Shown here: one piece after another, positions 1 through 64,000 of the stretch | How the letters are laid out: every line of letters begins with the position of its first letter | How positions within the stretch are numbered: the stretch's first letter is position 1 | Origin: an uncultured Gammaproteobacteria bacterium | Lineage (GTDB): Bacteria > Pseudomonadota > Gammaproteobacteria > Thiotrichales > Thiotrichaceae | Length of the DNA: 64,000 nucleotides | Direction: 5' to 3' | Assembly: GCA_963760355.1 (NCBI GenBank) | Contig: CAVXCT010000034.1 | Coordinates: 1,311-65,310, forward strand | The notes under the pieces: generated by a model | The model's database searches: none | Seen by the model: the letters and a program-made list of their open reading frames with translations, nothing else | What the model was told of the DNA's origin: nothing | Position numbers and translations under genes: made by a program

Positions 1-456
1 TCATTAATAAAGCAGGGGATGTTGTACGACCGTGTGATTATCGATATGCCAGATCCACACAATGAGACAATCAAATAAACTCTACTCCCGAGAGTTTTAT
101 ACGATGATTCGCAAACGCATGTCAGCAGATGGTTATCTAGTTACTCAAAGCTCATCACCATTTTTCACACATAAAACATTCTGGAGTATAGAAAAGACGC
201 TCGATGCAGTGTTTGCTGAAACCTTGAGTTACCATGTCTCGATTCCATCGTTTGGAATCTGGGGATTTAATATGGCCAGTGTAGGAACTTGATCCCTGAA
301 AGTTTTCAATTTAATGTAGATACTCTATATATTGATCAACAGACAATGCAGGCAGCAATGGTATTTAGCAAAGATACACAGAAAATTGATGTTCCAGTTA
401 ACTCTATTATGGAACCAAAGCTGTATCAACTTTATCTAGATGATTTGAAAAACTAG
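1..456 (+). CDS. Spermidine synthase-like (polyamine aminopropyltransferase), 3' part, two frameshifts
   Basis: Manual translation across frames: YDRVIIDMPDPHNETI / NKLYSREFY...GYLVTQSSSPF...SIPSFGIWGF / ...NSIMEPKLYQLYLDDLKN* (stop 454-456). 5' end lies outside the window. Confidence 0.8.
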
Positions 457-517
457 TGCTAATTCAAAAAATCCTAACTAAAAAAAGTACAAACGAACAT
501 AGTGTTAAAATAACCAA

Positions 518-1293
518 ATGATTAGAATCATCATCGAGTATCTATTTCTCAGTTGTCTCATACTCAGTGTGAGTCAGAGTAGTGCTGCTGACACAACAGT
601 GGCTGTGTCTTCTCAAACATCGTCACAGTCATCACAAAAGCTGCAGAAAAAGCAGGTCATAGATTATTTCAACAGGCCGATTCCGGCCTTCTAAACATCC
701 TGCCTTTTCCCGGGTTCCCAAGAAATATGCGAATCGCTCAGGTTATTATTTAAGAACCGAAACACTCAATGCCTTTCGTGCAATGCATGCCGCTGCCAAA
801 AAGCAAGGTATCAATATTGTGATTAGATCAGCGACCAGAAACTTTACCAATCAACACTATATTTGGGAAAGGAAATGGAAGTCCAGGAGTCGATCTAAGT
901 TTAAATGCTTCGGCGCGGGCACTAAATATTCTTAAGTACAGTTCCATGCCAGGAACATCAAGACATCATTGGGGGACTGAAATTGATATCAATTCATTCA
1001 GTAATCGTTGGTTTAACTCTGGTGAAGGTTTGCGTTTATTTAAATGGATGAATAACAATGCGGCTAAATATGGTTTCCACAGACCTTATACAGCTAAAAA
1101 CCAGAATAGACCGAATGGTTATAATGAAGAAAAGTGGCACTGGTCTTATACAGCTTTATCTATTCCCATGTTACGGGATGCCTCAAAGGCGTTATCTGAT
1201 CGTGATATAAGAGGGTTTTCTGGAAGTAATACCGCTACACAGATTGGCATCGTGGAAAACTATATTCTGGGTGTTGATAAAAGTTGTCAATAA
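518..1293 (+). CDS. Peptidase M15 (VanY-like D,D-carboxypeptidase) with signal peptide, two +1 frameshifts
   Basis: ATG 518 gives a hydrophobic leader; shifted frames (~671, ~903) read TGRF.PSKHP..F, IRSATRNF, SSMPGTSRHHWG, E.WHW, typical of M15B enzymes. Confidence 0.8.
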
Positions 1294-1429
1294 TTAAATC
1301 TGATTTAAAACTACTTATTATCAAACTTTGTACTATTTATTTATCAAGTGACAACTTTTCAGTATTTCTTTAAACCTTAATAAGACTGCTTTAAAATCAG
1401 TGTCTCATCCCCAATTAAAAATATCACTA

Positions 1430-2491
1430 ATGTATAAGTTGATTCGAAAGTTACTCTTTCTACTAACACCTGAAGTCGCGCATGATTTTAGCCTCCCAGT
1501 GTTATCAATTTTCAATAAATTGGGACTTTTGAGTCTGTTTAAACCAAAAGTAGATACTAAGACAGTTAAAGTTATGGGTATTGAATTCCCAAACCGGATA
1601 GGTTTAGCAGCAGGCCTGGATAAAAATGGCGAATACATATCTGCCTTATCAAATTTAGGTTTTGGTTTTATTGAAATTGGTACGGTTACACCATTAGCCC
1701 AGCCAGGAAATGATAAACCTCGCATTTTTCGTATTCCGGAAGCTAACGCCATTATCAATAGAATGGGCTTCAATAATGAAGGTATTGATCATTTGATTGA
1801 AAATGTGAACAAAGCTAGAGGCAAAGGCTTTGATGGTGTTCTGGGAATCAATATCGGTAAAAACCTCAGTACAGAAGTAGAAAACGCCACTAGAGACTAT
1901 CTAATCGGTTTGAGACAAGCCTATTACTATGCGACTACATAGCCATAAATATTTCATCGCCTAATACCCCTGGCCTAAGAACATTGCAATACGGGGATGA
2001 ACTAAATGGCTTACTTTCTGCCATTAAAAATGAGCAAATGAAACTGGCCTTAGAGCATAAAAAGTATGTGCCGGTTGCGATTAAAGTTGCTCAGACTGAC
2101 CGAGAAAGAAGTTGAGGCTGTCGCTAAGTCAATATTATCGAATAATATGGATGCTTTGATTGCGACTAATACAACATTATCACGCGATGCTGTCCAAGGT
2201 TATGCACATGCGCATGAAGCTGGAGGCTTGAGTGGTGATCCAGTTAAACAACAATCTACTAAAATAATTGCCGAATTTCATAAGTATTTGAAAGGTCAGG
2301 TACCTATTATTGGTGTTGGTGGTATTTCATCTGCCAAGGATGCTGAAGATAAACTAAATGCTGGTGCAGCTTTAGTAGAGATTTATACTGGATTTATTTA
2401 TCAAGGACCTGGGTTAATTCGTGATATTTTAGAATCTCAAGCGGTAAAGAATCACCAAGACACTTTAATGGAAGAAGATCTTCAAGTTTGA
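1430..2491 (+). CDS. pyrD: Dihydroorotate dehydrogenase (quinone), class 2, two frameshift sites
   Basis: [36 protein letters not shown]; bridging frame [11 protein letters not shown] (~1950-2090); NTT, GGLSG, IIGVGGI. Breaks at ~1933 and ~2092. Confidence 0.92.
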
Positions 2492-2557
2492 TCGACTAAT
2501 TCTTCGATGTCTAAAGATTCTACTAAATCAATAAATAACTAAAACAATAAATATAGC

Positions 2558-2620
2558 ATTTCATGAGTCGTCCATTCCAAAAAATGAAATGGCAAGCTCA
2601 TGGAAAGTAGAGGGGTGACT
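2558..2620 (-). repeat. REP-like arm (degenerate) with outer hairpin
   Basis: aaagtagaggggtgac at 2604-2619, preceded by a catgag(2562-2567)/ctcatg(2597-2602) stem; lies between convergent genes. Confidence 0.6.
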
Positions 2621-2650
2621 AAATAACAGGACTATTTATCAGATTCTCAA

Positions 2651-3497
2651 TTAATTAGCCTGCATGCGATGTTTCAAGCGCTGCTTTCGACTTTCCTTCA
2701 TTTGCTGACGAAATGACAATAGTTTACTATATTGTTTTTGGTCTAAAACCGCTTCTATTTTCATTCGCATCTCGCCACTTTCAACAACCATTTGTTCAAC
2801 CCGTTTTGCATTCACGTCGGCTAAAGCAAAAATATCCGCTTTGTAACTTGGGCTGCGAGAGTCCATTGTATTTAATTGTTGATTGAATTCCAGAACCTCT
2901 TCACGTAATGGTTGCATTATTACTTCTTTTTCAACGATTAAAGCTTTGATTTCAGTAATTTGCTCAGTACTAAGAACTAGTTGATTCAGTTGAGGAGGAG
3001 GTAAACGTAAATGCCGAGCCAGGGTTCTTAAGTCTTGATTGTTGCTTTGATCAGATTTCTGTTTCTGCTTTCCCTGTTTATTACCATGCATTTGTTGGTA
3101 ATGTTCTTTATAACCCGCTGGCATATCAATTTCGCCATTGAAAATGTACTCGGCAATGATTTTGGCATCTTCTTTTGGAGCAGAGACTGGAGGCATTAAA
3201 TTAAAGTGTCTTATTGCACCAGGCATTAAGCTTTTATTGGCATCAGGTTTTTCTAACCAGCTAGTAACCGCATTGACAAAGGAATCTTTATCTTGATGCA
3301 CACTTAAATAATGCATTCTGACACCAGCAATAGGTGGAGCTATGCGCTTCTGCTTATTCATGCCGCCGGTAAGGCCATGACAGACCTTACAGTGTTGGTT
3401 AAAAAGTTTAGGCCTTTTGATATTTTGGTTTTATCTGCAAATGGAAACCGCAAAAGAAAATTACGGCTACTGCAATAACTGTTTTCAGCGCATACAT
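2651..3497 (-). CDS. Secreted c-type cytochrome fused to a Spy/CpxP-like helical domain, frameshifted near the 5' end
   Basis: ATG 3497 with signal-like leader; CKVCH heme motif at 3377-3391 in frame with the 2651..3361 ORF; APP..MP..MP pattern; C-terminal L(S/D)xxQ repeats (LSTEQ, LDQKQ). Confidence 0.7.
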
Positions 3498-3646
3498 AGA
3501 ACTTTATCCCCAACTAAGATAGAAACTCATATAGACTAAATGGAGACTAACTGCAGTGATAAATGCAAAAAAATTGATTTTATTCAATAATGACTTTGAG
3601 GGTAGAAAAGTAAAAACAAGCAACACTTCTCTGGGCATAGATATAT

Positions 3647-3673
3647 AAAACCCCCTAAAAGTAGGGGGGTGAC
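3647..3673 (-). terminator. REP-like arm that also forms an intrinsic terminator-like hairpin for the LysR gene
   Basis: Minus strand reads cccccta-cttt-taggggg-tttt just after the corrected LysR stop (3678-3680). Confidence 0.6.
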
Positions 3674-3677
3674 TTAT

Positions 3678-4615
3678 TTACATCTGAACCACTTTTTGCT
3701 TAGAATCTTGATAGCAGTCATTCATAATGTCGATAAAACGTTCTGCTGGCGTAGAAAGGAATTTACCCTTTCGTGTAACAATACCGTAAGCGTACGTTTA
3801 GGGAAATATTTGTCTAAAGGTATAACAGTGAGTTCTTTTCTATCATCTGCAGTAAGACAAACGTCGGTTACTATGGATATACCTAAACCAATCTTTACAT
3901 ATCGTTTAATAACTTCCCAGCCACCCGCTTCCAGATTGACTTTGTAATTTGTATTGTTTTGTGCAAATACCATTTTAACAATACGCCAGGTACTTAAATG
4001 ACGCGGCGGTAATATCAATCCATAAGGACTGATGTCTGCCAGTGTAATGTTCTTTAATTTAGAAAGAGGATGGTCTTTAGGTGCAATTAAAACAGGGTTG
4101 TAAGATACGATAGGTTTGGGTTCCATATCATCTGGAATCTCTAGCATAGAGCCAATTGCAATATCAATATCGTTATTTCTAAGCATTTCAAGGCCATCAC
4201 GACCTGTTTCATTGGCTAAGCGTAACTTAATTCCAGGGTATTCTGTGGTAAATCTTTGCACCGGTTCAGGTAGTACATATAGAATTGTAGATTCACCAGC
4301 AGCGATTGATAGTTCACCCGTGCTCATGTTGCCACAATGTGCGCTAAAGGTTTCATGTAGATGATCAACGTTTTGTACGAGCGGTTCTGCAAGGTCATAA
4401 AGGATTTTTCCTTCAACCGTTAGCATAATCTGAGGGCCATTACGTTCAAAAAGAGAAACCTCCATCTCTCTTTCTAATGCCTGTATTTGTAAAGATACAG
4501 TAGGTTGGCTGGCGAATAATTTCTCCGCGGCCTTAGTCACACTGCCATGTTTAGCTACCTGGCAGAATGCACGCAACGTTTTAAGCCTGTTTTGCTTATA
4601 GTAAATAGTAGTCAT
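3678..4615 (-). CDS. LysR-family transcriptional regulator (CysB/Cbl-like), frameshift near 3790
   Basis: N-terminal HTH (GSVTKAAEKLFASQPTVSLQIQALE); after FPKRT an alternate frame gives YGIVTRKGKFLSTPAERFIDIM...* ending 3678. Confidence 0.85.
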
Positions 4616-4884
4616 CTTTATCTCTTTTAGCGGGAAAAGTAATATTAAACACTGAATGCATTGAATAGTCTAATAATTAATTATTATTATAGTAAATTAA
4701 ATTGATAGTGTGTCTTTTAAATACTACTTATGAATCAATAAAATAATATAGATATATGATGAATGAAAAAATGTTTTTAATTTGAGTAAAAAGCGGAGTG
4801 TATATTCTTCCTGCTTATCAGTTTATACTCTGTTTTCCAAACTACACACGATAATATCTTTTATGGTTTTAAATGGAAAAGTAA

Positions 4885-5736
4885 ATGATAAATAGCCGTC
4901 ATCGAACTGTTTTTATTGTCTCAGAAAGTACCGGTATAACCGCTGAAACAATGGCACACAGCTTGTTATCACAATTTCCACATTTAGAATTTACCTATCA
5001 CCAGCGCTCATTCGTTGATAGTGAAAAAAAAGCACGTAAACTAGTAAAAGAGATTCATAACGTAGGTGAAAATCAAGGTTTTAAGCCACTGGTTTTTGCA
5101 ACTATGCCAGAAACACATATTAATGATATTTTAGCTTCGGCAAGTTGCCATTATTACGAAATATTTGAGAGCTTTGTTGATAAAATCGGACACGATTTAC
5201 ACACAGAACCAACGCGTGAATCAGGTTTAAGTCATGGTATGATCAACGATAAAACCTATGATGCACGAATTGAAGCGCTAAATTTCACTCTCAAACATGA
5301 TGATGCGATGGTATTAAAAACCATCGATCAGGCAGATATCATTATAATTGGTGTCTCTAGATCGGGTAAAACCCCCACTTCACTGTATTTAGCGTTGAAA
5401 TTTGGTATCAAAGTGGCAAATTACCCCATAACTGAAGATGACTTTGAAAAAAATGAGTTACCCCAGGTATTGCTGAATAATAGAAAAAAGATATTTGCAA
5501 CATCGATAAAAGCGAAACGACTTAAACAGATTCGTGAAAAGAGAATTCCAAATAGTGAATATTCATCTCTGCAGACCTGTAAAGATGAAATAGCTAAAGC
5601 TACTAAGCTTTATAAAAAGTATGGGTTTGTACCGATGGATGTAACCAAACGATCTATAGAAGAATTAGCCGCTCAGATCATAAAAGTTTTCAAAGGCAAA
5701 CAAGACATTACGTTATACCCCTCAAAGGATATTTAA
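4885..5736 (+). CDS. ppsR: PEP synthase regulatory kinase/pyrophosphorylase (DUF299)
   Basis: SESTGITAE, GVSRSGKTPTSLYLA; directly upstream of ppsA. Confidence 0.92.
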   Translation: MINSRHRTVFIVSESTGITAETMAHSLLSQFPHLEFTYHQRSFVDSEKKARKLVKEIHNVGENQGFKPLVFATMPETHINDILASASCHYYEIFESFVDKIGHDLHTEPTRESGLSHGMINDKTYDARIEALNFTLKHDDAMVLKTIDQADIIIIGVSRSGKTPTSLYLALKFGIKVANYPITEDDFEKNELPQVLLNNRKKIFATSIKAKRLKQIREKRIPNSEYSSLQTCKDEIAKATKLYKKYGFVPMDVTKRSIEELAAQIIKVFKGKQDITLYPSKDI

Positions 5737-5750
5737 AGGATTAATTATTG

Positions 5751-8113
5751 ATGAATACCTATAATGTGATCTGGTTAGATCAACTTGGCATAAATGATAT
5801 TGACAGCGTAGGGGGTAAAAACGCCTCTCTCGGTGAGATGATTCAAAATCTCGGTAATTTAGGGGGTGAATGTACCCGGAGGGTTTGCGACAACCGCTGA
5901 TGCCTATCGTGGATTTCTGGAGCACGAAAATCTTGGTAATAAAATCAATGCTTTATTAGATGAACTTGATGTAGACAATCTTGAAAGTCTAGCCAAAACA
6001 GGTAAGCAAATTCGTGACTGGATCATGCAGGTTCCATTGAAAGAAGACCTTGAAGATGATATCAATGCAGCCTATGCAAAACTGGTCGGACAATACGGTG
6101 AGGAGGTTTCATGGGCAGTTCGTTCGTCAGCAACCGCTGAAGATTTACCGGATGCGTCATTTGCAGGTCAACAAGAAACCTTCTTAAACGTTTCTGGTAT
6201 TGAAGACATCAAAGTAGCCATTCGTAAGGTTTTCGCATCATTATTTACTGATCGTGCTATCTCATACCGCGTCCATCAGAATTTTGATCATGCAGGCGTC
6301 TGCGTTGTCGGCGGGCATTCAGAAAATGGTTCGTTCAGACATTGCAGCCAGTGGTGTTATGTTTACGCTAGATACTGAAACAGGCTTTGATAAAGTAGTA
6401 TTTATCACTGGCAGTTATGGACTTGGTGAAATGGTGGTGCAGGGTGCTGTGAACCCTGATGAATTTTACGTTTATAAAAAGAACCTGACTGAAAACAAAC
6501 CGGCAGTACTCACACGAACACTAGGTAGTAAAGCGATACAAATGGTTTACGATATCGGTGGTGAAGAGCCCGTTAAAATCATCGATGTTGAAGCTGATAA
6601 ACAAACCAAATATTGCATAACGGATGAACAAGTTGAAGAACTGGCTAGACAAGCTGTCATTATAGAAAAACATTATAAACGCCCGATGGATATTGAGTGG
6701 GCGATGGATGGCAACGATGGAGGACTTTATATCGTTCAGGCTCGACCTGAGACTGTACAAAGCCAGGCGGGCAATGTTATTGAACGCTTTAACTTAAAAG
6801 AACAAGGACCGATTTTGTCAGAAGGACGCTCCATCGGTGGTCGTATTGGCGCAGGTACAGCACAAATCATCATGAGCCTTGATGATATGGATCAGATCAA
6901 GCCCGGCGATGTACTAGTTACAGATATGACAGATCCAGACTGGGAGCCAATTATGAAACGTGCCTCAGCCATAGTGACTAATCGCGGTGGACGTACCTGT
7001 CACGCAGCCATTATTGCACGTGAACTCGGCGTGCCCGCAGTGGTAGGTTGTGGCGATGCTACTGAGACCATCCCGGATAATGAAGATGTTACTGTATCCT
7101 GTGCCGAAGGCGATACTGGTTACGCTTATCAGGGTTTACTTAATTTTGAAGTTACCACAACTGAAGTTAATACCATGCCTGAGCTGGATTTAAAGGTCAT
7201 GATGAATGTTGGTAATCCAGATAAAGCCTTTGATTTCTGCCAGCTACCCAATAAGGGCATAGGTCTGGCTCGTATGGAATTCATCATTAATAATATGATT
7301 GGCATTCATCCGCGCGCATTGCTGGATTATGAACAACAATCAGATGAACTTAAATCAGAGATTGATCCGCGCATTTCAGCTTATGCAAGCCCACGAGACT
7401 TTTTCGTGCAAAAAATTGTTGAAGGTGTGTCTACCTTAGCCGCTGCTTTTTACCCACAACCAGTTATTTTGCGCATGTCGGATTTTAAATCGAATGAATA
7501 CGCAAATCTAATCGGCGGCACAGAATACGAGCCACATGAAGAAAACCCGATGATTGGTTTCCGTGGTGCAGTGCGTTATATCGATGAAACCTTCCGCCCG
7601 TGTTTCGAAATGGAATGCGAAGCGATTAAATACGTACGTGATGTGATGGGATTAACCAACATTGAAGTAATGATTCCGTTTGTACGCACATTGAAAGAAG
7701 CTAAAAGTGTGACTAAATTACTCGCTAAAAACGGTTTAGGGCGTGGTGAAAATGGTCTACGCCATATAATGATGTGCGAATTACCATCCAATGCTGTTTT
7801 AGCAGGTAAATTCCTTAAATATTTTGATGGATTCTCGATTGGCTCTAACGATATGACACAGCTGACATTAGGTCTGGATCGTGATTCTGGTCTAGTTGCT
7901 GAAAGCTTTGACGAGCGTGACCCTGCAGTTAAGAAAATGCTTAAAATGGCAATAAAGGCAGCGAAAAAGCAGGGAAAGTACGTTGGCATCTGTGGTCAAG
8001 GCCCTTCAGATCACCCAGACCTTGCAGAATGGTTAATGAAACAAGGAATCGATAGCGTCTCGCTAAATCCTGATACAGTAATTAATACCTGGAAACGTTT
8101 AGCGGCTAAATAA
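5751..8113 (+). CDS. ppsA: Phosphoenolpyruvate synthase, two +1 frameshifts
   Basis: ATG 5751 ([11 protein letters not shown]); shifts at G-run ~5861-5866 and at ~6300; [36 protein letters not shown]. Confidence 0.95.
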
Positions 8114-8141
8114 TTAAAAGTACACTCTGTTGCTTGTAAAT

Positions 8142-8253
8142 AAAAAAGGCTAAGCCGTAGCGTAGCAGAGACTACGCTGGAAAGCAGTGACGGCTGCCCG
8201 AAGGGCGTGTTTTTCATTTAAAATGATAAAAAACACCTAAAAGTAGGGGGGTG
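8142..8253 (-). repeat. REP-like arm plus module C (long outer hairpin module)
   Basis: Reverse complement aligns with 28059-28171 and 61378-61471: cacccccctactt, hairpin, gcccttcggg, hairpins, tagcc-T6. Confidence 0.85.
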
Positions 8254-8606
8254 TTATCAATAAGGGTCCCTTGTAAAGCCGTGCTCAGATCATAAAACTC
8301 CGTTTAAGGAAAAGAAGCCAAAGTTGTTAAACAATATCTGCTAGAGCAATATTTAATGCCTAAATCAAGATTTATTTACTGTGGTTGGGAAACTTTGGGT
8401 GGTGAAGGTATTTACAAATACCATGATTAATCTGTCAGGGTTACTATGAATTCTTCTGCAGGTTTAATTATAGGATAGGAATAAACGGGCAGATATACCA
8501 ATATTTATAATAGTAGCTACTGTGTACCTTGAAGACCCGTGAGTCTATGCATACAAAATCACAAGCAATTGAGAATAGTAAAATGAGCCTAATTACCAAA
8601 TAAGCT

Positions 8607-8634
8607 ATTTAACATAATATAGATTATGCGTACT
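8607..8634 (-). other. dif site (XerC/XerD recombination site)
   Basis: Minus strand AGTACGCATAA-TCTATA-TTATGTTAAAT versus E. coli dif GGTGCGCATAA-TGTATA-TTATGTTAAAT; XerD arm identical. Confidence 0.9.
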
Positions 8635-8703
8635 ATTAGTGCCTTCCGAAGTGTTGCTAATTAGGTTATTCTCAAAGATACAACACACTTACCATTAATT
8701 ATA

Positions 8704-9924
8704 TTAAACCTGCATCTTTAAAGGTATAGCCTCTCTAGCTAATAGTTCCGCCGTAGACATCGCTATCATGGCCCGTTCATTGATTGGGATGAAATGTACA
8801 TCGACTATAGATTGATCACTGCTTATTTTATGTAGACTACTTTCATTGGCAATATTATTTAACTCGACACCAAGCCAAGCTAATGGCTCACTTATTAATT
8901 TTCTAGTTAAATCCGAATTCTCACCAATGCCTGCAGTAAATACAATCGCGTCTATGCCTCTTAAAACGACTATCTGCGCACCAATTTCTTTTACAACTCT
9001 GTAGCAGAATAATTCATCGCTTCTGGCTTCTTTGGCTTCTGGATCAGAACTTTCTGCAAGTACACGCATATTGTTACTGATTCGTGAAACGCCTAATAAT
9101 CCTGATTTACGATATAAAATGTCTTGTACTTCATCCGCACTTGAACTTTTTTCATTTCTTAGGTCTATAACCAAACCCGCATCAGATTGAGCCGCTACGC
9201 GTGCCCATAACTAATCCATCTAATGTGCTAAAACCCATAATAGTCGCAACGCTACGTTTATTGTGCAGCGCACAAAAGCTTGCGCCATTACCAAGGTGAG
9301 CAAAAATTATCCGTCCATTCGCTTTATCACCTAAGTCCTTTGATAAGCGTGAAGCAATATATTGATAAGATATTCCATGAAAACAGTAACGAATAAGTCC
9401 ATCTTCAGAATATTTTCTGGGAATGGCATATATTTTCTCTAAACGACTTTGCGTATGATGAAAAGCAGTATCAAAACAGGCTCTTTGTGGTAATTCTGGC
9501 GAATGATCCCTAATTGTTTGTATCGCAAGCTAAGCAATGATGTTGATGCAATGGCGCAAGCGGAATATAACTCCTCATGGTTTCCATATTTTCATCGTTT
9601 ATAACGATAGGCTCATGGGACTCACTGCCTCCATGAACGACTCTATTACCAGCTGCTACAGGATGAAAAGCCACGTAACGACTGTATAAACGTTCTAGAA
9701 GATTAGTAATTAACCATACGTGAGTCCGCATCTTTAGGAATATGATCGAATGGTTCAGTGACTGTTAAAGCATTATCGCCTATGGAAGCAATCAGTTCTG
9801 GTTGTGTGCCAATACGTATAACTTTACCTTTAAGCAGTGGTTCTGTTAAATGTGAAGATACAGGACATGAAGCAAATTTTAAGCTTGATGAGCCTGAATT
9901 TACTACTAAAATGACATCAATCAT
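8704..9924 (-). pseudogene. ackA: Acetate/propionate kinase, three +1 frameshifts and substitutions in conserved motifs
   Basis: VILVVNSGSSSLKF; GNRVVHGG; APLHQ; ACFDTAFH; RYCFHGISY; AHLGNGAS; GTRSGSI; VFTAGIGENS, spread over four frame segments. Confidence 0.75.
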
Positions 9925-9972
9925 GGTTTGGGGTTTGCTTTTAAAAGAAGTGTATTTCGATATTAAGAAGTA

Positions 9973-9998
9973 CACCCCCCTACTTTTAGCGAGCTTTT
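9973..9998 (+). repeat. REP-like arm
   Basis: cacccccctacttttagcgagctttt, ~50 bp upstream of the ackA start. Confidence 0.8.
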
Positions 9999-10131
9999 CG
10001 TTTCGTTGCTTGAAACGTTAAACTCGTTTATTTGCATCAGCATTGAGCGGTTTTTATTATTTGAATAATCTTTAATCTGTTTTTATATTTTCTTAGATAA
10101 GCCTTGGATAAGTATTAGCTAAATATTTTTG

Positions 10132-10905
10132 TTATAGCTCAAATAGCCGATTAAAATTATCTGTCGAAACTTTAGCAATATGTGGATAGCTACAGCCGCG
10201 TAAGTCAGCCATCTTCTCTGCAACATGCTTCACATAGGCGGGTTGATTCGGTTTGCCACGTTTTGGTACAGGGGCTAACCACGGAGAGTCCGTTTCGATA
10301 AGAAACCTATCTTCAGGTACTTTCTTAGCTACTTCTTGTAACTCTTTGGCACTATTGAAAGAAACTATCCCTGAGAAAGAGATATAGAAATTAAGTTTCA
10401 TTGCTTGTTGTGCAGTTTCCCAGTCTTCTGCAAAACAATGCATGACACCCCCCACCTTTTGAGCATTTTCTTCCGCCAGGATACGTAACGTGTCTTCTTT
10501 GGCGGAACGGGTATGAATGATGAGTGGTTTCTGGGTTTTTATGGCTGCCCTTATATGCGTTCTGAATAGATCATGTTGCCAGGTCATATCGTCATCTTCG
10601 CATCTGAAATAATCGAGCCCTGTTTCCCCTATTGCAATAACTTCTTGGTGCTGAGTTAATTCCACTAACTCCTCAACTGTAGGAGCATACGAGTCTTGAT
10701 GAGTTGGGTGAACCCCAACAGAACAATAGATATTTGAATATTGTTGTGCCGGTTTCAATACGTCCTGGAAGTGTTCGGTATCAATACAAACACACAGAAA
10801 TTGGCTGACATCTGCTTCTTCAGCAACATCTACCATTTTCGAGAATTGGTTATCGAAAGGAGTTAAATCAATTTTGTCTAGATGACAGTGTGAATCGGTA
10901 AGCAT
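10132..10905 (-). CDS. TatD-family DNase
   Basis: DSHCHLD, GVHP, IGETGLD, IIHTR, GVMHCF, ETDSPWL. Confidence 0.93.
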   Translation of the reverse strand: MLTDSHCHLDKIDLTPFDNQFSKMVDVAEEADVSQFLCVCIDTEHFQDVLKPAQQYSNIYCSVGVHPTHQDSYAPTVEELVELTQHQEVIAIGETGLDYFRCEDDDMTWQHDLFRTHIRAAIKTQKPLIIHTRSAKEDTLRILAEENAQKVGGVMHCFAEDWETAQQAMKLNFYISFSGIVSFNSAKELQEVAKKVPEDRFLIETDSPWLAPVPKRGKPNQPAYVKHVAEKMADLRGCSYPHIAKVSTDNFNRLFEL

Positions 10906-11120
10906 TTTTAGAGAAATTAATAATTAAATAGCAATATAATAATATAGTAATACTATGGATTATTGCAATAATAAAACATAAGTTTACATACTTTAATTAA
11001 TTTAAATTAGTGGGATCAAATTAAATAACACAAAGTTATAATAGGTTATAGATCATTCGTCAAAATTAGTGTTTGTTTATGCTGATATTATCGGCGTTAA
11101 GAACCGGTGATAAGAATCGT

Positions 11121-11522
11121 TTAGTAGTTACGCACTAATGGTGGCACGTTTGCTCTATTGCCAAGCATTGTTTCAATGATTAACTTTACTTTGGCTTTTG
11201 TTGTACCGATAAACTGTATACCTAAACCTTCAGTGCCACGCTCACAAGATTCTGGCGCAATCCACATCACTTTCCCAGGAATTGCGAGTTTTTTATCTGT
11301 TGACTTAAGGTGCATTGAAACAATTATTTCATCACCAAAATTATAACTTTCACTTTTGGTTGGAACGAAGATAGCTCCTCCACGAACGAATGGCATAAAA
11401 CTAGAGTGTAAGGCTGCTACATCATTAAGCGGGAGTTTTAAAATTGTCCGCTGTGGTTGAACTTCTTCTTTTTTTACGGTTACAGCGATTGCTTTTTTTA
11501 TGTTGTCTTCTTGTGTGTCCAT
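11121..11522 (-). CDS. pilZ: Type IV pilus PilZ-type protein
   Basis: LHSSFMPFVRGGAIFVPT...GKVMWIAP...GLGIQF; holB-pilZ-tatD synteny. Confidence 0.85.
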   Translation of the reverse strand: MDTQEDNIKKAIAVTVKKEEVQPQRTILKLPLNDVAALHSSFMPFVRGGAIFVPTKSESYNFGDEIIVSMHLKSTDKKLAIPGKVMWIAPESCERGTEGLGIQFIGTTKAKVKLIIETMLGNRANVPPLVRNY

Positions 11523-11603
11523 AGTTACGCGTAGCTATATGTTTTTATAATTATTAGTAAGTAAGTTACTGAATATATTTGTTTTAGTTATCAGTCTTAA
11601 CTT

Positions 11604-12635
11604 CTATTTTCCTGCTTCTAACCATAACAGTAACATGTTTTCAATAAACATCAGAGTATTAACAGACGTATGGAGATACTGTTTTTGCTTGATCAGTTGT
11701 TGATAGAGCTGCCATTGTTTATTGGGTTTGATTTGAGTGAATAAAGATTGTTGGATTTGTTCGAATTTATCTGTTTCTTTAGTTACATTTGAATCAAAAT
11801 TAATAGCACCACATTGAGCTTGCTTTATAAGCAACTGTGACCAGGTAATTTGCCAATTGAGCAGAGAATCAATATCAGTTTTCTCCCATTTTTTTGCAGT
11901 AGTAACAACCGCTAAACTTTCGTTTACGATACCTGTTAGATCTTCAAGAAAACCTGATCTGGCAGATATATCATCGTCTGTAATATCCAATGCTTTTAAG
12001 GGTCTGGATGCTGCAATATTTAGTCGTAGTTCAGCTTGGCTAATTTCAGAGTAATTATTTTTCAACCAATCTAATGCCTGTTTTTTAGATGGGCTAGTTA
12101 CTGTTATTTGCTGGCATCGGCTTTTAATAGTCGGCAGGATTTTCCCTAGGTGAGAAGCAACGAGAATGATCACACTATTATTAGCAGGCTCTTCCAGCGA
12201 TTTGAGTAAGCTATTAGCAGCATTGTTATTCATGCGTTCTACAGGATTAATAATAGCCACACGGTGTGTATTAAAACTGCGGCTATAAGTTAAAAACTCA
12301 CTTAATTTACGTATTTGATCGACGCTAATTTGTTGTTTATCTTCGGGTAATTCGATTTTAGTATAATCAGGGTTGGCACCGGATTCGTATGTTTTACAGG
12401 ATTGGCATTGTCCACAAGCTTCAAATTGAACTGGTTGCATACAGAGTAAGGATTTAGCCATTTTTTTAGCGAGTATATGCTTACCAATACCGTCTTCTCC
12501 TACAAGCAATAATGCATGAGGTAAGTGGTTTGCTGTGCGCGCTTGTATAAAGTAGTTCCAGTTTTTTTCAAGCCACGGGTAACTAACAGTGTTTAGTTTT
12601 TTGTGATTCGCTGAGTGGCCGCTTGAATTTTGCAT
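11604..12635 (-). CDS. holB: DNA polymerase III delta' subunit
   Basis: HALLLVGEDGIGK, Cys cluster, NAANSLLKSLEEP, LPTIKSRC. Confidence 0.93.
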   Translation of the reverse strand: MQNSSGHSANHKKLNTVSYPWLEKNWNYFIQARTANHLPHALLLVGEDGIGKHILAKKMAKSLLCMQPVQFEACGQCQSCKTYESGANPDYTKIELPEDKQQISVDQIRKLSEFLTYSRSFNTHRVAIINPVERMNNNAANSLLKSLEEPANNSVIILVASHLGKILPTIKSRCQQITVTSPSKKQALDWLKNNYSEISQAELRLNIAASRPLKALDITDDDISARSGFLEDLTGIVNESLAVVTTAKKWEKTDIDSLLNWQITWSQLLIKQAQCGAINFDSNVTKETDKFEQIQQSLFTQIKPNKQWQLYQQLIKQKQYLHTSVNTLMFIENMLLLWLEAGK

Positions 12636-13279
12636 TACAGAATTTGACTCAACAAGTCATCAATTTGACTTTGAACAGTATTTAAATCGTACTGAGCATG
12701 AATTATGCGATACCGAGTTTTATTTTCTTCTGCCATCTTTAAGTATTCAGACCTGACGCGATTAAAGAAGTCGATATGTTGTTGTTCAAACCTATCTGCT
12801 TCACCCCTATTTTGTGCTCTTGCCAAACCAATGTCTGCATCAATATCAAATAGGAAAGTGTAATCTGGACGTAATGAACCTTGTACCAGGTTTTCTAATA
12901 CTTGTATGTTGTCTATGGCGATGTTTCTTCCAGCGCCTTGATAGGCGTAGGTAGCGTCTGTAAATCGATCACATAACACCCATTTGCCCTGCTCCAGAGC
13001 GGGGATAATTTTACGTTGCAAGTGCTCAGCGCGAGCAGCAAACATCAACAGTAATTCGGTATTGTGATGCATTTCCGGGAAATCTTTAGAGATAAGTAGT
13101 TCTCTAATAGCTTCACCCAACTCAGTGCCGCCCGGCTCTCTGGTCAAAAGTATTTCATGCCCTGCAGCTACAATATTTTCGGCGATATAGTCAATATTGG
13201 TCGTTTTACCAGCGCCTTCAACCCCTTCAAATGTGATGAATACACCATGATCTGCTTTTTTGGCTGTTACCTGAGTCAT
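12635..13279 (-). CDS. tmk: Thymidylate kinase
   Basis: FITFEGVEGAGKTT, TREPGGT, CDRFTDAT. Confidence 0.96.
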   Translation of the reverse strand: MTQVTAKKADHGVFITFEGVEGAGKTTNIDYIAENIVAAGHEILLTREPGGTELGEAIRELLISKDFPEMHHNTELLLMFAARAEHLQRKIIPALEQGKWVLCDRFTDATYAYQGAGRNIAIDNIQVLENLVQGSLRPDYTFLFDIDADIGLARAQNRGEADRFEQQHIDFFNRVRSEYLKMAEENKTRYRIIHAQYDLNTVQSQIDDLLSQIL

Positions 13280-14310
13280 TGACTCCCTTTATAACGATTA
13301 GCTTTGCCATCTAGCAGGTATTTGATAACGGCTTTTTTGTGTTCGGCATAGGTTTTGGAAAAGTGGGAATAACCATCACCCTTGGCAACAAAATATAACA
13401 TATCACCATCTTCTGGATTAAATGCTGCTTTGATTGAAGCTGCACTGGGGGTAGCAATTGGTGTGGGTGTTAAGCCTTTTCTGGTATAGGTGTTATAGGG
13501 TGTATCTTTGAGTAAGTCTCTTTTTCTAATATTACCTTGATATTTATCTCCCATGCCATAGATTACTGTTGGGTCAGTTTGTAGTAACATGCCTTTCTTT
13601 AGGCGATTGATAAAAACACGTGCTACTTTTCCTCGATCTTCAGGAGTTCCTGTTTCTTTTTCAATGATAGATGCCAGAATAAGCGCATCGTAAGGTTTCT
13701 TAATTCCCTTGAACGGTTTACGCTTTTCCCATTCGGACTTGAGTAATTTCACCATTGCATTATGACTACGTTGCAGAAATTGCAGGTCTGATGTGTTTTT
13801 CGGATAACTAAATGTATCCGGGTAAAACCAGCCTTCTGGTTTGTGGTGCTGATACTTGGTTTTAAGTTTGGACATGATGTTTTTATAATCATCATCAGTG
13901 AGTGTCTGTTTTAAGTTATTATCACTTTTAATTAAATCAACGATTTCACTGAATTTAGTACCTTCAGGAATTCTTGTTTGATATTGAATGGTCTTACCTG
14001 AGGCGAACAAAGTTAAAACATCACTCGGTGTCATATCTTTCTTAAGAGCGTATTCACCTGCTTTTATTTTACTATCTTGTTTGTTGAGTCTGGCAAGAAT
14101 TCTTAATAGAAAGGCTGGTTTAACAATTTCTTTTTGCTCTAAATTCTTGGCAACTATTTTTATGTTGCTGCCTTTTTTTATTTCAAAACTGGGTACATCG
14201 GTAGCCAGTTTTGAAGTTTTAAACGAATTAAATTGATTGAAGGCATAGAACGATGCTGCACCCGCAATTAGAAGAAAAAGAGGTAAGAACACTTTAAAAA
14301 AGAATCTCAT
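13276..14310 (-). CDS. mltG: Endolytic transglycosylase MltG (YceG)
   Basis: EGWFYPDT, ASIIEKET, LQTDPTVIYG, PYNTY; fabF-mltG-tmk synteny. Confidence 0.94.
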   Translation of the reverse strand: MRFFFKVFLPLFLLIAGAASFYAFNQFNSFKTSKLATDVPSFEIKKGSNIKIVAKNLEQKEIVKPAFLLRILARLNKQDSKIKAGEYALKKDMTPSDVLTLFASGKTIQYQTRIPEGTKFSEIVDLIKSDNNLKQTLTDDDYKNIMSKLKTKYQHHKPEGWFYPDTFSYPKNTSDLQFLQRSHNAMVKLLKSEWEKRKPFKGIKKPYDALILASIIEKETGTPEDRGKVARVFINRLKKGMLLQTDPTVIYGMGDKYQGNIRKRDLLKDTPYNTYTRKGLTPTPIATPSAASIKAAFNPEDGDMLYFVAKGDGYSHFSKTYAEHKKAVIKYLLDGKANRYKGSQ

Positions 14311-14413
14311 GTTTCCTCTCTATTTACTCTCTATCTACACTGGAAGAAGCTTAATAAGCTTCATGTAACTATTTGTTTTACAATAACTATCAAAAAATAC
14401 TTTGATAAATTGA

Positions 14414-15658
14414 TTAAACCTTTTTGAAGATTAATGTGCCATTTGTGCCGCCAAATCCAAATGAGTTGCTCATCGCTACATCTATTTTAGAATCACGAGC
14501 CGTATTAGCGACATAATCCAGGTCGCATTCTGGATCTTGGTTATCTAAATTAATCGTAGGTGGAAGAATCTGATAGCGAAGAGCTAACACACTAAATATA
14601 GCCTCGATACCACCTGCTGCTCCCAGTAAGTGGCCTGTCATAGACTTGGTTGAGCTGACTGCTACTTTTTTGGCATGATTGCCCAAAGCGAGTTTAATTC
14701 CATTGGTTTCAGCTACATCACCAGCAGGAGTAGAAGTTCCATGTGCATTGATATAATCAACATCTTCTGCATTTAGACCTGCATCTTTAAGTGCATGATT
14801 CATGCAGCGAGCTCCGCCCTCACCAGTCGCCAAAGGCGCACTCATGTGATAAGCATCACTGCTCATGCCAAAACCAGCCAACTCACAATAAATTTCAGCT
14901 CCACGGGCTTTAGCGTGTTCATATTCTTCTAAAATCAGCACACCAGCGCCATCGCCAAGGACGAAACCATCACGATCCTTATCCCATGGGCGACTTGCAG
15001 CTTCTGGGTCATCGTTACGCGTTGAAAGTGCACGCATCGCTGCGAAGCCACCTATTCCTAACGGTGTTGAACACATTTCTGCGCCACCACCCAGCATAAC
15101 GTCAGCATCACCGTAGCTGATCATGCGAGCTGCATCTCCAATACTATGTGTAGCTGTTGCACATGCTGATACAGGTGACATGTTATGGCCTTTTAAGCCA
15201 TGCATGATAGATAAGTTGCCAGCAACCATGTTAACGATGGTACTAGGAACAAAGAAAGGTGAAATCTTACGAGGACCGCCGCTTAAGAAGGCTTTGCTAT
15301 TCTTTTCAATTGAACCTACACCACCGATACCAGATCCTACAATAACGCCAATTCTCTCAGCATTCTCATCGGTTACTATTAAACCAGAATCAGTTAATGC
15401 ATCAGTACCAGCGCCAACACCATAATGGATAAATGGGTCCATTTTTTTCTGGTCTTTGGGTGTGATGTAATCAGTCGGATTAAAATCATCAACATTTCCT
15501 GCAATTTTCACAGAAAAGTCAGTCGCGTCAAATAAATCAGGTGATATCTTATTAATACCGCTTACACCTTCAATAATATTTTTCCAGGCTTTCTCTATTT
15601 GAGAACCTACTGGAGAAACAATTCCAAGACCTGTAACAACTACTCGACGTTTTGACAC
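14414..15658 (-). CDS. fabF: 3-oxoacyl-ACP synthase II
   Basis: [35 protein letters not shown]. Confidence 0.97.
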
Positions 15659-15687
15659 TAGATAATCCTATTTTTGATAAAACAATA

Positions 15688-15750
15688 AAAAAAACCGCAG
15701 TGACTATAGAAGCTCAAGTAACTCTCAAGGCTAAATAGTTCTGCGGTTTT
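15688..15750 (-). terminator. Hairpin with U-tract between acpP and fabF (partial terminator or mRNA stabiliser)
   Basis: aaaaccgcag...ctgcggtttt 10-bp arms extended by gactat/atagtt; T-run follows on the minus strand. Confidence 0.55.
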
Positions 15751-15773
15751 CTCACAGCGTATGTGACTACTAA

Positions 15774-16010
15774 TTAACCTTGGTTATTATTTACGTAGTC
15801 AATCGCTAACTGAACTGTAGTAATTTTTTCTGCTTCTTCGTCTGGAATTTCAGTGCCGAATTCTTCCTCAAGAGCCATAACTAACTCAACAGTATCTAAT
15901 GAGTCCGCGCCCAAATCATCAACAAAAGAAGCTGCATTTGTAACTTCAGACTCATCAACTCCTAATTGTTCTACTACGACACCTTTAACGCGTGCTTCAA
16001 CATCACTCAT
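15774..16010 (-). CDS. acpP: Acyl carrier protein
   Basis: [21 protein letters not shown]. Confidence 0.98.
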
Positions 16011-16125
16011 GATTCTTTATTCCTTTAATTTAAAAAAACGTATTATTACTGAATATACAATTAGACTATTGTAGAGAAATTCAAGGCTCTACACAATTAT
16101 ATATTACTGATAAATTCTCTATAAC

Positions 16126-16872
16126 TTATGACATAAACATGCCGCCATTCACGTGTAATGTTTCTCCTGAAATATAATCCCCCATATCTGAGGCTAAAAA
16201 CAGTACAGCATTTGCAATATCATCTGCTTGGCCTAATTTACCCAATGGAATATTTTTTAGTAATGTACTGCGCTGATCTTCAGATAATTCACGAGTCATA
16301 TCTGTATCAATTAAACCAGGCGCAACGACATTAACCGTAATCCCTCTGGATCCAATTTCTTGTGCTAAGGATTTTGAGAATCCAACCATGCCCGCTTTAG
16401 CTGCTGCATAGTTTGCCTGACCTGCATTACCGGTAGCACCGACAACAGAAGAAATTGAGATAATTCGCCCATTCCTTGCCTTCATCATTCCTCTTAAGCA
16501 GGCTTTGCTAAGTCTATAAACAGAAGTGAGATTAGTAGAGATAATGTCATTCCACTCTTCTTCTTTCATTCTTAACATCAAGTTATCACGTGTAATGCCT
16601 GCATTATTCACAAGAATCGTGATAACGCCAAACTCTGTCGTGATGTCTTTTATTAAATCGTCAATAGAATCAGTATCTGTTACATTTAATACTTTACCAA
16701 CACCATTTATATCTGCTTGTTTGAAGTAATCACTTATGGAATTGGCACCAGAATCACTAGTAGCAGTGCCGATGACGGTAGCACCAGCTTTACCAAGTGA
16801 TTCTGCAATTGCGCGACCTATGCCTCTGCTAGCACCGGTTACCAGAGTTACTTTTCCTTCTAAATTAATCAC
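16126..16872 (-). CDS. fabG: 3-oxoacyl-ACP reductase
   Basis: TGASRGIG, NNAGITRD, YAAAK. Confidence 0.97.
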   Translation of the reverse strand: MINLEGKVTLVTGASRGIGRAIAESLGKAGATVIGTATSDSGANSISDYFKQADINGVGKVLNVTDTDSIDDLIKDITTEFGVITILVNNAGITRDNLMLRMKEEEWNDIISTNLTSVYRLSKACLRGMMKARNGRIISISSVVGATGNAGQANYAAAKAGMVGFSKSLAQEIGSRGITVNVVAPGLIDTDMTRELSEDQRSTLLKNIPLGKLGQADDIANAVLFLASDMGDYISGETLHVNGGMFMS

Positions 16873-16919
16873 TTATTCTTCTCCTATTTTTTATATGCCG
16901 CTGGTGACCAATATTTATC

Positions 16920-17855
16920 TTATGTATTACAAGCTTCGAGTGCTTTATCTAAAGAAGCTGGGTCACTGACATAAAGACTACCGAGTGCTCGATTGATTCT
17001 TCTATTCAAACCAAACAAAACTTTACCAGGGCCAAACTCAATAATGGTATCCGCGCCTAGCGTCTTATTAAGACTTTTGATTGTATCTGTCCAGAACACA
17101 GGTTTGTAAAGTTGTTTCGCTAATGCTGCTTGTTTGTCAGCTGCAGATGCATAGCTTATCGCCTCGACATTCTGTATTACTTCAAACTCTGCATCGTTGA
17201 AGTTAGTGGCTAACAGGCTTGCACTTAATTGATTCGCAGCATCTTTCATTAGGCTGCAGTGCGAAGGTACACTTACTGGCAGTTTTATAGCGCGTTTAGC
17301 TCCTGCTTCTGATAATTTTTCAATCGCAACATCTACTGATGAAGTATTTCCTGCGATAACGACTTGACCAGGTGAGTTGAAATTAACAGCTTCTACAATA
17401 CCATCTGTTATCGATGAACAAATTTCAACAATTTGATTATCTTCTAAACCCAGGATAGCAGCCATCGCACCTTCACCAGCGGGAACCGCTTGTTGCATTA
17501 AACTAGCGCGTTTTGCGACGAGTTGCATAGCAGCTTTAAAATCTAGTACTCCTGAAGCTACTAATGCTGAATACTCTCCAAGACTATGACCCGCCATCCC
17601 GACTGGAGCACACCCCCCCACTTTTAGCCATAATTTCCAGACTGAAACACCAGCAGCTAACATCAGGGGTTGTGTATTTTCAGTTTTATTAAGTTCAGTG
17701 GCGTCTTCAGCTGTTGTCATTGACCACAAGTCTTTGCCAATTGCGTCTGAGGCTTCTTCAAAAGTCGCTTTTATTTCTGGGTATTCAGTTGCCAGTTCAC
17801 CTAACATACCGATTGCTTGAGACCCCTGCCCTGGAAAAACAGCTGCAAATTGCAT
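16920..17855 (-). CDS. fabD: Malonyl-CoA:ACP transacylase
   Basis: FPGQGSQ, GHSLGEY; start placed at MQFAAVF (17855). Confidence 0.95.
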   Translation of the reverse strand: MQFAAVFPGQGSQAIGMLGELATEYPEIKATFEEASDAIGKDLWSMTTAEDATELNKTENTQPLMLAAGVSVWKLWLKVGGCAPVGMAGHSLGEYSALVASGVLDFKAAMQLVAKRASLMQQAVPAGEGAMAAILGLEDNQIVEICSSITDGIVEAVNFNSPGQVVIAGNTSSVDVAIEKLSEAGAKRAIKLPVSVPSHCSLMKDAANQLSASLLATNFNDAEFEVIQNVEAISYASAADKQAALAKQLYKPVFWTDTIKSLNKTLGADTIIEFGPGKVLFGLNRRINRALGSLYVSDPASLDKALEACNT

Positions 17856-18145
17856 TTTAAATTCCTTGTGATGTAAAAATTCGCCCATATCATATAGCTA
17901 TTAGGTGATTATGCACACTCTAATATGATGAAGATGAAGATATTAATATTGAGTACATGATTTAAATGCATAAATTCAGTAGTACCCTTCTTATCAAAAT
18001 CTCCTAAAAAATCAGAACTTATATCAATTTTCTAACTTGTAAATACATGGTTAAGCTCTGGTCGTTTATAATAGGCAGAAATTACTTGTTAAATAGAGAG
18101 AGTAATGGATAATACGCCGTTTCCAAAAGGAACTAGTTTTACAGC

Positions 18146-18364
18146 ATGGCTAAAGAAGAAAGCATAGAAATGGAAGGAACAGTAGTGGAGACACTACCTA
18201 ATACTACATTCAAAGTTGAATTAGAAAATGGACATATCGTAAATGCCCATATATCTGGACGTATGCGTAAAAATTACATTCGTATACTAACAGGTGACCA
18301 AGTCACCGTTCAATTGACACCTTACGATTTGACTAAAGGCCGTATCACCTACCGTAGTAAGTAA
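18146..18364 (+). CDS. infA: Translation initiation factor IF-1
   Basis: [13 protein letters not shown]...[17 protein letters not shown]...GRITYR. Confidence 0.98.
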
Positions 18365-18456
18365 AATAGTATTCCAACTATATTGAAGTAAAGCACTTCC
18401 CTCCAAAGATTCTGATTCTTAAATACGGTATTTTTAGATAACTTATGTCTAGCAGA

Positions 18457-20223
18457 CTAAGTTTCTAGCTGATTTCTTTGTAATCGAAATTTTTGCGGAT
18501 AAGGGAATACATCTTCAAAAATACCATTTTTTATATTTTCCTGTTTTTGAATCCAGAAATCAGCATCGAGCAAATCAGCATGGTATTTCATGAATGCAGA
18601 TTTTATATGGTCATTGCCCAATAAAAAGCGTGCGAACTCCTCTGGAAATACATCATCAGGCCCAACGCTATACCAAGGTTCTGCTGCCATTAATTCTTGT
18701 GGGTTACGCGGTGCAGGGATTTTTCTAAAGTTACAATCTGTCAAATAGACGATTTCATCATAGTCATAAAACACCACTCTTCGTAAACGTGTGACACCAA
18801 AGTTTTTGAACAATAAATCTCCGGGGAATATATTTGCTGCACATAACTCTTTGATCGCATCTCCAAAAGAAAGAATTAGTGTATTAATATCTTCAATTCG
18901 CCCTTTACGCTCGGCTTCTTCTAATGCCATATTCAACGGTTGCATACGCCGTTCAATATATATGTGTTTGATGATGAGTTGCTTTATGCCTTCATTATCT
19001 TCAACGATACGAATACTGCTTTTACACGTGGTCTCAAGATCTTTCAATAAATCAGGTGTAAAACGATTCAAGGGTAATAAAACCTCTGAAAACTCCAGCG
19101 TGTCTGCCATTCTACCCACTCGATCATGCTGTTTTACTAATTGATATTTCTCTTCAACTTGTTGTCGGCTTATTTCTTTTGGGGGTGCGAAATGGTCTCG
19201 AATAAGTTTAAATACATACGGGTAAGAGGATAAAGTGAATACTGACATAACCATACCAGGTATACCGGGCGCGAGAATCAAGTCGTCATCCGAATAATCC
19301 AGGTGATGTAGGAATCCTCGGTAAAAGTCAGTCTTACCTTGTTTTTGATAACCAATTGCCGAATAGAGTCCTTCTTTTTTTCTGCGCGGCATAAGCTGCT
19401 GTAGAAAGCTGACTATCGCTGATGGAACAGGATGTTCTACCATAAAATAAGCGTATGAAAAACTGAATAATCTAGAGACTGAATCTTCTCCAATTAGTAA
19501 TGCATCGGTATAAATTCCGCCTTTTCCATTGTTTAATAAGGGAATGGCAAAAGGATATTCATCGTGGCCATTGATTGCCTTGCCTACTATATAGGCAGCT
19601 TTATTTCTATAAAAAAGCGCATTGATGACTTGATATTGGAAATTTAAATCTGCATCACGTTTACCATTTTTCGTATATTTACAGATGGATTTTGCCATAT
19701 GACGGCAATCACGATGGAAATTTTCGAATGGTATGGTTAATGTCGAATGATTCAGGATTAGTTTTATCGCTCTAAAAAAACTCGTGTTAGCCGGATAATA
19801 GGCCTCGTACGTCGTTACATCAGAATCGATGTATTCGGTTGCCACAGAACTTCTTAAAAATATATTTTGGTTGGTATAGAATTCTCGCGGAAATATTCGA
19901 CAGAAAACAGAGTTGAAAAAAGTTTCTGCAAGCTCTGGTTGTTGATGGTTTTGCAATAAAAGAATGAAGTGCCCTTTTACCTTTTTCCAACAGTTATCAT
20001 CAAATGATTCTGGTTTCGTGTTAAAACTATCTGTTAAATATTTGACTGTTTCTCTAACACGGGAATCATAAAATTCTATTCTTTGACGCGACGCTTGCCT
20101 GTCAGCTTTCCAGTCAGCTGTTTCAAATCGTTGTTGAGCACCCGCTGTAATTTCGGTAAATATTCTAAAGTGTTTGTCGAATCCTTTAAGGATTTTTTTG
20201 GCAATCGTTCTGGGTAGATTCAT
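18457..20223 (-). CDS. aceK: Isocitrate dehydrogenase kinase/phosphatase
   Basis: AETFFNSV, APGIPGMVM, HDRVGRMADT, NIFPGDLLFKNFGVT, VFYDYDE. Confidence 0.95.
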   Translation of the reverse strand: MNLPRTIAKKILKGFDKHFRIFTEITAGAQQRFETADWKADRQASRQRIEFYDSRVRETVKYLTDSFNTKPESFDDNCWKKVKGHFILLLQNHQQPELAETFFNSVFCRIFPREFYTNQNIFLRSSVATEYIDSDVTTYEAYYPANTSFFRAIKLILNHSTLTIPFENFHRDCRHMAKSICKYTKNGKRDADLNFQYQVINALFYRNKAAYIVGKAINGHDEYPFAIPLLNNGKGGIYTDALLIGEDSVSRLFSFSYAYFMVEHPVPSAIVSFLQQLMPRRKKEGLYSAIGYQKQGKTDFYRGFLHHLDYSDDDLILAPGIPGMVMSVFTLSSYPYVFKLIRDHFAPPKEISRQQVEEKYQLVKQHDRVGRMADTLEFSEVLLPLNRFTPDLLKDLETTCKSSIRIVEDNEGIKQLIIKHIYIERRMQPLNMALEEAERKGRIEDINTLILSFGDAIKELCAANIFPGDLLFKNFGVTRLRRVVFYDYDEIVYLTDCNFRKIPAPRNPQELMAAEPWYSVGPDDVFPEEFARFLLGNDHIKSAFMKYHADLLDADFWIQKQENIKNGIFEDVFPYPQKFRLQRNQLET

Positions 20224-20287
20224 GCTGTGACTATAGGATAACGATGTTCAATAAACAACAATTCTAGTCGTCTATACTCTCCATTCT

Positions 20288-20313
20288 ACCCCCCTACTTT
20301 AGTGGCATTTTTT
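20288..20313 (+). repeat. REP-like arm
   Basis: acccccctactttagtggcatttttt in the aceK/glcB divergent region. Confidence 0.75.
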
Positions 20314-20686
20314 ATCCAGTTTTATATAAGGATCTTATATATCTCTAATTAGTAGTAAGTCTATATTTCATAATACATGTAATGATAACTTTTGCTTTAA
20401 TATACCTGATTACTTTATTCAATCTTACTTGCACATAGTTCTAAATGAGCTAGTCTATGAAGTGTATAAAAGAATCTAAATTGAGATCTATGCATGGGAT
20501 TATGATCAGACAAAAATTAGCGTAATTGCATAAGTTTTTCTTAAAACTGAGTGGAATAGCATGGCTACTACTCGAATTTTTTGGGAGAACCTGGGTGATT
20601 CAAATAATTTTTACCCATCAACTTTCACTTGTTATAGATCTCTAATTAATAGATTACCTTTAAAAATTAACTATAAAGTATTTAAC

Positions 20687-22870
20687 ATGACATTAAACGT
20701 ACAGAAAGATAAATTACAAATTAGCCAGCCTATTTATGATCTGGTAACTAATGAAATTCTCCCAGGAACTGGTGTAGAGGAAAACCAGTTTTGGGTTGGA
20801 ATGCAGAGTGTACTTGAACAATTTACACCAAGAAATAAGGAACTACTGGCAAAACGCGATAGTATTCAGGAACAAATTGATGCGTGGCACTTACAAAACA
20901 AAGGTCCGGAATTTAATCACGACGAATACAAGCAATTCTTAAAAGATATCAACTATATTGTTGCTGAAGTTTCTGATTTTCATATATCAACTGAGAATGT
21001 TGATCCTGAAATTGCAACTATAGCCGGACCACAATTGGTGGTACCCATTAACAACGCACGTTTCTCTTTGAATGCTGCAAACGCTCGTTGGGGTAGTTTG
21101 TTTGATGCATTTTATGGAACAGACATTATTCCAGATGAAGGCGTTCTCGCTAAAGGCTCTCAATTCAATCCTGAGCGTGGTAAAAAGGTAATAGAATTAG
21201 CTAGTGTATTTCTCGATAAAGTATTGCCACTGACTACAGGCAGCCATAGTGAAGTGTCGGCATATAGCCTAACCAATATTGATGGTAAAGAAGGTCATAA
21301 AAACCTACAGATATATTTGAACAATGGTCATATTGCAGACCTACAGAATGCTGAGGCTTTTGTTGGTTGCACTGAACAAGAAACAACCTCTACGCTTTTA
21401 TTTGTCCATAACGGCTTGCATATTGAAATACAGATAGATCCAACTTCTATGATTGGTGAATCATCATCAGCGGGCGTTAAAGATGTGATTATGGAAGCTG
21501 CGCTAACTACAATACAGGATTGTGAAGACTCTGTAGCAGCGGTAGATGCCGAAGATAAAGCACTAGTTTACAGAAACTGGTTAGGCTTGATGAAGGGTAC
21601 TTTAGAAGAAAAATTTGAAAAGAACGGCAAAATACTTAGTAGAAAACTTAACCCTGATCGTGAATACACTAGTCCTACTGGTGAGTCATTCACCTTATCG
21701 GGTCGCAGTCTTTTACTGGTTAGAAATGTGGGACATTTAATGACCACTGAAAGCGTCTTGCTAAACGGTGAAGAAGTGCCAGAAGGTATTATTGATGGTT
21801 TAATGACTGCCCTGATCTATATCCACGACATGAAAGGTAATAGCCAATTCAAGAATTCCAAGAGCAACAGTCTTTACATCGTGAAACCTAAAATGCATGG
21901 CCCTGAAGAGGTTCGTTTAACGGTTGATTTATTCGCCGCTATTGAAGAAGCAGTAGGCTTACCTAAAAACACCATGAAAGTCGGTATCATGGATGAAGAA
22001 AGACGAACTACGGTTAATCTAAAAGCGTGTATTTACGAAGCACGGGAGCGTTTAATCTTTATCAATACTGGTTTTCTTGATCGTACCGGTGATGAGATTC
22101 ATACAAGCATGGAAGCGGGATCGTTTTTGCCTAAAGCAGAACTCAAAGGTGAGCCCTGGATCGCTGCTTACGAAGACTGGAATGTAGACATCGGTTTAGA
22201 GTGTGGTTTAAGAGGTAAGGCTCAGATCGGCAAAGGTATGTGGGCAATGCCAGACCTAATGGCTGATATGTTAGAACAAAAAATTCAGCATCCTTTGGCT
22301 GGTGCAAACTGTGCCTGGGTACCTTCTCCTACAGCGGCGACTTTACACGCCATGCATTATCACTATGTAAATGTGGATGAGGTTCAAGAGAAACTAGCCA
22401 GCCGTGAAAATGCGAGTCTCGATGATATCCTGACAATCCCTCTTACTCCTTCTTCTTATGTTTTAAGCCGTGAAAATTTACTTGCTGAGCTTGATGATAA
22501 TGCACAGAGTATGTTGGGATATGTAGTTCGCTGGATCGATCAAGGAGTGGGTTGTTCTAAAGTTCCTGATACACGTAATGTGGGATTGATGGAAGATAGA
22601 GCCACATTAAGAATTTCTAGTCAGATTATCGCTAACTGGTTACACCATGGTCTGTGTACTGAAGAACAGGTAACCGATGCATTCAAAAAGATGGCAGTTT
22701 TGGTTGATGAGCAAAATGCGAGTGATCCATTCTACACACCTATGGCACCTGACTTCAATGATATCGCTTTTAAAGCAGCGCTTGATTTGGCTATTAAAGG
22801 AGCAGAGCAACCTAATGGTTACACCGAGCCATTATTACATCACTATAGAAAAGTAAAAAAATCTGCCTAA
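20687..22870 (+). CDS. glcB: Malate synthase G
   Basis: [50 protein letters not shown]; start placed at MTLNVQK. Confidence 0.95.
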
Positions 22871-23001
22871 GTTACTATTAGATTCATATTATGTTCTTAT
22901 GAATTTATTATGAATTTTATAGTTAATTAATAACACCTGCTTAAATTTGGTCTACTATAATAATTTTATATACCCATATTATTAATCAAATTCAGAGGTG
23001 A

Positions 23002-24762
23002 TTTATTAACAAGCAGTTACCCATATCCCCATGCTTTGATACAAAGTTAAAGAATGGAGAAAAGTTTATAGAAGTCTATTCTCGTGGTTTTGAAATTCTT
23101 CGCTTTACGGCGTTAAACAAAGGTACCGCATTTTCTCAAAAAGAACGAATAGAACTGGGACTCGAAGGTCTACTGCCTCCCGTAGTTCTAACCCTGGAAC
23201 ATCAAGTACATAGACTGTATAACGGCTTTACAGAAGAACCTGATGACCTGTCAAAGTACCAATTCTTGCGAGCCGTACAAGAAAGAAATGAGGTTTTGTA
23301 TTACGCCCTGATTTCTGCGCATTTAGAAGAAATGATGCCCATTATTTATACTCCAACGGTGGGAAAAGCTGTACAAAAGTACAGCTCCCTGTATCGATCT
23401 CCCCGTGGTCTTACTTTTACTGCAGATAATATTTCCCGAGCAGATCAAATTGTAAATAACTACCCCTGGAATGATGTGCGCATGATCGTTGCGACCGATT
23501 CATCGGCAATCCTGGGGATTGGTGACCAGGGACATGGTGGACTAGCAATATGTATCGGTAAGATGGCTTTATATACAGCTGGAGGTGGACTAAGTCCATT
23601 CAATACTTTACCTGTTGATCTGGATGTGGGAACTGATAGAACAGATTTAACAGATGACCCGGGGTATTTAGGGGTTCGTGATAAACGTCTCACTGGAGAT
23701 GCCTATTATGATTTACTGGATGGTTTTGTAACTGCAGTCCAAAAGCGTTGGCCAAAAGCCATTATTCAATGGGAAGATTTTGCCAAAGACACGGCTTTTG
23801 CGGTACTTGAACGTTATCGCAAGCGGATACCTAGTTTTAATGATGATATTCAAGGAACGGGCGCTGTGGTTCTTGCAGGCTTGCTGAATGCGTGTAAATT
23901 GAAAGGTGAAACTTTATCCGAGCAACGTATTGTCGTTGTCGGTGCTGGAGCCGGTGGTGTAGGCGTTGCCAAAGTTATTCAGGATGGTCTGGTTCATGAA
24001 GGTCTAAGCCGCGAGCAAGCTATCAGCCAGATGTTTGTGGTGGATGAGTTCGGATTGGTTATCGAAGGCATTAGTCCAGACGAATATAAAAAGCCCATTA
24101 TGCAGTCTGCGCGTAACTGTGAAGACTGGGATAAAAAAGGTGAAATCCCTTCTTTGCTTGAAGTTATCCATAATGTAAAACCCACTGCTATGTTAGGTCT
24201 AACTGGGGTACCCGGTCTTTTCACAGAGCGCGTTATTCAAGCTATTGCAGAATATAATAAAAACCCTATTATTTTCCCACTGTCAAACCCAACCTCTAAT
24301 GTAGAGGCGATACCAGAAGATATATTTAACTGGTGTTCAATGATAAATACCGGTGCAGACTCATATCCCATTATCGCGTCTGGGAGTCCTTTCCCCAATG
24401 TAGAAAGTCGTGGAAAGTCTCATGTCATTGGGCAAGGTAATAATGCCTTTATTTTCCCCGGTTTAGGTTTTGCCTGTTCCCTGGGTGAGTGTAAAGAGAT
24501 TACCGATGCTTTGATAATCGAATCCGCACATGCATTGGCGGACTATACGGCTAAACATCATTTACAAGCCGGCAGAATCTACCCGCCAATTGCTGAATTA
24601 GAGGCAGTAAGTCAGGATATAACTGAACGCGTAATGAAACTGATGCTCGATCAAGGCTTGGTGCGTAACACAGAAATAACGCTTGAAAACTACAAAGAGA
24701 AAATTGAAGAAAACTCATGGAAAGCAGAGTATTTACCCTTTGTAGCTGCAGCGAAAAAATAA
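23002..24762 (+). CDS. maeA: NAD-dependent malic enzyme (MaeA/SfcA type); start codon unresolved
   Basis: Frame open from 23002; LNKGTAFS, GLLPP, IIYTPTVG, GIGDQG, QWEDF, FNDDIQGTG, GAGAGGVG, LSNPT, NNAFIFPG. Confidence 0.88.
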   Translation, partial: FINKQLPISPCFDTKLKNGEKFIEVYSRGFEILRFTALNKGTAFSQKERIELGLEGLLPPVVLTLEHQVHRLYNGFTEEPDDLSKYQFLRAVQERNEVLYYALISAHLEEMMPIIYTPTVGKAVQKYSSLYRSPRGLTFTADNISRADQIVNNYPWNDVRMIVATDSSAILGIGDQGHGGLAICIGKMALYTAGGGLSPFNTLPVDLDVGTDRTDLTDDPGYLGVRDKRLTGDAYYDLLDGFVTAVQKRWPKAIIQWEDFAKDTAFAVLERYRKRIPSFNDDIQGTGAVVLAGLLNACKLKGETLSEQRIVVVGAGAGGVGVAKVIQDGLVHEGLSREQAISQMFVVDEFGLVIEGISPDEYKKPIMQSARNCEDWDKKGEIPSLLEVIHNVKPTAMLGLTGVPGLFTERVIQAIAEYNKNPIIFPLSNPTSNVEAIPEDIFNWCSMINTGADSYPIIASGSPFPNVESRGKSHVIGQGNNAFIFPGLGFACSLGECKEITDALIIESAHALADYTAKHHLQAGRIYPPIAELEAVSQDITERVMKLMLDQGLVRNTEITLENYKEKIEENSWKAEYLPFVAAAKK

Positions 24763-24787
24763 ATCCCAGAGTGTTATTTACGCCTAG

Positions 24788-25019
24788 AAAAATGGCCTAT
24801 AAGTAGGGGGGTGGCTTTATCTAGAATAAGCGTCTGACCCTGATCGAGTATTAAACATCGAAGATTCCTTGCCGAATCTACGATGGTCTTTTCTGGCTCT
24901 TGGTGAACGTTAAATCAAAATACTTTTGATGTTGAAATATTATTAGTAGATTAACGACTATTGCACAGCGGCTTTAGCTAAGTTTGGTAAAGCCACTCCC
25001 CTACTTTTAAGCAGTTTTT
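24788..25019. repeat. REPIN-like doublet (inverted arms) with internal modules B and D
   Basis: GTAG at 24803 and CTAC at 25001 on inverted arms; internals match 43881-43960 and 29972-30084; between convergent maeA and recR. Confidence 0.85.
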
Positions 25020-25039
25020 CTTTAATTAATTATTTTTGA

Positions 25040-25642
25040 TTAGTAATTCCTACGACCATCAAATGCATGAGAAAGCGTGCTGCTATCGACATAATCCAGT
25101 TCACCACCGACAGGCACACCATGTGCTATTCTTGTTGTTTTTACATCATATTTGGCAGCTATCTCACTGATGTAATGTGCTGTTACTTCACCTTCTACTG
25201 TAGGGTTGGTTGCCAATATCAATTCTTTGATGGGTTCTTTTTCTAGCCTTTTTTCTAGCAAATCCAGGCCAAGTTCATCGGGTCCAATACCATCTAATGG
25301 TGATAGTTTTCCCATAAGCACAAAATAATAGCCGCCATAGGCAGTTGCCTGTTCCACTGCTAATACATCAGACGGGTTTTCCACCACACATAAGGTGTCA
25401 ACTGCACGTGATTTATCCGAACAAATTTTACAGACATCATGCTCGGTCAAGGTCCTGCATAAAGAACAATGCCCAATATTCACAATCGCATTTTGCATTG
25501 CTGCTGCAAGCTTAAGTCCGTTTTCACGGTCGTGCTCAAGTAAATGAAATGCCATCCGTTGTGCAGTTCGTGCACCCACACTAGGCAAGCATTTAAGTGC
25601 AACAACGAGCTCATTCAGCAATGCTGATTCAGATTCAGACAT
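25040..25642 (-). CDS. recR: Recombination protein RecR
   Basis: [18 protein letters not shown]4 zinc finger, [13 protein letters not shown]. Confidence 0.97.
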
Positions 25643-25700
25643 AATGGTTTCGATGGTTTAGATTAGAAATATAGAACTAAAATAAAAATCAGAAAAATGC

Positions 25701-26033
25701 TTAGAATGGTAGCTTCATCCCAGGAGGTAAATTCATACCTTCAGTAATACCAGACATTTTGTTCTTGCTAGCTTCAGCCATTTTGTGTGATGCATCATTG
25801 AATGCTGCAGCAACAAGGTCTTCAATCATTTCCTTGTCGTCGTCTTCTAATAGGCTACTATCGATATTTACGCGTTTACACTCGTGTGCGCCATTAATCG
25901 TTACAGAAACCAAACCACCACCTGATTCACCAGAGACTTCCATTGTGGCAATCTCTGCTTGCGCTTTTTGCATATCTTCTTGCATTTTTTGCGCTTGCTT
26001 CATCATTCCGCCAAGTCCGCCACCTTTAAACAT
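25701..26033 (-). CDS. ybaB: YbaB/EbfC nucleoid-associated protein
   Basis: MKQAQKMQ...GESGGGLV...[11 protein letters not shown]; dnaX-ybaB-recR synteny. Confidence 0.95.
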
Positions 26034-26080
26034 TTTTGTATCCTCTATATGCTGTATTTTAAAAACTAATTAATTAACTA

Positions 26081-27994
26081 TTACTGATTTTTGGGTTCTA
26101 TTGAACCCGGTACTATTTGTGCATTGAATCTATTTTGTAGCTCAATAACAAAAGGATCTGATTGTATATTTAGTTCAGCCTGATGTTGAGTTTCTTCTGT
26201 TTTTCTATGTGCTCTTTGTGCAGGAGTTTCATTGTTGCTGTTTGAAGTATCTGATGTATTTTTTACTTGTGACTCTTGAATTTGCAGCACTAATCGGTAA
26301 TCTGCATTGTAGTAACGACATAGAGCATCTTTTATTTCTTGTTCAATACTATCTGCAAGTAATCCTTCACTGCCCTTATCAAGGCTTAATGAAATAATAC
26401 CATCTTCTTGGCAGTCTAACAGACAGTGTTTTATTAATTCCGCAGCTCTACCACTTAACCCTAAGTTGGGGACAACTTTATGCCAGGCAAGGTTTAACCT
26501 ACTCTTAATCGTTTCCTGATCAACTTTTGCTACTTGATGTTTTGGTTGATCTGTTTCTTGCGGTTCTTTTTTAACCTTAGAAACAGATGTTTCTATTAAT
26601 GATTCTTCTATAGCCGTTGATTTTTGTGATTCTACATTTTGCTTATGACTGGGAGCTTGAGAAGAAAGGTTTAAGTAGTCTGGGGGTTCGTCCCATGCTG
26701 GTACTTCATCCATAGGAAGTAGTGATACAGATTGGCGAGTACTATTATCTGTTTGTGTATCTCTTTCTTTATTGAGCTTTTCTTTATCGTACTTTTCTTT
26801 GTCCCGTTCTTTATTATTTTCTTTTTCAGTTAAGTTCGCGTCATTCGCTAGTGTTTTTTTTTTGCTTGACTCTAAGTCAGGAGTGGCTTGTGTATTAGCA
26901 GTCTCGAGTTGCATTCCGGTTTTTAGCGGCCTGAATGACAACATGCGCAATAGCATCATCTCAAAACCACTTTTTGGATCCGGAGAAAGGGATAAATCAC
27001 CTCTTCCCTGAAGTGCTATTTGATAATAGAGTTGGACATCTTCCTTAGATAAGCTTTGTGCAAGATTTTTAATACTTTCTTCATCGTTTATCGCATCGGG
27101 TACCACTTGTTGCACGGCGACTTGATGCAATAAGGCGATTAAAGCGTCACAACTGGCATCGAAATCAGGACTAATTGATGCAAGTTCATCGACTTGTCCC
27201 AGTAATGCCGCACCATCACCGCTAGCAACTGTTTCTAATAATGAAACTAAGGGTTCATGAGAAACGCTACCCAACATATCGCGTACGGCGTTTTCAGTGA
27301 CTGTTTCACCGGAGTATGCAATGGCCTGGTCTAGCAGACTTAAGGCATCGCGCATACTGCCATCCGCAGCTTTACCTAACAACTTTAAAGATGGTTCCTC
27401 AAAGGCGATTGATTCTTGCTTCAGTAAATAGGCAAGGTGTGATGATATTTTTTCTAAAGGCATGCGCTTTAGATTGAATTGCAAACAACGTGATAATACC
27501 GTTGCTGGTAATTTTTGCGGATCGGTTGTTGCAAATAAAAACTTAACGTGCGGAGGTGGTTCTTCCAGAGTCTTTAACAAGGCATTAAAACTATGTCCGG
27601 TAAGCATGTGAACCTCGTCGATCAGATAAACTTTAAAACGTGCTCTGGTTGGCGCGTATTGAACATTTTCAAGTAGTTCGCGAGTATCTTCAACCTTGGT
27701 GCGGGACGCCGCATCGACTTCGATTAAATCAAGAAAGTTGCCGGAAGCAATTTCTAGGCAGCTATTACATTTACCACAAGGTTTTGAGGTAACGCCAGTT
27801 TCACAATTCAGGCATTTGGCGAGAATTCTGGCTATGGTGGTTTTACCCACACCACGTGTTCCGGTAAAAAGGTATGCATGATGCAGACGATCGCTGTCCA
27901 AAGCATTGATCAAAGCACGTAATACATGCTCTTGACCGACCATTTCAGTGAAATTTTGCGGTCGCCATTTTCTTGCCAGGACTTGATAACTCAT
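26081..27994 (-). CDS. dnaX: DNA polymerase III tau/gamma
   Basis: YQVLARKWRP, GTRGVGKTT, DEVHML, LLKTLEEPP; C-terminal tau domain. Confidence 0.97.
   Translation of the reverse strand: MSYQVLARKWRPQNFTEMVGQEHVLRALINALDSDRLHHAYLFTGTRGVGKTTIARILAKCLNCETGVTSKPCGKCNSCLEIASGNFLDLIEVDAASRTKVEDTRELLENVQYAPTRARFKVYLIDEVHMLTGHSFNALLKTLEEPPPHVKFLFATTDPQKLPATVLSRCLQFNLKRMPLEKISSHLAYLLKQESIAFEEPSLKLLGKAADGSMRDALSLLDQAIAYSGETVTENAVRDMLGSVSHEPLVSLLETVASGDGAALLGQVDELASISPDFDASCDALIALLHQVAVQQVVPDAINDEESIKNLAQSLSKEDVQLYYQIALQGRGDLSLSPDPKSGFEMMLLRMLSFRPLKTGMQLETANTQATPDLESSKKKTLANDANLTEKENNKERDKEKYDKEKLNKERDTQTDNSTRQSVSLLPMDEVPAWDEPPDYLNLSSQAPSHKQNVESQKSTAIEESLIETSVSKVKKEPQETDQPKHQVAKVDQETIKSRLNLAWHKVVPNLGLSGRAAELIKHCLLDCQEDGIISLSLDKGSEGLLADSIEQEIKDALCRYYNADYRLVLQIQESQVKNTSDTSNSNNETPAQRAHRKTEETQHQAELNIQSDPFVIELQNRFNAQIVPGSIEPKNQ
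26854..26863 (-). other. A10 slippery run, candidate tau/gamma recoding site
   Basis: agc-A10-cactagcgaatga at codon 378; stops follow within 1-4 codons in both shifted frames. Confidence 0.65.
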
Positions 27995-28058
27995 GGGAGA
28001 ATCATAAATGAATCAGACGAATAACAATAGTAAAATCAGGCATTTCAAGAGATAAAAT

Positions 28059-28171
28059 GCCACCCCCCTACTTTTACATGGTTTTTTAATTTAGCCTAAT
28101 GAAAACCATGCCCTTCGGGTCATCGTCATGCTTCCGATGTTGTCTCTCTAACGTTCGGCTAGGCACTTTTT
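28059..28171 (+). repeat. REP-like arm plus module C
   Basis: gccacccccctactt, catggtttt/aaaaccatg stem, gcccttcgggt, ..., ggctaggcacttttt; between ffs and dnaX. Confidence 0.85.
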
Positions 28172-28230
28172 CTTATTACTCATGAAATTAATAATTGAGG
28201 AAGAAGAAGATTCGAATAATTAAATTCGTT

Positions 28231-28345
28231 GGAGGTGACCCACACCAGCTACACCTCGGCACCCGAATCCACTACTACCGTTGCTCCCTTCCGGGCCTGG
28301 CGGGGTTCGCAGTTTATCGTCGCGAGGGAACCAATGTGAGTCTCC
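28231..28345 (-). ncRNA. ffs: Signal recognition particle 4.5S RNA
   Basis: Minus strand contains gccaggcccggaagggagcaacgg (SRP domain IV) in a long hairpin closed by ggag...ctcc; ffs-dnaX synteny. Confidence 0.92.
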
Positions 28346-28461
28346 ACTGAAAGAAACTAACCCTGCAATGTTACCGTTGAAACAGGTGATTATTGCAGAG
28401 CGAAGAATTATGAGGGAAGATTAGATTTTTCACAATAGCGTAACGACTAAAAACATCACTA

Positions 28462-29271
28462 ATGCCATTTACTGTTTCACATACCGTTGCTGTTATCCCA
28501 TTATACAAATATCTGGGTAAATATGGTGCGATGTCACCACTGATCATTGGTAGCATGACTCCTGATATCGCATACCTAACTCCATTTCTGGTACATCAAC
28601 GTGTTGACAGCCATTCTCTGATTGGCTTATACCTGTTTTGTATACCGATGGGATTGACCGTGTATTTTTTGTTTCATTTCCTAATGGCGCCTGTGATTTC
28701 TTCGGTTTTACCTGGTTTCGTACAAAAACATCTCGGAAACAACCTGTTTCATGGAAAGCTGCCAGAGATTCCTAGTCACGTATTATTGTTATCGTTAGTC
28801 ATGGGTGCTTTTACCCATATCGTGTGGGACTTTTTTACACATCAATCAGGATTACCGCAGTTTGTGCATTGGATGGATGTGCCGCTTACCAGTATCGATG
28901 GTTATGACATTATGCCTTACCGTTTACTACAACATTTCAGCTCATTATTTGGACTTGCATTGCTAATATTTTGGGGATTGATGTGGTTTAACAGAAATAA
29001 AGTTCAGACAAGAAAAACCATAAATAATGAACCAGGTTGGAGAGCATCAAAGTCATTAACGGCTTTATCTTTACTCTTTATTGCAATATCAAGCATTGTA
29101 GGTGGACTCTTTTTAGGTCTGAGTAATATGCCTGAAACGGATGTCATGTATGGGCTTTATGGCGCTCAAGTTTTTTTGAGGTTTGTAATTGTTGGTGGAG
29201 CCGCAGCTTTCCTGGCGAGTACAATTGCAATGGGACTGTATTACCAATACCGGATTCGATCAGGTTTTTAA
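28462..29271 (+). CDS. DUF4184-family membrane protein
   Basis: MPFTVSH..A...L, IIGSMTPD, HIVWDFFTH, LQHFSSLFG. Confidence 0.8.
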   Translation: MPFTVSHTVAVIPLYKYLGKYGAMSPLIIGSMTPDIAYLTPFLVHQRVDSHSLIGLYLFCIPMGLTVYFLFHFLMAPVISSVLPGFVQKHLGNNLFHGKLPEIPSHVLLLSLVMGAFTHIVWDFFTHQSGLPQFVHWMDVPLTSIDGYDIMPYRLLQHFSSLFGLALLIFWGLMWFNRNKVQTRKTINNEPGWRASKSLTALSLLFIAISSIVGGLFLGLSNMPETDVMYGLYGAQVFLRFVIVGGAAAFLASTIAMGLYYQYRIRSGF

Positions 29272-29862
29272 ACGTGCTTTGATAACATCCATCAGTACAT
29301 CAAAATCAAACTTCCTTTTATTATCCAGTATGTTTTGATGATGAGCTAAATCTGCGCTTAATACCTTGATGTTTTCCTTGGCTTTTTTGATTTGATCTTC
29401 AGTCATGTAATTCGCATCTTGGCTGATTTTCTCTACAAATTGCTGTAAAGCATCGAGTGTGTGGATGAAGAATGTACGCATATTATTGATAACATCATTC
29501 TTTTTATCTTCAGTATTCTTTTTATCAGGTTTTATCGATTCTACATTAAAAGCTAATTCATCTAAGATCTGCTTCGCTTGAATAGTTAATGGCTTAAGAT
29601 CTACAGACCATTCCGCAGGCAGCTTTGACGAGATTTGATTAATCCTGTCGTAGGTTTCAAAACCTTTCTGCAACAATTCTGGAAATTGTTTTCTGTTTTC
29701 TTTGTCTTTCCACTGTTGTTGTTTTTCTGCTGCGAGTTCCGCACTTTTCTTATACGTTGATAAGACTATTTTTTTTATCTTCCGATAAATAAAAAACGTA
29801 ATAAATCCTAGCAATAATGTGCTGACGATTATAAGAACAGGGAAAACAGTAAAGCGAAACAT
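29260..29862 (-). CDS. Membrane-anchored helical protein, weakly XpaC-like
   Basis: N-terminal TM, basic stretch, helical domain with RTFFIHTLD and C-terminal FDFDVLMDVIKARL; family call from memory only. Confidence 0.45.
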   Translation of the reverse strand: MFRFTVFPVLIIVSTLLLGFITFFIYRKIKKIVLSTYKKSAELAAEKQQQWKDKENRKQFPELLQKGFETYDRINQISSKLPAEWSVDLKPLTIQAKQILDELAFNVESIKPDKKNTEDKKNDVINNMRTFFIHTLDALQQFVEKISQDANYMTEDQIKKAKENIKVLSADLAHHQNILDNKRKFDFDVLMDVIKARLKT

Positions 29863-29904
29863 AGCTGTATTATATGGCTCAATGGAAGAGTATCAATGCT
29901 GTTA

Positions 29905-30151
29905 AGCTGGGTGGCTTTATAATTATGGTCACCCCACTACTTCTATGAGGTTTTTTAATCTCATATCCGGTTACTTTTGATGTTGAAAAATTGTTAGTCG
30001 ATTATCGACCAATGTACAACGACAATTCCGTGAGGAATCTACGATGAACTTTTCTGGCTCTTGATGAGCCTAGAAAAGCCACCCTCAGACTTCGTGCCGT
30101 CGTCACTGTGTACAACGTTGTCTACGCTGCGCTTCGGATAAGCCATTTTTA
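29905..30151 (+). repeat. Composite REP-like element (mini doublet, hairpin, modules D and B, degenerate arm, 3' half of module C)
   Basis: 30005-30084 matches 43881-43960 at 68/80 nt; 29972-30021 matches 24921-24970 at 42/50 nt; 3' end taagccattttt overlaps the nagZ stop. Confidence 0.85.
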
Positions 30152-31156
30152 GACAAATGCTGTAATTTCCTCCACAGTTTCTGCCCAGCGTTTCGTGTCT
30201 AATAAGGCAGAACGATTCATGAATGGTTTACCTTGCATACGCAGTAAACGTTGTGCTGATTCTGCGCTATGGTTAATTTTAGCATTGTCTAAAACTTCAA
30301 TTGCTCCGGCACGATTATTACAAACTAAAACCATATCGCAACCCGCATCAATTGCAGCTTCGGCGCGTTGGGCAAAATTACCCATCACCGAGGCACCTTC
30401 CATAGTTAGATCATCACTGAAAATCACACCATCAAAAAGTAATTCATTTCGCAGTACTGTTTGTAACCAGTATTGGGAAAAGCCTGCAGGTTTGTCATCT
30501 ATTTCTTTATAGATAACATGCGCTGGCATTACAGCGTCGAGACCCTGTTTAATCAAATCAGCAAAAGGAATAATATCTTCTTGCCAGATTTCTGCTCTAC
30601 TACGTTTATCCACAGGAATTTCATGGTGTGAATCCTCTAATACTGCACCATGCCCAGGAAAATGTTTACCCGTAGATGCCATCCCTGCTTCACGCATACC
30701 TTTGATATATTCTGTAGCCAATGCAGAAATGGTTTTAGGATTACGGCTAAAGGAACGATCACCTATGACTTCGCTAACACCAAAGTTGACATCGAGCACA
30801 GGAGCAAAACTGAAGTCGATATCCATTGCACGTACTTCGGCTGCCATCAACCAACCATGTGAATAGGCTTTTTTTTCTGGAGAATCTGTATTTGCTAATT
30901 GAGCTATTGCAGGGAGTTTGGTGAATTCTGGTCGAAAACGTTGTACGCGACCGCCTTCATGGTCAACACAAATCAATAAAGGTTTATCTTTTGCTGATTC
31001 CCTAACGCTACTCACTAAATGTGAAAGTTGTTCTGTGGTTTCGTAGTTTCTGGTAAAGAATATAATGCCACCTGTGAGTGGATGATTGAGTAATTCTTTT
31101 TCTTCCTGAGTGAGTTCGGTTCCAACTAAATCCAGCATTACAGGTGCGATACCCAT
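30149..31156 (-). CDS. nagZ: Beta-N-acetylhexosaminidase
   Basis: VDHEGGRVQRFR, KHFPGHG, DSH, FSDDLTMEGA. Confidence 0.96.
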   Translation of the reverse strand: MGIAPVMLDLVGTELTQEEKELLNHPLTGGIIFFTRNYETTEQLSHLVSSVRESAKDKPLLICVDHEGGRVQRFRPEFTKLPAIAQLANTDSPEKKAYSHGWLMAAEVRAMDIDFSFAPVLDVNFGVSEVIGDRSFSRNPKTISALATEYIKGMREAGMASTGKHFPGHGAVLEDSHHEIPVDKRSRAEIWQEDIIPFADLIKQGLDAVMPAHVIYKEIDDKPAGFSQYWLQTVLRNELLFDGVIFSDDLTMEGASVMGNFAQRAEAAIDAGCDMVLVCNNRAGAIEVLDNAKINHSAESAQRLLRMQGKPFMNRSALLDTKRWAETVEEITAFV

Positions 31157-31448
31157 TTTATTCCCCTTTTTATACTTGTTTTGCTTCGTTTATTATACAA
31201 ACTTTGATTAATTTCTATTCATTAAATATCTATATCTTTAACTATCTTTCAATTTTAGTTAATATTTGATCCAGCATCTAATAGTTATCTACCCAAGATT
31301 TAATAGGCAACCTATCCATGAATAGATATTTTGGTTTTTAGTGATAGTTACCAGTTGCATTTGCTATATTAGCATATTAGTATATCGTTAAATTAGGTTT
31401 TACTACTAATTCCCCCGTTTACTTTAATTACACGCTAGGAGTTTTAAA

Positions 31449-32168
31449 ATGAAATTACAAATCGCTACTTTCGCAGCAATAATGGCACTATCAGGAACAG
31501 CATCAGCAGACTGGTTTGATGGTTTTAACGATGGTTCTGGTTCTGGTTCTGGTTATGGAAATGCAGCTGGAAATTCTTCAGGTGCAGGAAATGCAGCTGG
31601 CAACACATCAGGTTATGGTCAAGGCTGGGGAACTGGTAAAGGCGATGCAGACGGTGAAGTTGACTTTAGCATTACGTTTAAGGGTAAAGGTAGAACGGAT
31701 ATGGATACTGCTGGTAACCTAACCGGTAGCGGTCAAGGTGCAGGTAACACTGCTGGAAACTGGTATGGTGACGGCAACACTGCTGGTAGCTTTGTAGGTG
31801 ATGGTTACGGTCGCGGTAATAACGATGGTTATGGATCAAACAGGCCATGGGGTGGCAATAACAACATGCCTTGGGGTAACAACTATAATCGTAATCGTGG
31901 TTATGCTCCACAGATGCAAATGCCACAACAGCGCATGATGCGCCCACAAATGCAAATGCCTCAGCAGCGTATGATGGCTCCTGCTTATGCAGCACCGAAT
32001 TTTGATCAAATGCAAGCTCAAATGGAAGCTCAGCGTAAGCAATATGAAGCTTTCGCAAAGCAAATTGCTGCACAACAACAAGCTATGGCTCAAGCTCAAC
32101 AGAAAGCTCAAGCTCCTGCAGCAAATACTGCGGCACCAGAGACTCCTGCTCCTGCTAAAGCTGAGTAA
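31449..32168 (+). CDS. Secreted Gly/Asn/Gln-rich protein, sulfur globule protein (SgpA/B)-like
   Basis: Signal peptide ending ASA-DWF; Gly-rich; GDADGEVDFSITFKGKG; YGRG; PWG repeats; PQMQMPQQRMM twice; Ala/Pro tail. Confidence 0.55.
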   Translation: MKLQIATFAAIMALSGTASADWFDGFNDGSGSGSGYGNAAGNSSGAGNAAGNTSGYGQGWGTGKGDADGEVDFSITFKGKGRTDMDTAGNLTGSGQGAGNTAGNWYGDGNTAGSFVGDGYGRGNNDGYGSNRPWGGNNNMPWGNNYNRNRGYAPQMQMPQQRMMRPQMQMPQQRMMAPAYAAPNFDQMQAQMEAQRKQYEAFAKQIAAQQQAMAQAQQKAQAPAANTAAPETPAPAKAE

Positions 32169-32194
32169 CACCTGGATTAGCTTATAAGGTCACT

Positions 32195-32227
32195 AGCCGC
32201 CAAACATAAATGTTTGGCGGCTTTTTT
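32195..32227 (+). terminator. Intrinsic terminator
   Basis: agccgccaaacat-aa-atgtttggcggct followed by a T-run. Confidence 0.9.
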
Positions 32228-32409
32228 GTGTCTGTTAGAAGTTTAAAAGGAATAAAACTTTAGCTGTAAATTACTTAATCTTTATTATCTTTACCGTTAC
32301 GCGATAAGGATTATCCGCTTATCAGTGTCTCGGGATATTTATAGATTTGCATCTGTCAATATATCAGTATAGAAAACTAATTATAAATAATAATCATTAT
32401 AAGGAGATT

Positions 32410-32943
32410 ATGATGTCTAGAAATTACAATATTATGAATATGCAATTTAAAAATCATACTCTACAAAGATACAGCGAAGTAGATCTATTCTCTACTGACG
32501 GAAGAATCGGTAGAAAGCGTTATTTTCTGTATTCTGTAATACTTCCTTTTATTATATTTTGGAGTTTTGCAAGTATAGCCGGTGTACTGGTGCACATGGG
32601 AAGCGCTGCAACTAGTGCTTCATATACAATTCTGGGTTTAGCGATGTTGGCTATGTTTTTTATGCTTGTCCGTTTAACCATACAACGTTGTCATGACTTT
32701 AATCAATCTGGCTGGTTATCAGTACTTGCCGTGATCCCGTTTACAAACATTGTATTTGCCTTGATCCCAGGCACTAATGGATTAAATCAGTATGGCGAAG
32801 TACCAGAACCAGCGAACAAAGCAACTAATGTATTATTTTATTTATTACTTATAGTACTAGCAACTCTAGCTGCTGTGCTTTTATATCAGTTTTTTAAAGG
32901 GCCAGTTTTTAATGGTGTGATAGATAATTTGTTCACGTTCTAA
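32410..32943 (+). CDS. DUF805-family inner membrane protein
   Basis: FSTDGRIGRKRYF, TIQRCHDFNQSGW, PGTNGLNQYG; start placed at MMSRN. Confidence 0.85.
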   Translation: MMSRNYNIMNMQFKNHTLQRYSEVDLFSTDGRIGRKRYFLYSVILPFIIFWSFASIAGVLVHMGSAATSASYTILGLAMLAMFFMLVRLTIQRCHDFNQSGWLSVLAVIPFTNIVFALIPGTNGLNQYGEVPEPANKATNVLFYLLLIVLATLAAVLLYQFFKGPVFNGVIDNLFTF

Positions 32944-35900
32944 TTAAAAACAATCTCTTAAGTAATGATTTAATATCTTCAACGATTAGATAGAAAGTTG
33001 GAATCAATAATAAAGTAAGCATTGTCGCAAACAATATTCCAAAACCTAACGATACAGCCATAGGAATTAAAAACTGTGCTTGAGTACTCTTCTCAAGGAT
33101 TAATGGCGTCAAACCAGCAAAAGTGGTTAAAGAAGTCAGTAGAATGGGCCTAAAACGGGCTTTTCCTGAAATTCGAATTGCCTCTGAAACAGCAACACCA
33201 CTTTTTATTTTTTTGTTTGTATAGTCGACTAGAACCAATGAATCATTTACTACAACACCAATTAGCGCTAATACTCCCATGGCACTACTAATACTCAAGC
33301 TTAATCCCATAATTGCATGGCCACCTATTGCTCCAATAATACTGAATGGTATGACGCTCATTACCATTAAAGGTTGAAAGTAAGAACCGAAAGGAATGGC
33401 TAACAGAATGTAAATTACAGTTAAAGCTATGGCAAAACCAAAAAGCAGACTAGTACCAAATTTTTTCTGTTCCCTTTGCTCACCTTCCATATCGAATGAG
33501 ATACCAGGAAATGTAGAAAGGGTGTCAGGAAACCATGTTTTTAAATCCGAAACCACTGAATTAGCTGAAATCTTATCTTTATTCAAGTCTGCGGTTACAT
33601 TTATAATCCGTTGTCTATCAACTCGAGAAATAGTTGAAGATCCTCTACCGATAATGACATCTGCTACCTCACTTAATGGTACAGACGCTCCAGTAGAAGT
33701 ACGTATCCTAAGATTTTGAAGTCCAGATAAAGAATAACGTTCGTTTTTAGGCGCACGTACCATAACTTTTATTTCAGATTGGTTTCTTTGAATTCTCTGT
33801 GATTCAGCACCAAAGATGGCATGTCGTACCTGCAAACCCAATGATGTAAGGTTCAAGCCTAATTGTTCTGCAGCAGGTTTTATTCGTAGTTGTACCTCGG
33901 CTTTACCCCCTTCATAGCTATTTTTAATATCAAACAGACCATCATATTCGCCTAATTTATCCTTTACTAAGAGTGCAACATCATTAAGTATAAGAAAATT
34001 AGTACCTGTTAGCTGAACATCGATAGGCTCTCCCCCTCTTCCTAGTTCAGCCCTAAAGCTAAGTTCTTTTACACCTGGTATAGTGCCAATTAATTTTTGC
34101 CATTCTTTAACAAGCTCTCTAGTGCTGATATTAAGCTTCCTTTCTTCAGGGGGAATTGTTTCAAAAGTTACTGAAGCTATATTCGACACACCAGTACTTC
34201 CGCTAGGTCTTCTGCCAGCATTTCCTACCGTGACTAAAATGTGCTTGATAAGGGGTTTACCTTTTTTTGGTTCGGACGTTCTTTGTGCTTTCTCAACGTT
34301 TAAAACATTTTCAATATTATTTTCTTTATTGGCTTCCTGGTATGGTTCTATATATTTTTGTTGTAATAATTCAGCACTTGATACCATTCTTTGCACATAT
34401 TTTTCGGTAACTTCCAGTGCTGTTCCTTCCGGCATTTCTATAGTTGCTGAGACGATTTCGCTTTCTATGCGGGGGAAAAAAGTATATTTATACCTACCGG
34501 TTGTTACTAAAGTAATGGTCGTTATCAATACGGCAATAAAAATGGAAAGTGTTAAATAACGAAAATTCAGGCTAATATTTAAAAAGGGCCCATATACTTT
34601 ATCAATAAACCAGACCAGGCTCTGTGCAATGGCTCTTTGCATTCTTGTAAAAATATTTAAGTTATCAGAATCTTTACGTAACTTCATATGACGTAAATGT
34701 GAAGGCAGAACAAGCTTAGATTCAATTAATGAGAATAAAAGAACTGGAATAACAACCATCGGAATTTGAGCAAATATTGGACCACGATCTCCATCAATTA
34801 ATAATAAAGGCAAAAAGGCAGCAACAGTTGTTAACACCCCAAATGTGACTGGGACGGCTATCTCCTTAGTACCTTCGATGGCAGCTTTATAGGGGTTCCC
34901 GGTTCTTTGTAAGTGAGAATAAACATTCTCACCTGTTACAATAGCATCATCAACTACAATACCAAGCACAAGAATAAAACCAAACATACTGACTAGATTT
35001 AAAGTCATGCCAAGTTGCGGCATGACTGCTAGAGCACCAAGGAAACTAATAGGAATTCCTACACTAACCCAAAAGGCCAAGTCTGGTCTTAGAAATAATG
35101 CCAAGAGTAATAATACAAGACCAATACCCTGCACTAAGCTTTTGCTTAAGGTATTTAAACGTGCTTTTACAGTTTTGGAGCTATCCCTCCAGTAGGTTAA
35201 ATATAGTCCAGCAGGTAAGCTTTCCATACGGCTATTAATGAAATCTTTTACAGTGTTAGCTAGTTGAATGGCATTTTGATCCCCAACTCGGGCAACATTG
35301 ATAAACGCTGCTTTTTTTCCATCAAATTCACTATAAAGGGGATCTTCATTAAAGCCATCATTGATTTCGGCAATTTCATCAAGACGGATACTGGTCCCGT
35401 TTCTTTTACTAATGACTTTTATACTGGCGAAATCATCTTTCTTATATGCTTGCCCTAGTGCCCTCACCAATATATCTCCGGATTGGGTTTTTATCGTTCC
35501 ACCTGGAATATCTCGGGAAGCATTACGAATCACTGAAGCGATATCATCAAGTGTTAAATCATATTGCCTTAACATTGCTTCTGGCACATTAATACTGATT
35601 TCCCATGGTCGAATACCGCCCATAGAAACTTGCGTCACATTGGGTAAACTTCTTATTTCATCACGAATTATTTCTGTATTTCTGCGCAACGAAACTTCAT
35701 CTAGATTATCCTGGTAAAGAACAACTGTTATCACTTCTCTTGTTCTAATCAATTGCTCTACTGTCGGTCGCTCTGCATTTTCAGGAAATGAAGAAATACC
35801 ATCGATTCTGGTCTTTATTTCATTAAGTAGTTTGGTCGTATCGTATTGTTTTAATATCTCAGCTCTAACTAATGATCTTCCTTCTGATGAATCACTGTAA

Positions 35901-36202
35901 ATACGTTCTATACCCGGCAAATCACCTATAGCATCTTCAACTCGTATGGAAATTCCTTCTTCTACTTCCTGAGGTGTAGCTCCTGGATAAACGACTGTAA
36001 TGTTAACTACATCTGCTTCAAACGAAGGGAAAGTCTCAAGAGGGATTTTTTTAAAAACGGCATAAAGCCCAAAAATTATTATTGCTATCATCAGTATATT
36101 AGCAGCGACTGGATTATTGACAAACCAGGCGATAACTCCTTCTGATTTAGGAGGTTTTGTAGCTATTGCGCTGTCCCCAATGTCTAGCGAGTTATTAGCC
36201 AT
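32933..36202 (-). CDS. RND efflux transporter permease (AcrB/AcrD/AcrF family)
   Basis: 1089 aa; NPVAAN, GIVVDDAIV, GVVVNDSLV, RFRPILLTSLTT. Confidence 0.93.
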   Translation of the reverse strand: MANNSLDIGDSAIATKPPKSEGVIAWFVNNPVAANILMIAIIIFGLYAVFKKIPLETFPSFEADVVNITVVYPGATPQEVEEGISIRVEDAIGDLPGIERIYSDSSEGRSLVRAEILKQYDTTKLLNEIKTRIDGISSFPENAERPTVEQLIRTREVITVVLYQDNLDEVSLRRNTEIIRDEIRSLPNVTQVSMGGIRPWEISINVPEAMLRQYDLTLDDIASVIRNASRDIPGGTIKTQSGDILVRALGQAYKKDDFASIKVISKRNGTSIRLDEIAEINDGFNEDPLYSEFDGKKAAFINVARVGDQNAIQLANTVKDFINSRMESLPAGLYLTYWRDSSKTVKARLNTLSKSLVQGIGLVLLLLALFLRPDLAFWVSVGIPISFLGALAVMPQLGMTLNLVSMFGFILVLGIVVDDAIVTGENVYSHLQRTGNPYKAAIEGTKEIAVPVTFGVLTTVAAFLPLLLIDGDRGPIFAQIPMVVIPVLLFSLIESKLVLPSHLRHMKLRKDSDNLNIFTRMQRAIAQSLVWFIDKVYGPFLNISLNFRYLTLSIFIAVLITTITLVTTGRYKYTFFPRIESEIVSATIEMPEGTALEVTEKYVQRMVSSAELLQQKYIEPYQEANKENNIENVLNVEKAQRTSEPKKGKPLIKHILVTVGNAGRRPSGSTGVSNIASVTFETIPPEERKLNISTRELVKEWQKLIGTIPGVKELSFRAELGRGGEPIDVQLTGTNFLILNDVALLVKDKLGEYDGLFDIKNSYEGGKAEVQLRIKPAAEQLGLNLTSLGLQVRHAIFGAESQRIQRNQSEIKVMVRAPKNERYSLSGLQNLRIRTSTGASVPLSEVADVIIGRGSSTISRVDRQRIINVTADLNKDKISANSVVSDLKTWFPDTLSTFPGISFDMEGEQREQKKFGTSLLFGFAIALTVIYILLAIPFGSYFQPLMVMSVIPFSIIGAIGGHAIMGLSLSISSAMGVLALIGVVVNDSLVLVDYTNKKIKSGVAVSEAIRISGKARFRPILLTSLTTFAGLTPLILEKSTQAQFLIPMAVSLGFGILFATMLTLLLIPTFYLIVEDIKSLLKRLFLIRT

Positions 36203-37576
36203 TTATTTCTTTTCGCCTTTATTCTTTTGTTCTTTAGAGTCAGGGTATTGTGAGCTATTTTTTGACTTACCAAGCGCTTGTTTCTTATCTAAACTATTTT
36301 GTTGTTCCAGGGTAATGGCTTCCATACCATCAATCGCTTGAGTCAAATTAGTCGTAACAATTTGCTTCCCGATAAATTCAGGATTGGCCTCGACAACTGC
36401 TTCAGCAGTGGTATTCCATAACACCTTGACTGGTTCTATTTTAATCTTGCCATCTTCCAGAATTCTTATTTCACGGTTATATACAACGGCTATTGAGGGT
36501 AGTACAAAAACACTGTTAAAGGTCCTACCCTTAATTTTAGCTTTTAAATATTGGCCAATACGAATAGGAGTAGAAATGCCTTCTTTGGCTTCATAAGGAT
36601 CATCCACACGTACTATGACGTTAATTTGTCTGCTTGCAGCATCCAAAGCTGCGCTCGTGCGAACAACACGCCCTATCCATTTATCATTCTTAACGCTATC
36701 AGGATTGCTAAGAATAACTTCAGGTAAGTCCTTAGTATCTATGCTTTTGTTGCGGAAAGCTTCAGGCATGCCCAGTAATTCGTACTGATTTAATGATAAA
36801 GGTAATACCACATTGACATAATCAGTTGCGTAAATTTCACCCAAAACTGTACCAACAGAAACATATTGACCAAAATCCACATTTTTCGTTAGTACTCTGC
36901 CTCTGTAAGGGGCACTTACCTGGGTGCGGGAGAGATTTAAAGTCTCTTGTTTTAACCTTGCATTTGTAGAATTGATTTTAGCCTGGGTAGCATTTCTTTT
37001 ACTGGCAAAGGTAGTTTGTAAGCCTCTAAGATTCTGTAGTTGTTGTTGTAATTGATTGATTTTTTGATCTTCTGCGTCAACCAGCGAGCGTGAAATAAGT
37101 TTTTTATTAAGTAGTGATTTGACTCGAGCTAATTCCTTTTTACCCAATGCCAGATTTTGTTGGGCAAGTTGAATCGACTGTTTATTACTATCTTCTTCCG
37201 CTTTTATTTGTTTTAGGCTGGCTTCATTAGCGGCCACATCACTTTTAGCGATTTCAACTGAATTAAGGTAATTTGATTTATCGATTTCTAATAAGGCCTG
37301 GCCCTTTTCAAAGTAATTACCTTCCAGAAAATTGTCTGAAATATCAACTATTCGTCCTGACACTTCAGCGACTAGATTTGTTTGTGTGCCAGCATTGACT
37401 GTTCCGGACGCTTCAATATTAACGGTATATTGGGTAGGTTTAAGTGTTTCTACTTCTACGACTGTTAGACGTTTAACGAAGGGTCTTTTACTTGCTTCGG
37501 GTGCGGTTTCTTTAAGGTGTTTGGCGTAGGTAAAGGCTGCTGCCAGGACAAGGATAGGTAGAATAATTTTTAACAT
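36203..37576 (-). CDS. RND efflux periplasmic adaptor (MFP)
   Basis: N-terminal anchor, AEVSGRI, long coiled coil, APYRGRV; directly upstream of the permease. Confidence 0.92.
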   Translation of the reverse strand: MLKIILPILVLAAAFTYAKHLKETAPEASKRPFVKRLTVVEVETLKPTQYTVNIEASGTVNAGTQTNLVAEVSGRIVDISDNFLEGNYFEKGQALLEIDKSNYLNSVEIAKSDVAANEASLKQIKAEEDSNKQSIQLAQQNLALGKKELARVKSLLNKKLISRSLVDAEDQKINQLQQQLQNLRGLQTTFASKRNATQAKINSTNARLKQETLNLSRTQVSAPYRGRVLTKNVDFGQYVSVGTVLGEIYATDYVNVVLPLSLNQYELLGMPEAFRNKSIDTKDLPEVILSNPDSVKNDKWIGRVVRTSAALDAASRQINVIVRVDDPYEAKEGISTPIRIGQYLKAKIKGRTFNSVFVLPSIAVVYNREIRILEDGKIKIEPVKVLWNTTAEAVVEANPEFIGKQIVTTNLTQAIDGMEAITLEQQNSLDKKQALGKSKNSSQYPDSKEQKNKGEKK

Positions 37577-37657
37577 TTAACTTCCATAGAATTATCAATA
37601 TAAACAGATGCTTTATAGGTATTTCTGTTAAATATTGTGAACCAAGGAGTTTATTGA

Positions 37658-37685
37658 CACCCCCCTACTTATAGCCAGTTTTTTT
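37658..37685 (+). repeat. REP-like arm
   Basis: 37653-37677 is identical over 25 nt to the reverse complement of 62830-62854. Confidence 0.85.
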
Positions 37686-37874
37686 ATCGTTAAATAGCTA
37701 TTTTTAAGCAAATAATTATCTGATATATAATTATTTAGTGCAATTTATCAACACTAACTATGTGTATTTACCTCAAAACTATATAAAAAACTATATAAAC
37801 GTCTTGATAAAGTTGATTTTGCATTGCAACATACCCGCAAATAAATAATAGCTTAGACGAGTACATCATAATCC

Positions 37875-38663
37875 ATGAAAATAGCTCTTTGTCTTTTATT
37901 ACAAATTTTTACATTTACTATTTACGCTGATGATATAGATTTATTCATCATGGCAGGTCAATCAAATATGCAAGGCTGGCGGAGTGATGCCGCTTTATAC
38001 CCTCCAGACCCAACATTCAAGGATAGTGAGATTCTGTTTTATTTTGAAGCGTTAAATTATGGTTCCTCAAATAAACATTGGAAAACATTAGGTCCTCAAA
38101 TAGGCCACTTTCAAAAAGGTCATTTTGGACCTGAAGTCAGTTTTGCTAGATCACTATTACAATTGAACATGCGTCCTGCAATTTTTAAATACAGTTCAGG
38201 AGGCTCCAGCATAAAAAATGATTGGAAAGCACCCGGTCAAAATGGCTTGTATGATGATATGGTACGTAATCTTAATAAAGCGATACATGAGCTTAAAAAT
38301 CAAGGGCATACCGTCACACCAAGAGCGTTTGTCTGGATTCAGGGCGAGAGTGATGCTAATGACCTCTATTTGGCAAAAGAGTATCACTGGCGCTTAAACA
38401 ATTTATTAAAGAACATGCGCAATCATGTGTTACGAGACCCAACACTACCGGTGATACTAAGTGTTGATGAACAACACCCCCGAGTTCGGATACATCCAGA
38501 AGTCGTAGAAGCACAAAAGCAATTAGCTAATAATGACCCCTCCATTACCTTTATGTCTATGAATGGATTAGAAAAATATGATGTTACCCACCTAACCGCT
38601 AAGGGTACGATAAACCAAGGGGAACGTCTTTTTCTGATGTATAAATTAGCCGTTGTTTACTAA
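37875..38663 (+). CDS. Secreted sialate O-acetylesterase-like (SASA/SGNH) hydrolase
   Basis: FIMAGQSNM, FGPEVSFA, WIQGESDA, D..H catalytic motif; signal peptide. Confidence 0.85.
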   Translation: MKIALCLLLQIFTFTIYADDIDLFIMAGQSNMQGWRSDAALYPPDPTFKDSEILFYFEALNYGSSNKHWKTLGPQIGHFQKGHFGPEVSFARSLLQLNMRPAIFKYSSGGSSIKNDWKAPGQNGLYDDMVRNLNKAIHELKNQGHTVTPRAFVWIQGESDANDLYLAKEYHWRLNNLLKNMRNHVLRDPTLPVILSVDEQHPRVRIHPEVVEAQKQLANNDPSITFMSMNGLEKYDVTHLTAKGTINQGERLFLMYKLAVVY

Positions 38664-38749
38664 CCGCTTATCTAGTGATTCTTTACCCCCTTCTTTAGGT
38701 AGAATAAAATCGTTCTAAGGTAAAATAATAATAAAATTGGGGTATAACA

Positions 38750-39361
38750 ATGAAGTCCTTAAAGAAATCCGTGATACTGCTCGGATTAATCTCTATCGTT
38801 TCTTTATCTTTTGCTGATCTACCAAAAGAATTTGATTATAAAAAAGCATCAACCAATTATGTTGATAATACTACTGGCGGTTTTGGATCTGTATCAAATC
38901 CTTATTTCTTTGGTGGATCGATTGGTGCATCTGAAGGTAGCAGTTATTGTTCTGGTGAATTTAACTGTGAAGATACAGATACAGCATGGAAAGTATTTGG
39001 TGGATACAAATTCACAGATAAGCTAAGCGTAGAAGGTGCTTATATGAATTTAGGTGATATCCATAAAAACGGTGAAAATTCTGATGTGAGCGCACTATCA
39101 GCTTATGGTGTTGGGACTCTTCCAGTCACGGAACAGTTTGATGTATTTGGTAAAATTGGAGCTTCTCGCTGGAGTAGTGACAATACTAATGGTAGCACTA
39201 GTGGTTTTGGTGCCAGTTATGGTGTCGGTGCTAAAATGAATATCAATGAGAACACTAAACTTCGTGCTGAGTGGGAAAATGTTTTGGATATAGAAACTTC
39301 TGATTCTGATTCCACAGATGTAAATATGTTGAGTGTCGGTATTGAATTATCAACCTTCTAA
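38750..39361 (+). CDS. Outer-membrane beta-barrel protein (OmpA-like transmembrane domain)
   Basis: Signal peptide; alternating strands, VFGGYKF, VEGAYMNLG, LRAEWE; terminal Phe. Confidence 0.85.
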   Translation: MKSLKKSVILLGLISIVSLSFADLPKEFDYKKASTNYVDNTTGGFGSVSNPYFFGGSIGASEGSSYCSGEFNCEDTDTAWKVFGGYKFTDKLSVEGAYMNLGDIHKNGENSDVSALSAYGVGTLPVTEQFDVFGKIGASRWSSDNTNGSTSGFGASYGVGAKMNINENTKLRAEWENVLDIETSDSDSTDVNMLSVGIELSTF

Positions 39362-39380
39362 ATAATTATATAATTAACAC

Positions 39381-39410
39381 AAAAAAGGCAGCTTTTAGGC
39401 TGCCTTTTTT
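39381..39410. terminator. Bidirectional intrinsic terminator
   Basis: aaaaaaggcagc-tttta-ggctgcctttttt between convergent genes. Confidence 0.88.
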
Positions 39411-39441
39411 AATGATATTCGATAGTGATTACCTTGAAATA

Positions 39442-39813
39442 TTACTCAGGGCTAAATGATGATCCACAACCACAGGTAGTTTTTGCATTGGGGTTACGTA
39501 TCACAAATTGCGAACCTTCAAGGCCTTCTGTGTAATCTATATCAGCACCTACTAGATATTGAAAACTCATTGGGTCGATCAATAATTTAACACCATTTTT
39601 CTCAACTGTCGTATCTCCATCATTGATACTCTCATCGAAAGTGAAGCCATATTGAAAACCTGAACAACCTCCGCCAGATACAAACACTCGTAGCTTTAGA
39701 TTGTCATTTTGTTCTTCATCAATCAATCCTTTTACTTTATTAGCAGCTGCATCTGTAAAATTTAAAATGGGAGCTGCACTTGCTGTTTCTATTGTAGCGG
39801 TTTCTGTTGTCAT
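39442..39813 (-). CDS. erpA: Fe-S cluster insertion protein ErpA
   Basis: [31 protein letters not shown]. Confidence 0.95.
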
Positions 39814-39967
39814 GATATTAACCTTGATAAAAATCGTTTAACTTTATTTATTTAAATATGTTTAGAATATTGTATTAGTTTACCCTAAATTAGCTCATAA
39901 ACTAAATTAACCATATCTTTCTAATGATATAGAATAGTGATGAATTGATAGTATTAATTGGGCAATA

Positions 39968-40339
39968 CTAATCAGCATCTTGCCTGATTAGTTTGCCATT
40001 AACTTCCGCGCCAACAGGCAATTCTAGTTTATTGTAATGCACATCTCCATTAATGCGGGCTTTATCAAATAATTCAACCTTACCCTCAACATAAACATTG
40101 CCATCTATTTGTCCGTTGACGATTAAATGGTTGACTGTAACGTCACCGACGATTAAAGCGCCTTCACTTAAAATCAATAAGGATTCTTTTCCTTCAGAAT
40201 TAATATTCCCAATCACCGTCCCAACAATATGCATATTTCCTTCAAAGTTCATGTGGCCTTCAATAATGGTATTTGCACCCACTAATGAATCTATTTTAGC
40301 TCGGTGGATTTCGTCATATTTCTTTTTTTTTCTCAGCAT
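39968..40339 (-). CDS. Bactofilin (polymer-forming cytoskeletal protein)
   Basis: IDSLVGANTIIEG...G.I.G repeats, INGDVHY..LE...GA.VNG. Confidence 0.88.
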   Translation of the reverse strand: MLRKKKKYDEIHRAKIDSLVGANTIIEGHMNFEGNMHIVGTVIGNINSEGKESLLILSEGALIVGDVTVNHLIVNGQIDGNVYVEGKVELFDKARINGDVHYNKLELPVGAEVNGKLIRQDAD

Positions 40340-40368
40340 ATTATTTCCTGAATCATTTGCTATCTTTA

Positions 40369-41397
40369 CTAAGGCAAAAGGGCTGGTTTGTTTATAGCGG
40401 TATTTTCTTCTAGTCCAAGCATCAGATTCATATTTTGTACTGCTTGACCCGCCGCGCCTTTTACCAGATTATCAATCACAGATAATACAATCACACGAGA
40501 ACTATCAGGAATTCTATGTATAGCTATTTGGCACATATTAGAAGCTTTAACGCTTCTTGTTTCAGGATGGGAACCGCTTGGTAGCACATCTACAAAAAGC
40601 TCGTTTTTATAGCGATCTTCGTAAAGTGTTTGAAAATCCAAAGTGCTATTAGAATTAGCGTAGATAGTTGCATGTATGCCTCTGATTATAGGTAACAAAT
40701 GAGGCACAAAGGTTAAATCTACTTTAGCATCTGCAATCAGAGAAAAAATCTGGGAAATTTCAGGCATATGCCGGTGACCACCAACCCCATAGGCTTTGAA
40801 ACTTTCACCCATTTCGCTAAATAGTGTTGCTATATTAGCTTGTCTACCTGCTCCACTAACGCCTGATTTTGTATCAGCGATGATATTGTCTAGATCTATC
40901 AAACCAGATTCTAGTAATGGCAACAACCCCAAAATGACTGAGGTTGGATAACAGCCCGGATTAGCCACAAGCTTCGCAGATTTGATTTGCGCTCTATTGA
41001 TCTCGGGTAAACCATAGACAGCCTGTTCTACTAATTCGGGGCATACATGGGTCATCCCATACCATTTACTCCAGACATCAAGGTCTTTGATTCTAAAATC
41101 TGCGGCGAGATCGATAACCTTGACTCCTGCTTTTACTAACTCAGCAGTATGTTTCATGGCAACACCATTAGGCGTTGCAAAAAATACTAAATCGCATTTA
41201 GCTAAAGCCCCAGTTGTTGGATCACTAAATTCTAAATCAATAAAACCACGTAAATTAGGAAACATAGAATCAACTCGTGTACCTGCATTGGAGCGCGATG
41301 TAACATATGTAATTTCAACCTCTGGATGGGTTGCAAGGATTCTGAGTAATTCAACGCCGGTATAACCTGTGGCACCAACAATTCCTATCTTTTTCAC
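40369..41397 (-). CDS. argC: N-acetyl-gamma-glutamyl-phosphate reductase
   Basis: [44 protein letters not shown]; GTG start at 41397 with aagg upstream. Confidence 0.95.
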
Positions 41398-41625
41398 TGT
41401 AGCCTTAACCTGTTTATGTTTGAATTGATTAATCATACCGTGATTTATGTATGATATACATACTTGAAAATCATACAAATGACACCATTTTATTAACGCG
41501 GGACGTATAAAATATAAGACAGTTTGCGAAACCTGCACCCCTTTAATTGCAGTCGTTGCGTGTGAATAGTTTTTTTCAACGTCGAATGCTATAGTTATTT
41601 CATATTAATTTGAATTATTTCAACT

Positions 41626-43830
41626 TTGCAGATACCAAACATAATGAACAATACGAAAATGAAACTTAAATTCCCATTTTTGAATACTTTTTTAAAGTAC
41701 TCATTGTTCACAGTCATGCTTTCAATAACTTCTGGTTGTTTAGGAACACCACCTGCCGGGACTTCTTTAATTGAGTCTGCAAATGCTGCTGAAAAAACAG
41801 AAACAAGCCTTGAGCAACTAACGCCAAGACATACGTTTGAATACAAAATTATCAATAGTATGTTGAAGCGCTATCATTATAAGAAGTTTGAGCTAAATGA
41901 TGCTTTTTCTGGAGAGATACTCGATCAATATATAAAACAACTTGATCCAAGCCGTATTTATTTCACCCAGGCGGATATTGATCAATTTAACCAACACCGT
42001 GATAAATTTGATGATTATATTAATGCGGGTGAAACCGAAGTAGCGGTAAATATTTTCAAGAAATATCAGCAACGTGTCAATGAACGCTCTAAATATGCGA
42101 TCAAGCGTCTCAATCAAAAAATCGATTTCAATAAAGACGAAGACTACAATCTAGATCGTGAAAAAGCGAGATGGGAAGTTAATGAAACAGCTTTGAATAT
42201 GCTTTGGGACAAGCGTATAAAAAATGAATACATCAATCAAATACTCTCTGATGAGAAGCCTGCAAAAGTCATAGACAAACTGAATAAGCGTTATGCCAGT
42301 ATGACTAAGAGAACCAACCAGATAAAAAGCAATGAATTATTTCAGACTATTGTAAATGCTTATGCAGGTGCAATAGAACCACATACATCTTATCTATCAC
42401 CTCGTTCGTCTGAGCAATTTGATATAAATATGAGTCTATCCCTTAGTGGTATAGGTGCAGTCCTTAGAACAGATGAAGAACATACTAAAATTATTAGTGT
42501 CGTTCCAGGTGGGCCAGCTGATCTAACAGGCAAAATATCAGCAGGAGATAGAATTATTGGTGTTGGTCAAAAAACTGAAAAAAGTATTAAAGATATCGTT
42601 GGTTGGCGCTTAAGCGATGTAGTTAATATTATTCGTGGTAAAAAAGGCAGCACAGTCGTTTTGTCAGTATTGCCTAACGAAACTGGTTTAAGTGGTAATG
42701 CTAAGACAGTTAAAATTGTGAGGGATAAAATTAAACTTGAACATCAGGCAGCAAGTAAAAGAATCATTGAAATAGAAAGGCCAGAAGGGAAAGTAAAGGT
42801 TGGTGTTATTGATCTACCTTCTTTTTATATTGATTTTAAAGCCCGTAATCGCGGTGATGCTGAATACGCAGGAACCACCCGTGATGTTAAAAAACTGCTA
42901 ATTGAATTAAACAAAGAAGGAATCGATGATTTGATTATTGATCTGCGTGGTAACGGTGGTGGATCATTAAGTGAGGTTGTTTCATTGACTGGTTTATTTA
43001 TCGATCAAGGCCCTGTAGTGCAAATCAATGACACCACAGGAAGAACTGATATATTGCGCGATAATGATTCTGAAGTTGCCTACAGCGGCCCGATGGCCGT
43101 ATTAATCGATAAAGGTAGCGCTTCAGCGTCTGAAATATTTGCAGGAGCAATACAGGATTATAAACGTGGTGTGATTATAGGTGAAACCACATTTGGTAAA
43201 GGTACGGTTCAAACTGTGTTACCACTTGAGTCTTACACCCGTAAAACCTTTGATAAACCTTTAGGTCAGATCAAAATTACTAGCGCTCAGTTCTTCCGTA
43301 TAAATGGTGAAAGCACACAACACAAAGGTGTGGTGCCTGATTTATCGTGGGATTTACCACAAGTAGAAGGTGATTTAGGAGAGCGCGCATTTAAGAATGC
43401 TCTTCCTTGGAGACGCATTGAAATGGCTAAGCATAAAGACTATCAAAAAGCATTTGGCGTTACAGCTCTTCAACAAGCGAGAGCAAAGTCAGCAGAACGT
43501 ATTACCAATGATCCTAAATTCAAAACAACGGTTGCTAGAGTAAAACTGTTAGTGGATGCCGGCAATGAAAAGGTCGTTTCTCTTAATTTGAACAAACGAA
43601 AAGCCAAGCGAGCTGATTTTAATAAGCAATTATTAGCTCTTGAAAATAACCTGCAAAAGGCAAATGGTTTGCCAGCGTACAAAACCATTAAAGAATTACG
43701 TGATGCACAAGAAAAGAAAAACGATGATATCTTTACAAAAAAGCCTGTTGATGTTTTCCTGAATGAAGCAGCGCATATATTGACTGATTTACAAAAATAT
43801 AATGTTATGGCTGCAGACGCTAATAAATAA
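41626..43830 (+). CDS. prc: Carboxy-terminal processing (tail-specific) protease
   Basis: PHTSYLSP, PDZ domain, IIDLRGNGGG, SASASEIFAGAIQD, GKGTVQ; exact start uncertain. Confidence 0.93.
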   Translation: MQIPNIMNNTKMKLKFPFLNTFLKYSLFTVMLSITSGCLGTPPAGTSLIESANAAEKTETSLEQLTPRHTFEYKIINSMLKRYHYKKFELNDAFSGEILDQYIKQLDPSRIYFTQADIDQFNQHRDKFDDYINAGETEVAVNIFKKYQQRVNERSKYAIKRLNQKIDFNKDEDYNLDREKARWEVNETALNMLWDKRIKNEYINQILSDEKPAKVIDKLNKRYASMTKRTNQIKSNELFQTIVNAYAGAIEPHTSYLSPRSSEQFDINMSLSLSGIGAVLRTDEEHTKIISVVPGGPADLTGKISAGDRIIGVGQKTEKSIKDIVGWRLSDVVNIIRGKKGSTVVLSVLPNETGLSGNAKTVKIVRDKIKLEHQAASKRIIEIERPEGKVKVGVIDLPSFYIDFKARNRGDAEYAGTTRDVKKLLIELNKEGIDDLIIDLRGNGGGSLSEVVSLTGLFIDQGPVVQINDTTGRTDILRDNDSEVAYSGPMAVLIDKGSASASEIFAGAIQDYKRGVIIGETTFGKGTVQTVLPLESYTRKTFDKPLGQIKITSAQFFRINGESTQHKGVVPDLSWDLPQVEGDLGERAFKNALPWRRIEMAKHKDYQKAFGVTALQQARAKSAERITNDPKFKTTVARVKLLVDAGNEKVVSLNLNKRKAKRADFNKQLLALENNLQKANGLPAYKTIKELRDAQEKKNDDIFTKKPVDVFLNEAAHILTDLQKYNVMAADANK

Positions 43831-43835
43831 ATGCA

Positions 43836-43981
43836 TATAAGTAGGGGTGGCAATAAATTTATATTGGCATTTTATTTAGCTCGATCATTGTACATCGACG
43901 GTTCCTAACGGAATCTACTATGTACTTTTCTGGCTCTTGGTGAGCCTAGAAAAGCCACCCCCCTACTTTTAGCCTGTTTTT
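43836..43981. repeat. REPIN-like doublet with module B
   Basis: GTAG at 43841 and CTAC at 43963 on inverted arms; two internal hairpins (43890-43925, 43925-43954); between convergent prc and dgkA. Confidence 0.88.
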
Positions 43982-44014
43982 ATTTTATCAAACATTAATT
44001 TTGCTGAAACTAGG

Positions 44015-44377
44015 TTACAGCCAGAGTACAAATAACCAAACAATTGCTGTATTCATCATTGCCACAAATACCGCCGCAGAACCCATATCTTTGGCTCTGC
44101 CTGATAATTCATGGTGTTCTCCGCCGAAACGATCCACAACCGCTTCAACTGCGGAATTTAATAATTCAACAATCAATAATAACAGTATGCTACCAATCAA
44201 TAGCGCTTTTTCGATGCCGGAATCTCCAAGCCAAAAGGCTATAGGCGTGGATATTGCCAATAACCAGACTTCCTGGCGAAAAGCTTCTTCGTGTTTATAG
44301 GCAGCTTTTAAGCCTAACCAGGTAAAGCCTAAGGCTTTTATCCAGCGTGTTACACCCGTATTACCACTGCCAGCCAT
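44015..44377 (-). CDS. dgkA: Diacylglycerol kinase
   Basis: EEAFRQE, VELLNSAVEAVVDR, GRAKDMGSAAV. Confidence 0.95.
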   Translation of the reverse strand: MAGSGNTGVTRWIKALGFTWLGLKAAYKHEEAFRQEVWLLAISTPIAFWLGDSGIEKALLIGSILLLLIVELLNSAVEAVVDRFGGEHHELSGRAKDMGSAAVFVAMMNTAIVWLFVLWL

Positions 44378-44417
44378 AGTGGCTCCTTCAATTATATAAT
44401 TTATAGGTATTTATTGT

Positions 44418-47306
44418 TTATCTATAGCTTTCAATAGAAGGACAAGAGCATACCAAATTACGGTCGCCGTACACATTATCTATACGATTAACTGTAGGCC
44501 AATACTTACTGGTTGCAATGACACCCTTAGGCATAACTGCTGTTTCCTGTGAATACGGCCGATCCCAGTTTTCAGAAATATCAAATATAGTGTGAGGTGC
44601 ATTAACCAAAGGATTATTGTCCACAGACCAAATACCTGTTTGAACATTATTGATCTCTTCTCTGATCGCTATCATTGCTTCACAGAAGCGATCTAACTCA
44701 TATTTAGATTCTGATTCTGTTGGCTCGATCATTAGTGTGCCAGCGACAGGAAATGACATTGTGGGCGCATGGAAGCCATAGTCCATCAATCGTTTGGCGA
44801 TATCTTCCTCAGTAATTCCGGAGTCATGTTTTATTGGGCGAATATCGATGATACATTCGTGAGCCACCCGACCATTCTTGCCTCTATATAAAACTGGATA
44901 ATGAGGTGCCAATCGCTCGGTGATGTAATTAGCGTTGAGGATCGCCATTTTACTTACTTCTGCATTACCCTTAGCACCAAGCAGCTTCATATACATCCAT
45001 GAAATAGTCAGGATAGAAGCACTACCGAAAGGAGCCGCTGATACGGCATGAGTTTTATTATCAGTGTTTTTAATGTGGCCTGGTAAAAATGGTACCAAAT
45101 GGCTACGAACACCTATTGGACCTACTCCAGGTCCGCCACCACCGTGAGGTATAGCAAAGGTTTTATGTAGATTAAGATGTGAAACATCAGAACCAAATAA
45201 CCCAGGCTTACACAGGCCTTTCTGAGCATTTAAGTTGGCACCATCAAGATAAACTTGACCACCACAATTGTGGATGATCTCGCACATTTCAACGATTCCT
45301 TCCTCAAACACACCGTGAGTAGATGGGTAGGTAACCATGATGCAAGCTAGGTCATCTTTGTGAGCTTCTGCCTTTTCACGTAAGTCTTTTAAATCAACAT
45401 TACCGTTTTCATCACAATCCACTAAGACAATTTTCATTCTTGCCATGGCTGCTGATGCTGGATTGGTGCCATGAGCAGATGTAGGGGTTAAACAAATATT
45501 ACGATGCCCCTGCCCTATGCTTTTATTGTAACGGTTAATAGCAACAAGACCCGCGTATTCACCTTGGGCACCTGAATTCGGTTGCATAGAAACTGCTGCA
45601 TAGCCTGTTACTTCAGATAACCACTCTTCCAATTGATCGATCATTTCATAATAGCCGTCGGTTTGATCACGTGGAGCAAAAGGGTGAATATTCGAAAATT
45701 CTGACCAGCTAAGAGGCATCAATTCACTCGCTGCATTTAACTTCATCGTGCAAGACCCTAAAGGAATCATTGCATGAACTAGAGATAAATCTTTGTTTTC
45801 AAGACGTTTTAAGTAACGCATCATTTCAGTTTCTGTTTGATGCTGCTTGAAAACTTCATGAGTGAGGTATGTAGTTTCACGTTGATAGGCTTCTGGAATA
45901 CCTGATTCACAATTACCATTGATGATTTGCTCATCAAGCTGACTAACTGTTAGACCATGGCCATTGCCAAAGAAGATATCAAATAAATCTTGAAGATCAT
46001 TAGCGGTTTTGGTTTCATCAAAACTCACACCGAGTTTATCTGAATCAACTAAGCGTAAATTAATACCTTTACTTAAAGCTGCATCATAAAAATCCTGTTG
46101 ATGGTCTCCAACATAAATAGTTAATGTGTCAAACCAAGATGTATTTACAATATATTCTGCTTTAGACAGGTCACTTTGACGGACAGCTGCAGCAAAAATA
46201 CTGGTTAAACGATTGATTCTTGATGCAATTCGCTTGAGTCCTTCAGCGCCATGATATACCGCATAAAAACCAGCCATATTAGCCAACAACGCCTGTGCAG
46301 TACAAATATTGGATGTTGCTTTGTCACGGCGAATATGTTGTTCACGAGTCTGCATAGCCATACGCAGACCTTGATTGCCACGAGAGTCAACGGATACACC
46401 TATGACACGTCCAGGAACAGAACGTTTTAGTTTGTCTCGTACAGCGAAAAAAGCAGCATGAGGTCCACCAAAGCCCATTGGAACTCCGAATCTTTGAGAG
46501 CTTCCAAAAACAATATCTGCACCCATTTCACCCGGTGCCTTTAATAACACTAAAGACATTAAGTCAGCTGCTACACAGACTAATGCTTTTTGATCATGTG
46601 CCTGAGTGATTATGGATTCGATATCAGTGACAGATCCAGTTGTTCCAGTGTATTGAAGCAGAACACCAAATACTTCGTGATTTTCTAATTCATCTTGAGG
46701 GTTACCAATGATTAATTCAAAACCAAAATATTGGGCACGTGTCTTCAATACTTCTAGAGTTTGAGGAAAGACTTCTTCATCCACAAAGAATTTATCTGTT
46801 TTTAGACGATTAGATCGTTTACATAAAGCCATGGCTTCAGCTGCTGCTGTCGCTTCATCGAGTAATGAAGCGTTTGCCATATCCATGCTAGTTAAATCCA
46901 TGACCATTTGCTGAAAGTTGAGTAAACCTTCCAAACGGCCTTGTGATATTTCAGCCTGGTAAGGTGTATATGCTGTATACCATCCTGGGTTTTCTAATAC
47001 ATTACGCTGAATTACGGGTGGTACGATGGTGTCGTAGTACCCCATTCCAATAAATGATTTATTTACACTGTTTTTATTAGCTATACCACGCAGAGTGTCT
47101 AAAGCTTCTCTTTCAGAGCAACTATCGTCAAGTTTAAGTGGCTCTCTGATTCGGATACTTTCAGGTACCGTTTTATCAGCTAATTCATCAAGAGATGAAA
47201 CCCCAATTACTTCTAACATTTCTGAAATGTCTACTGTTTGAGGTCCTATATGACGAGAGATGAACTCATCATGCTGATCTAAATTATCTAGTGGTAAGTT
47301 TTTCAT
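44418..47306 (-). CDS. gcvP: Glycine dehydrogenase (P protein)
   Basis: [42 protein letters not shown]. Confidence 0.97.
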
Positions 47307-47356
47307 AGTTATTGGCAGCTTAGTATTTTAGTAAAAATGGTACTTATGGAATAGTG

Positions 47357-47746
47357 TTATTCTTGACACTCAGCTTCATAGTCATCAGCACTTAAGAGGT
47401 TATCTAAATCAGCCATGTCGTTTAGTTTCATACTGAAGATCCACCCTTCTCCAAATGGAGCTGAGTTTATAAGTTCAGGTTCAGCATCAAGCTCTTCATT
47501 CACTTCAGTCACTTCACCAGCTAGAGGTGCATACATATCAGAAGCTGCTTTAACAGATTCAATAACACCGCAGTTTTCTTCTTCAGTAAGTGTTGTTTCT
47601 ACTTCAGGTAATTCAACAAAAACGACATCACCTAATAACTCTTGTGCATGCTCTGTAATACCAATAGTTACTGTTCCATCTCCATTATCTCTAACCCACT
47701 CATGAGTTTTTGTGTATTTAAATTCGCTAGGGTTTTCATTGCTCAT
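47357..47746 (-). CDS. gcvH: Glycine cleavage H protein
   Basis: [24 protein letters not shown] lipoyl motif. Confidence 0.97.
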
Positions 47747-47819
47747 GTTTTTCTCCAGTATTATTAAAATGATGGTGTATAAATAAAATGTTTAAATTCG
47801 TGTTTATCTGAATAACTAT

Positions 47820-48926
47820 CTAAACGAGTGCTTTACCATTTCTTACGAAAGGTGGTTTAACAATTCGAGCAGATAAAAGTTTTCCTCTAATATCTACCTG
47901 GCATGTATCTGTTGCTTCTTTAGGGATTCGTGCAAAAGCAATTGCTTTACCTAAGGTAGGTGAGAATGATCCGCTAGTAATCTCACCGTCACCAAATTCC
48001 GTAGTTACTTTTTGATGTCCGCGCAATACGCCTTTATCTTCAAGAACTAAGCCGACAAGTTTTACTTTTGAACCGTTTTCTTTTTCTTGCTGTAATGCTG
48101 CTCTGCCAATAAAATCTCTATTTTCTGGCTCCCAGGCTATTGTCCATCCCATTGCCGCAGCTAAAGGTGAAATACTTTCATCCATATCGGTTCCATATAG
48201 ATTCATACCGGCTTCTAGGCGAAGCGTGTCACGTGCACCTAGCCCTATTGGTTCAACACCTTTTTCTAATAACTTGTTCCATAAATCTACAGCAGATTCA
48301 TTAGGTACCATAATTTCATAGCCATCTTCTCCGGTATAACCAGTGCGCGCATAAAAGCTATCACCTAGTTGAACACCAAAAAAGGGCTTTAAAGCAGATA
48401 CTTGCTGTGCTTGTTCTTCAGATAAGGTTGAATTGGCTTTTTCTCTAGCGTTAGGTCCCTGTACTGCGATCATCGCTAAATCATCACGTTCTGTAAGAGT
48501 TAGATCAAAATCTTTTGCTTGTTGCTTAATCCATTTTAGATCATTCTCGCGTGTAGCTGCATTAACAACCATGCGGTAAAAATCATCAGCAAGGTAATAA
48601 ACAATTAAATCATCAATGACACCAGCTTTTTCGTTCAGCATTGCACTATAAAGAGCTTTCCCAGGATCTTTTAGTTTAGCTACATCGTTAGCTAATAGGT
48701 ATTGGAGGAACGATTTAACACCATCGCCTTTAATGTCTAAAACTACCATGTGAGAAACATCAAACATGCCTGCATCTTCTCTTACTTGCTTATGTTCTTT
48801 TACTTGGGAGCCATAATTAATGGGCATATCCCATCCTGCAAAATCAACCATTTTACCGCTAGCTTTGAGATGCTGTTCATATAGAGGTGTTTGTTTAGCT
48901 ACATTATTCTGGGGTGACTCGGACAT
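47820..48926 (-). CDS. gcvT: Aminomethyltransferase (T protein)
   Basis: [35 protein letters not shown]. Confidence 0.97.
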
Positions 48927-48959
48927 ATATATTTCCTTTAAAAACTAAAAATTTTAAAC

Positions 48960-49212
48960 AAAAAAAAGGGGCGGCAGATTCTATGATCTGCCGCCCCCTC
49001 TGTCCTTGTACCTGAGAGAGTCCCTAAATCTACTAATAAATCTGTAATTTAGGTTAAACCCTTCGGTGGAAACTTTGTTTCACTCTCCAGAGTCAGTGTT
49101 TTTTTCTGCAGTCCTTTTACCTGAGCGTTTCCGAGCGGATTTGCGCCTTCGGTGTTCGACATCTTTAAAGTTAACCCTTAGCTAACTTAATGTTTGCCGA
49201 ATCTCTCCTGCA
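48960..49212 (-). promoter_or_regulatory. Tandem glycine riboswitch with terminator expression platform
   Basis: Aptamer 1 ggagag...caccgaaggcgcaa...ctcaggt; aptamer 2 ctctggagag...caccgaagg...ctctcaggt...acagag; then ggggcggcagat/atctgccgcccc plus T-run upstream of gcvT. Confidence 0.95.
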
Positions 49213-49282
49213 TAAAATTTAACTGAATTTTGAACTATACCTCAGCTTGAGTTAATGAGAAAGTAATTTAATAGATAACAAA

Positions 49283-50023
49283 TTACTTTTTATCAGCTTC
49301 CAGTGCAGCAGCTAATCTATCCGCTGGCATATAACCTGGAATTATACGTCCAGTTTTTGTGACTAAAGCAGGTGTTCCTGTTACGCCCAATTCCTGTCCT
49401 AATGTATATTGAGCTTTGATAGGATTATCACAAGTCTTGTCCGCAATAGGCCTTCGTTCTTTTGCATCAGTCATTGCTTGTAACTGGTCATCTGCACACC
49501 ACATGCTTACAGCTTTTTTATAAGAGCCAGAACCTATTCCTGCTCTTGGGAACATAAGGTATTCAACAGTGATACCTTTAGCATTTAATTCAGGAACTTC
49601 TCTATGTAATTTTGCACAGTAAGGGCAATCAATATCTGTAAATACTTTGACTACGTGTTTTTCATCTTTAGCCTTGAAAGTAACAGGCTTATTATCTTGT
49701 CTATCTATTATTGCTTTTCTAACAGTTCGCTTGGCAACTTCAGATAAATTTTCCCTAGTATCCAGGTTGATCATATCTCCAGCTAAAAAGTATTTTCCAT
49801 CCTGAGATACATAAATAACTTCAGTACCATACATAACTTCGTACACGTCCGTGAGTTTGCTTTCTTTGATTGAAGATGGCTCTATTCTAAACCTGGTTTT
49901 AAGCTTTTGTTTTAAACTGGTGATAGTTTTTGCTGTATCTTTACTTTCAACTTTAGCAAACCCAGGTGTCATCGTTAAAGCCAGTATGAATAGCGATGTT
50001 CCCAATATTATTTTATTAATCAT
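49283..50023 (-). CDS. dsbC: Disulfide isomerase DsbC
   Basis: FTDIDCPYCAKLH, FPRAG, VTGTP; xerD-dsbC synteny. Confidence 0.93.
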   Translation of the reverse strand: MINKIILGTSLFILALTMTPGFAKVESKDTAKTITSLKQKLKTRFRIEPSSIKESKLTDVYEVMYGTEVIYVSQDGKYFLAGDMINLDTRENLSEVAKRTVRKAIIDRQDNKPVTFKAKDEKHVVKVFTDIDCPYCAKLHREVPELNAKGITVEYLMFPRAGIGSGSYKKAVSMWCADDQLQAMTDAKERRPIADKTCDNPIKAQYTLGQELGVTGTPALVTKTGRIIPGYMPADRLAAALEADKK

Positions 50024-50182
50024 TTTTATCCCTTAAATTTATTAATTTTCATACCCTATATAAGGTAGTTACTTATATTATCAATCGTGATTTTATAATA
50101 AAATAGGCCTTACGCACAAATTACAACTAATTAACATATTATTTGCTGAATTAGATGTATCTATTTTAAGTGATATTTCTAA

Positions 50183-51079
50183 CTATCCACGCGGATGATG
50201 TTTTTGATGAATCGTTTGTAATCGTGCTTTAGCTACATGAGTATATATCTGTGTAGTTGACAAATCACTATGACCCAACAATAACTGTACGACCCTCAAA
50301 TCTGCTCCATGGTTCAATAAATGTGTAGCAAATGCATGTCTTAATGTGTGAGGTGACAGTTTTTGTTTAATTCCAGACTGCTGTGCGTATCGTTTAATTA
50401 GATACCAGAATGCTTGTCGTGTCATACCAGAACCTCTTCGAGTAACAAAAAGTTGGTCACACACACCTTTTCCAGACATTAACTCTACTCTAGACTCTGC
50501 TAGATATTTTGTTAACCATATAACGGCCTCATCACCCATAGGCACAAGTCTTTCTTTATTACCTTTACCTATAACTCTTACAACCCCCTGCTGTAGGCTT
50601 AATTGATTATATCGTAACGAAACAAGTTCAGAGACACGTAACCCAGTAGCATAAATGAGTTCTAACATAGCTCTGTCTCGAAGACCTATCGGGTCATCAA
50701 TCAATGGAGCACTGAGTAGCATTTCAATTTCTGTTTCAGTCAAAGTACTAGGCAAGGGTTTACCCAACTTTGGTAACTCCATTAAAGCAGTTGGATCTAC
50801 TTCGATAACGCTTTCTCTTAGTTGATAACGATAAAAGCGTCTTAACGTAGAAATAACACGGGCTATACTAGTCGTTTTACTGCCTTTTTGTATACGTTCA
50901 GCAATATAATCTAATAAGAGAGAGTAGTTTACTGCTAATAAACTACTTTTTTTAGAAGCTAGCCAGATTGATAATGCTTTAAGATCTCGCCCATAAGCGG
51001 CTAAGGTATTATCACTTAATCCTCTTTCTGACCATAGGGCATCCAGAAAACTCTCAATTATATCGATATCACTAGACAT
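50183..51079 (-). CDS. xerD: Tyrosine recombinase XerD
   Basis: GLSDNTLAAY, RDRAMLELIYATGLRVSEL, SPHTLRHAFATHLLNHGADLR, STTQIYTH. Confidence 0.96.
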   Translation of the reverse strand: MSSDIDIIESFLDALWSERGLSDNTLAAYGRDLKALSIWLASKKSSLLAVNYSLLLDYIAERIQKGSKTTSIARVISTLRRFYRYQLRESVIEVDPTALMELPKLGKPLPSTLTETEIEMLLSAPLIDDPIGLRDRAMLELIYATGLRVSELVSLRYNQLSLQQGVVRVIGKGNKERLVPMGDEAVIWLTKYLAESRVELMSGKGVCDQLFVTRRGSGMTRQAFWYLIKRYAQQSGIKQKLSPHTLRHAFATHLLNHGADLRVVQLLLGHSDLSTTQIYTHVAKARLQTIHQKHHPRG

Positions 51080-51206
51080 TTTTAGATATCCATTTTTCGT
51101 AAATCATTTTTGTGAAATCTCTAGCAACTATCATAATTGATTGATATTAACTAATGGCAAAAGCAGTATAATACCTTCTTTATTACAACACTATGATGTT
51201 TTCAAC

Positions 51207-51977
51207 ATGAGTCCATTTCTTAAAACAGCCTTAGAAGCTGCACAATCAGCACAAGAAGTTATTAATAAATACTATGCTGGAGACTTTCAGATTGAAATCA
51301 AACCAGATGAAACCCCCGTTACTATTGCTGATGTAGAGACGGAAAAAACAATTAAAAAAATAATCCTTGATGCATTTCCTGATCATGGTTTTTTTGGGGA
51401 GGAAACAGGTAAAGTAAATGAAGATGCTGAATATAACTGGTTAATTGATCCTATTGATGGCACTAAAAGTTTCGTACGTCGCTACCCTTTCTTCTCAACT
51501 CAAATCGCTTTAATGAGAAATGGTGAATTAATACTTGGTGTCTCAAACAGCCCTGAATTTAAAGAGATGGCATACGCTGAGTTAGGAGAAGGCGCATTCT
51601 TGAATGGTAAAAGAATCAGCGTAAGCGATATTGACACAATTAAAGGTTCTACTCTATCCATGGGTAACATTGCATCTATTGCAAAAAGCGATCAATGGAA
51701 AAATGTTGGTAATTTGGTAGCAAATGTAAATCGTGTAAGAGGTTATGGAGATTTTTACCATTACCATTTATTAGCGAGCGGAAAAATTGACATCATTCTA
51801 GAATCTGACGTGAACATTCTAGATATAGCTGCACTTGCTGTCATTGTAAGAGAAGCTGGAGGTGTTTTTACTGATCTTTCTGGAAACGAGCTAAACCTTG
51901 ATACTAAATCGGTGCTGGCTTGTAGTAATAAGGTTGTTCATGCTCAGGTTTTAGCAGACATTTCCTATTCAGGATAA
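51207..51977 (+). CDS. Inositol monophosphatase family protein (possibly histidinol-phosphatase)
   Basis: VTIAD, GEE, WLIDPIDGTKSF, DIAAL..IVREAGG; start placed at MSPF. Confidence 0.88.
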   Translation: MSPFLKTALEAAQSAQEVINKYYAGDFQIEIKPDETPVTIADVETEKTIKKIILDAFPDHGFFGEETGKVNEDAEYNWLIDPIDGTKSFVRRYPFFSTQIALMRNGELILGVSNSPEFKEMAYAELGEGAFLNGKRISVSDIDTIKGSTLSMGNIASIAKSDQWKNVGNLVANVNRVRGYGDFYHYHLLASGKIDIILESDVNILDIAALAVIVREAGGVFTDLSGNELNLDTKSVLACSNKVVHAQVLADISYSG

Positions 51978-51978
51978 G

Positions 51979-52509
51979 TTATTGGGTTAATCTGTCAGAA
52001 GTACAAATTCCTATTAGTAATTGTTTTTCTATATTTGTATAACCAAAGTTTCTGTCTAATTGTTTCTGACAGACCTCACGGAGTTGTTCTTTCTTTTGTA
52101 AATAGCTCGAATCATGAAAAGCCTGATGTGTTTCTTGATAATTACTAACTATGCAGTTAACAACAGCCAAATTTAATTGATCACTATTCTGAATAGATTT
52201 ACTTAATAAAGACTGACAATTTTGAGCTACCTGGATTTTATTCATACTAGAGATCAAGTTATCTTGCTTTTTTACAGACAATATCTGTGGAATGTATTCA
52301 TCAGATGGAGCTAAAGTTAAATTATTAACAGTTGGAATATTATTTTTGTTATCCGTCTTGGGTGGGATTTCAAGAGAGCTGATATTATTGGATTTATCAA
52401 CTTTTAAGTAATCAATCCAGTGATACTTGATACCCAGATAAATTATCAATAATGCAAGAATCATTGATAATACTATTGTCCTGAATATTGGTTTGAGAGA
52501 TAACATCAT
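51979..52509 (-). CDS. Hypothetical membrane-anchored protein with two Cys-pair repeats
   Basis: 176-aa ORF, N-terminal TM, C-x20-C and C-x21-C; 67 bp downstream of the wzc-like gene. Confidence 0.65.
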   Translation of the reverse strand: MMLSLKPIFRTIVLSMILALLIIYLGIKYHWIDYLKVDKSNNISSLEIPPKTDNKNNIPTVNNLTLAPSDEYIPQILSVKKQDNLISSMNKIQVAQNCQSLLSKSIQNSDQLNLAVVNCIVSNYQETHQAFHDSSYLQKKEQLREVCQKQLDRNFGYTNIEKQLLIGICTSDRLTQ

Positions 52510-52576
52510 CTCGATTTTACCAATTATTCAATTAATGTATAGGCAGTAACCATATATTAATGCTATCGCTTAAATC

Positions 52577-54820
52577 TCAAGCGTATTTATTCTCTAACAA
52601 GACTTTCTTTTTATTTTGAGAGTGGTATTTAGCATAGTATTTTGCATTAGCACTTGGGTTTTTAGCGTTAATTAATAAAAAACCAGATACATTATTCTTG
52701 ACTCGTCTCAACTGTCCCAATACATTTTTTATTGACCGTGCATCCAAGTTATCTTCTTGAGCAACTATCAGTGTGGAAGTTGCAAGTGAAGATAAAACTA
52801 GTGTATCTGCAAAGCCTGTAATAGGTGGAGCATCAATAATGACGTAATCGAATATACTGGATCCTTGTGTTGTTAAATAAGACATTCTTTCATGGCTTAA
52901 TAGACTTACCGGGTCTAATTCATAATTTCCTGCTGTAATGGCATATAAACCAGGAATACTTTTTACAGGTTGAGTAATACCGACAAGATCGCTTTCACCT
53001 TTTAAGTAATGGCTTAAACCTCTCTTATTATTGATATCTAGTTTTTTATGAAGTGACGCATGTCTGATGTCAGCATCTACAAGTAGTACTTTTTTTCCCA
53101 TCTGAGCGTATGAGGAAGCTATGTTAACAGCTGAGGTACTTTTACCTTCACCTGTATTAATACTAGTGATCAGCATTATATGCTCATCTTCATTTTTGAA
53201 CATCAAACGAACATTAGTAGCGAGTATTCTATAGGCTTCCGCTGCCGGAGAGTGTGGTATTTTATGTGTAATAAAATCTAATTGCTTTTTCATCGAAGAC
53301 TTTGTTATTCGAGGAATCATACCCAGCACAGGTAAACCAGTTAACTTTTCTAAATCATCAGAAGACTTAATACTTTGATCCAAAGATTCACGTATAAAAG
53401 CAAATACCAAGCCAAGGATTAATCCAGATAATAACCCTAAAAGTATATTCATTTTAGGTTTTGGACGATATTTGTTTACAGGTATTACGGCGGGTTCTAC
53501 TATGCTGATGCTGCTAGTATTAGCAGCAGATGCTACGCTTACTTCTTCTAAACGTTGTAATAGGCTATTGTATACTTTACTGCTGCTTTCAACTTCTCGT
53601 TTTAGATTATTGTAATCAACGCCACTGTCTTGCAAATTACGCATGGTGGTATTGAATTGTCCTAGCTCGGTTCTAATTTTATCTTCTTGTCGTTTCGCTG
53701 CTTTATAATCAGCTTGCATCGAACGCTGAATATTGACCATTTCTTTCTGTAATTTACCTCTAGCAGAATTAATTTGCTGTTGTAAACGTTTCATATCAGG
53801 ATAATTAGGCTTAAATGTTTTAAGCATTTCCTGATAATCGCCTTCTAACTGTACTAGTCTTGCTTTAAGACTGGTGATAACAGGGTTGGTTAAAACGGTT
53901 GAAACACTTCCTGCTTTTTTCATTTGCAGGTATAAACTTTCAGCTTCAATGCGACGTATTTCAGCTTGAACCAATGCGTTATCTAGGTTTTCTAATTTTT
54001 TAACTTGTCTAGTTTGTTTTTCATCAACACCCAATATTCCATTCTTATTGGCATATTTAACCAGTGTCCCTTCTGATGAACGTAAACGCTCTCCAGCATC
54101 TTCTAATTGCTTAGCTAAAAATTCTTTAGCGTATTCTCCCGTTTCGCTAGTAGTTTCAATCTGTAGTTTGATAAAATTATCAAGTAAGCTGCTAACCACA
54201 GCTTTAGCTTCACTAGGGGTGGGCGCTTCATAAAACACTTCTACTAAATGTGTACCAGCAATTGGTTGAACAAAAAGATTTTTTAAGAAAATCGCCGTAT
54301 AGTCTGGAGTTGGCTTTGGTACTAATTTATTAATTTTATCTCCAAGACCAACAGTTTTCATTATATTCGATAGAGACAACATTGACTCTTTAGTTTGCTT
54401 GGGAACTAAACTTTCTTTTAGGTTAAGTTCATCAATAACTCGTTGTGAAATAACGCGACCACGTAACATTTCATAGCGGGTTCTGAAAAAAGGATCATTT
54501 TCTGAATAGCCAGTACTTGACTGTTGTGTTCTTCCAAAATTAACTATTTCAGCTCCTTCCCTTTCAATCTGGATTATCGCATTTGCGCGATAACTAGGCT
54601 TTATGGAAAATGTATATAAAAGTGCTATTGCTAAAGCAGATAAAAGTGTTAACAAAATTGTAAATTTACGACGACTAAGAATTCCAAAGATATCACGCAT
54701 AGACATTTCTTTTGGTGTATCTAAAATTGGAGTAGCATGCTGTATAACAGGTGTTGCTAATAATCTGCCATCAATTGGCTGAAGAAGTGTGTTATTCGTC
54801 TGCTTTGTAAGAACTGACAT
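52577..54820 (-). CDS. Wzc/GumC-type polysaccharide co-polymerase with BY-kinase domain
   Basis: Two TMs flanking a coiled coil, P.P motif, AEAYRIL, GEGKST, VDADIR, IIDAPP, terminal Tyr residues. Confidence 0.9.
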   Translation of the reverse strand: MSVLTKQTNNTLLQPIDGRLLATPVIQHATPILDTPKEMSMRDIFGILSRRKFTILLTLLSALAIALLYTFSIKPSYRANAIIQIEREGAEIVNFGRTQQSSTGYSENDPFFRTRYEMLRGRVISQRVIDELNLKESLVPKQTKESMLSLSNIMKTVGLGDKINKLVPKPTPDYTAIFLKNLFVQPIAGTHLVEVFYEAPTPSEAKAVVSSLLDNFIKLQIETTSETGEYAKEFLAKQLEDAGERLRSSEGTLVKYANKNGILGVDEKQTRQVKKLENLDNALVQAEIRRIEAESLYLQMKKAGSVSTVLTNPVITSLKARLVQLEGDYQEMLKTFKPNYPDMKRLQQQINSARGKLQKEMVNIQRSMQADYKAAKRQEDKIRTELGQFNTTMRNLQDSGVDYNNLKREVESSSKVYNSLLQRLEEVSVASAANTSSISIVEPAVIPVNKYRPKPKMNILLGLLSGLILGLVFAFIRESLDQSIKSSDDLEKLTGLPVLGMIPRITKSSMKKQLDFITHKIPHSPAAEAYRILATNVRLMFKNEDEHIMLITSINTGEGKSTSAVNIASSYAQMGKKVLLVDADIRHASLHKKLDINNKRGLSHYLKGESDLVGITQPVKSIPGLYAITAGNYELDPVSLLSHERMSYLTTQGSSIFDYVIIDAPPITGFADTLVLSSLATSTLIVAQEDNLDARSIKNVLGQLRRVKNNVSGFLLINAKNPSANAKYYAKYHSQNKKKVLLENKYA

Positions 54821-55253
54821 AAAATGTTAACCTTAAATTTGAAATTATTATTGCGTCTACAATGGAATTAAACATTGTCAATACGCTTTTAGACTTGATT
54901 GCATTTTAAATGAAATATCTACAATTCTAAACAATTGTCATCTATTCGTAATTGATTACTGGATGAATGGGTTTTTTTTAATCTTTCCATCTGTAAATTT
55001 TTGAATATATTAATTATTTAGCGACAAATAAGCTCCTCTAAAAAGCCATAGAAAAAACCAATTATCTACAATCTTATACACTTTGTACGTTAGATACCTG
55101 AATACTATTTTTTTGAGATTTTATTTTAGGTATAACATGCCTGTACTATAAATTGGAAAGGAATCCAGAATGCGTTCAGGCTACAATTCAAACCCCAATA
55201 ATCTAATAATAAATCGATACATATTTAATTCATTAAGAAACTACGTAACAGCG

Positions 55254-55640
55254 ATGTCAGCTTATTTACTCGTTTTACCTTTTTTATTTATAGCGTTTAG
55301 TTCATCAAGTGCAATGGAGTTTAACCAAGCTTCAGGGTATGGAACTATTATTGGAAAAGTGTTTAATGATGCAAATAACAATGGCATCCAAGACGTAAAT
55401 GAATACGGTATACCGGGTATACGTTTAGTGACAGTGTCAGGATTAATTATAGAAACGGACGGTTATGGGAGGTATAACATTCCTGACAATAATATTTCTA
55501 TAAAACAATCCAATAATTTCATTCTTAAAATAGATGTGGCTAGCCTACCTATTGGGTCAAAAGTTCAATCTGAAAACCCTAGGTTGATTCGACTTTCAAA
55601 AGGATCAATGAATAAAATCAATTTTGCGATTACCTATTAA
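55254..55640 (+). CDS. Small secreted protein with a single SdrD-B/Cna-B-like domain
   Basis: Signal peptide then IIGKVFNDANNNGIQD..E.GIPGIRL...TDGYGRY...ENPR; start placed at MSAYLL. Confidence 0.7.
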   Translation: MSAYLLVLPFLFIAFSSSSAMEFNQASGYGTIIGKVFNDANNNGIQDVNEYGIPGIRLVTVSGLIIETDGYGRYNIPDNNISIKQSNNFILKIDVASLPIGSKVQSENPRLIRLSKGSMNKINFAITY

Positions 55641-55673
55641 CAAGATATATCACTTAAACAATTATATAAAAAA

Positions 55674-55712
55674 GGAGGTGTATATACACCCCCGTACTTT
55701 TAAGCTGTTTTT
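55674..55712. repeat. Minimal REP-like doublet
   Basis: ggaggtgtat/atacaccccc hairpin followed by gtacttttaagctgttttt; between convergent genes. Confidence 0.65.
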
Positions 55713-55767
55713 AAAATTAATTTTAAAATCTTAAGTTAGATTACTAAGCCTTATTAATGATACTAAT

Positions 55768-56952
55768 TTAAAGCTCCAAGAACAGACTAGCTGGATCTTC
55801 CAACAACTCTTTGATCTTAACTAGGAAGCTAACAGCAGCCTGACCGTCTATTAAACGATGATCATAAGAAAGTGCCAAATACATCATCGGACGAATCTCA
55901 ACTTCACCATTAACCGCCATAGGACGCTGCTGGATATTGTGCATTCCTAGAATAGCGCTTTGTGGTGGGTTTAAGATTGGTGTCGATAGCATCGAGCCAA
56001 AAGTACCACCATTGGTGATGGAGAAGGTTCCACCAGTTAGTTCATTAAGTTCTAGATGACCGCTACGCGCACGAGTCGCATAGTCAGCAATTGCCTTTTC
56101 AATATCTGCATGCCCCATTCCATCGGTGTTTCTAATAATTGGAACAACAAGACCACGTTCAGATGATACGGCTACTCCAATGTCGTAAAATCCTTGGTAG
56201 ATAATATCCCCATCATCAATTCGGGCATTGACTTCAGGATAACGCTTTAACGCTTCTGTAGCTGCTTTAATGAAAAAAGACATGAATCCAAGTTTAATAT
56301 CGTGAACCTTAGTAAAACGATCTTGGTACTTTTTACGCAATCGCATAACTTCAGTTAAATCAACTTCGTTAAACGTAGTTAAGATTGCAGCCGTTTGTTG
56401 AGCACTTAATAGGCGCTCAGCAATCTTTGCACGTAACCGAGTCATTGGGACACGGCGTTCTTCACGACCTTCTGTGTTCAGCATAGTTTCAATTGCAGGA
56501 GTAGCCTTGGCGGCTGTTGCTGCAGCGGCAGGTTTCTGCAGATGGCTTTCGACATCACCTTTTAGAATACGTCCATGTTTACCACTACCAGCAATATCTG
56601 AGCCTGAAAGATCATTTTCTGCCATGGTTTTTCTCACAGATGGACTAGCATTTGCTGAGTCGCCTGTTGCTTCGCTACTTGCTTCTTCCGCTTCAGCAGC
56701 AGGTGCAGCGGTTGCTGTTTCATCTAAAATACCAAGAAGATCACCTGCTAAGACGATGTCGCCCTCTTTTACTTTTAATTCAACGATAACTCCTGAAGCT
56801 GGTGCGGGAACTTCCAACACAACTTTATCCGTTTCTAGTTCTAAAAGGTTTTGGTCTTCTGTTACTGAATCCCCAGCTTTTACAACCCATGCAGCAATAC
56901 TAGCGTCACTAACTGACTCTGGTAATTGTGGTACGCGTATTTCTATAGTCAT
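55768..56952 (-). CDS. sucB: 2-oxoglutarate dehydrogenase E2
   Basis: [14 protein letters not shown] lipoyl motif, [12 protein letters not shown]. Confidence 0.97.
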
Positions 56953-59801
56953 TATTTGGTCTCTATTTTAAGTGCTTGTTTTACTAAATCGTTTTGTTGT
57001 TGAAGGTGAATTTTGTATGATCCTACTGCTGGTGCTGCTGAGCTTGGTCTGCTCACACAAATTACTTCATAATCATCTTCAAACTTTCTGAATCGATGTT
57101 TTGCGCTATCCCATGCACCTTGGTTGCGAGGTTCTTCCTGACACCAAACTAACTCTTTCAAATTTGGATAAGATTCTAAGATCTTCTTCAAGAGCTTCTC
57201 AGGATGTGGATAGAGTTGCTCTAACCTGATCAATGGAATATTTTTTATTTTTTCTTCATCAGATTTAGCTAAAAGATCGTAATAAACCTTACCGCTACAC
57301 ATAACAATTCGTTCAACGACATGTTTGGATTTTGCAAATCTTGCGTCATCTATAATGGTTTTAAAGTTACCTTCTGAGAGTTCTTCCATGCTGCTAACAG
57401 CTGCCGGATTTCGTAATAAGCTTTTAGGTGTCATTACAATCAATGGACGACGATATGGTCTTATCATTTGACGTCTTAGCATGTGGAAAGTTTGTGCCGG
57501 AGTACTAGGTACACAGACTTGCATATTATTCTCAGCACAAAGTTGCATAAAACGTTCAAGACGAGCAGATGAATGCTCTGCACCCATACCCTCATATCCA
57601 TGTGGCAAAAACATAACTAAGCCACATAAACGTCCCCATTTTTGCTCTCCAGAGCTTATGAACTGATCAATCACTACCTGTGCGCCGTTAACGAAGTCAC
57701 CGAATTGTGCTTCCCATATATTCAAAGTATTTGGCGATGTTGTTGCGAAACCATATTCAAATGCGAGAACTGCTTCTTCGGAAAGAACAGAGTCTATTAC
57801 TGTGAAACGGCCTTGTTTGTCGCTAACATGTTTTAAAGGGACCCATGCTTGTCTTTTTTCCTGATTATGCAGCACTGCGTGACGATGCGAGAAGGTGCCA
57901 CGACCACTATCCTGACCACTGATACGAATATCATAACCTTCGCTTAAAAGTGTTGCGTATGCGAGTGTTTCACCCATACCCCAATCAACAGGTCGTTTGC
58001 CTTGTGCCATTTCATCGCGTTGATCCAGAATTTTTTTGATTTGGCGATGAATAACCATATGCTCAGGGACATTATGGAAACGTTTCACCATTTTTTGCAT
58101 TGTGTTTAAGTCGAAATGTGTGTCTGCTTTTGCGGTCCACTCTCTTCCAAGATAAGATTGCCAATTAACAATAAGATGTGGAGCAATACTGCTGTAACTG
58201 AGAGTTTCAACGGCCGGTTTACCTGCTGCTAATTTATCTTTATAAGCCTGAATACGCCCGGCAGCTTGTTTTTCTGACAATAAGCCTTCTTTAACCAATC
58301 TAGCAGCGTAAATTTCCAGGGTGGTTTTCTTACTACGAATTGCTGAATACATGACTGGCTGAGTCATTGCAGGCTCATCAGCCTCATTATGACCGTGACG
58401 ACGGTAGCAAACCAAATCAATAACAACGTCTTTGTTAAACTGTAAACGATAATCAAGAGCCACCTGAGCTGCATATGCAACTGCTTCTGGATCATCACCA
58501 TTAACGTGAAGGATTGGTGCATTAACCATTTTTGCAACGTCAGTTGCATAATAAGTACTTCGACTATCAAATTGTTGACTAGTAGTAAAACCAATCTGGT
58601 TGTTTACAACAATATGAATCGTTCCATCAATGGTATATCCTCGGGTTTGAGACATATTAAATGACTCCATAACCACACCTTGACCAGCAAACGCAGCATC
58701 TCCATGGATAATGACCGAAATAACTTTGCCATTATAATCCTCTTCACGTTTTGATCTACGTTCTTGTCTAGCTCTAACTGAACCACAGGCAACAGGTGAT
58801 ACGATTTCCAGGTGAGAAGGGTTAAAAGCCAAGGTCAAATGCATTGGGTCTTTGCTGGTTTGAATATCACATGAGAATCCTTTGTGATACTTAACGTCTC
58901 CCGCTGAAAGCTCATCAACATTCTTGCCTTCGAACTCACTAAATAAATCATCAGGAGATTTACCCATGACATTAATCAGTACATTTAAGCGACCACGATG
59001 TGCCATAGCTAAAACGATTTCGCGTGTATTTTGCTCGGCAGAATGATGAATTAATTCATTCAGCATCGGTATTAAAGATTCGCCTCCTTCCAGTGAAAAG
59101 CGTTTTTGACCTACATATTTTTTATGCAGATAACGCTCAAGTGTTTCAGATGCTACTAGATCATCCAATAATTCACTTTTCTTGTCATTATCAAAATCTG
59201 GACGGGCCTGACAAGGTTCTATTCTACTTTGAAGCCAGCGTTTTTCTTCTGTATCCAGAATATGCATATACTCGATACCAATACTTTCGGTATAAGTATA
59301 CCTTAATGCACGAAAAATATTATCGAGTGTCGGCTTTTCAGTCATCTGGAAACTACCAGGATCGAATACCATGTTTTTATCTACTTTATCTAAACCATAG
59401 TTCTGTAAAGTAAGCTCAGGAAGATTAGGTAAAACCTCTTCTCCTCTGAGTGGATTAGTATAAGCCACAAGATGGCCTAAAGATCGATAACTGTTAATGA
59501 GCTGGAGTACATGAACTTGCTGACGTTCTATTTCTATTTCACCATAACTTTCAGGAACTGCTGTGTGAAACGTATGAAGTTTTTGTGTACTGAATTGCTC
59601 ACGCATCACTGAATGCGTCGAACCATTGGCAAAATCTGCTGGTACTGGTAAATCAGAAAAGTAACTTTGCCATCCTTCGCTTACAGAGCTTGGATCTTTT
59701 AAATAACTCTCAAAGAGCATTTCAAGATAAGCCGCGTTATCCCCATCGAATAGTGTTTCTTGTTGTGTGTTGTTATTATTATTTTGTACGTTTTCTGTCA
59801 T
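56952..59801 (-). CDS. sucA: 2-oxoglutarate dehydrogenase E1
   Basis: [44 protein letters not shown]. Confidence 0.97.
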
Positions 59802-60087
59802 TTCTATAAATTCCTAGTTGAGGCCGTATGCCTATACCGTTTTTAGTTTGCTTAGGCAGAAGTGTCAAGCCAGAGCCACTAAGTTCATCAATTAAATTTA
59901 AATACAGATGATTAAATGTTCATAAATTAATAACAGTATTAATATGATTAATAATACACCACCCTATTTACAGCGTATTTGTTAACTGTTTATTAGTAAT
60001 TAAAACCACAATTTCGGACAATTACCTGTATCTCTTTTCAATAAACAATATACTACTGAGCCTGATAAATAGTCATAAAATTTAGCA

Positions 60088-61284
60088 ATGAATCCTAATC
60101 TAAACAAACTACACCCCTATCCTTTTCAAAAAATAGCAAAGCTATATGAGGATGTGCAACCAGCTAATAAATCACTGGTATCCTTTGCAATTGGCGAACC
60201 AAAACATAAAACGCCCGAAATCATTCTAGATGCCTTACAGCAAAATTTAGCGGGGTTTTCCAATTATCCATTAACTGCAGGATCTGTTGAACTAAGAGAA
60301 TCAATTAAAAACTGGTTGATCCAACGCTTTCATCTAGAACAAGGCAATATAAGTGAAGACAAACATATTATTCCGGTGAATGGAACGCGTGAGGCTTTAT
60401 TCGCATTTGCGCAAGCAGTGGTTGATACCACTAAAACCAATTCTTCTATTTTAATGCCAAATCCATTTTATCAAATCTATGAAGGAGCTGCATTTCTAGC
60501 CGGGGCTGAACCTGTTTTTCTGGCTTGTACTGAGGATACCAATTTCTCTCCTGATTTTGATGACGTTACCCCAGCGCAATGGGATGACTGTCAGTTATTA
60601 TATTTGTGTAGTCCGGGTAATCCGACCGGATCTGTTGTAGATGCTGAACAGATAGAACGATTACTAGTTCTAGCAGAAAAGCATGATTTTATTATCGCCA
60701 GTGATGAATGTTATTCAGAAATCTATTTTGATGAATCCAAACCACCTGTTGGACTGTTAGAAGTTGCAGCCAAAACAGGTAATCACGATTTTAAACGTTG
60801 TGTGGTTTTTCATAGCCTCTCTAAACGGTCAAATGCACCTGGCTTACGTTCTGGTTTTGTCGCAGGTGATTCTGAGATACTAAAGAAGTTTTTGTTATAT
60901 CGTACCTATCATGGCTGTGCAATGTCGCAACCAATTCAGATGGCCAGCATTGCTGCGTGGAATGATGAAGAACACGTAAAACAAAACAGAGACCAGTACC
61001 GTCTAAAATTTGATGCGGTACTGGATGTTCTTAATGACGTGCTAGAGGTAGATAAACCAGAAGCTGGTTTTTACTTATGGCCAAATGTAAAAATGAATGA
61101 CGAAATTTTTACGCGTGCTATCTACGCTCAACAAAATCTTAAAGTCGTCCCGGGGAGTTATTTAGCAAGAAAAGTGGATGGTATCAACCCAGGAGAAAAT
61201 AGAATTCGCATGGCTTTAGTTGCAACGGTTGAGGAGTGTATTGAAGGTGCGGAACGTATGCGAAAATTTATCAAATCGAATTAA
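60088..61284 (+). CDS. dapC: Succinyldiaminopimelate transaminase
   Basis: LHPYPFQK, IGEPKH, GTREALF, CSPGNPTG, SLSKRSNAPGLRSG. Confidence 0.92.
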   Translation: MNPNLNKLHPYPFQKIAKLYEDVQPANKSLVSFAIGEPKHKTPEIILDALQQNLAGFSNYPLTAGSVELRESIKNWLIQRFHLEQGNISEDKHIIPVNGTREALFAFAQAVVDTTKTNSSILMPNPFYQIYEGAAFLAGAEPVFLACTEDTNFSPDFDDVTPAQWDDCQLLYLCSPGNPTGSVVDAEQIERLLVLAEKHDFIIASDECYSEIYFDESKPPVGLLEVAAKTGNHDFKRCVVFHSLSKRSNAPGLRSGFVAGDSEILKKFLLYRTYHGCAMSQPIQMASIAAWNDEEHVKQNRDQYRLKFDAVLDVLNDVLEVDKPEAGFYLWPNVKMNDEIFTRAIYAQQNLKVVPGSYLARKVDGINPGENRIRMALVATVEECIEGAERMRKFIKSN

Positions 61285-61377
61285 AGAATTTATATAATAT
61301 TCAGAAATAATAAAGCGCTCAAAAATTAGCACTTTTTTATTTACAGGAGAATGAATCATTCAGTTTGATAGAAAAAT

Positions 61378-61471
61378 CACCCCCCTACTTATTACGTGTT
61401 TTTAACTTAAATTAATGAAAACACGCCCTTCGGGTTATTGTCTCGCCAAAAGGCTCGACTGGCTATTTTTT
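61378..61471 (+). repeat. REP-like arm plus shortened module C
   Basis: cacccccctactt, cgtgtttt/aaaacacg stem, cccttcgggt, ..., ctggctatttttt; between convergent dapC and dapD. Confidence 0.85.
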
Positions 61472-61482
61472 ATCGTTACTTA

Positions 61483-62382
61483 TTAATCGTTGCTATGCAG
61501 ACTGCTGTTTAAACCACCCCAGACTGAAGAGTCACTGGTAATTGCTTCTACTGCACCTGTTTGACTGTGTCTTCTAAATAACAAACCTGACTGACCTGAT
61601 AGTTCACGTGCCGATACAATATTCCCATCAGGTGTTTTAACTTTTGTGCCGGCAGTTAAATAAAGGCCAGACTCCACAATGCAGTCATCACCCAAAGATA
61701 TGCCAAGACCCGCATTTGCACCTAATAGGTTTCTTTTACCCATTGATACTACTTGCTTACCACCACCAGATAAGGTTCCCATGATAGAAGCACCGCCACC
61801 TATGTCAGAATTTTCACCCACGATAACACCCGCGCTAATACGGCCTTCCACCATTGAATCACCCAATGTTCCGGCATTAAAGTTTACGAAACCTTCATGC
61901 ATTACGGTAGTGCCTGAGGCTAAATGTGCACCCAGGCGAATACGGTCAGCGTTACCGATACGAACGCCTTCTGGGATTACGTAGTCTGTCATGCGTGGGA
62001 ATTTGTCGATTGAGGTTACATTTAATTGGTGATTTTCATCGGCGATCAAACTACGTAGTTTTTCAACTTCACCCGGTAATACAGGTCCTGCTGAGGTCCA
62101 GGCTACATTAGCCAATAAACCGAAAACCCCATTCAAGTTTAAACTATTTGGCTTGACTTCGCATTCAGATAACAAATGTAAACGTAAATAGGCTTCTTCG
62201 ACTGATTCAGGAGCATCGTCTAGAGATTCTATTTCAACTTCAACAAAATCACTTTTTAACATGCCAACTTTTAATGCCAGGCAGCTTCTTGCGATTTCTT
62301 TATTGGAACGCGGAAACCAGGTATCTATAGTTTTGCCGCTAGATGCATCAGTATATCGATGCCCTATTCGTTTAATTGTCAT
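61483..62382 (-). CDS. dapD: Tetrahydrodipicolinate N-succinyltransferase
   Basis: AYLRLHLLS, DKFPRM, RLGAHLASGTTVMHEGFVNFNAGT, GLYLTAG. Confidence 0.93.
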   Translation of the reverse strand: MTIKRIGHRYTDASSGKTIDTWFPRSNKEIARSCLALKVGMLKSDFVEVEIESLDDAPESVEEAYLRLHLLSECEVKPNSLNLNGVFGLLANVAWTSAGPVLPGEVEKLRSLIADENHQLNVTSIDKFPRMTDYVIPEGVRIGNADRIRLGAHLASGTTVMHEGFVNFNAGTLGDSMVEGRISAGVIVGENSDIGGGASIMGTLSGGGKQVVSMGKRNLLGANAGLGISLGDDCIVESGLYLTAGTKVKTPDGNIVSARELSGQSGLLFRRHSQTGAVEAITSDSSVWGGLNSSLHSND

Positions 62383-62542
62383 ATGTATCTCACTAAGCTT
62401 GAAATGTTGTTAAAAAATAATAGCAGGGAAGTATACAGATTCTTAGGTTCAACGTGGATAGTTTTGCATAAAATCTCTGGTTTAAATCATTACTCTGATA
62501 AACTTTGAGCTTATTTTCACCGTGATTAAAAGAGATAAATTA

Positions 62543-62824
62543 ATGTTGAACGTAAATGAATATTTTGAAGGAAAAGTTAAATCAATTGCCTATCAAACAG
62601 AAACACTACCCGCTTCTGTAGGCGTAATGTCAATCGGTGAGTATGTTTTCAATACTGCTGATAAGGAAACGATGATTGTAATTACAGGAGCGTTAGAAAT
62701 AACATTTAAAGATGCGGCTGAATCACAAACATTTAAAGCGGGTGAATCTTTCGATGTCGAGGCAAACAGTTCTTTTGATGTGGTAGTCAAGCAAGAAACG
62801 GCTTATCTTTGTACTTATGGTTGA
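62543..62824 (+). CDS. ppnP: Pyrimidine/purine nucleoside phosphorylase (DUF1255)
   Basis: NVNEYFEGKVKSI, SVGVM..GEY.F.T, F.V.ANSSF, AYLCTY. Confidence 0.92.
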   Translation: MLNVNEYFEGKVKSIAYQTETLPASVGVMSIGEYVFNTADKETMIVITGALEITFKDAAESQTFKAGESFDVEANSSFDVVVKQETAYLCTYG

Positions 62825-62853
62825 AAAAGTGGCTATAAGTAGGGGGGTGTCAA
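62824..62853 (-). repeat. REP-like arm
   Basis: aaaaagtggctataagtaggggggtgtcaa directly after the ppnP stop. Confidence 0.85.
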
Positions 62854-62878
62854 TTTATTATTAAGAACATTGGAAATA

Positions 62879-63478
62879 CTAACCATGCTTAATCAAACAA
62901 CCTCTTTCACCCACTTCATCATGATAGATATGAAGTCGGGAGAAGCACGCATAATCGACATTGAGTCGAAACAGATTCTCATCCTGGATACCTAAAATAT
63001 ACATGATGATCAATCGGATTGGGCCGGTATCACTGATAAAAAGAATGCGTTTTCCCTGGTTATTTTCAACAGTTTTCTTGAAATGGCCCAATACACGCGC
63101 TTGAAATTGGTGAAAGTCTTCTCCTTCAGGGGGTGCCTTTTTGGTCGGTGATTGCCACCATGCATTGAGAAGTTCACCTTCCTCTTGCATGATTTCTTCT
63201 GGGCACATACCTTCCCAGTGTCCAAAATCCATTTCATTAATACTTTTATCGACTTCTAAATCAATATCGTCTTCTTTGGCAATTAATTCTGCGAATTCCT
63301 CACAGCGTTCTAATGACGCAGATACAACTAAATCCCAGTCTCCTTTGTTTTCAAGTGACTTAACCATTTGTTGCCAGCCATTATCGGTAAGCACATCGTT
63401 GGTACTGCCGCAAAAAACTGCATCATTTTCAACTTCACCGTGTCGAAGTAAATCTATTATTGTTGTTGTAGATGTCAT
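62879..63478 (-). CDS. Histidine phosphatase family protein (CobC-like)
   Basis: LLRHGE, FCGSTNDVL, S.L.RC, EMDFGHWEG; the second His position reads Asp. Confidence 0.85.
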   Translation of the reverse strand: MTSTTTIIDLLRHGEVENDAVFCGSTNDVLTDNGWQQMVKSLENKGDWDLVVSASLERCEEFAELIAKEDDIDLEVDKSINEMDFGHWEGMCPEEIMQEEGELLNAWWQSPTKKAPPEGEDFHQFQARVLGHFKKTVENNQGKRILFISDTGPIRLIIMYILGIQDENLFRLNVDYACFSRLHIYHDEVGERGCLIKHG

Positions 63479-63583
63479 TAATTAAAGCCTGTTAAATAAG
63501 TCAAAGATACGTTTTGTATCTCTAACTATTTTTAAGAAAAAGCGTAAACGCTATTTGATTATTTAAAAGACTCATTTTATTGT

Positions 63584-64000
63584 TTAAATGTATTTAATAT
63601 CTACAATTTCGTATTCACGAATGCCGGCAGGTGCCTGAACAGTAGCTACATCGCCTTCTTCTTTGCCAATCAATGCTCTTGCAATAGGGGAAGAAACAGC
63701 AATTAAATTCTTTTTTATGTCTGCTTCAACATCACCTACTATTTGGTAAGTGACTGTATCTTCTGTATCAAGTTCTTCAAGCTCTACGGTAGCGCCAAAG
63801 ACAATCCTGCCTTCTACACCCAGACTGGTGATATCAATAATCTGCGCGGTAGATAATACAGATTCTAATTCTTGTATACGGCCTTCAGCAAAACTCTGTT
63901 GCTCTCTGGCAGCATGATATTCGGCATTTTCTTTTAAATCACCGTGTTCTCTTGCAGTTGCAATGGCTTCAACGATCTGAGGGCGAGTTACTGTTTTCAG
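63584..64000 (-). CDS. greA: Transcription elongation factor GreA, 5' end outside the window
   Basis: Manual translation: [20 protein letters not shown]...EGRI...VFGATV...YQIVG...SPIARALIG...YEIVDIKYI*. Confidence 0.95.

Follow-up and report, generated by a model that had tools for sequence, protein, structure and literature searches.

A dense, strand-polar intergenic DNA unit in Cocleimonas and its relatives as a candidate chromosome-polarity signal

Several described classes of repeated bacterial DNA resemble the unit reported here. REP, BIME and REPIN elements, which are associated with RAYT transposases, are short, abundant and extragenic. They lie near gene 3′ ends, carry GTAG, occur as singlets and inverted doublets, form mosaics with other motifs (as in BIMEs) and are targets of IS110-family insertion. 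The polar signals KOPS, SRS and AIMS, which include sequences that orient FtsK or SpoIIIE and skewed 'architecture-imparting' octamers, are over-represented, G-rich words of the leading strand that converge on dif with a skew of about 80–90%. KOPS are recognised by the FtsK gamma domain and steer its translocation. Chi sites are likewise G-rich, skewed and located on the leading strand, at about one per 3–5 kb; RecBCD or AddAB, arriving from one side, recognises them, whereupon degradation slackens and recombination is stimulated. The uptake signals of Pasteurellaceae (USS) and Neisseriaceae (DUS) combine an invariant core with AT-rich flanks; they number about 10^3, come in lineage dialects, form inverted pairs where genes end and include copies made by substitution where the encoded peptide is permissive. 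The unit shares with each class the structural and statistical traits listed here.

The window, by which we mean the whole 64-kb stretch of DNA analysed, had been credited in a preliminary description with 13 intergenic loci of a RAYT-associated REP/REPIN family, and all 13 were recovered. The 13-base motif CACCCCCCTACTT has nine exact matches in it and 17 with up to two mismatches, against 0.70 expected from shuffles (shuffle maximum 3). It lies within a unit of about 32 bases with the consensus AAAAG(T/A)-CACCCCCCTACTT-(T/A)TAGGCAC-TTTTT. The tail consensus, (T/A)TAGGC..TTTTT, held up in related DNA (852 kb, 259 instances), where GGCAC and GCCTG subfamilies occur. The core is long and invariant; the flanking AT-tracts are weaker and show no covariation with each other, and the T-run begins 8 nt after the core. 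An A-to-G core variant, AAGTGGGGGGGTG, is common in genes.

The family is dense, lineage-specific and mostly intergenic. Scanning 185,579 species genomes gave at least 101 stretches, all of them from Cocleimonas or allied MAGs among the matches listed, and the exact core was absent from 80 loci of other gammaproteobacteria, which bears out the enrichment beyond the window and the lineage specificity expected at the outset. Units are spaced at about one per 3–5 kb in Cocleimonas-type marine bacteria. At their density in unbiased sequence, about one per 3.3 kb, a genome would have roughly 1,000 of them, in keeping with the genome-wide abundance first proposed. The same core is common to nine genomes of Cocleimonas and close relatives, and sister lineages carry 'dialects' of it (CACCCCCCTCCTTTTT.. 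in L182–184, GGCACCCCCCGTGTTTTTA in L190). Non-coding matches number 241, against 0.14 with permuted motifs, and 93% of copies are intergenic. Many lie 30–60 nt past stop codons, as does the unit at 2580..2623 (minus strand; core 2605–2617, CACCCCTCTACTT, one mismatch), 34 nt past the stop of ORF 2651–3361. Divergent spacers are poor in units, and several conserved copies are found upstream of gene starts (dnaX, aceK and an RND operon). Further window examples are the unit at 55681..55712 (plus strand; core 55687–55699, CACCCCCGTACTT), in a convergent spacer, and a degenerate unit at 59957..59969 (plus strand; CACCACCCTATTT, two mismatches), upstream of dapC. The search of Rfam suggested in the preliminary description returned no match for the unit, and we found no description of the motif in the literature.

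About one quarter of the units sit in inverted doublets with GTAG facing outward, and both these and the solo arms are as originally described. Two head-to-head doublets occur in the window. The first (24776..25031; arms 24801–24813, minus, and 24994–25006, plus) lies between a recR homologue and a malic-enzyme gene and has an inner module of 180 bp, compared with 13–32 bp between the arms in other species. The second (43826..43987), after prc, pairs a degenerate arm, AAGTAGGGGTGGC, at 43839–43851 (minus) with an exact arm at 43956–43968 (plus) around a two-hairpin module at 43881–43955. Long, strong hairpins form only in inverted doublets, head-to-head and tail-to-tail. Single units gave folding energies of 0 to −2.9 kcal/mol (z −1 to +0.8), equivalent to no hairpin, against −8.1 kcal/mol (z −4) for the canonical REP next to the RAYT of the clade. 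The rule for REPs (PMC6006769) places GT[AG]G 0–2 nt on the 5′ side of a hairpin whose stem pairs fully over 7 bp or more; the unit has the GTAG, but its single copies do not fold.

Folding also bears on whether the units are intrinsic terminators, or RNA-level 3′-end elements, whose sequence is shared by descent. An intrinsic terminator has a GC-rich stem with a T-run right behind it and is oriented like the gene before it. The T-run past the core and the many copies shortly after stop codons would suit this, and a hairpin followed by a T-run is present in the doublets and in the unit at 3634..3677 (minus strand; exact core 3659–3671), after the LysR-family gene 3722–4615, where the tail pairs by chance (CCCCCTA/TAGGGGG, then TTTT). 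However, most single units lack a stem, their flanks do not covary, Rfam gives no match, and conserved copies precede the dnaX, aceK and RND operon starts. A simple terminator scan misses the units, although canonical hairpin terminators exist in the genome. Single units in co-directional spacers stand 44 sense to 45 antisense, and unit orientation is independent of neighbouring gene direction. We consider a terminator function highly improbable.

Orientation is ordered on a larger scale. Neighbouring single units have the same orientation in 90 cases and opposite orientation in 25 (p = 8e-10), which corresponds to a skew of about 87%, and contigs show long same-orientation runs, with exceptions in CANLZW NODE_4, which flips twice, and in mixed contigs of C. 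flava. Within the window, orientation flips at a dif-like XerCD site, ATTTAACATAATATAGATTATGCGTACT, at 8607..8634. It agrees at 25 of 28 positions with the reverse complement of E. coli dif, the XerD arm being identical, where chance predicts no such match. The unit at 2580..2623 lies to its left, with the G-form on the plus strand; 8138..8259 (minus strand; exact core 8241–8253) is the last unit before it. The first to its right, 9967..10010 (plus strand; exact core 9973–9985), has the C-form on the plus strand. The G-form is directed at the dif-like site in 3/3 matches on the left and 12/14 on the right (15/17; binomial p ~0.002), a count from one genome, in which the left arm contributes just three units. 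Among intergenic single units in the window, 11 of 12 are so directed; the one pointing away is 62825..62855 (minus strand; exact core 62837–62849), which has an orthologous copy in L071. With units masked, G also outnumbers C on the strand that bears the G-form (135,179 to 128,964), with 55 loci concordant and 31 discordant (p = 0.015). Polarity relative to replication is read here from one dif-like site, a noisy GC skew and contig-level runs.

These properties invite comparison with KOPS. The first eight bases, AAGTAGGG, match 7/8 positions of GNGNAGGG, the FtsK recognition sequence, a resemblance of sequence only. The canonical word GGGNAGGG is rare and shows little skew (15:9 over 669 kb), a situation like that of L. 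lactis, in which another motif has taken its place. No other strongly skewed octamers were found. A signal of the KOPS/AIMS type is expected to be over-represented with about 75–90% leading-strand skew and to converge on dif; the unit, with 17 matches per 64 kb, has a skew of about 87% with its G-form on the G-rich strand, and converges on the dif-like site as counted above in a single genome. KOPS have been predicted from a frequency of at least one per 40 kb and a skew of about 90% near dif (PMC3384302), values that the unit attains.

The same polarity could arise if the unit were an atypical REP-like element that a Y1 (HUH) transposase, working at the replication fork on the lagging-strand template, had spread in single-stranded form. 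Fork coupling would then set orientation, most copies would be old and immobile, the doublets would be REPIN-like and the in-gene copies would be in-frame loop insertions. The GTAG lies on the lagging-strand-template strand, as a Y1 substrate would need, and IS200/IS605 and RAYT relatives are fork-coupled (PMC6006769). The roughly 30 bp of shared sequence with its tail subfamilies, the strongly folding doublets of both kinds and the sites near gene 3′ ends, with few in divergent spacers, are also REP-like. Atypical REPs (no GTAG, weak structure) and in-frame in-gene REPs are on record, REPs are known IS110 targets (PMC1525189, PMC11208160), and the clade does have a RAYT. In a REPtron, a RAYT gene is flanked by its own repeats. 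The window holds no RAYT, as first noted, and 0.87 Mb of DNA from the clade yielded a single one (L092 2823–3377; NF047646, 190 bits), with a GGTAGGTTGGGC REPIN on its upstream side and, 70 bp downstream, a unit. At five loci with RAYT homologues (78–82% identical), the canonical REPIN, GGTAGGTTGGGC...GCCCAAC, flanks the gene on both sides; elsewhere in the loci it is rare. A crude pattern picked up no further Y1 signature among 799 ORFs. The REP/RAYT reading first proposed is only partly borne out: with hairpin-free arms and a different canonical REPIN beside the one RAYT found, membership in the RAYT-REP/REPIN class is not supported.

REPs are normally species-specific and are gained and lost. 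The unit matches them in its high copy number and its 93% non-coding placement, but its core is common to nine genomes and its sites are fixed. Among four species with DnaX 73–79% identical, all six window units in 17.6–37.7 kb (doublet counted once) recur at corresponding sites and on the same strand in L187, L188 and L189. No turnover was seen in this 22-kb syntenic block in the four species, contrary to the presence/absence polymorphism predicted earlier, and orthologous copies were found at further loci beyond it. The core is 97% identical across the four species (11 mismatches in 351 core positions) where the flanks and neutral DNA have diverged. The unit at 20281..20312 (plus strand; core 20287–20299, TACCCCCCTACTT), in the divergent glcB–aceK spacer, is identical in position and orientation in all four. 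The unit at 37652..37683 (plus strand; exact core 37658–37670), which precedes the RND-pump operon, has orthologous copies in L063, L187 and L189.

Copies inside genes are few in number and far above expectation. Long ORFs (646 kb) contain 18 motif matches, against 0.21 for permuted motifs, and 19 of the 33 G6 runs in ORFs are of the motif type. Peptides that can be encoded by the motif are written in its form at 3/8 SGGV, 3/4 KWGG, 3/5 VGGC and 2/2 HPPT sites, where at most 0.035 would be expected. The motif arises on either strand and in each of the three phases; eight in-gene copies agree with the local polarity and two run against it. In the window, the copy in fabD at 17611..17623 (plus strand; TGGCTAAAAGTGGGGGGGTG) encodes W-L-K-V-G-G-C and is conserved in four species. 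A variant at 10446..10458 (plus strand; CACCCCCCACCTT, two mismatches), inside the TatD-family DNase gene 10132–10905, has a unit-like tail (TTGAGCATTTTC); it is less certain, yet recurs in the clade. An alignment of FabD to solved FabD structures is gap-free at the motif, and in NlpC/P60 it coincides with the YKWGG stretch of a domain spanned by its Pfam match without large gaps. In FabD, NlpC/P60 and a UmuC-like protein the motif is present without insertion, by means of rare codons, and is made by substitution and codon choice. Transposition cannot be the source of these copies, which goes against a REP-like origin; PolB and RecD, which at the motif are 10 and 16 residues longer than in E. 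coli, speak for it. The unit thus departs from REPs and REPINs in its unfolded singlets, its many-species core, its lack of turnover, its replichore polarity and its codon-level convergence in genes, and no cognate RAYT was found in 0.87 Mb. We regard spread as a REP-like element as rather unlikely.

Of about ten in-gene copies, three lie in genome-maintenance genes, namely those for PolB, the UmuC-like protein and RecD. This, and the appearance of the motif by substitution in any phase and on either strand, would also be expected of a DNA uptake signal like USS or DUS, whose motif DNA competent cells prefer, which is spread and repaired by recombination (molecular drive) and which enters genes wherever the protein tolerates it. 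The long invariant core with weaker AT-tract flanks, the copy number of about 1,000 deduced from density, the genus-wide core with its dialects, the conserved site positions and the terminator-resembling inverted pairs would all fit. However, uptake offers no reason for strong replication-strand polarity, which to our knowledge is not a feature of any USS or DUS. The intergenic bias is far above theirs, the core is longer, and no competence is known for the group. An uptake function is, in our view, improbable.

Polarity toward dif together with codon-level convergence in genes indicates a selected DNA signal. Our preferred reading, which we hold tentatively, is that selection in the host maintains a replichore-polar signal, in a class with KOPS, Chi and AIMS, on a unit that is REP-like. 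Cocleimonas and its relatives may thus possess an unrecognised chromosome-polarity signal, read by FtsK, RecBCD or another fork- or terminus-directed machine. This possible signal would comprise a G-rich 13-bp core (5′-AAGTAGGGGGGTG-3′) in a weaker context of about 19 bp, placed on the leading strand and pointing toward dif on both arms, where a DNA-tracking, terminus-sensing machine would read it. FtsK is the likeliest candidate reader, through KOPS-like guidance to dif for XerCD dimer resolution, and RecBCD, in a Chi-like role, the second. Selection would preserve the core site by site and hold it on the leading strand, with in-gene copies arising by codon choice in long gene-dense stretches that lack spacers. 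The same joint proposal could accommodate the dialects and the use of the unit as a landing pad by RNA-guided IS110 elements. The placement of the unit, mostly in spacers near gene 3′ ends, would reflect the cost of a G6 run in coding sequence of a 38% GC genome. If the proposal is true, the unit takes the place of the short KOPS or Chi words that other bacteria have within genes.

Several features sit awkwardly with such a polar signal. KOPS are 7–8 bp and known Chi sites 5–8 nt, both mostly genic and Chi without an extended flanking consensus, whereas about 30 bp are constrained here, in-gene copies included, 93% of copies lie between genes, and the unit is an insertion sequence target. The doublets put one copy the wrong way round, which is awkward for FtsK guidance; for Chi, inverted copies would do no harm, the statistics would suit and the clade does have a RecD homologue, but the motif is atypically long and the unit shows no resemblance to GCTGGTGG. 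GNTGGTGG is itself an estimated fourfold over-represented, without skew. The AAGTGGGGGGGTG variant alters a conserved A required by E. coli KOPS. The double flip in CANLZW NODE_4 and the mixed C. flava contigs depart from polarity, the tail subfamilies and doublets resemble copying products, and the extra residues of PolB and RecD are as in-frame insertions would give.

The preliminary description also proposed mix-and-match modules as parts of the element. Such modules do adjoin units, at 8138–8215, 28087–28176, 29972–30155 and 61404–61480, but by sequence they are largely the ends or miniatures of an IS110-family element inserted at the core/tail junction; other small hairpin modules lie between head-to-head arms. 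This IS110 origin, like the in-gene copies at 17611 and 10446, the dif-like site and the strand polarity, did not feature in that description. The element (L047 5408–6352) matches PF01548 and PF02371, and its two copies, 98.9% identical, each adjoin a unit core, between CTACTT (plus about 12 nt) and the tail. End-derived miniatures occupy the same position, in one orientation, in many units, four of them in the window. The abundant, invariant unit secondarily serves as a landing site for an IS110-family element and its miniatures. This is the pattern of IS621 and other IS110/IS1111 elements, which have a DEDD transposase and no terminal inverted repeats and enter REPs by bridge or seek RNA at one position set by the sequence; here, unlike a REP, the target is non-palindromic. 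The module of 8138..8259 resembles the IS110 left end (CCCTTCGGG...GTCTC...TTTTT), and IS110-end-like modules accompany the units at 61372..61480 (plus strand; exact core 61378–61390), after dapC, and 28055..28176 (plus strand; exact core 28061–28073), which precedes the start of dnaX by about 70 bp. The head side of the latter is conserved in four species, while its tail side differs in each. The unit at 29924..30155 (plus strand; core 29930–29942, one mismatch) carries a composite insert of a two-hairpin module, a degenerate core at 30080–30092 and an IS110-end-like piece; its orthologous sites in other species hold the unit alone.

Within the window, the 13-base core CACCCCCCTACTT occurs in nine exact copies and in 17 copies at ≤2 mismatches, compared with a mean of 0.70 and a maximum of 3 in dinucleotide shuffles. 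All 13 loci listed in the preliminary description were recovered in the arrangements claimed there, namely solo arms (single units), inverted doublets with GTAG facing outward (24801-/24994+ and 43839-/43956+), and longer adjoining modules. At ~38% GC, the window belongs to a gammaproteobacterial chromosome and has genes including ppsA, aceK, glcB, a malic-enzyme gene, dnaX, prc, dapC, gcvP and sucA/sucB. The expected enrichment outside the window was borne out, as 259 cores at ≤1 mismatch were found in 852 kb of related DNA, and 241 non-coding matches were observed versus 0.14 for permuted motifs. These 259 cores gave a consensus unit of about 32 bp, AAAAG(T/A)-CACCCCCCTACTT-(T/A)TAGGCAC-TTTTT, with an A-run side (head) and a T-run side (tail). 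The exact core is the dominant form in each genome, and no genome-specific variants were found. In sequence that had not been picked for the motif (the window and the three related loci L187–L189), 37 matches were counted in 122 kb, about 1 per 3.3 kb; from this density we infer a copy number on the order of 1,000 per 4.4-Mb genome.

An extended-pattern scan of one genome per bacterial species matched at least 101 stretches. Among the matches listed, all were from Cocleimonas (C. flava DSM 24830, Cocleimonas sp. 4-1410 and three MAGs) or from two 'uncultured Gammaproteobacteria' bins. The species of the window is distinct from these, with ~71% DNA identity to the nearest loci and a DnaX 73–79% identical to those of its closest relatives. 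As a negative control, 80 metagenomic loci of other gammaproteobacteria (DnaX relatives) were searched, and the exact core was absent from them. A comparison with E. coli gave no similarity, and a literature search returned neither a mention of the motif nor a paper on Cocleimonas repeats. The feature is real, abundant and clade-specific, and apparently undescribed so far.

Synteny around dnaX is shared by the window, an ENA contig (L187), Cocleimonas sp. 4-1410 (L188) and Cocleimonas sp. KMM 6892 (L189). The preliminary description had predicted presence/absence polymorphism; instead, all window units between 17.6 and 37.7 kb keep their place and strand in the other three genomes, and 27 orthologous cores differ at 11 of 351 positions. 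On the head side, each core borders orthologous DNA that can be aligned, such as the dnaX leader, and the tail side carries an insert that differs per species or is absent. Further orthologous unit pairs are concordant with fixed sites, and an apparent absence in a related MAG (L009), relative to position 982 of the C. flava locus L007, is by eye a decayed unit. Strain-level polymorphism was sought in sediment metagenomes, at ~3x coverage and in short contigs. The units are old and fixed; the moving parts are the modules. In a distant 'Cocleimonas' MAG (L190; DnaX 63% identical), no unit was found in 21.8 kb. This MAG carries a related C-run/T-run word, and loci L182–L184 have a version reading CACCCCCCTCCTTTTT..GTTTTG; therefore, the family has lineage 'dialects'.

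Several of the compared loci show local peculiarities. Upstream of dnaX, L190 has three tandem copies of a ~190-bp repeat (9400–9990), where other species have a unit and IS110-type modules. In C. flava (L007 3214–4293), two directly repeated units flank a LysR-family gene, where one unit without the gene is present in the related MAG (L009 2858), reflecting either a deletion by recombination between units or a gene insertion between them. Both arms of the recR/malic-enzyme doublet in L187 (13027–13067) carry the same complementary change (AAGTATGGGGGTG / CACCCCCATACTT), which suggests intra-palindrome conversion or selection for doublet pairing. A highly conserved leader, TPP-riboswitch-like by eye (..CTGAGA..CTGATCTGGATAATACCAGCG..), adjoins an orthologous unit in L041 (3600–3800) and L046; these two genomes are 90% identical across the whole 7.9-kb locus, far above the usual level.

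The origin of many modules became apparent from two copies of an IS110-family element in MAG MFD03551.bin.2.100 (L047 5127–6440 and L052 6758–7383), which are 98.9% identical and have an ORF matching DEDD_Tnp_IS110 and Transposase_20. The second copy is broken off by other sequence at 7383. Both start directly after a unit core, in the order CTACTT, ~12 nt and ATGCGGCT..CCTTCGG... The left end and the right end (..AAAACGTAAATAGCATTTATGCAGAGC) of the element recur alone after many cores; at position 982 of L007, for example, the core is followed by TGAATGATATT, ACGTTTTTG..AAAAACGTAAATAGAATTTATGCAGAGC and TAAGGCTTTTTTTT. The 'CCCTTCGGG' modules of the window (8138, 28087, 30093 and 61404) align to the IS110 left end with a mean column identity of 58%, sharing CTTCG and GTCTC blocks and a terminal T-run. 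IS110-family elements pick their targets by guide RNA, and several target REPs (PMC11208160, PMC11187229, PMC1525189). The mix-and-match arrangement noted earlier is therefore present but mostly the product of site-specific insertions nested in a target that is abundant and invariant, and the swappable modules are mainly IS110-family insertions rather than parts of the unit. A second, two-hairpin module (ATTCC..GGAAT, then GGCTCTTGGTGAGCC) is found beside the head of units in several species. In addition, a non-coding 300–600-bp repeat with a long GGATGAAGG...CCTTCATCC hairpin and no Rfam match begins exactly at unit heads (L042 3934–4530 and 5272–5585; L019 6873–7417).

The units had been assigned to a RAYT-associated REP/REPIN family, for which a RAYT flanked by arms was to be expected. 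Scanning 799 ORFs with a crude HUH/Y pattern for Y1 transposases, we found one, in Cocleimonas sp. 4-1410 (L092 2823–3377), which matches NF047646, 'REP-associated tyrosine transposase', at 190 bits (cut-off 80). It is preceded by a textbook REPIN, GGTAGGTTGGGCTGACGCTAGGAAGCCCAAC ... GTTGGGC..CCCAACCTAC, and a Cocleimonas unit lies 70 bp downstream. Homologues at five loci (78–82% identical) have the canonical REPIN on both sides, which places this RAYT in another REP family; elsewhere in the genomes, an atypical Y1 enzyme for the unit may exist. In the 4-1410 RAYT region (L092 2700–3470; cf. L182–L186) only the upstream REPIN is left, and this REP is rare to nearly absent in the remaining loci. 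This RAYT family is widespread in marine gammaproteobacteria, with homologues 65–70% identical. By definition, a canonical REP has a stem of ≥7 bp with GT[AG]G at its base (PMC6006769), whereas the single unit lacks such a stem. On the features tested, the unit is outside the canonical RAYT-REP family.

The motif also occurs inside genes. Long ORFs (646 kb) contain 18 matches at ≤1 mismatch, versus 0.21 for permuted motifs, most of them in the stop-free variant AAGTGGGGGGGTG, and 19 of the 33 G6 runs in ORFs are of the motif type, often with the unit tail (..GCCTAAAAGT) and an A-run. The hosts are real genes, encoding PolB, a UmuC-like polymerase, RecD, CmoB, NlpC/P60, GlyS, a ferredoxin-type protein, FabD and probably a TatD-family DNase. 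Compared with solved structures, FabD has no gap at the motif site (..WKLWLKVGGCAPVGMAGHSLGEY.. against ..WRVWQEKGGKAPSLMAGHSLGEY..), and the rare GGG GGG codons of fabD are retained in four species. In NlpC/P60 the motif encodes a YKWGG stretch at the domain start. The UmuC-like protein has the loop AKKTPKSGGV, parallel to AKKWQRQTGGV in E. coli. Peptides able to carry the motif are encoded in its form far more often than expected, in 3/8 cases for SGGV, 3/4 for KWGG, 3/5 for VGGC and 2/2 for HPPT, versus ≤0.035 expected from codon usage. PolB and RecD have 10 and 16 extra residues at the motif relative to E. coli, so some in-gene copies may be insertions. Transposition cannot yield the copies made by substitution; these need selection or drive that acts on the DNA sequence.

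Adjacent single units are co-oriented in 90 of 115 pairs (p=8e-10), although their orientation is independent of neighbouring genes. Whole contigs have a single orientation, for example NODE_7, NODE_10, NODE_11 and NODE_2 of 4-1410, with exceptions. The three leftmost units of the window are on the minus strand and nearly all others on the plus strand, with the switch between 8253 and 9973. This interval contains a dif-like XerCD site (8607–8634) in a 450-bp non-coding stretch, which matches E. coli dif at 25 of 28 positions, with an identical XerD arm (0 expected by chance). The replication terminus therefore probably lies within the window. Thus, the G-form of the core, 5'-AAGTAGGGGGGTG-3', points at the dif-like site in 15 of 17 matches (binomial p about 0.002). 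With units masked, the G-form strand is the G-rich strand (135,179 G versus 128,964 C), and the two agree in 55 loci and disagree in 31 (p=0.015). Inside genes, copies agree with the local polarity 8:2. In 669 kb (loci and window), canonical KOPS, GGGNAGGG, is an infrequent word with little strand skew (15:9), and none of the other octamers stands out. Fine-scale GC skew around dif is noisy and dominated by gene orientation, so that the main support for the replication argument comes from dif, the aggregate skew and the runs on contigs. A dif site was sought in the other loci and none was found. The Chi-family word GNTGGTGG of E. coli and H. influenzae occurs 136 times in the same 669 kb, by our estimate about 4-fold above simple base-composition expectation, with no strand skew (70:66). 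Beside dif, an ORF at 8704–9174 (-) has a match limited to the C-terminal third of acetate kinase (Pfam positions 251–391 of 392) and appears to be a truncated ackA remnant. Several genes at 1–2500, such as one for a dihydroorotate-dehydrogenase-like protein (1400–1942 / 2066–2491), look split or frameshifted by eye, which could reflect MAG assembly errors or pseudogenes. A search with four proteins of the window returned no exact product on record.

Together, the fixed sites, the protected core, the codon-level convergence and the dif-directed polarity fit a polar signal of the host chromosome that is kept by selection, of the KOPS, Chi or AIMS kind, judged by polar-motif criteria taken from PMC3384302. 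We adopt this reading tentatively, at somewhat less than even confidence; the ~30-bp constrained length, the intergenic habit, the inverted doublets and an A-to-G variant speak against it. Polarity, doublets and subfamilies would also be accounted for by the main rival, an atypical REP that spread through single-strand transposition at the replication fork. This rival, which we consider rather unlikely, leaves the in-gene substitution copies and the missing turnover unexplained. The two can be combined, as a mobile origin with a later host function. A DNA uptake sequence would explain in-gene copies and dialects but not the polarity, and seems improbable; if true, it would add a third bacterial lineage with such sequences. 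For a polar signal, the most likely candidate reader would be FtsK, given that units converge on dif, that AAGTAGGG resembles the FtsK recognition sequence GNGNAGGG and that canonical KOPS is scarce; RecBCD, with a Chi-like unit, is the alternative candidate.

Polarity and in-gene convergence make the unit of more interest here than the REP reading supposed. A polar signal would join two usually separate literatures, on REP-like intergenic repeats and on polar 'architecture' motifs (KOPS, Chi, AIMS), and an AT-rich genome may then encode G-rich polarity words through dedicated spacer units. It would offer a testable case of DNA-sequence selection overriding codon usage and even the residues of proteins (FabD, NlpC/P60, UmuC-like protein), a natural invariant target of about 1,000 copies for a bridge-RNA-type IS110 recombinase, and a practical marker to orient contigs and locate ori and ter in MAGs of the clade.

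Single units lie near gene 3' ends, at a median of 50–64 bp from the stop codon, and are enriched in convergent and depleted in divergent spacers. A role as transcription terminator is nevertheless very improbable: in co-directional spacers 44 units are sense and 45 antisense, typical single units are unfolded (0 to -2.9 kcal/mol, z -1 to +0.8), and a simple terminator scan, which finds the ordinary hairpin terminators of the genome, reports no units. The probability left beyond the four readings weighed here falls to something else. An RNA structure was rejected, as head and tail do not covary, high mutual information is confined to adjacent tail positions because of tail subfamilies, and the would-be pairing partner of a T8-to-C variant shows no compensating change. 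A conserved stop codon or mini-ORF in the tail was also rejected (TAG is common, yet TGG is as frequent as TGA among the other triplets), as was an outward promoter via GGTGACA, which by eye is not kept across orthologues. Rfam gave no match to units or modules in the window and in five module-rich loci. Its only matches in the window are an SRP RNA at 28240–28336 (-), between a unit/module and the next gene, and a glycine riboswitch at 49099–49220 (-), upstream of the glycine-cleavage genes (gcvP 44418–47306).

Follow-up and report, generated by a model that had tools for sequence, protein, structure and literature searches.

Module C is a non-autonomous insertion module of about 86 nt from a mosaic repeat family of Cocleimonas-like Thiotrichales. 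It has four hairpins, and selection acts to keep them paired on one strand only. The site of the module is a fixed point within a REP-like solo core of 26 nt, with an A-rich left half (AAAAA-N5-TA) on one side and AAAGTAGGGGGGTG on the other. The outer hairpin that had been flagged in the earlier note (H4 below) is the last of the four hairpins of this body and is not free-standing. The family is undescribed and of the REP/MITE kind; it is not a gene, and its nested, core-docked architecture is unusual.

Small structured intergenic repeats (REP, BIME, BOX, Correia and NIME) shape bacterial genomes, and their spread is understood for very few of them. The present family combines a clean compensatory record on one strand over four hairpins, a fixed docking sequence, and empty, filled and nested states at orthologous sites. 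Its mobilising enzyme and recognition rules can be tested in a cultured host, C. flava DSM 24830, and it may reveal a mirrored or new variant of HUH-type single-stranded DNA (ssDNA) processing. With about one core per 4 kb, and the modules in addition, the family will confound predictors of terminators, small RNAs (sRNAs) and MITEs that are run on genomes and MAGs of Thiotrichaceae.

Architecture of Module C

The window, i.e. the whole 64-kb stretch of DNA that was analysed, holds a repeat copy of about 112 nt at 8142-8253 on the + strand, made of a left half-core AAAAAAGGCTAA, an 86-nt body GCCGTAGCGTAGCAGAGACTACGCTGGAAAGCAGTGACGGCTGCCCGAAGGGCGTGTTTTTCATTTAAAATGATAAAAAACACCTA and a right core AAAGTAGGGGGGTG. 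This copy scored 116.7 bits with the covariance model, and its parts are as follows.

8142..8153, + strand: left half-core L (AAAAAAGGCTAA), resident sequence, which is also present in the orthologous-site solo core (ppsA 3' site, window versus L038 and L039)
8154..8239, + strand: Module C body, an insertion/deletion unit of about 86 nt that runs from GCCG... to ...CACCTA and holds H1-H4
8156..8170, + strand: H1, where a C-G pair and tandem GA/GA lead into a stem of 2-3 bp with a triloop (here GC-GTA-GC)
8175..8195, + strand: H2, whose 5-bp stem (CGCTG/CGGCT) is followed by tandem GA/GA and then by a 2-bp stem capped with a GCA triloop
8197..8205, + strand: H3, a CCC-GAA-GGG mini-hairpin, which is the GAA/TTC triloop of the earlier note
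8207..8236, + strand: H4, the flagged outer hairpin, with arms GTGTTTTT (8207-8214) and AAAAACAC (8229-8236) and an AT-rich loop
8240..8253, + strand: right core R (AAAGTAGGGGGGTG), invariant and adjoined by every body type

The A-run-N5-TA form of L is common to all solo cores. In an alignment of 22 copies (A1, described below), the consensus reads AAAAAGTGCCTA, followed by the body GCCGA-(H1)-GAGACAA-(H2)-N-CCCGAAGGG-(H4 arm)-AT-rich loop-(H4 arm)-TA, followed by AAAGTAGGGGGGTG. H1 and H2 share one design, in which a closing pair is followed by tandem GA/GA and by a 2-3 bp stem capped with a triloop. The small loops of the module are triloops throughout, and most of them are of the GNA type with a closing C-G pair. 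The left junction and the start of H1 are 2-5 nt apart. At the other end H4 comes close to the right junction, with a tail of 1-3 nt between the H4 stem and AAAGTAGG in 26 copies (3 nt short of the right core in the 8142 copy). As read from A1, the two ends of the body are not inverted copies of one another, and no terminal inverted repeats (TIRs) were found in the Module C body.

Further copies, other body types and solo cores were found along the window.

28061..28172, - strand: second complete copy of Module C (111.3 bits), which has the SRP RNA gene on one side and dnaX on the other, with H4 at 28077-28110 and H3 at 28111-28119
61378..61471, - strand: third Module C copy, shortened, in the 3' region of dapD (77.4 bits), where the real terminator (61312-61335) lies downstream of the copy, with H4 at 61395-61425 and H3 at 61426-61434
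29925..30155, - strand: composite element (39.1 bits) with the 5' part of Module C (H1-H3, 30070-30155) and then other modules (a repeat family at 30005-30092), after which come the hairpin TATGAG/CTCATA (29944-29965) and a core variant
2562..2617, + strand: different body type, made of one long hairpin with interruptions (CATGAG...CTCATG), to which the core variant AAGTAGAGGGGTG is directly joined
62824..62849, + strand: example of a solo core (AAAAAGTGGCTATAAGTAGGGGGGTG), directly after the ppnP stop codon
3647-3671 (+), 9973-9998 (-), 20287-20312 (-), 24788-24813 (+), 24994-25019 (-), 37658-37685 (-), 43956-43981 (-), 55687-55712 (-): other solo cores

A second body type and further modules likewise end in the AAAGTAGGGGGGTG core. 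Other modules are enclosed by inverted core pairs at 24788-25019 and 43826-43981, and only these composites, bounded by two inverted cores, have a TIR-like look.

The five hairpins quoted in the earlier note were all recovered: gtgttttt (8207-8214) with aaaaacac (8229-8236), catggtttt (28077-28085) with aaaaccatg (28102-28110), cgtgtttt (61395-61402) with aaaacacg (61418-61425), tatgag with ctcata (29944-29965), and catgag with ctcatg (2563-2601). The three gccc-TTC-ggg motifs that it listed are present as well, and read on the GTAG strand they are the CCC-GAA-GGG hairpins at 8197-8205, 28111-28119 and 61426-61434.

Compensatory change in four hairpins

Alignment A1 was produced by a structure-blind MAFFT run on 22 copies from the window and from Cocleimonas genomes, and the four-hairpin structure was then imposed on it. 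A standard pair was formed in 93.3% of the A1 cells, compared to 82.2% when the partners were shuffled (0 of 500 shuffles reached the observed value) and 35-58% when they were slid by 1-3 columns. Twelve pairs were changed on both sides (8.1 with shuffled partners, where 2 of 500 shuffles reached 12, and 3-4 with slid partners), and the covariation score was 0.360, against 0.176 for shuffled and 0.03-0.12 for slid partners. The covariation proposed in the earlier note therefore stands in this 22-copy alignment.

Compensatory change was spread over the hairpins. In H1 (A1 columns 25-41), three of the four pairs were changed on both sides and 78% of the cells were paired; for the 8142 copy, the minimum free energy (MFE) fold of this region favours a longer alternative stem (8158-8165 with 8172-8178). 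H2 (columns 46-66) showed compensatory change in five of seven pairs and 96% paired cells, together with a U·G at 49/63 conserved in 14 of the 22 copies and GA..GA in 21 of the 22. Four of the eight H4 pairs covaried (UA 11 / CG 7; GC 17 / AU 5; UA 13 / AU 8; GC 13 / UA 5 / AU 1). An anchored search gave 26 distinct copies of H4, where 217 of 234 positions were paired with 19 arm combinations, in agreement with the claim that this hairpin keeps its pairing while its sequence changes.

The invariance of H3 in A1 is an artefact of the search design. Copies collected with the covariance model, where the motif was unconstrained, carried CCT-GAA-AGG, TCC-GAA-GGA, CTC-GAA-GAG and AC-GAA-GT, with GAA, GCA or GTA loops, and the compensatory variants CCT/AGG, TCC/GGA, CTC/GAG and AC/GT indicate that the local mini-hairpin is real. 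An alternative proposed by RNAalifold, in which the CCC of H3 pairs with the G-run, was ruled out by these same local variants.

The frequency of stems next to the cores was also compared to that of shuffled controls. For five of the 14 window cores, a stem that began at most 6 nt away was perfectly paired over 6 bp or more, where dinucleotide shuffles gave 1.35 ± 1.0 (3 of 500 reached 5), so that the association noted earlier holds against this background too.

Among paired positions of the 22 copies, 47 G·T cells were counted against 4 A·C cells, although two inherited columns (49/63 and 76/112) push up the G·T count. This excess, the GA..GA kept in all copies but one and the mostly GNA loops assign the fold to the strand bearing AAGTAGGGGGGTG (the GTAG strand). 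The raw MFE was lower on this top strand in 19 of 22 copies. Folding z-scores against dinucleotide shuffles were about -1.7 to -2.3 and similar whichever strand was folded and whether RNA or DNA parameters were used; as they do not separate these cases, folding energy was dropped as a discriminator of strand or of RNA versus DNA. Since the energies are only modestly better than those of shuffles, the evidence for structure is the covariation and not thermodynamic stability. The selection on a single-stranded structure that the earlier note had deduced from one hairpin is thus supported by compensatory change in H1 to H4 and by the imbalance between G·T and A·C cells.

The body as a precise insertion/deletion unit

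Orthologous sites were found in several states. At the dapD 3' site, the window carries the shortened Module C (61378-61471), the related locus L034 has only the solo core AAAAATTGGCTAAAAGTAGGGGGGTG, and L035 is without a core. The L034 locus shares 12.5 kb of synteny with the window at about 80% DNA identity (95% DapD identity), and the real bidirectional terminator further downstream of dapD is kept in both. At the ppsA 3' site, the body is present in the window and L037 is identical there; C. flava (L038) is without the body and has only the solo core AAAAAAGGATTAAAAGTAGGGGGGTG, and an uncultured Cocleimonas (L039) has a body with a very different H4, CGCGG-CGAAAA-CCGCG.

Filled and solo sites differ by exactly the body. 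In both the dapD and ppsA comparisons, the variable 5-mer of the solo core matches L and not the 3' arm of H4, which means that both H4 arms belong to the insert. A model in which the H4 3' arm is target sequence copied on insertion was excluded on this ground, as the solo cores at empty sites match L. Because L and the body both end in TA(A), a target duplication of 2-3 nt (TA/TAA) is possible at the junctions.

Bodies also nest within one another. At one orthologous locus, the Module C of C. flava holds an additional hairpin module of 82 nt, placed between H1 and GAGAC, which is missing in two close relatives with near-identical flanks; L027 has the same arrangement as C. flava. Type-2 bodies were found in the H4 loop of type-1 bodies, and type-1 bodies at the R junction within type-2 elements. 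Presence and absence at orthologous sites, together with this nesting, identify the body as a precise insertion/deletion unit. The copies are 75-85% alike and no near-identical paralogs were seen among them, which gives no sign of a recent burst of type-1 bodies.

Frequency and distribution of the core

The 13-mer core CACCCCCCTACTT (AAGTAGGGGGGTG on the opposite strand) has 17 matches in the window with up to two mismatches, where 0.70 are expected (0 of 100 shuffles reached 17). Two of the matches, at 10446 and 17611, lie inside ORFs without repeat context and look like chance; the others are intergenic. At many sites the core takes the 26-nt solo form AAAAA-N5-TA-W-AAGTAGGGGGGTG. On a crude ORF map, 90 of 95 core positions were intergenic, and long elements often lie a few nt from stop codons. 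The genes flanking the window copies are housekeeping genes (ppsA, dnaX, recR, malic enzyme, prc, gcvP, dapD and sucAB), their best homologs carry Cocleimonas names, and the GC content is 34-40%.

Solo cores can hold their position between genomes. The core at the ppnP site is common to the window and L034, and the one at the sucB site to the window, L034 and L035. At the site upstream of sucA, the core is intact in L035 and degenerate in the window. The more distant L035 (72% identical) uses core variants such as AAGGTGGGGGGTG.

One genome per species was scanned with the pattern CCCGAAGGG-N25-55-AAGTAGGGGGGTG. The sources of the 33 loci obtained were Cocleimonas flava, uncultured Cocleimonas and a pair of gammaproteobacterial MAGs, the window's own genome not being among them, and at these loci only the repeat matched the window (75-85% identity over 110-130 nt). 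A metagenome scan with the 14-mer GAGACAACGTTGGA gave at least five true copies among the matches listed, the remainder being mostly chance. A viral scan with the core gave 83 matches at chance level, plus one unrelated phage repeat. The metatranscriptome contigs covered nothing but the conserved SRP RNA and a single core fragment of 33 nt.

A search of the whole window with Rfam 15 matched only the SRP RNA and a glycine riboswitch and returned no family for the element; the best sub-threshold scores for two copies were 12-17 bits, with cut-offs of 39-60. In the literature collection that we searched, no paper on Cocleimonas or Thiotrichales repeats was found.

Strand orientation and transcription signals

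Only co-directional intergenic contexts are informative on transcription, as a convergent context is always scored as "same". Where the flanking genes were co-directional, the structured strand was sense for 24 cores and antisense for 15 (p = 0.2), and the long elements were divided nine to seven. When G-richness was measured over the surrounding ±4 kb with the elements masked, the structured strand coincided with the G-rich one in 56 of 78 cases (p = 1.5e-4), and in 29 of 39 (p = 0.003) when only convergent and divergent contexts, where gene direction is uninformative, were counted. Local GC skew also tracks the majority gene direction, and this strand bias is therefore a proxy for replication direction only. 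In IS200/IS605 elements, the active strand is biased to the lagging-strand template (PMC5027513), and the G-rich-strand bias of the structured strand, taken as a proxy, is consistent with that bias.

The flanks upstream of the A-run are unaligned in A1 and thus hold no conserved promoter, and a consensus scan found no promoter-like site at the 8142-8253 copy. An intrinsic terminator would have a T-run right after a GC-rich hairpin, but no T-run comes after H4: the sequence that follows it is TAAAAGTAGG when one strand is read and CCCTTCGGG when the other is. The real terminator is separate and further downstream. In the 8142 copy, the terminator scan flagged only H3 plus the H4 arm, with a 5-bp stem.

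Possible causes of the constraint

Tentatively, and with somewhat less than an even chance of being right, we attribute the constraint to a trans-acting enzyme of the Y1 HUH type, which would recognise the module and process it as ssDNA. TnpA-REP requires both GTAG and a hairpin, and BIME variants have been proposed to be generated through ssDNA cleavage and joining by this enzyme (PMC3333891). By analogy, the module would be recognised and cut-and-joined as ssDNA by a Y1 HUH enzyme of the TnpA-REP or IS200/IS605 type. This enzyme would act on the lagging-strand template, with the GTAG-containing core as docking or target sequence and H4 as the subterminal hairpin at the right end of the body. 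Lineages that lose pairing would stop spreading, and the hairpins would be kept in this way. Inserted copies would settle in intergenic regions that are short and that often are 3' untranslated regions preceding the real terminator, where the same hairpins may secondarily act on RNA.

The absence of TIRs, the precise junctions, the nesting and the strand-specific fold speak for this explanation, as do the GNA triloops closed by C-G, the skew bias towards the G-rich strand and the fact that the body always abuts a GTAG-containing sequence. Dispersal and restriction to the Cocleimonas lineage were counted in favour of a mobile module. Against it stand the lack of an enzyme in a small sample, a geometry mirrored with respect to REP, and the absence of a recent burst. 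A tblastn search with Y1/HUH queries (IS200 TnpA and YafM) gave no match with E <1 in about 310 kb of sampled loci, which is a few percent of each genome, and all-against-all ORF clustering of the same small part of each genome (about 310 kb) showed no recurrent transposase ORF family; both negatives are weak evidence. An ORF flanked by inverted cores (8253 and 9973) was considered as a candidate RAYT and is a fragmented acetate kinase gene. The HUH-transposase suggestion of the earlier note is accordingly a candidate explanation that fits part of the data: a precise TIR-less body, GTAG abutment and GNA triloops agree with it, but no Y1/HUH enzyme appeared in the 310 kb and GTAG lies 3' of the hairpin.

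The hairpins could instead be selected locus by locus as a cis-acting RNA element of 3' or 5' untranslated regions, with mobility as its mode of arrival, an explanation that we regard as the main rival, possible but rather unlikely. Such an element might serve as a 3' exonuclease barrier, as a protein-binding site or as an attenuator (H3 plus a U-run versus H4). Many copies do lie just past stop codons and ahead of the real terminator, pair 49/63 is mostly U·G, tandem GA is a common RNA motif, and H3 plus the T-run of the 8142 copy scored as terminator-like. Orthologous-site solo cores are also kept among genomes that are 72-80% identical, and at sucB the G-run is the stem of an intrinsic terminator. 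However, the split between sense and antisense in co-directional regions (24/15 for cores, 9/7 for long elements) means that about 40% of the elements would not be transcribed as the folding strand, and this high antisense share argues against RNA as the universal constraint. Moreover, the small loops are all triloops, for the most part GNA with a closing C-G, and the element has no Rfam match. Mini-hairpins of the d(GCGAAGC) type are exceptionally stable in DNA, whereas structured RNAs favour GNRA and UNCG tetraloops. Processing as ssDNA and action as a cis-acting RNA are compatible and do not exclude one another.

More doubtfully, the core could be a genome-wide docking site, and Module C and its sister modules cassette-like, structure-defined ssDNA or RNA units that enter the core and one another at fixed points. 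They would be moved by an enzyme that is not of the REP/IS200 kind, or by a new Y1 subclass of mirrored geometry, with the hairpin 5' of GTAG. If true, this would be a new nested, site-specific type of bacterial mobile system.

It is improbable that the covariation is a by-product of intrastrand template switching, gene conversion or module swapping, for which no function would be needed. Module swapping and nested replacement clearly occur, and the H4 arm variants look combinatorial, with two states for each of four pairs, as would a few recombining alleles. But the compensatory pattern extends over four hairpins, among which the 2-3 bp stems (H1, inner H2 and H3) are too short for templating repair, and non-Watson-Crick features (GA/GA in 21/22 copies and U·G in 14/22) are kept and not "corrected". 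The model of a target-derived 3' arm, which was tested above, also fails, as the empty-site core matches L.

A weak intrinsic terminator cassette, in which the upstream gene would have its transcription ended at H3 and the T-run that the 5' arm of H4 supplies, is quite improbable. The consensus scan flagged TGCCCGAAGGGCG plus TGTTTTTCAT on the ppsA strand, and the position just past stop codons would suit such a role, but the stem is merely 3-5 bp and the T-run is paired in H4. Furthermore, dapD has a separate strong bidirectional terminator downstream of the module, antisense copies are common, and H1, H2 and their covariation would be left unexplained.

An independent sRNA gene family with its own promoter is very improbable: the compact size (about 110 nt) and the conserved multi-hairpin fold would fit it, but conserved sequence upstream of the A-run, a promoter-like site and an end terminator are lacking, the bodies nest and come and go at orthologous sites, and no Rfam family matches.

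Comparison with known repeat systems

In the NIMEs of Neisseria, RS units are bounded by 20-bp dRS3 repeats, dRS3 being a small inverted repeat associated with a Piv/IS110-type integrase, and pneumococcal BOX elements are built of tandem modules of A/B/C type. The Cocleimonas family resembles both in its modular composition, with a short conserved repeat that bounds interchangeable, hairpin-rich intergenic modules of 50-150 nt. It differs from them in that no sequence similarity was seen and in that its modules are nested, where those of BOX are tandem. Neither NIMEs nor BOX elements are known for systematic compensatory change over four hairpins.

Integron attC sites vary in sequence but conserve a single-strand fold that is read on one strand, and they carry R''/R' (GTTRRRY) core sites. 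Module C shares the variable sequence, the conserved single-strand fold and the restriction to one strand. Unlike attC sites, its copies are dispersed and not arrayed, and no R''/R' core sites, cassette ORFs or integrase context were seen with them.

The Module C body, being without TIRs, does not conform to the classical MITE, which is defined by TIRs and a target-site duplication. Parallels are found with IS200/IS605 elements and PATE-type MITEs, which likewise have no TIRs, subterminal hairpins near both ends, a precise junction at a fixed short sequence (in Module C with a possible 2-3 nt duplication) and a strand-specific structure; the orientation bias, measured by proxy, is also consistent with the lagging-strand template (PMC5027513). 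Unlike in IS200/IS605, no tnpA/tnpB partner was seen in the sampled loci, the fixed flank is a 14-nt GTAG-G6 core and not a tetra- or pentanucleotide, the end hairpins H1 and H4 are dissimilar, and bodies nest in bodies at defined points.

As with REP, BIME and REPIN sequences, these are high-copy, intergenic, species-specific repeats with a conserved GTAG, whose hairpins pair despite sequence differences. They form mosaic assemblies, and occasional inverted doublets are present (24801/24994 and 43835/43956). In a REPtron, the repeats flank a cognate RAYT (TnpA-REP) gene; a search with the IS200 TnpA and YafM queries found none in the roughly 310 kb sampled (a few percent per genome). The unit is a four-hairpin 86-nt body and not one palindrome. 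The geometry also differs. In canonical REP, GT[AG]G stands at the 5' foot of the palindromic hairpin (PMC6006769), whereas here the covarying hairpin H4 lies 5' of the GTAG that is present in every core, with 4-6 nt between them. A CACCCCCC partner arm that would make a GTAG-footed hairpin (G6TG with CACCCCCC) accompanies 12 of 105 cores, the other 93 being without it. At the sucB site, the G-run pairs with the following CACCCCCC and a T-run comes after it, forming an intrinsic terminator; this is the single case noted where GTAG stands at the foot of a hairpin as in canonical REP (PMC6006769).

Cores as terminators and flanking elements

At sucB, the core, a short repeat sequence found between genes of Cocleimonas-type bacteria, itself supplies the terminator, which reads GGGGGGTG-TATTTA-CACCCCCC-TTTTTT, with GTAG forming the foot of the hairpin. 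The position of this terminator is kept in three genomes. In the window, a core also lies directly 5′ of the members of a separate module family, and at two of its places there the module is flanked by two inverted cores, an arrangement that resembles a REPIN or "double-foot" REP.

Window 55674-55693 (minus strand) and 16641-16672 of the Cocleimonas-like contig L034: sucB terminator, core-derived hairpin and T-run
Window 24844-24931, 30005-30092 and 43881-43968: ~90-nt module family, long hairpin CTTTTCTGGCTC...GAGCCTAGAAAAG

Split genes and run lengths

Inverted cores at 8253 and 9973 bracket a fragmented acetate kinase gene, whose N-terminal (MIDVILVVNSGSSSLKF...), middle and C-terminal pieces reflect either a pseudogene or assembly indel errors. 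The two overlapping frames of ppsA indicate a frameshift.

Window 8704-9975, minus strand: ackA, at least three ORF pieces
Window 5866-6378 and 6254-8113, plus strand: ppsA, two overlapping frames

As ppsA is likewise called as two genes in the near-identical contig L037, and several genes are split in L034, homopolymer indel errors are suggested in these long-read MAG contigs, and the A, T and G run lengths given for the repeats may therefore be inexact.

Core variants and a phage repeat

The more distant Cocleimonas-like genome L035 (about 72% DNA identity) carries variant cores at orthologous sites, and from these sequences the evolution of the core appears to be lineage-specific.

L035 12336-12348, 16591-16603 and 16631-16643: core variants AATGTGGGGGGGTG, AAGGTGGGGGGTG and AAGCTGGGGGGTG

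An exact 13-mer is common to the Cocleimonas core and a repeat, ...GATACCACATTACATAAAACAAAAGTAGGGGGGTGAGAGGAATG, that related phage contigs carry just 5′ of start codons (viral loci L162-L164, L170, L185, L187, L188, L204, L215 and L227). The phage repeat looks like a promoter/leader/ribosome-binding unit, and the anti-Shine-Dalgarno sequence and GGGGGGTG are complementary, G·U pairs included. The match between phage repeat and core is probably a coincidence.

Module C copies and structured RNAs

Two metagenome loci hold copies of Module C, the ~86-nt body with hairpins H1-H4 (type 1), one of them in tandem with a core. In the window, a Module C copy is flanked by dnaX and the SRP RNA gene, and a glycine riboswitch lies upstream of the gcv genes.

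L087 1229-1324: tandem arrangement, complete core followed after 2 nt by a type-1 body
L056 184-296: GC-richer variant, H1-H3 kept, different 3′ part without H4 or core
Window 28240-28336, minus strand: SRP RNA gene, 69 bits
Window 49099-49220, minus strand: glycine riboswitch, 63 bits

Follow-up and report, generated by a model that had tools for sequence, protein, structure and literature searches.

The window analysed here, a 64,000-nucleotide stretch of DNA, is taken from the 113-kb contig C34 (bases 1311-65310), which belongs to a draft assembly of 45 contigs with a total length of 3.67 Mb and a G+C content of 40%. On its left-hand side, two convergent genes are separated by a 590-bp spacer that is AT-rich and intergenic: ppsA (PEP synthase; 5751..8113, + strand) to the left and an ackA-family kinase gene (8704..9975, - strand) to the right. 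This spacer contains a candidate for dif, the 28-bp XerC/XerD recombination site, at 8607..8634 on the minus strand (C34:9917-9944). The + strand of the site reads ATTTAACATAA TATAGA TTATGCGTACT, with the XerD arm at 8607-8617, the central region at 8618-8623 and the XerC arm at 8624-8634; on the minus strand it reads AGTACGCATAA-TCTATA-TTATGTTAAAT (XerC arm-centre-XerD arm). Neither an RNA family (Rfam scan) nor a promoter or terminator signal above background was detected in this spacer.

A first-pass annotation of the window had described this site as a dif with a perfect XerD arm, a spacer one base away from that of E. coli and a 9/11 XerC arm, and our sequence comparison agrees. Of 5426 complete E. 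coli genomes, 5130 contain the E. coli reference 28-mer GGTGCGCATAATGTATATTATGTTAAAT (median, one copy). Against it, the site matches at 25/28 positions (XerD arm 11/11, centre 5/6, XerC arm 9/11), with three mismatches in total. The differences are that the XerC arm begins AGTA, where that of E. coli begins GGTG, and that the centre is TCTATA, where that of E. coli is TGTATA. Like the experimentally defined dif, the site has an 11-6-11 layout over 28 bp with partly palindromic arms. An AT-rich, intergenic region is a natural place for a chance look-alike without function, but 100 shuffles of the window gave zero dif matches, and by our own estimate only about 1e-5 to 1e-4 matches with three or fewer mismatches are expected genome-wide. 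Moreover, the site is single-copy and syntenic across relatives whose nucleotide identity is only about 70-80%. The idea of a chance resemblance is effectively refuted already, and we give it almost no credence.

We also carried out the search for other dif copies that had been proposed as a check. Across all 45 contigs, no second site was found at five or fewer mismatches, whether to the E. coli dif or to that of the window. Three weaker candidates, at C17:139838, C17:89163 and C34:79504, were rejected: they comprise one 6-mismatch and two loose-pattern matches, they are at chance level, and the genes around them are ordinary (those near C17:89163 and C17:139838 encode an AAA ATPase, a DUF2201 protein and a methyltransferase). 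The 45-contig draft, which may have gaps, therefore contains one copy, and related genomes contain none or one. Exactly one match with three or fewer mismatches was found in 11 of the 18 other genomes of the genus and two matches in none of the 18; the seven genomes with no match at this threshold are all MAGs of only partial completeness (66-95%). Throughout the genus, the XerD arm does not vary; the changes are all in the outer XerC arm and in the centre, which occurs as TCTATA, TGTATA or TATATA.

Both genes that flank the site are broken in this assembly. ppsA is split by two +1 insertions, and the ackA-family gene is in four pieces with three frame changes. The latter is intact in two relatives, G011 and G018 (404-408 aa), and ppsA is also intact in relatives. 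By comparing the open reading frames of relatives with this genome, we found that frameshifts, mostly +1 insertions, split about 10% of orthologues, and that the affected genes are always clustered over 5-15 kb. In the first 80 kb of C34, all of the split genes lie within C34:236-11270 (window <1-9960), a patch that includes ppsA, ackA and dif. Other dense patches are located at C35:39.8-53.4 kb, C39:40-49 kb, C8:25.5-30.2 kb, C15:5.6-11.5 kb and C34:95.5-100.6 kb, and at ftsK (C29:68246-70910). We considered a terminus-specific decay of ppsA and ackA and rejected it, as clustered frameshifts are about as frequent 0.4-1.1 Mb from dif (14/116 and 5/45 split genes, vs about 17 genes in 289 orthologue pairs near dif). 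The patches are probably low-quality assembly rather than pseudogenes, and the broken ppsA and ackA fall in one of them. Although the dif 28-mer itself lies in this probable low-quality patch, its sequence is corroborated by an identical 28-mer in G018.

To the right of the ackA-family gene, a housekeeping block on the minus strand runs toward dif (10132..17888), with tatD/ycfH, a pilZ-like gene, holB, tmk, mltG, fabF, a probable acpP placed from a gap in the ORF calls, fabG and fabD. The stretch from tatD to fabD lies 1.5-9 kb right of dif and is followed by aceK, glcB and a malic enzyme gene at 10-16 kb and by recR, ybaB and dnaX at 16-19 kb. The dnaX gene (26081..27994, - strand; 637 aa) is 17.5 kb from dif and scores 751 bits against NF005942; NCBIfam confirmed the identities of holB, tmk, mltG, fabF, fabG, fabD and dnaX. 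The housekeeping block adjoins dif in G011 and G018 as well, and the arrangement is therefore old in the genus; in a third relative, G002, an insert of about 4 kb of regulator genes intervenes. The first-pass annotation had considered it a notable layout for dnaX, holB and the fab genes to lie so close to dif. The layout does exist and is shared across the genus, but it is unremarkable: none of these genes is of the high-dosage kind, and their position is for this reason only a mild curiosity.

The same annotation had reported that genes mostly point toward the site, with 5 of 7 on the + strand to the left and about 35 of 48 on the - strand to the right. A greedy ORF call gave similar figures, 5(+):2(-) to the left and 12(+):33(-) to the right. 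Cumulative GC skew, one of the checks that had been suggested, climbs on C34 to a peak at 10-16 kb and then declines for about 100 kb to the end of the contig at 113 kb. Its maximum falls 5.7 kb to the right of dif, and the local skew is noisy, out to about 34 kb.

A second suggested check concerned the polarity of KOPS words. We derived polarity markers independently of C34, with the other contigs oriented by skew and the octamers ranked. On these other contigs, the leading:lagging counts are 75:15 for the KOPS consensus GGGNAGGG, 58:8 for GAGCAGGG and 40:3 for GAAGAGGG. Right of dif on C34, words of the KOPS family occur 11(-):1(+), that is, almost always pointing toward dif, and in the 9.9 kb of C34 left of dif there are none. 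The nearest such word on the right is a GAGCAGGG at 12987..12994 (- strand), directed toward dif. The two KOPS-like octamers that had been spotted by eye are both present as GGGCAGGG on the minus strand, at 17824..17831 and 45508..45515, and also point toward dif. For all polar words on C34, the best change-point from + to - is at C34:9553-11286, an interval of 1.7 kb that brackets dif at C34:9917-9944. A change-point scan of all contigs found no comparably supported internal + to - switch on any other contig. C42 was examined as an alternative terminus and rejected; it has a larger local skew bump than C34, but, as at the other skew bumps, its polar words show no strand switch, and it contains no dif.

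The dnaA gene is located on a different contig, at C7:111994-113361, and an origin-type skew minimum or plateau is seen at about C7:100-160 kb, in a contig whose polar words are mixed. In practical terms, dif anchors the replication map of the draft, with the terminus on C34 and the origin and dnaA on C7. As only 9.9 kb of C34 lie to the left of dif, our picture of the left arm comes mainly from relatives. No end overlap with a left-hand neighbour contig of C34 was found, and the left arm is left unscaffolded because the relatives disagree on which contig this neighbour is (C29, C17 or C39).

Three relatives with longer contigs, G002, G018 and G011, were used to follow the skew on both sides of the site. 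In G002 (contig of 589 kb), the cumulative skew peaks 5 kb from dif, the skew being positive over about 200 kb before the site and negative over 160 kb after it, and KOPS-family words are found 19:3 (+:-) on the left and 1:9 on the right. In G018 (190 kb), the maximum is 0.6 kb from dif, and the corresponding counts are 2:0 and 1:8. In G011 (1.28 Mb), the maximum is drawn out into a plateau at 10-40 kb to the right of dif, and the counts are 7:0 and 0:6. This last contig is collinear with C34:308-79329 straight across dif, and its skew remains negative 0.4 and 0.8-1.1 Mb beyond dif. KOPS words thus converge on dif in all three relatives, and the skew maximum is at or near dif. The GC-skew shift and KOPS convergence of a replichore junction are therefore found both here, with a left arm of only 9.9 kb, and in the three relatives.

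These data also bear on where exactly replication ends. A genuine dif could lie in a region whose forks usually meet tens of kilobases away, in which case the window would be without the exact termination point. The plateau in G011 points in this direction, as does the skew of C34, with its displaced maximum and its noise to about 34 kb, and the plateau agrees with Kono et al. (2011; PMC3025954), who concluded that forks do not have to fuse precisely at dif. Such an offset is less easily reconciled with the skew maxima of G002 (5 kb or less from dif) and G018 (0.6 kb), or with the change-point of polar words on C34, which brackets dif within 1.7 kb. This is the one serious qualification to the reading of the site. 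We consider an offset of tens of kilobases unlikely, though not negligible, and any offset of this size would still be inside the 64-kb window.

Synteny maps show that rearrangements among the relatives centre on dif (G002:C7 at about 412-502 kb, G018:C4 at about 22-47 kb and G011:C2 at about 117-120 kb). A 34-kb segment, C34:21997-56165, is inverted and on the other side of dif in G002, which also has about 7 kb of two-component regulator genes beside dif. In G018, a 16-kb block (C10:91.7-107.4 kb) is inserted between ppsA and dif, and in G011 a 3.3-kb ABC transporter region, absent from this genome, lies between dif and ackA. This dif-centred pattern is typical of terminus regions.

The variable content beside dif in G011, G018 and G002 might instead be taken as a sign that an ectopic or mobile Xer site, either an IMEX attachment scar or a plasmid-type resolution site, is present in place of the chromosome's own dif. 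IMEX sites, as in the Vibrio CTX/TLC phages and the gonococcal genetic island, use the same XerCD recombinases and have a dif-like sequence (PMC5357621). An IMEX leaves two dif-like sites around its insert, whereas only a single site, and no insert, is present in this genome. A search for a second, degenerate dif-like site bounding an insert found none above chance within 40 kb, elsewhere on C34 or in the rest of the assembly, half-site matches being no more frequent than chance predicts, the flanking genes are ppsA and ackA, and no mobile cargo pointing to an integrated element was found next to dif. A candidate for such a site is seen in G002, where a degenerate 17-mer made up of an XerC arm plus centre, GATGCGAATAATCTATA (G002:C7:424570, L022:15570), lies 4.5 kb from dif. 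We rejected it as the mark of an IMEX: it matches at 14/17 positions in direct orientation, which is chance level, 17-mer matches with three mismatches also occur at random in G000, and the cargo between it and dif consists of two-component and FNR-type regulator genes. Plasmid Xer sites (cer, psi and pdif) belong to a plasmid or module, often with multiple copies or accessory sequences. The present site does not fit this description, as it is single-copy and lies on a 113-kb housekeeping contig that is collinear with the 1.28-Mb contig of G011. A mobile site is also hard to square with housekeeping flanks, synteny across the genus and a position at the polarity switch, and we regard this origin as very improbable.

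We conclude, with a probability of about 0.93, that 8607-8634 is the chromosomal dif of a Cocleimonas-type marine gammaproteobacterium (Thiotrichales) and marks the replichore junction and terminus region. The affiliation comes from ppsA, whose closest named matches are in genomes labelled Cocleimonas sp. (89% and 83% identity); a corresponding search with holB gave no match. The earlier proposal that the window spans the replication terminus is borne out, in that the skew, the KOPS words and a REP-like repeat (described below) all switch strand at dif and the relatives agree.

The genes for the cognate machinery are present in this genome. A tyrosine recombinase gene, xerD (50183..51079, - strand; 298 aa), is located in the window itself, 42 kb from dif, and its product scores 391 bits against TIGR02225 (cut-off 329.6). 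XerC is encoded on contig C27 (TIGR02224, 372 bits; cut-off 335), and both recombinases exceed the NCBIfam equivalog cut-offs. The gamma domain of FtsK is encoded on C29 (PF09397, 93 bits), which gives the genome an FtsK gamma domain alongside its skewed KOPS words. The ftsK reading frame is broken once in the assembly (C29:68246-70910), probably by a sequence error.

By analogy with the E. coli paradigm, an odd number of crossovers would leave the sister chromosomes as a dimer. Septum-bound FtsK would load at polar KOPS-type words and pump the DNA toward dif, where the AGTACGCATAA arm is the expected binding site of XerC and the TTATGTTAAAT arm that of XerD. Activated by the gamma domain of FtsK, XerD would then begin strand exchange across the 6-bp centre TCTATA, and XerC would finish the exchange to give two monomers. 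XerCD binding, the order of cleavage and the dependence on FtsK at this dif are thus predictions transferred from E. coli.

Judged by its sequence, the system appears to resemble that of E. coli closely, with a single-copy 28-bp site of 11-6-11 layout, an identical XerD arm, convergence of skew and KOPS words, and genes for XerC, XerD and the FtsK gamma domain. It is also like the dif sites predicted across the Proteobacteria by Kono, Arakawa and Tomita (2011; PMC3025954), which are conserved 28-mers, one per chromosome, near the GC-skew shift point. This dif is real yet ordinary, a textbook feature. A literature search with the genus name found no published description of a dif for Cocleimonas, the matches listed being ecology and genome surveys only; the site is therefore a new instance, from a genus that has been little studied, and not a new kind. 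It provides a reference dif for Cocleimonas and its Thiotrichales relatives, and knowledge of Xer recombination is unchanged by it.

Two further observations concern polar words elsewhere in the genome. On C33 (114 kb), the polar words run ++++-------+++++++++++, which suggests a recent inversion inside one replichore. The octamer GCGGACGGCAG (core CGGACGGC) is more strongly strand-biased than any other octamer, with 48:1 on the leading strand genome-wide, and has no copy on C34.

The REP-like repeat consists of an arm, AAAAGTAGGGGGGTG, with the consensus AAAAA..gCCTAAAAGTAGGGGGGTG.CTTT, of which there are 513 copies genome-wide. Of these copies, 85% are on the leading strand, compared with 57% for genes, and on contigs other than C34 the core of the arm, GTAGGGGG, occurs 350:63 (leading:lagging). 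On C34, the arms are distributed 2:0 (+:-) left of dif and 4:11 right of it. The nearest on the left, with a AGTAGGGG core, is at 8242..8249 (+ strand), as expected for the left replichore, and the nearest on the right is at 9977..9984 (- strand), as expected for the right replichore. These two inverted arms bracket dif and ackA simply because the polarity switch falls between them; further arms in the window include 20291(-), 28065(-) and 37662(-). The strand bias is 75:9 between two lagging-strand genes and 92:22 between two leading-strand genes. Because it holds in either gene orientation, it tracks replication and not transcription. In this genome and in each of the three relatives, four in all, the arm changes polarity at dif.

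We tentatively propose that dif may be the flip point of a second, much denser polar system, in which the roughly 500-copy arm would be either the footprint of single-strand insertion by Y1/HUH enzymes or a selected architecture signal that converges on dif like KOPS. The target of insertion by Y1/HUH enzymes is the lagging-strand template (10.1101/279083), and insertion of this kind could yield such an arm bias. A link of the arms to RAYT was considered and found no support, as the GTAG-G6 arms do not flank Y1_Tnp genes as REPs flank RAYT. Of the Y1_Tnp loci in the genome, four are intact and about five decayed; Y1_Tnp genes (PF01797, IS200/IS605-type) lie at C25:22337-22699, C28:4073-4432, C31:79680-80039 and C29:45704-46063, the last with one internal TGA.

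Follow-up and report, generated by a model that had tools for sequence, protein, structure and literature searches.

A BIME/BOX-like mosaic family of paired hairpins beside a GTAG-G6 end motif in the genus Cocleimonas

The intergenic DNA of some members of the genus Cocleimonas contains a genuine, abundant and structured block of two neighbouring hairpins, module B, which is part of an undescribed mosaic repeat family of the REP/BIME/BOX type. From the comparisons presented here, module B is on balance probably the two-hairpin section that stands beside the end motif of a BIME/BOX-like mosaic family found in part of Cocleimonas only, and it would behave as a REP-like repeat at the level of the DNA. 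On the strand used in the preliminary description of this DNA, the order of the parts is a first hairpin (H1), an optional insert (M2) with or without a further nested module, a second hairpin (H2) and the end motif, and one to three of these units are chained by a linker (linker D). The literature on Cocleimonas repeats, on orientation bias of REP sequences and on the end motif itself was searched and nothing relevant was found. Mosaic repeats of the REP/BIME type have been elucidated in a handful of model bacteria, and the RAYT enzyme is thought to drive them. The family described here is a rich modular one, with nested inserts and tandem units, present in genomes without RAYT.

The window, that is, the whole stretch of 64,000 nucleotides that was analysed, corresponds to positions 1311-65310 of contig C34 in a Cocleimonas genome of 3.67 Mb and 40.3% G+C (G000). 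An inventory based on an iterated nhmmer profile revealed 131 distinct H1 loci in this genome, many more than chance would give, and the reversed-pattern control for H1 gave 0 matches in 41 of the 41 genomes searched. The preliminary description had recognised a module common to three loci of the window; all three copies are found at the positions given for them and are grouped as one family by a repeat finder, but they represent a small part of the 131 loci, so that the family is far from being limited to three copies. H2 follows H1 directly in 61 loci, which is the arrangement originally described as module B, M2 lies between the two hairpins in 62, and 8 loci are organised otherwise. The M2 insert (~55 nt) is located between GGACTTT and TTCTGGCTC and may hold a further nested module of ~60-86 nt. 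Downstream of H2 there is always either the C-rich arm GCCACCCCCCTAC or, within arrays, linker D and the next H1.

The H1 units are distributed in 103 arrays (78 single, 22 double and 3 triple), within which they are direct repeats on one strand. The 25 arrays with two or three units have periods of ~109, 165 and 225-233 nt. The spacing between H1 and the arm is also discrete, being 76 nt in 33 loci, 133 nt in 17 and ~190-200 nt in 9. Inserts and linkers of fixed length give these array periods, and for this reason the internal tandem build-up that had been proposed by analogy with BIMEs is real. At least 10 module B units end as GCCAC/TTTT..., lacking exactly 8 nt (CCCCCTAC) of the arm, and the N5 before their T run differs each time; these units are at C21:37903, C27:17205, C33:68579, C40:18575, C41:15816, C41:32737, C41:68984, C41:151530, C42:43696 and C13:23975. 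Besides, the contig pairs C2/C8, C6/C17, C20/C23 and C18/C25 share near-identical repeat-bearing segments with identical flanks, which are either assembly redundancy or recent duplications, and copy counts are slightly inflated by them.

H1 is an imperfect hairpin with the sequence CATCG-AC-GATTCC-TTRY-GGAATC-TA-CGATG and two more outer pairs beyond an A.G mismatch, and H2 reads CTTTTCT-GGCTC-TTGGT-GAGCC-T-AGAAAAG. The twin inner hairpins proposed in the preliminary description are well sustained by explicit pair counts: standard pairs occupy 93.5% of the 1209 pair cells of H1 (93 distinct copies), a proportion that drops to 25-45% if the 3' partners are displaced by 1-3 columns, and H2 is paired at 94.5% (38 distinct copies). 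One pair of H1 covaries (A-U in 60 copies, G-C in 27, others in 6) and the remaining pairs vary little, while H2 has three pairs with compensatory two-sided changes and few intermediates. Since the copies are ~90% identical to their consensus, this covariation is modest evidence and partly a subfamily signal; it consists mostly of a few subfamily-level changes, and it supports selection on structure modestly. Composite loci fold with z values of -4.75 and -4.93, and none of 200 shuffles was as good. The internal loop AC/TA of H1, an unpaired 2x2 loop, is conserved at 89-95%, which equals the conservation of the stems.

The three loci of the window, A, B and C, are all described on the forward strand. 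Locus A opens at 24788-24815 with A5 (24788-24792), the N5 TGGCC and the G-rich arm TATAAGTAGGGGGGTGGC, whose GTAG is at 24803-24806; the same arm is found at the orthologous site of two other genomes of the genus, G018 and G011. A variable spacer X (24816-24843), which is unlike between loci and is not conserved among copies, leads to the H1 module (24844-24892; nhmmer match 24843-24892, E 1.3e-12), with the hairpin at 24856-24885, the loop TTGC at 24869-24872, a lower stem CATCG/CGATG, an internal loop AA/TA and an apical stem GATTCC/CGAATC. It is followed by H2' (24888-24908), an H2 that has its 5' half and apex (CTTTTCTGGCTCTTGGTGAAC) but lacks the closing 3' half, a form that precedes linker D inside arrays, where this linker joins H2' to the next H1. 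The segment 24909-24970 contains linker D (~24909-24952) and a second H1 that is truncated to its 5' foot (24953-24970). A second partial unit had been reported at 24921-24970; the repeat finder recovers it too, and its match to 29972-30021 (42 of 50 nt) stands, but it corresponds to linker D plus this truncated foot and includes no second hairpin pair. The right end (24970-25019) is made up of a variant apical hairpin, GGCTTTAGC-TAAGTTTG-GTAAAGCC, the C-rich arm GCCACTCCCCTACTTTTA (24992-25009), the N5 AGCAG and T5 (25015-25019), and its outer stem pairs with 24788-24820.

Locus B begins with a mini-doublet (29908-29959) that ends in the ancestral C-rich arm (GGTCACCCCACTACTTCTATGAGG) and a T run. 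Linker D, a repeat-finder family, is located at 29971-30003, and the H1 module at 30004-30053 (hairpin 30017-30046, loop GTGA 30030-30033, nhmmer E 5.7e-14); the segment 30049-30092 comprises the H2 hairpin (30049-30078) and then the degenerate arm GCCACCCTCAGACTT. In locus C, a degenerate G-rich arm, CATATAAGTAGGGGTGGC (43834-43851), and a variable spacer X, which together cover 43834-43880, precede the H1 module (43881-43929; hairpin 43893-43922, loop TAAC 43906-43909, nhmmer E 5.2e-14). The segment 43925-43981 completes this locus with the H2 hairpin (43925-43954), the C-rich arm GCCACCCCCCTACTTTTA (43954-43971), the N5 GCCTG and T5 (43977-43981). A direct count between the copies starting at 30005 and 43881 gives 68 identities over 80 nt, and among the 12 mismatched positions are all four of the loop (26-29), in agreement with the figures previously reported.

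The H2 stem-loop abuts the end motif, GCCACCCCCCTAC (reverse complement GTAGGGGGGTGGC), and the closing end of the unit reads GCCACCCCCCTACTTTTA-N5-TTTTT on the strand of the preliminary description. The bracketing motif AAGTAGGGGGGTG is present in 390 exact copies and in 962 copies when up to two mismatches are allowed. Most arms are solo, with the consensus AAAAA-N5-TAAAAGTAGGGGGGTG-N3-TTT, and only ~39-42 facing pairs are found among 747-962 arms. Arms are mostly extragenic (21 of 397 inside ORF calls), although this and the other gene-context statistics rest on crude longest-ORF gene calls. On the G-rich strand the arm reads GTAGGGGGG, GTGG-C stands before H2, and GTAG (CTAC on the opposite strand, that of the preliminary description) spans the 2x2 internal loop of H1 with each base 93-95% conserved; every unit therefore bears a head of the REP style, GT[AG]G. 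A hairpin hidden in the solo arms was considered and rejected, because the variable N5 of these arms does not covary with the positions that follow GTG (mutual information of 0.05 bits at most).

The most unusual aspect of the family lies outside the coordinates first flagged, in the arm itself, whose co-orientation with replication is as strong as that of KOPS and which persists at orthologous sites in different species. Of 332 G-rich arms, 277 (83%) are on the G>C strand, and the canonical KOPS GGGNAGGG has a similar skew (70 of 83, 84%); the E. coli Chi octamer, tried as a local polar signal, reaches a skew of 59% only. Where the neighbouring genes are in tandem, 126 of 150 arms follow the direction of replication, irrespective of the strand of the genes: arms are co-oriented with the genes in 78 of 94 leading-strand contexts and opposed to them in 48 of 56 lagging-strand contexts. 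H1 shares the polarity of the arm in 75% of loci. The density of end motifs is approximately one per 5-9 kb, and in one 1.3-Mb contig of C. flava 98 of the first 100 sites, among the matches listed, are on one strand. Related to this, the window includes a dif-like site (8607-8634) at which the cumulative GC skew peaks; its reverse complement resembles E. coli dif. To the left of this site the arms are G-rich on the forward strand (2607, 3661 and 8243) and to the right they are C-rich on it (9973, 10446, 17611, 20287, 28061, 29930, 37658, 43956, 55687 and 61378), the exceptions on the right being doublet partners and one solo arm at 62839.

The distribution of the two components is different. 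An exact-pattern scan of ~185,000 species genomes found the exact H1 core only in C. flava DSM 24830, an uncultured Cocleimonas and two MAGs, and within the genus H1 is present in 5 of 25 genomes; arms are abundant (at least 61 exact copies) in 12 of the 25. The window is fully collinear with C2:108241-175957 of C. flava (G011), at 71-83% identity, and the coding DNA of the two genomes is ~77% identical. In this stretch 15 of 16 arm sites are kept in the same orientation, although the intergenic DNA outside them fails to align; the end motif is therefore old, with both its position and its sequence conserved. On the other hand, no H1 is detectable in the syntenic C. flava stretch, and all three copies of the window are absent or vestigial there, with outgroups that have solo arms only. 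The orthologues of locus A are short doublets in G018 (60 nt) and G011 (45 nt) and solo arms in G002 and G012, and those of locus B are solo C-rich arms in G011 and G018. At locus C a solo C-rich arm is found in G002, G012 and G020, which indicates that the arm is ancestral at this site, and G018 and G011 have an H2-like hairpin and a degenerate H1 in the inverse arrangement. In G010 (contig C81) a run of ~100 N masks the intergenic region orthologous to locus C. Given the solo arms of the outgroups, the most parsimonious reading of the three loci, each compared with two or three outgroups, is a gain or rearrangement, in the G000 lineage, at arms that were already there.

Seven of ten H1 sites of other species have H1 in the collinear interval of G000. 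Besides, one orthologous doublet can be aligned over its full length between G000 and C. flava, and both copies have the arm variant GGTG/CACC; the mean column identity is 83% (~75% over the shared 153 nt), and the flanks are 76-82% identical. These sites display vertical inheritance mixed with gain or loss at orthologous positions, and H1 modules turn over faster than end-motif sites. Copies that are ~10% away from the consensus, and one orthologous pair that is ~20-25% apart, roughly fit an amplification around the species split followed by mostly vertical decay, while local gains, losses and changes in the number of units continued.

The mechanism that we propose is that of a REP-like hairpin repeat acting as DNA, which would be recognised by its sequence as well as by its shape, given that conservation in the unpaired internal loop and in the flanks is as high as in the stems. 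Its amplification would have taken place before or around the split of these Cocleimonas species, and the later history may be one of copying, expansion and loss of modules at GTAG-G6 sites that already existed. No enzyme is encoded nearby, and the driver would probably be copying coupled to replication, recombination between the end motifs that the units have in common, or an enzyme acting in trans. Doublets with facing arms constitute long inverted repeats bracketed by A5 and T5; complete doublets fold with a long outer stem that includes A5 and T5 (z ~-4.8), so that between convergent genes they would be expected to behave as bidirectional terminators or as 3' stabilisers.

A role at the RNA level has to be weighed against this mechanism, in which case H1 and H2 would be 3'-UTR hairpins that terminate transcription or shield mRNA from 3' exonucleases and are kept by selection on the transcripts. 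REP/BIME hairpins at 3' ends in E. coli have been shown to terminate or protect the upstream mRNA. In Cocleimonas the repeats are intergenic, the hairpins are stable, many sites are positionally conserved between species, the H1 loops of the G-rich strand are mostly GYAA, a GNRA-type tetraloop, the doublets form a long stem between A5 and T5, and convergent genes flank 117 of 369 arms (32%), an enrichment over the 15% of all intergenic regions. However, orientation tracks replication and not the flanking genes, unpaired positions are as conserved as the stems and module content varies at orthologous sites. Mismatches of the G.T and A.C types are symmetric (26 versus 37 in H1, 9 versus 10 in H2), and the strand-specific tolerance of wobble pairs that would mark an RNA is consequently rejected. 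No T run is found directly after H1 or H2, and a terminator consensus scan of locus A finds none. A search of Rfam 15 gave no match at gathering or E-value thresholds, and the only hit is a long hairpin matched by chance (E 0.59, 22.8 bits versus a gathering threshold of 211). The symmetric mismatches, the lack of Rfam matches and of T runs, and the polarity with replication favour a DNA-level element, and the RNA reading is unlikely, although it keeps some weight.

Two other possibilities concern the arms. The GTAG-G6 end motif may be a domesticated, non-selfish signal of chromosome polarity, of which the module B hairpins would be REP-like passengers that use the arms as landing pads; candidate roles are the orientation of FtsK/RecBCD-like machines or the halting of transcription that runs head-on to replication. 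The density of the arms, their presence on the leading strand in at least 83% of cases, the flip at dif, the 15 of 16 shared sites and the lack of RAYT can be cited for this proposal, which we consider quite unlikely as it stands; if true, a REP-type family would be working without RAYT and tied to the direction of replication. In the second possibility, the hairpins would be an array bound by protein as double-stranded DNA: a dimeric DNA-binding or nucleoid protein would recognise the 6-N4-6 palindrome, GATTCC-N4-GGAATC, together with its flanks, and these sites would be accessory to polar GTAG-G6 sites with a KOPS/Chi-like function of their own, oriented with replication or segregation. The sequence-level conservation, including the internal loop and the CATTGTAC flank, is consistent with such an array, and so are the skew of the arms (83% versus 84% for KOPS), their change of orientation at dif and the sites shared with C. 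flava. Nevertheless, no candidate protein was found, and the presence of H1 in 5 of 25 genomes, compared with abundant arms in 12, means that H1 is absent from most arm-bearing genomes and is therefore not essential to the function of the arm. IHF had been suggested among the possible binders, but its consensus WATCAANNNNTTR is not found inside the three window loci (there are 11 occurrences in the window versus 7.9 expected). A protein-binding array is improbable.

A RAYT had also been suggested among the possible binders. In the classical view, the repeat would be a REP/REPIN moved by RAYT, or a MITE/PATE moved by a resident IS200/IS605 transposase. The GT[AG]G heads beside imperfect palindromes, the leading-strand bias, which is expected if single-stranded DNA is what inserts, and 13 Y1_Tnp matches in G000 would agree with this view. 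The genome and the genus were searched with PF01797 and with the RAYT model NF047646 (cut-off 80 bits), and no cognate RAYT was found: NF047646 gave nothing over the cut-off in eight arm-rich genomes (G000, G011, G004, G002, G012, G024, G020 and G010), and PF01797 had no match at all in G011, which is 100% complete and contains 735 arms and 31 H1. The Y1 genes of G000 score 146-148 bits on the IS200 model versus 27-29 bits on the RAYT model, which points to IS200/IS605 and not to RAYT, and the end hairpins of these elements are unrelated to the module B family. The RAYTs that do exist in the genus (G018:C26, G023, G021 and G005) have another REP at their flanks, GTAGGT[CT]GGATAA...CCGACCTAC. 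No transposase recurs beside 96 H1 sites, where the recurring genes belong to common paralogous families only (response regulator, ABC ATPase, LysR and binding protein). As for target sites, no duplication was seen and no consistent direct duplication lies beside the doublets, whose arms are inverted over at least 16 nt and whose A5/T5 flanks are also inverted, not direct. The distal junctions of the module are heterogeneous, and recombination or decay would fit them as well as transposition. Mobilisation by RAYT or as a MITE thus appears largely refuted for the known families, and it is very improbable.

The IS200/IS605 elements of G000 are of two kinds, each with its own end hairpins. The best-scoring copies are at C25:22337, C28:4073, C29:45704 and C31:79680, three of them open and that of C29 with a stop, and degraded copies are found in C8, C12, C16, C17 and C35. 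The second REP, which flanks the RAYTs, is enterobacterial-like (GTAGGTCGGATAA...TTATCCGACCTAC), and ~10 relics of it are present in G000, which has no RAYT.

The apical loop of H1 had been presented as hypervariable and completely different between copies, a claim that does not hold for the genome. Over the 131 copies the loop composition is T (95%), T (85%), R (A 48%, G 41%) and Y (C 68%, T 23%), that is, a TTRY consensus; TTGC (42), TTAC (28) and TTAT (11) account for 81 of the 122 scorable loops (66%), and TTRY loops predominate also in four other Cocleimonas genomes. The three loops of the window were poor representatives, as one is the consensus loop TTGC and the two others are rare outliers, GTGA being unique in the genome and TAAC being found twice. 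The entropies of the four positions are 0.33, 0.71, 1.23 and 1.20 bits versus ~0.4 in stem columns, so no column of the hairpin varies more than loop positions 3 and 4. The loop is the least constrained part of the hairpin, relaxed yet non-random. A loop deliberately diversified to carry specificity, as the three different loops of the window and the variability of positions 3 and 4 could suggest, is hardly credible when two thirds of the loops are of three kinds, four further genomes have the same consensus and the variation fits relaxed constraint on unpaired bases.

Several known repeat systems resemble this mosaic family. BIMEs are mosaics built from REP/PU units in E. coli and Salmonella, and the likeness includes extragenic palindromic units with GT[AG]G-type heads, few linkers of fixed length, a variable number of units, and orthologous intergenic sites whose composition differs between related species. 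However, the H1 units are organised head-to-tail whereas the units of BIMEs alternate in inverted orientation, there is neither an IHF motif in the linkers nor a cognate RAYT nor sequence similarity, and the end motif is a mostly solo, non-palindromic site of 16-25 nt strongly co-oriented with replication. BIMEs are further characterised by IHF sites in the linker of the BIME-1/RIP type and by the binding of gyrase or Pol I. BOX elements of Streptococcus pneumoniae have the structure boxA-boxB(n)-boxC; they are also modular, with a variable tandem internal unit, strong predicted structure, no transposase of their own and restriction to one lineage. They differ in phylum and sequence, and in the Cocleimonas family there are nested inserts (M2 and a further module) and an anchorage to a polar end motif that is conserved.

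REPIN/RAYT systems share with the family the GTAG head, the hairpin, the extragenic location, the hundreds of copies and the occasional inverted doublets. Nevertheless, most of the genomes that carry the family have no RAYT, and those RAYTs that the genus does possess pair with another class of REP; besides, solo arms exceed doublets by ~10:1 or more, whereas the main unit of REPINs is the inverted doublet. The head and the extragenic copies are those of a REP/RAYT family, but by the lack of a cognate enzyme in the genomes searched the family falls outside it. The IS200/IS605-derived PATEs and MITEs (e.g. Correia) are likewise non-coding, with hairpin-rich ends, a replication-strand bias of the kind described for single-strand transposition and, comparable to the doublets, terminal inverted repeats. 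In this case the differences are that the ends are unlike those of the resident IS200/IS605, that no target-site duplication is seen, and that the arms are ancient and positionally conserved, not recent insertions.

C. flava DSM 24830 is culturable and would constitute a system for the study of mosaic growth without a dedicated transposase; it would also be suitable for asking whether REP-like sequences become replication-polar signals of the chromosome. From the point of view of annotation, the ~100 structured intergenic arrays of the genome should not be taken for sRNA genes or CRISPR-like features. Structured RNAs are also found in the window, on the reverse strand: an SRP RNA at 28240-28336 (69 bits) and a glycine riboswitch aptamer at 49099-49220 (63 bits).
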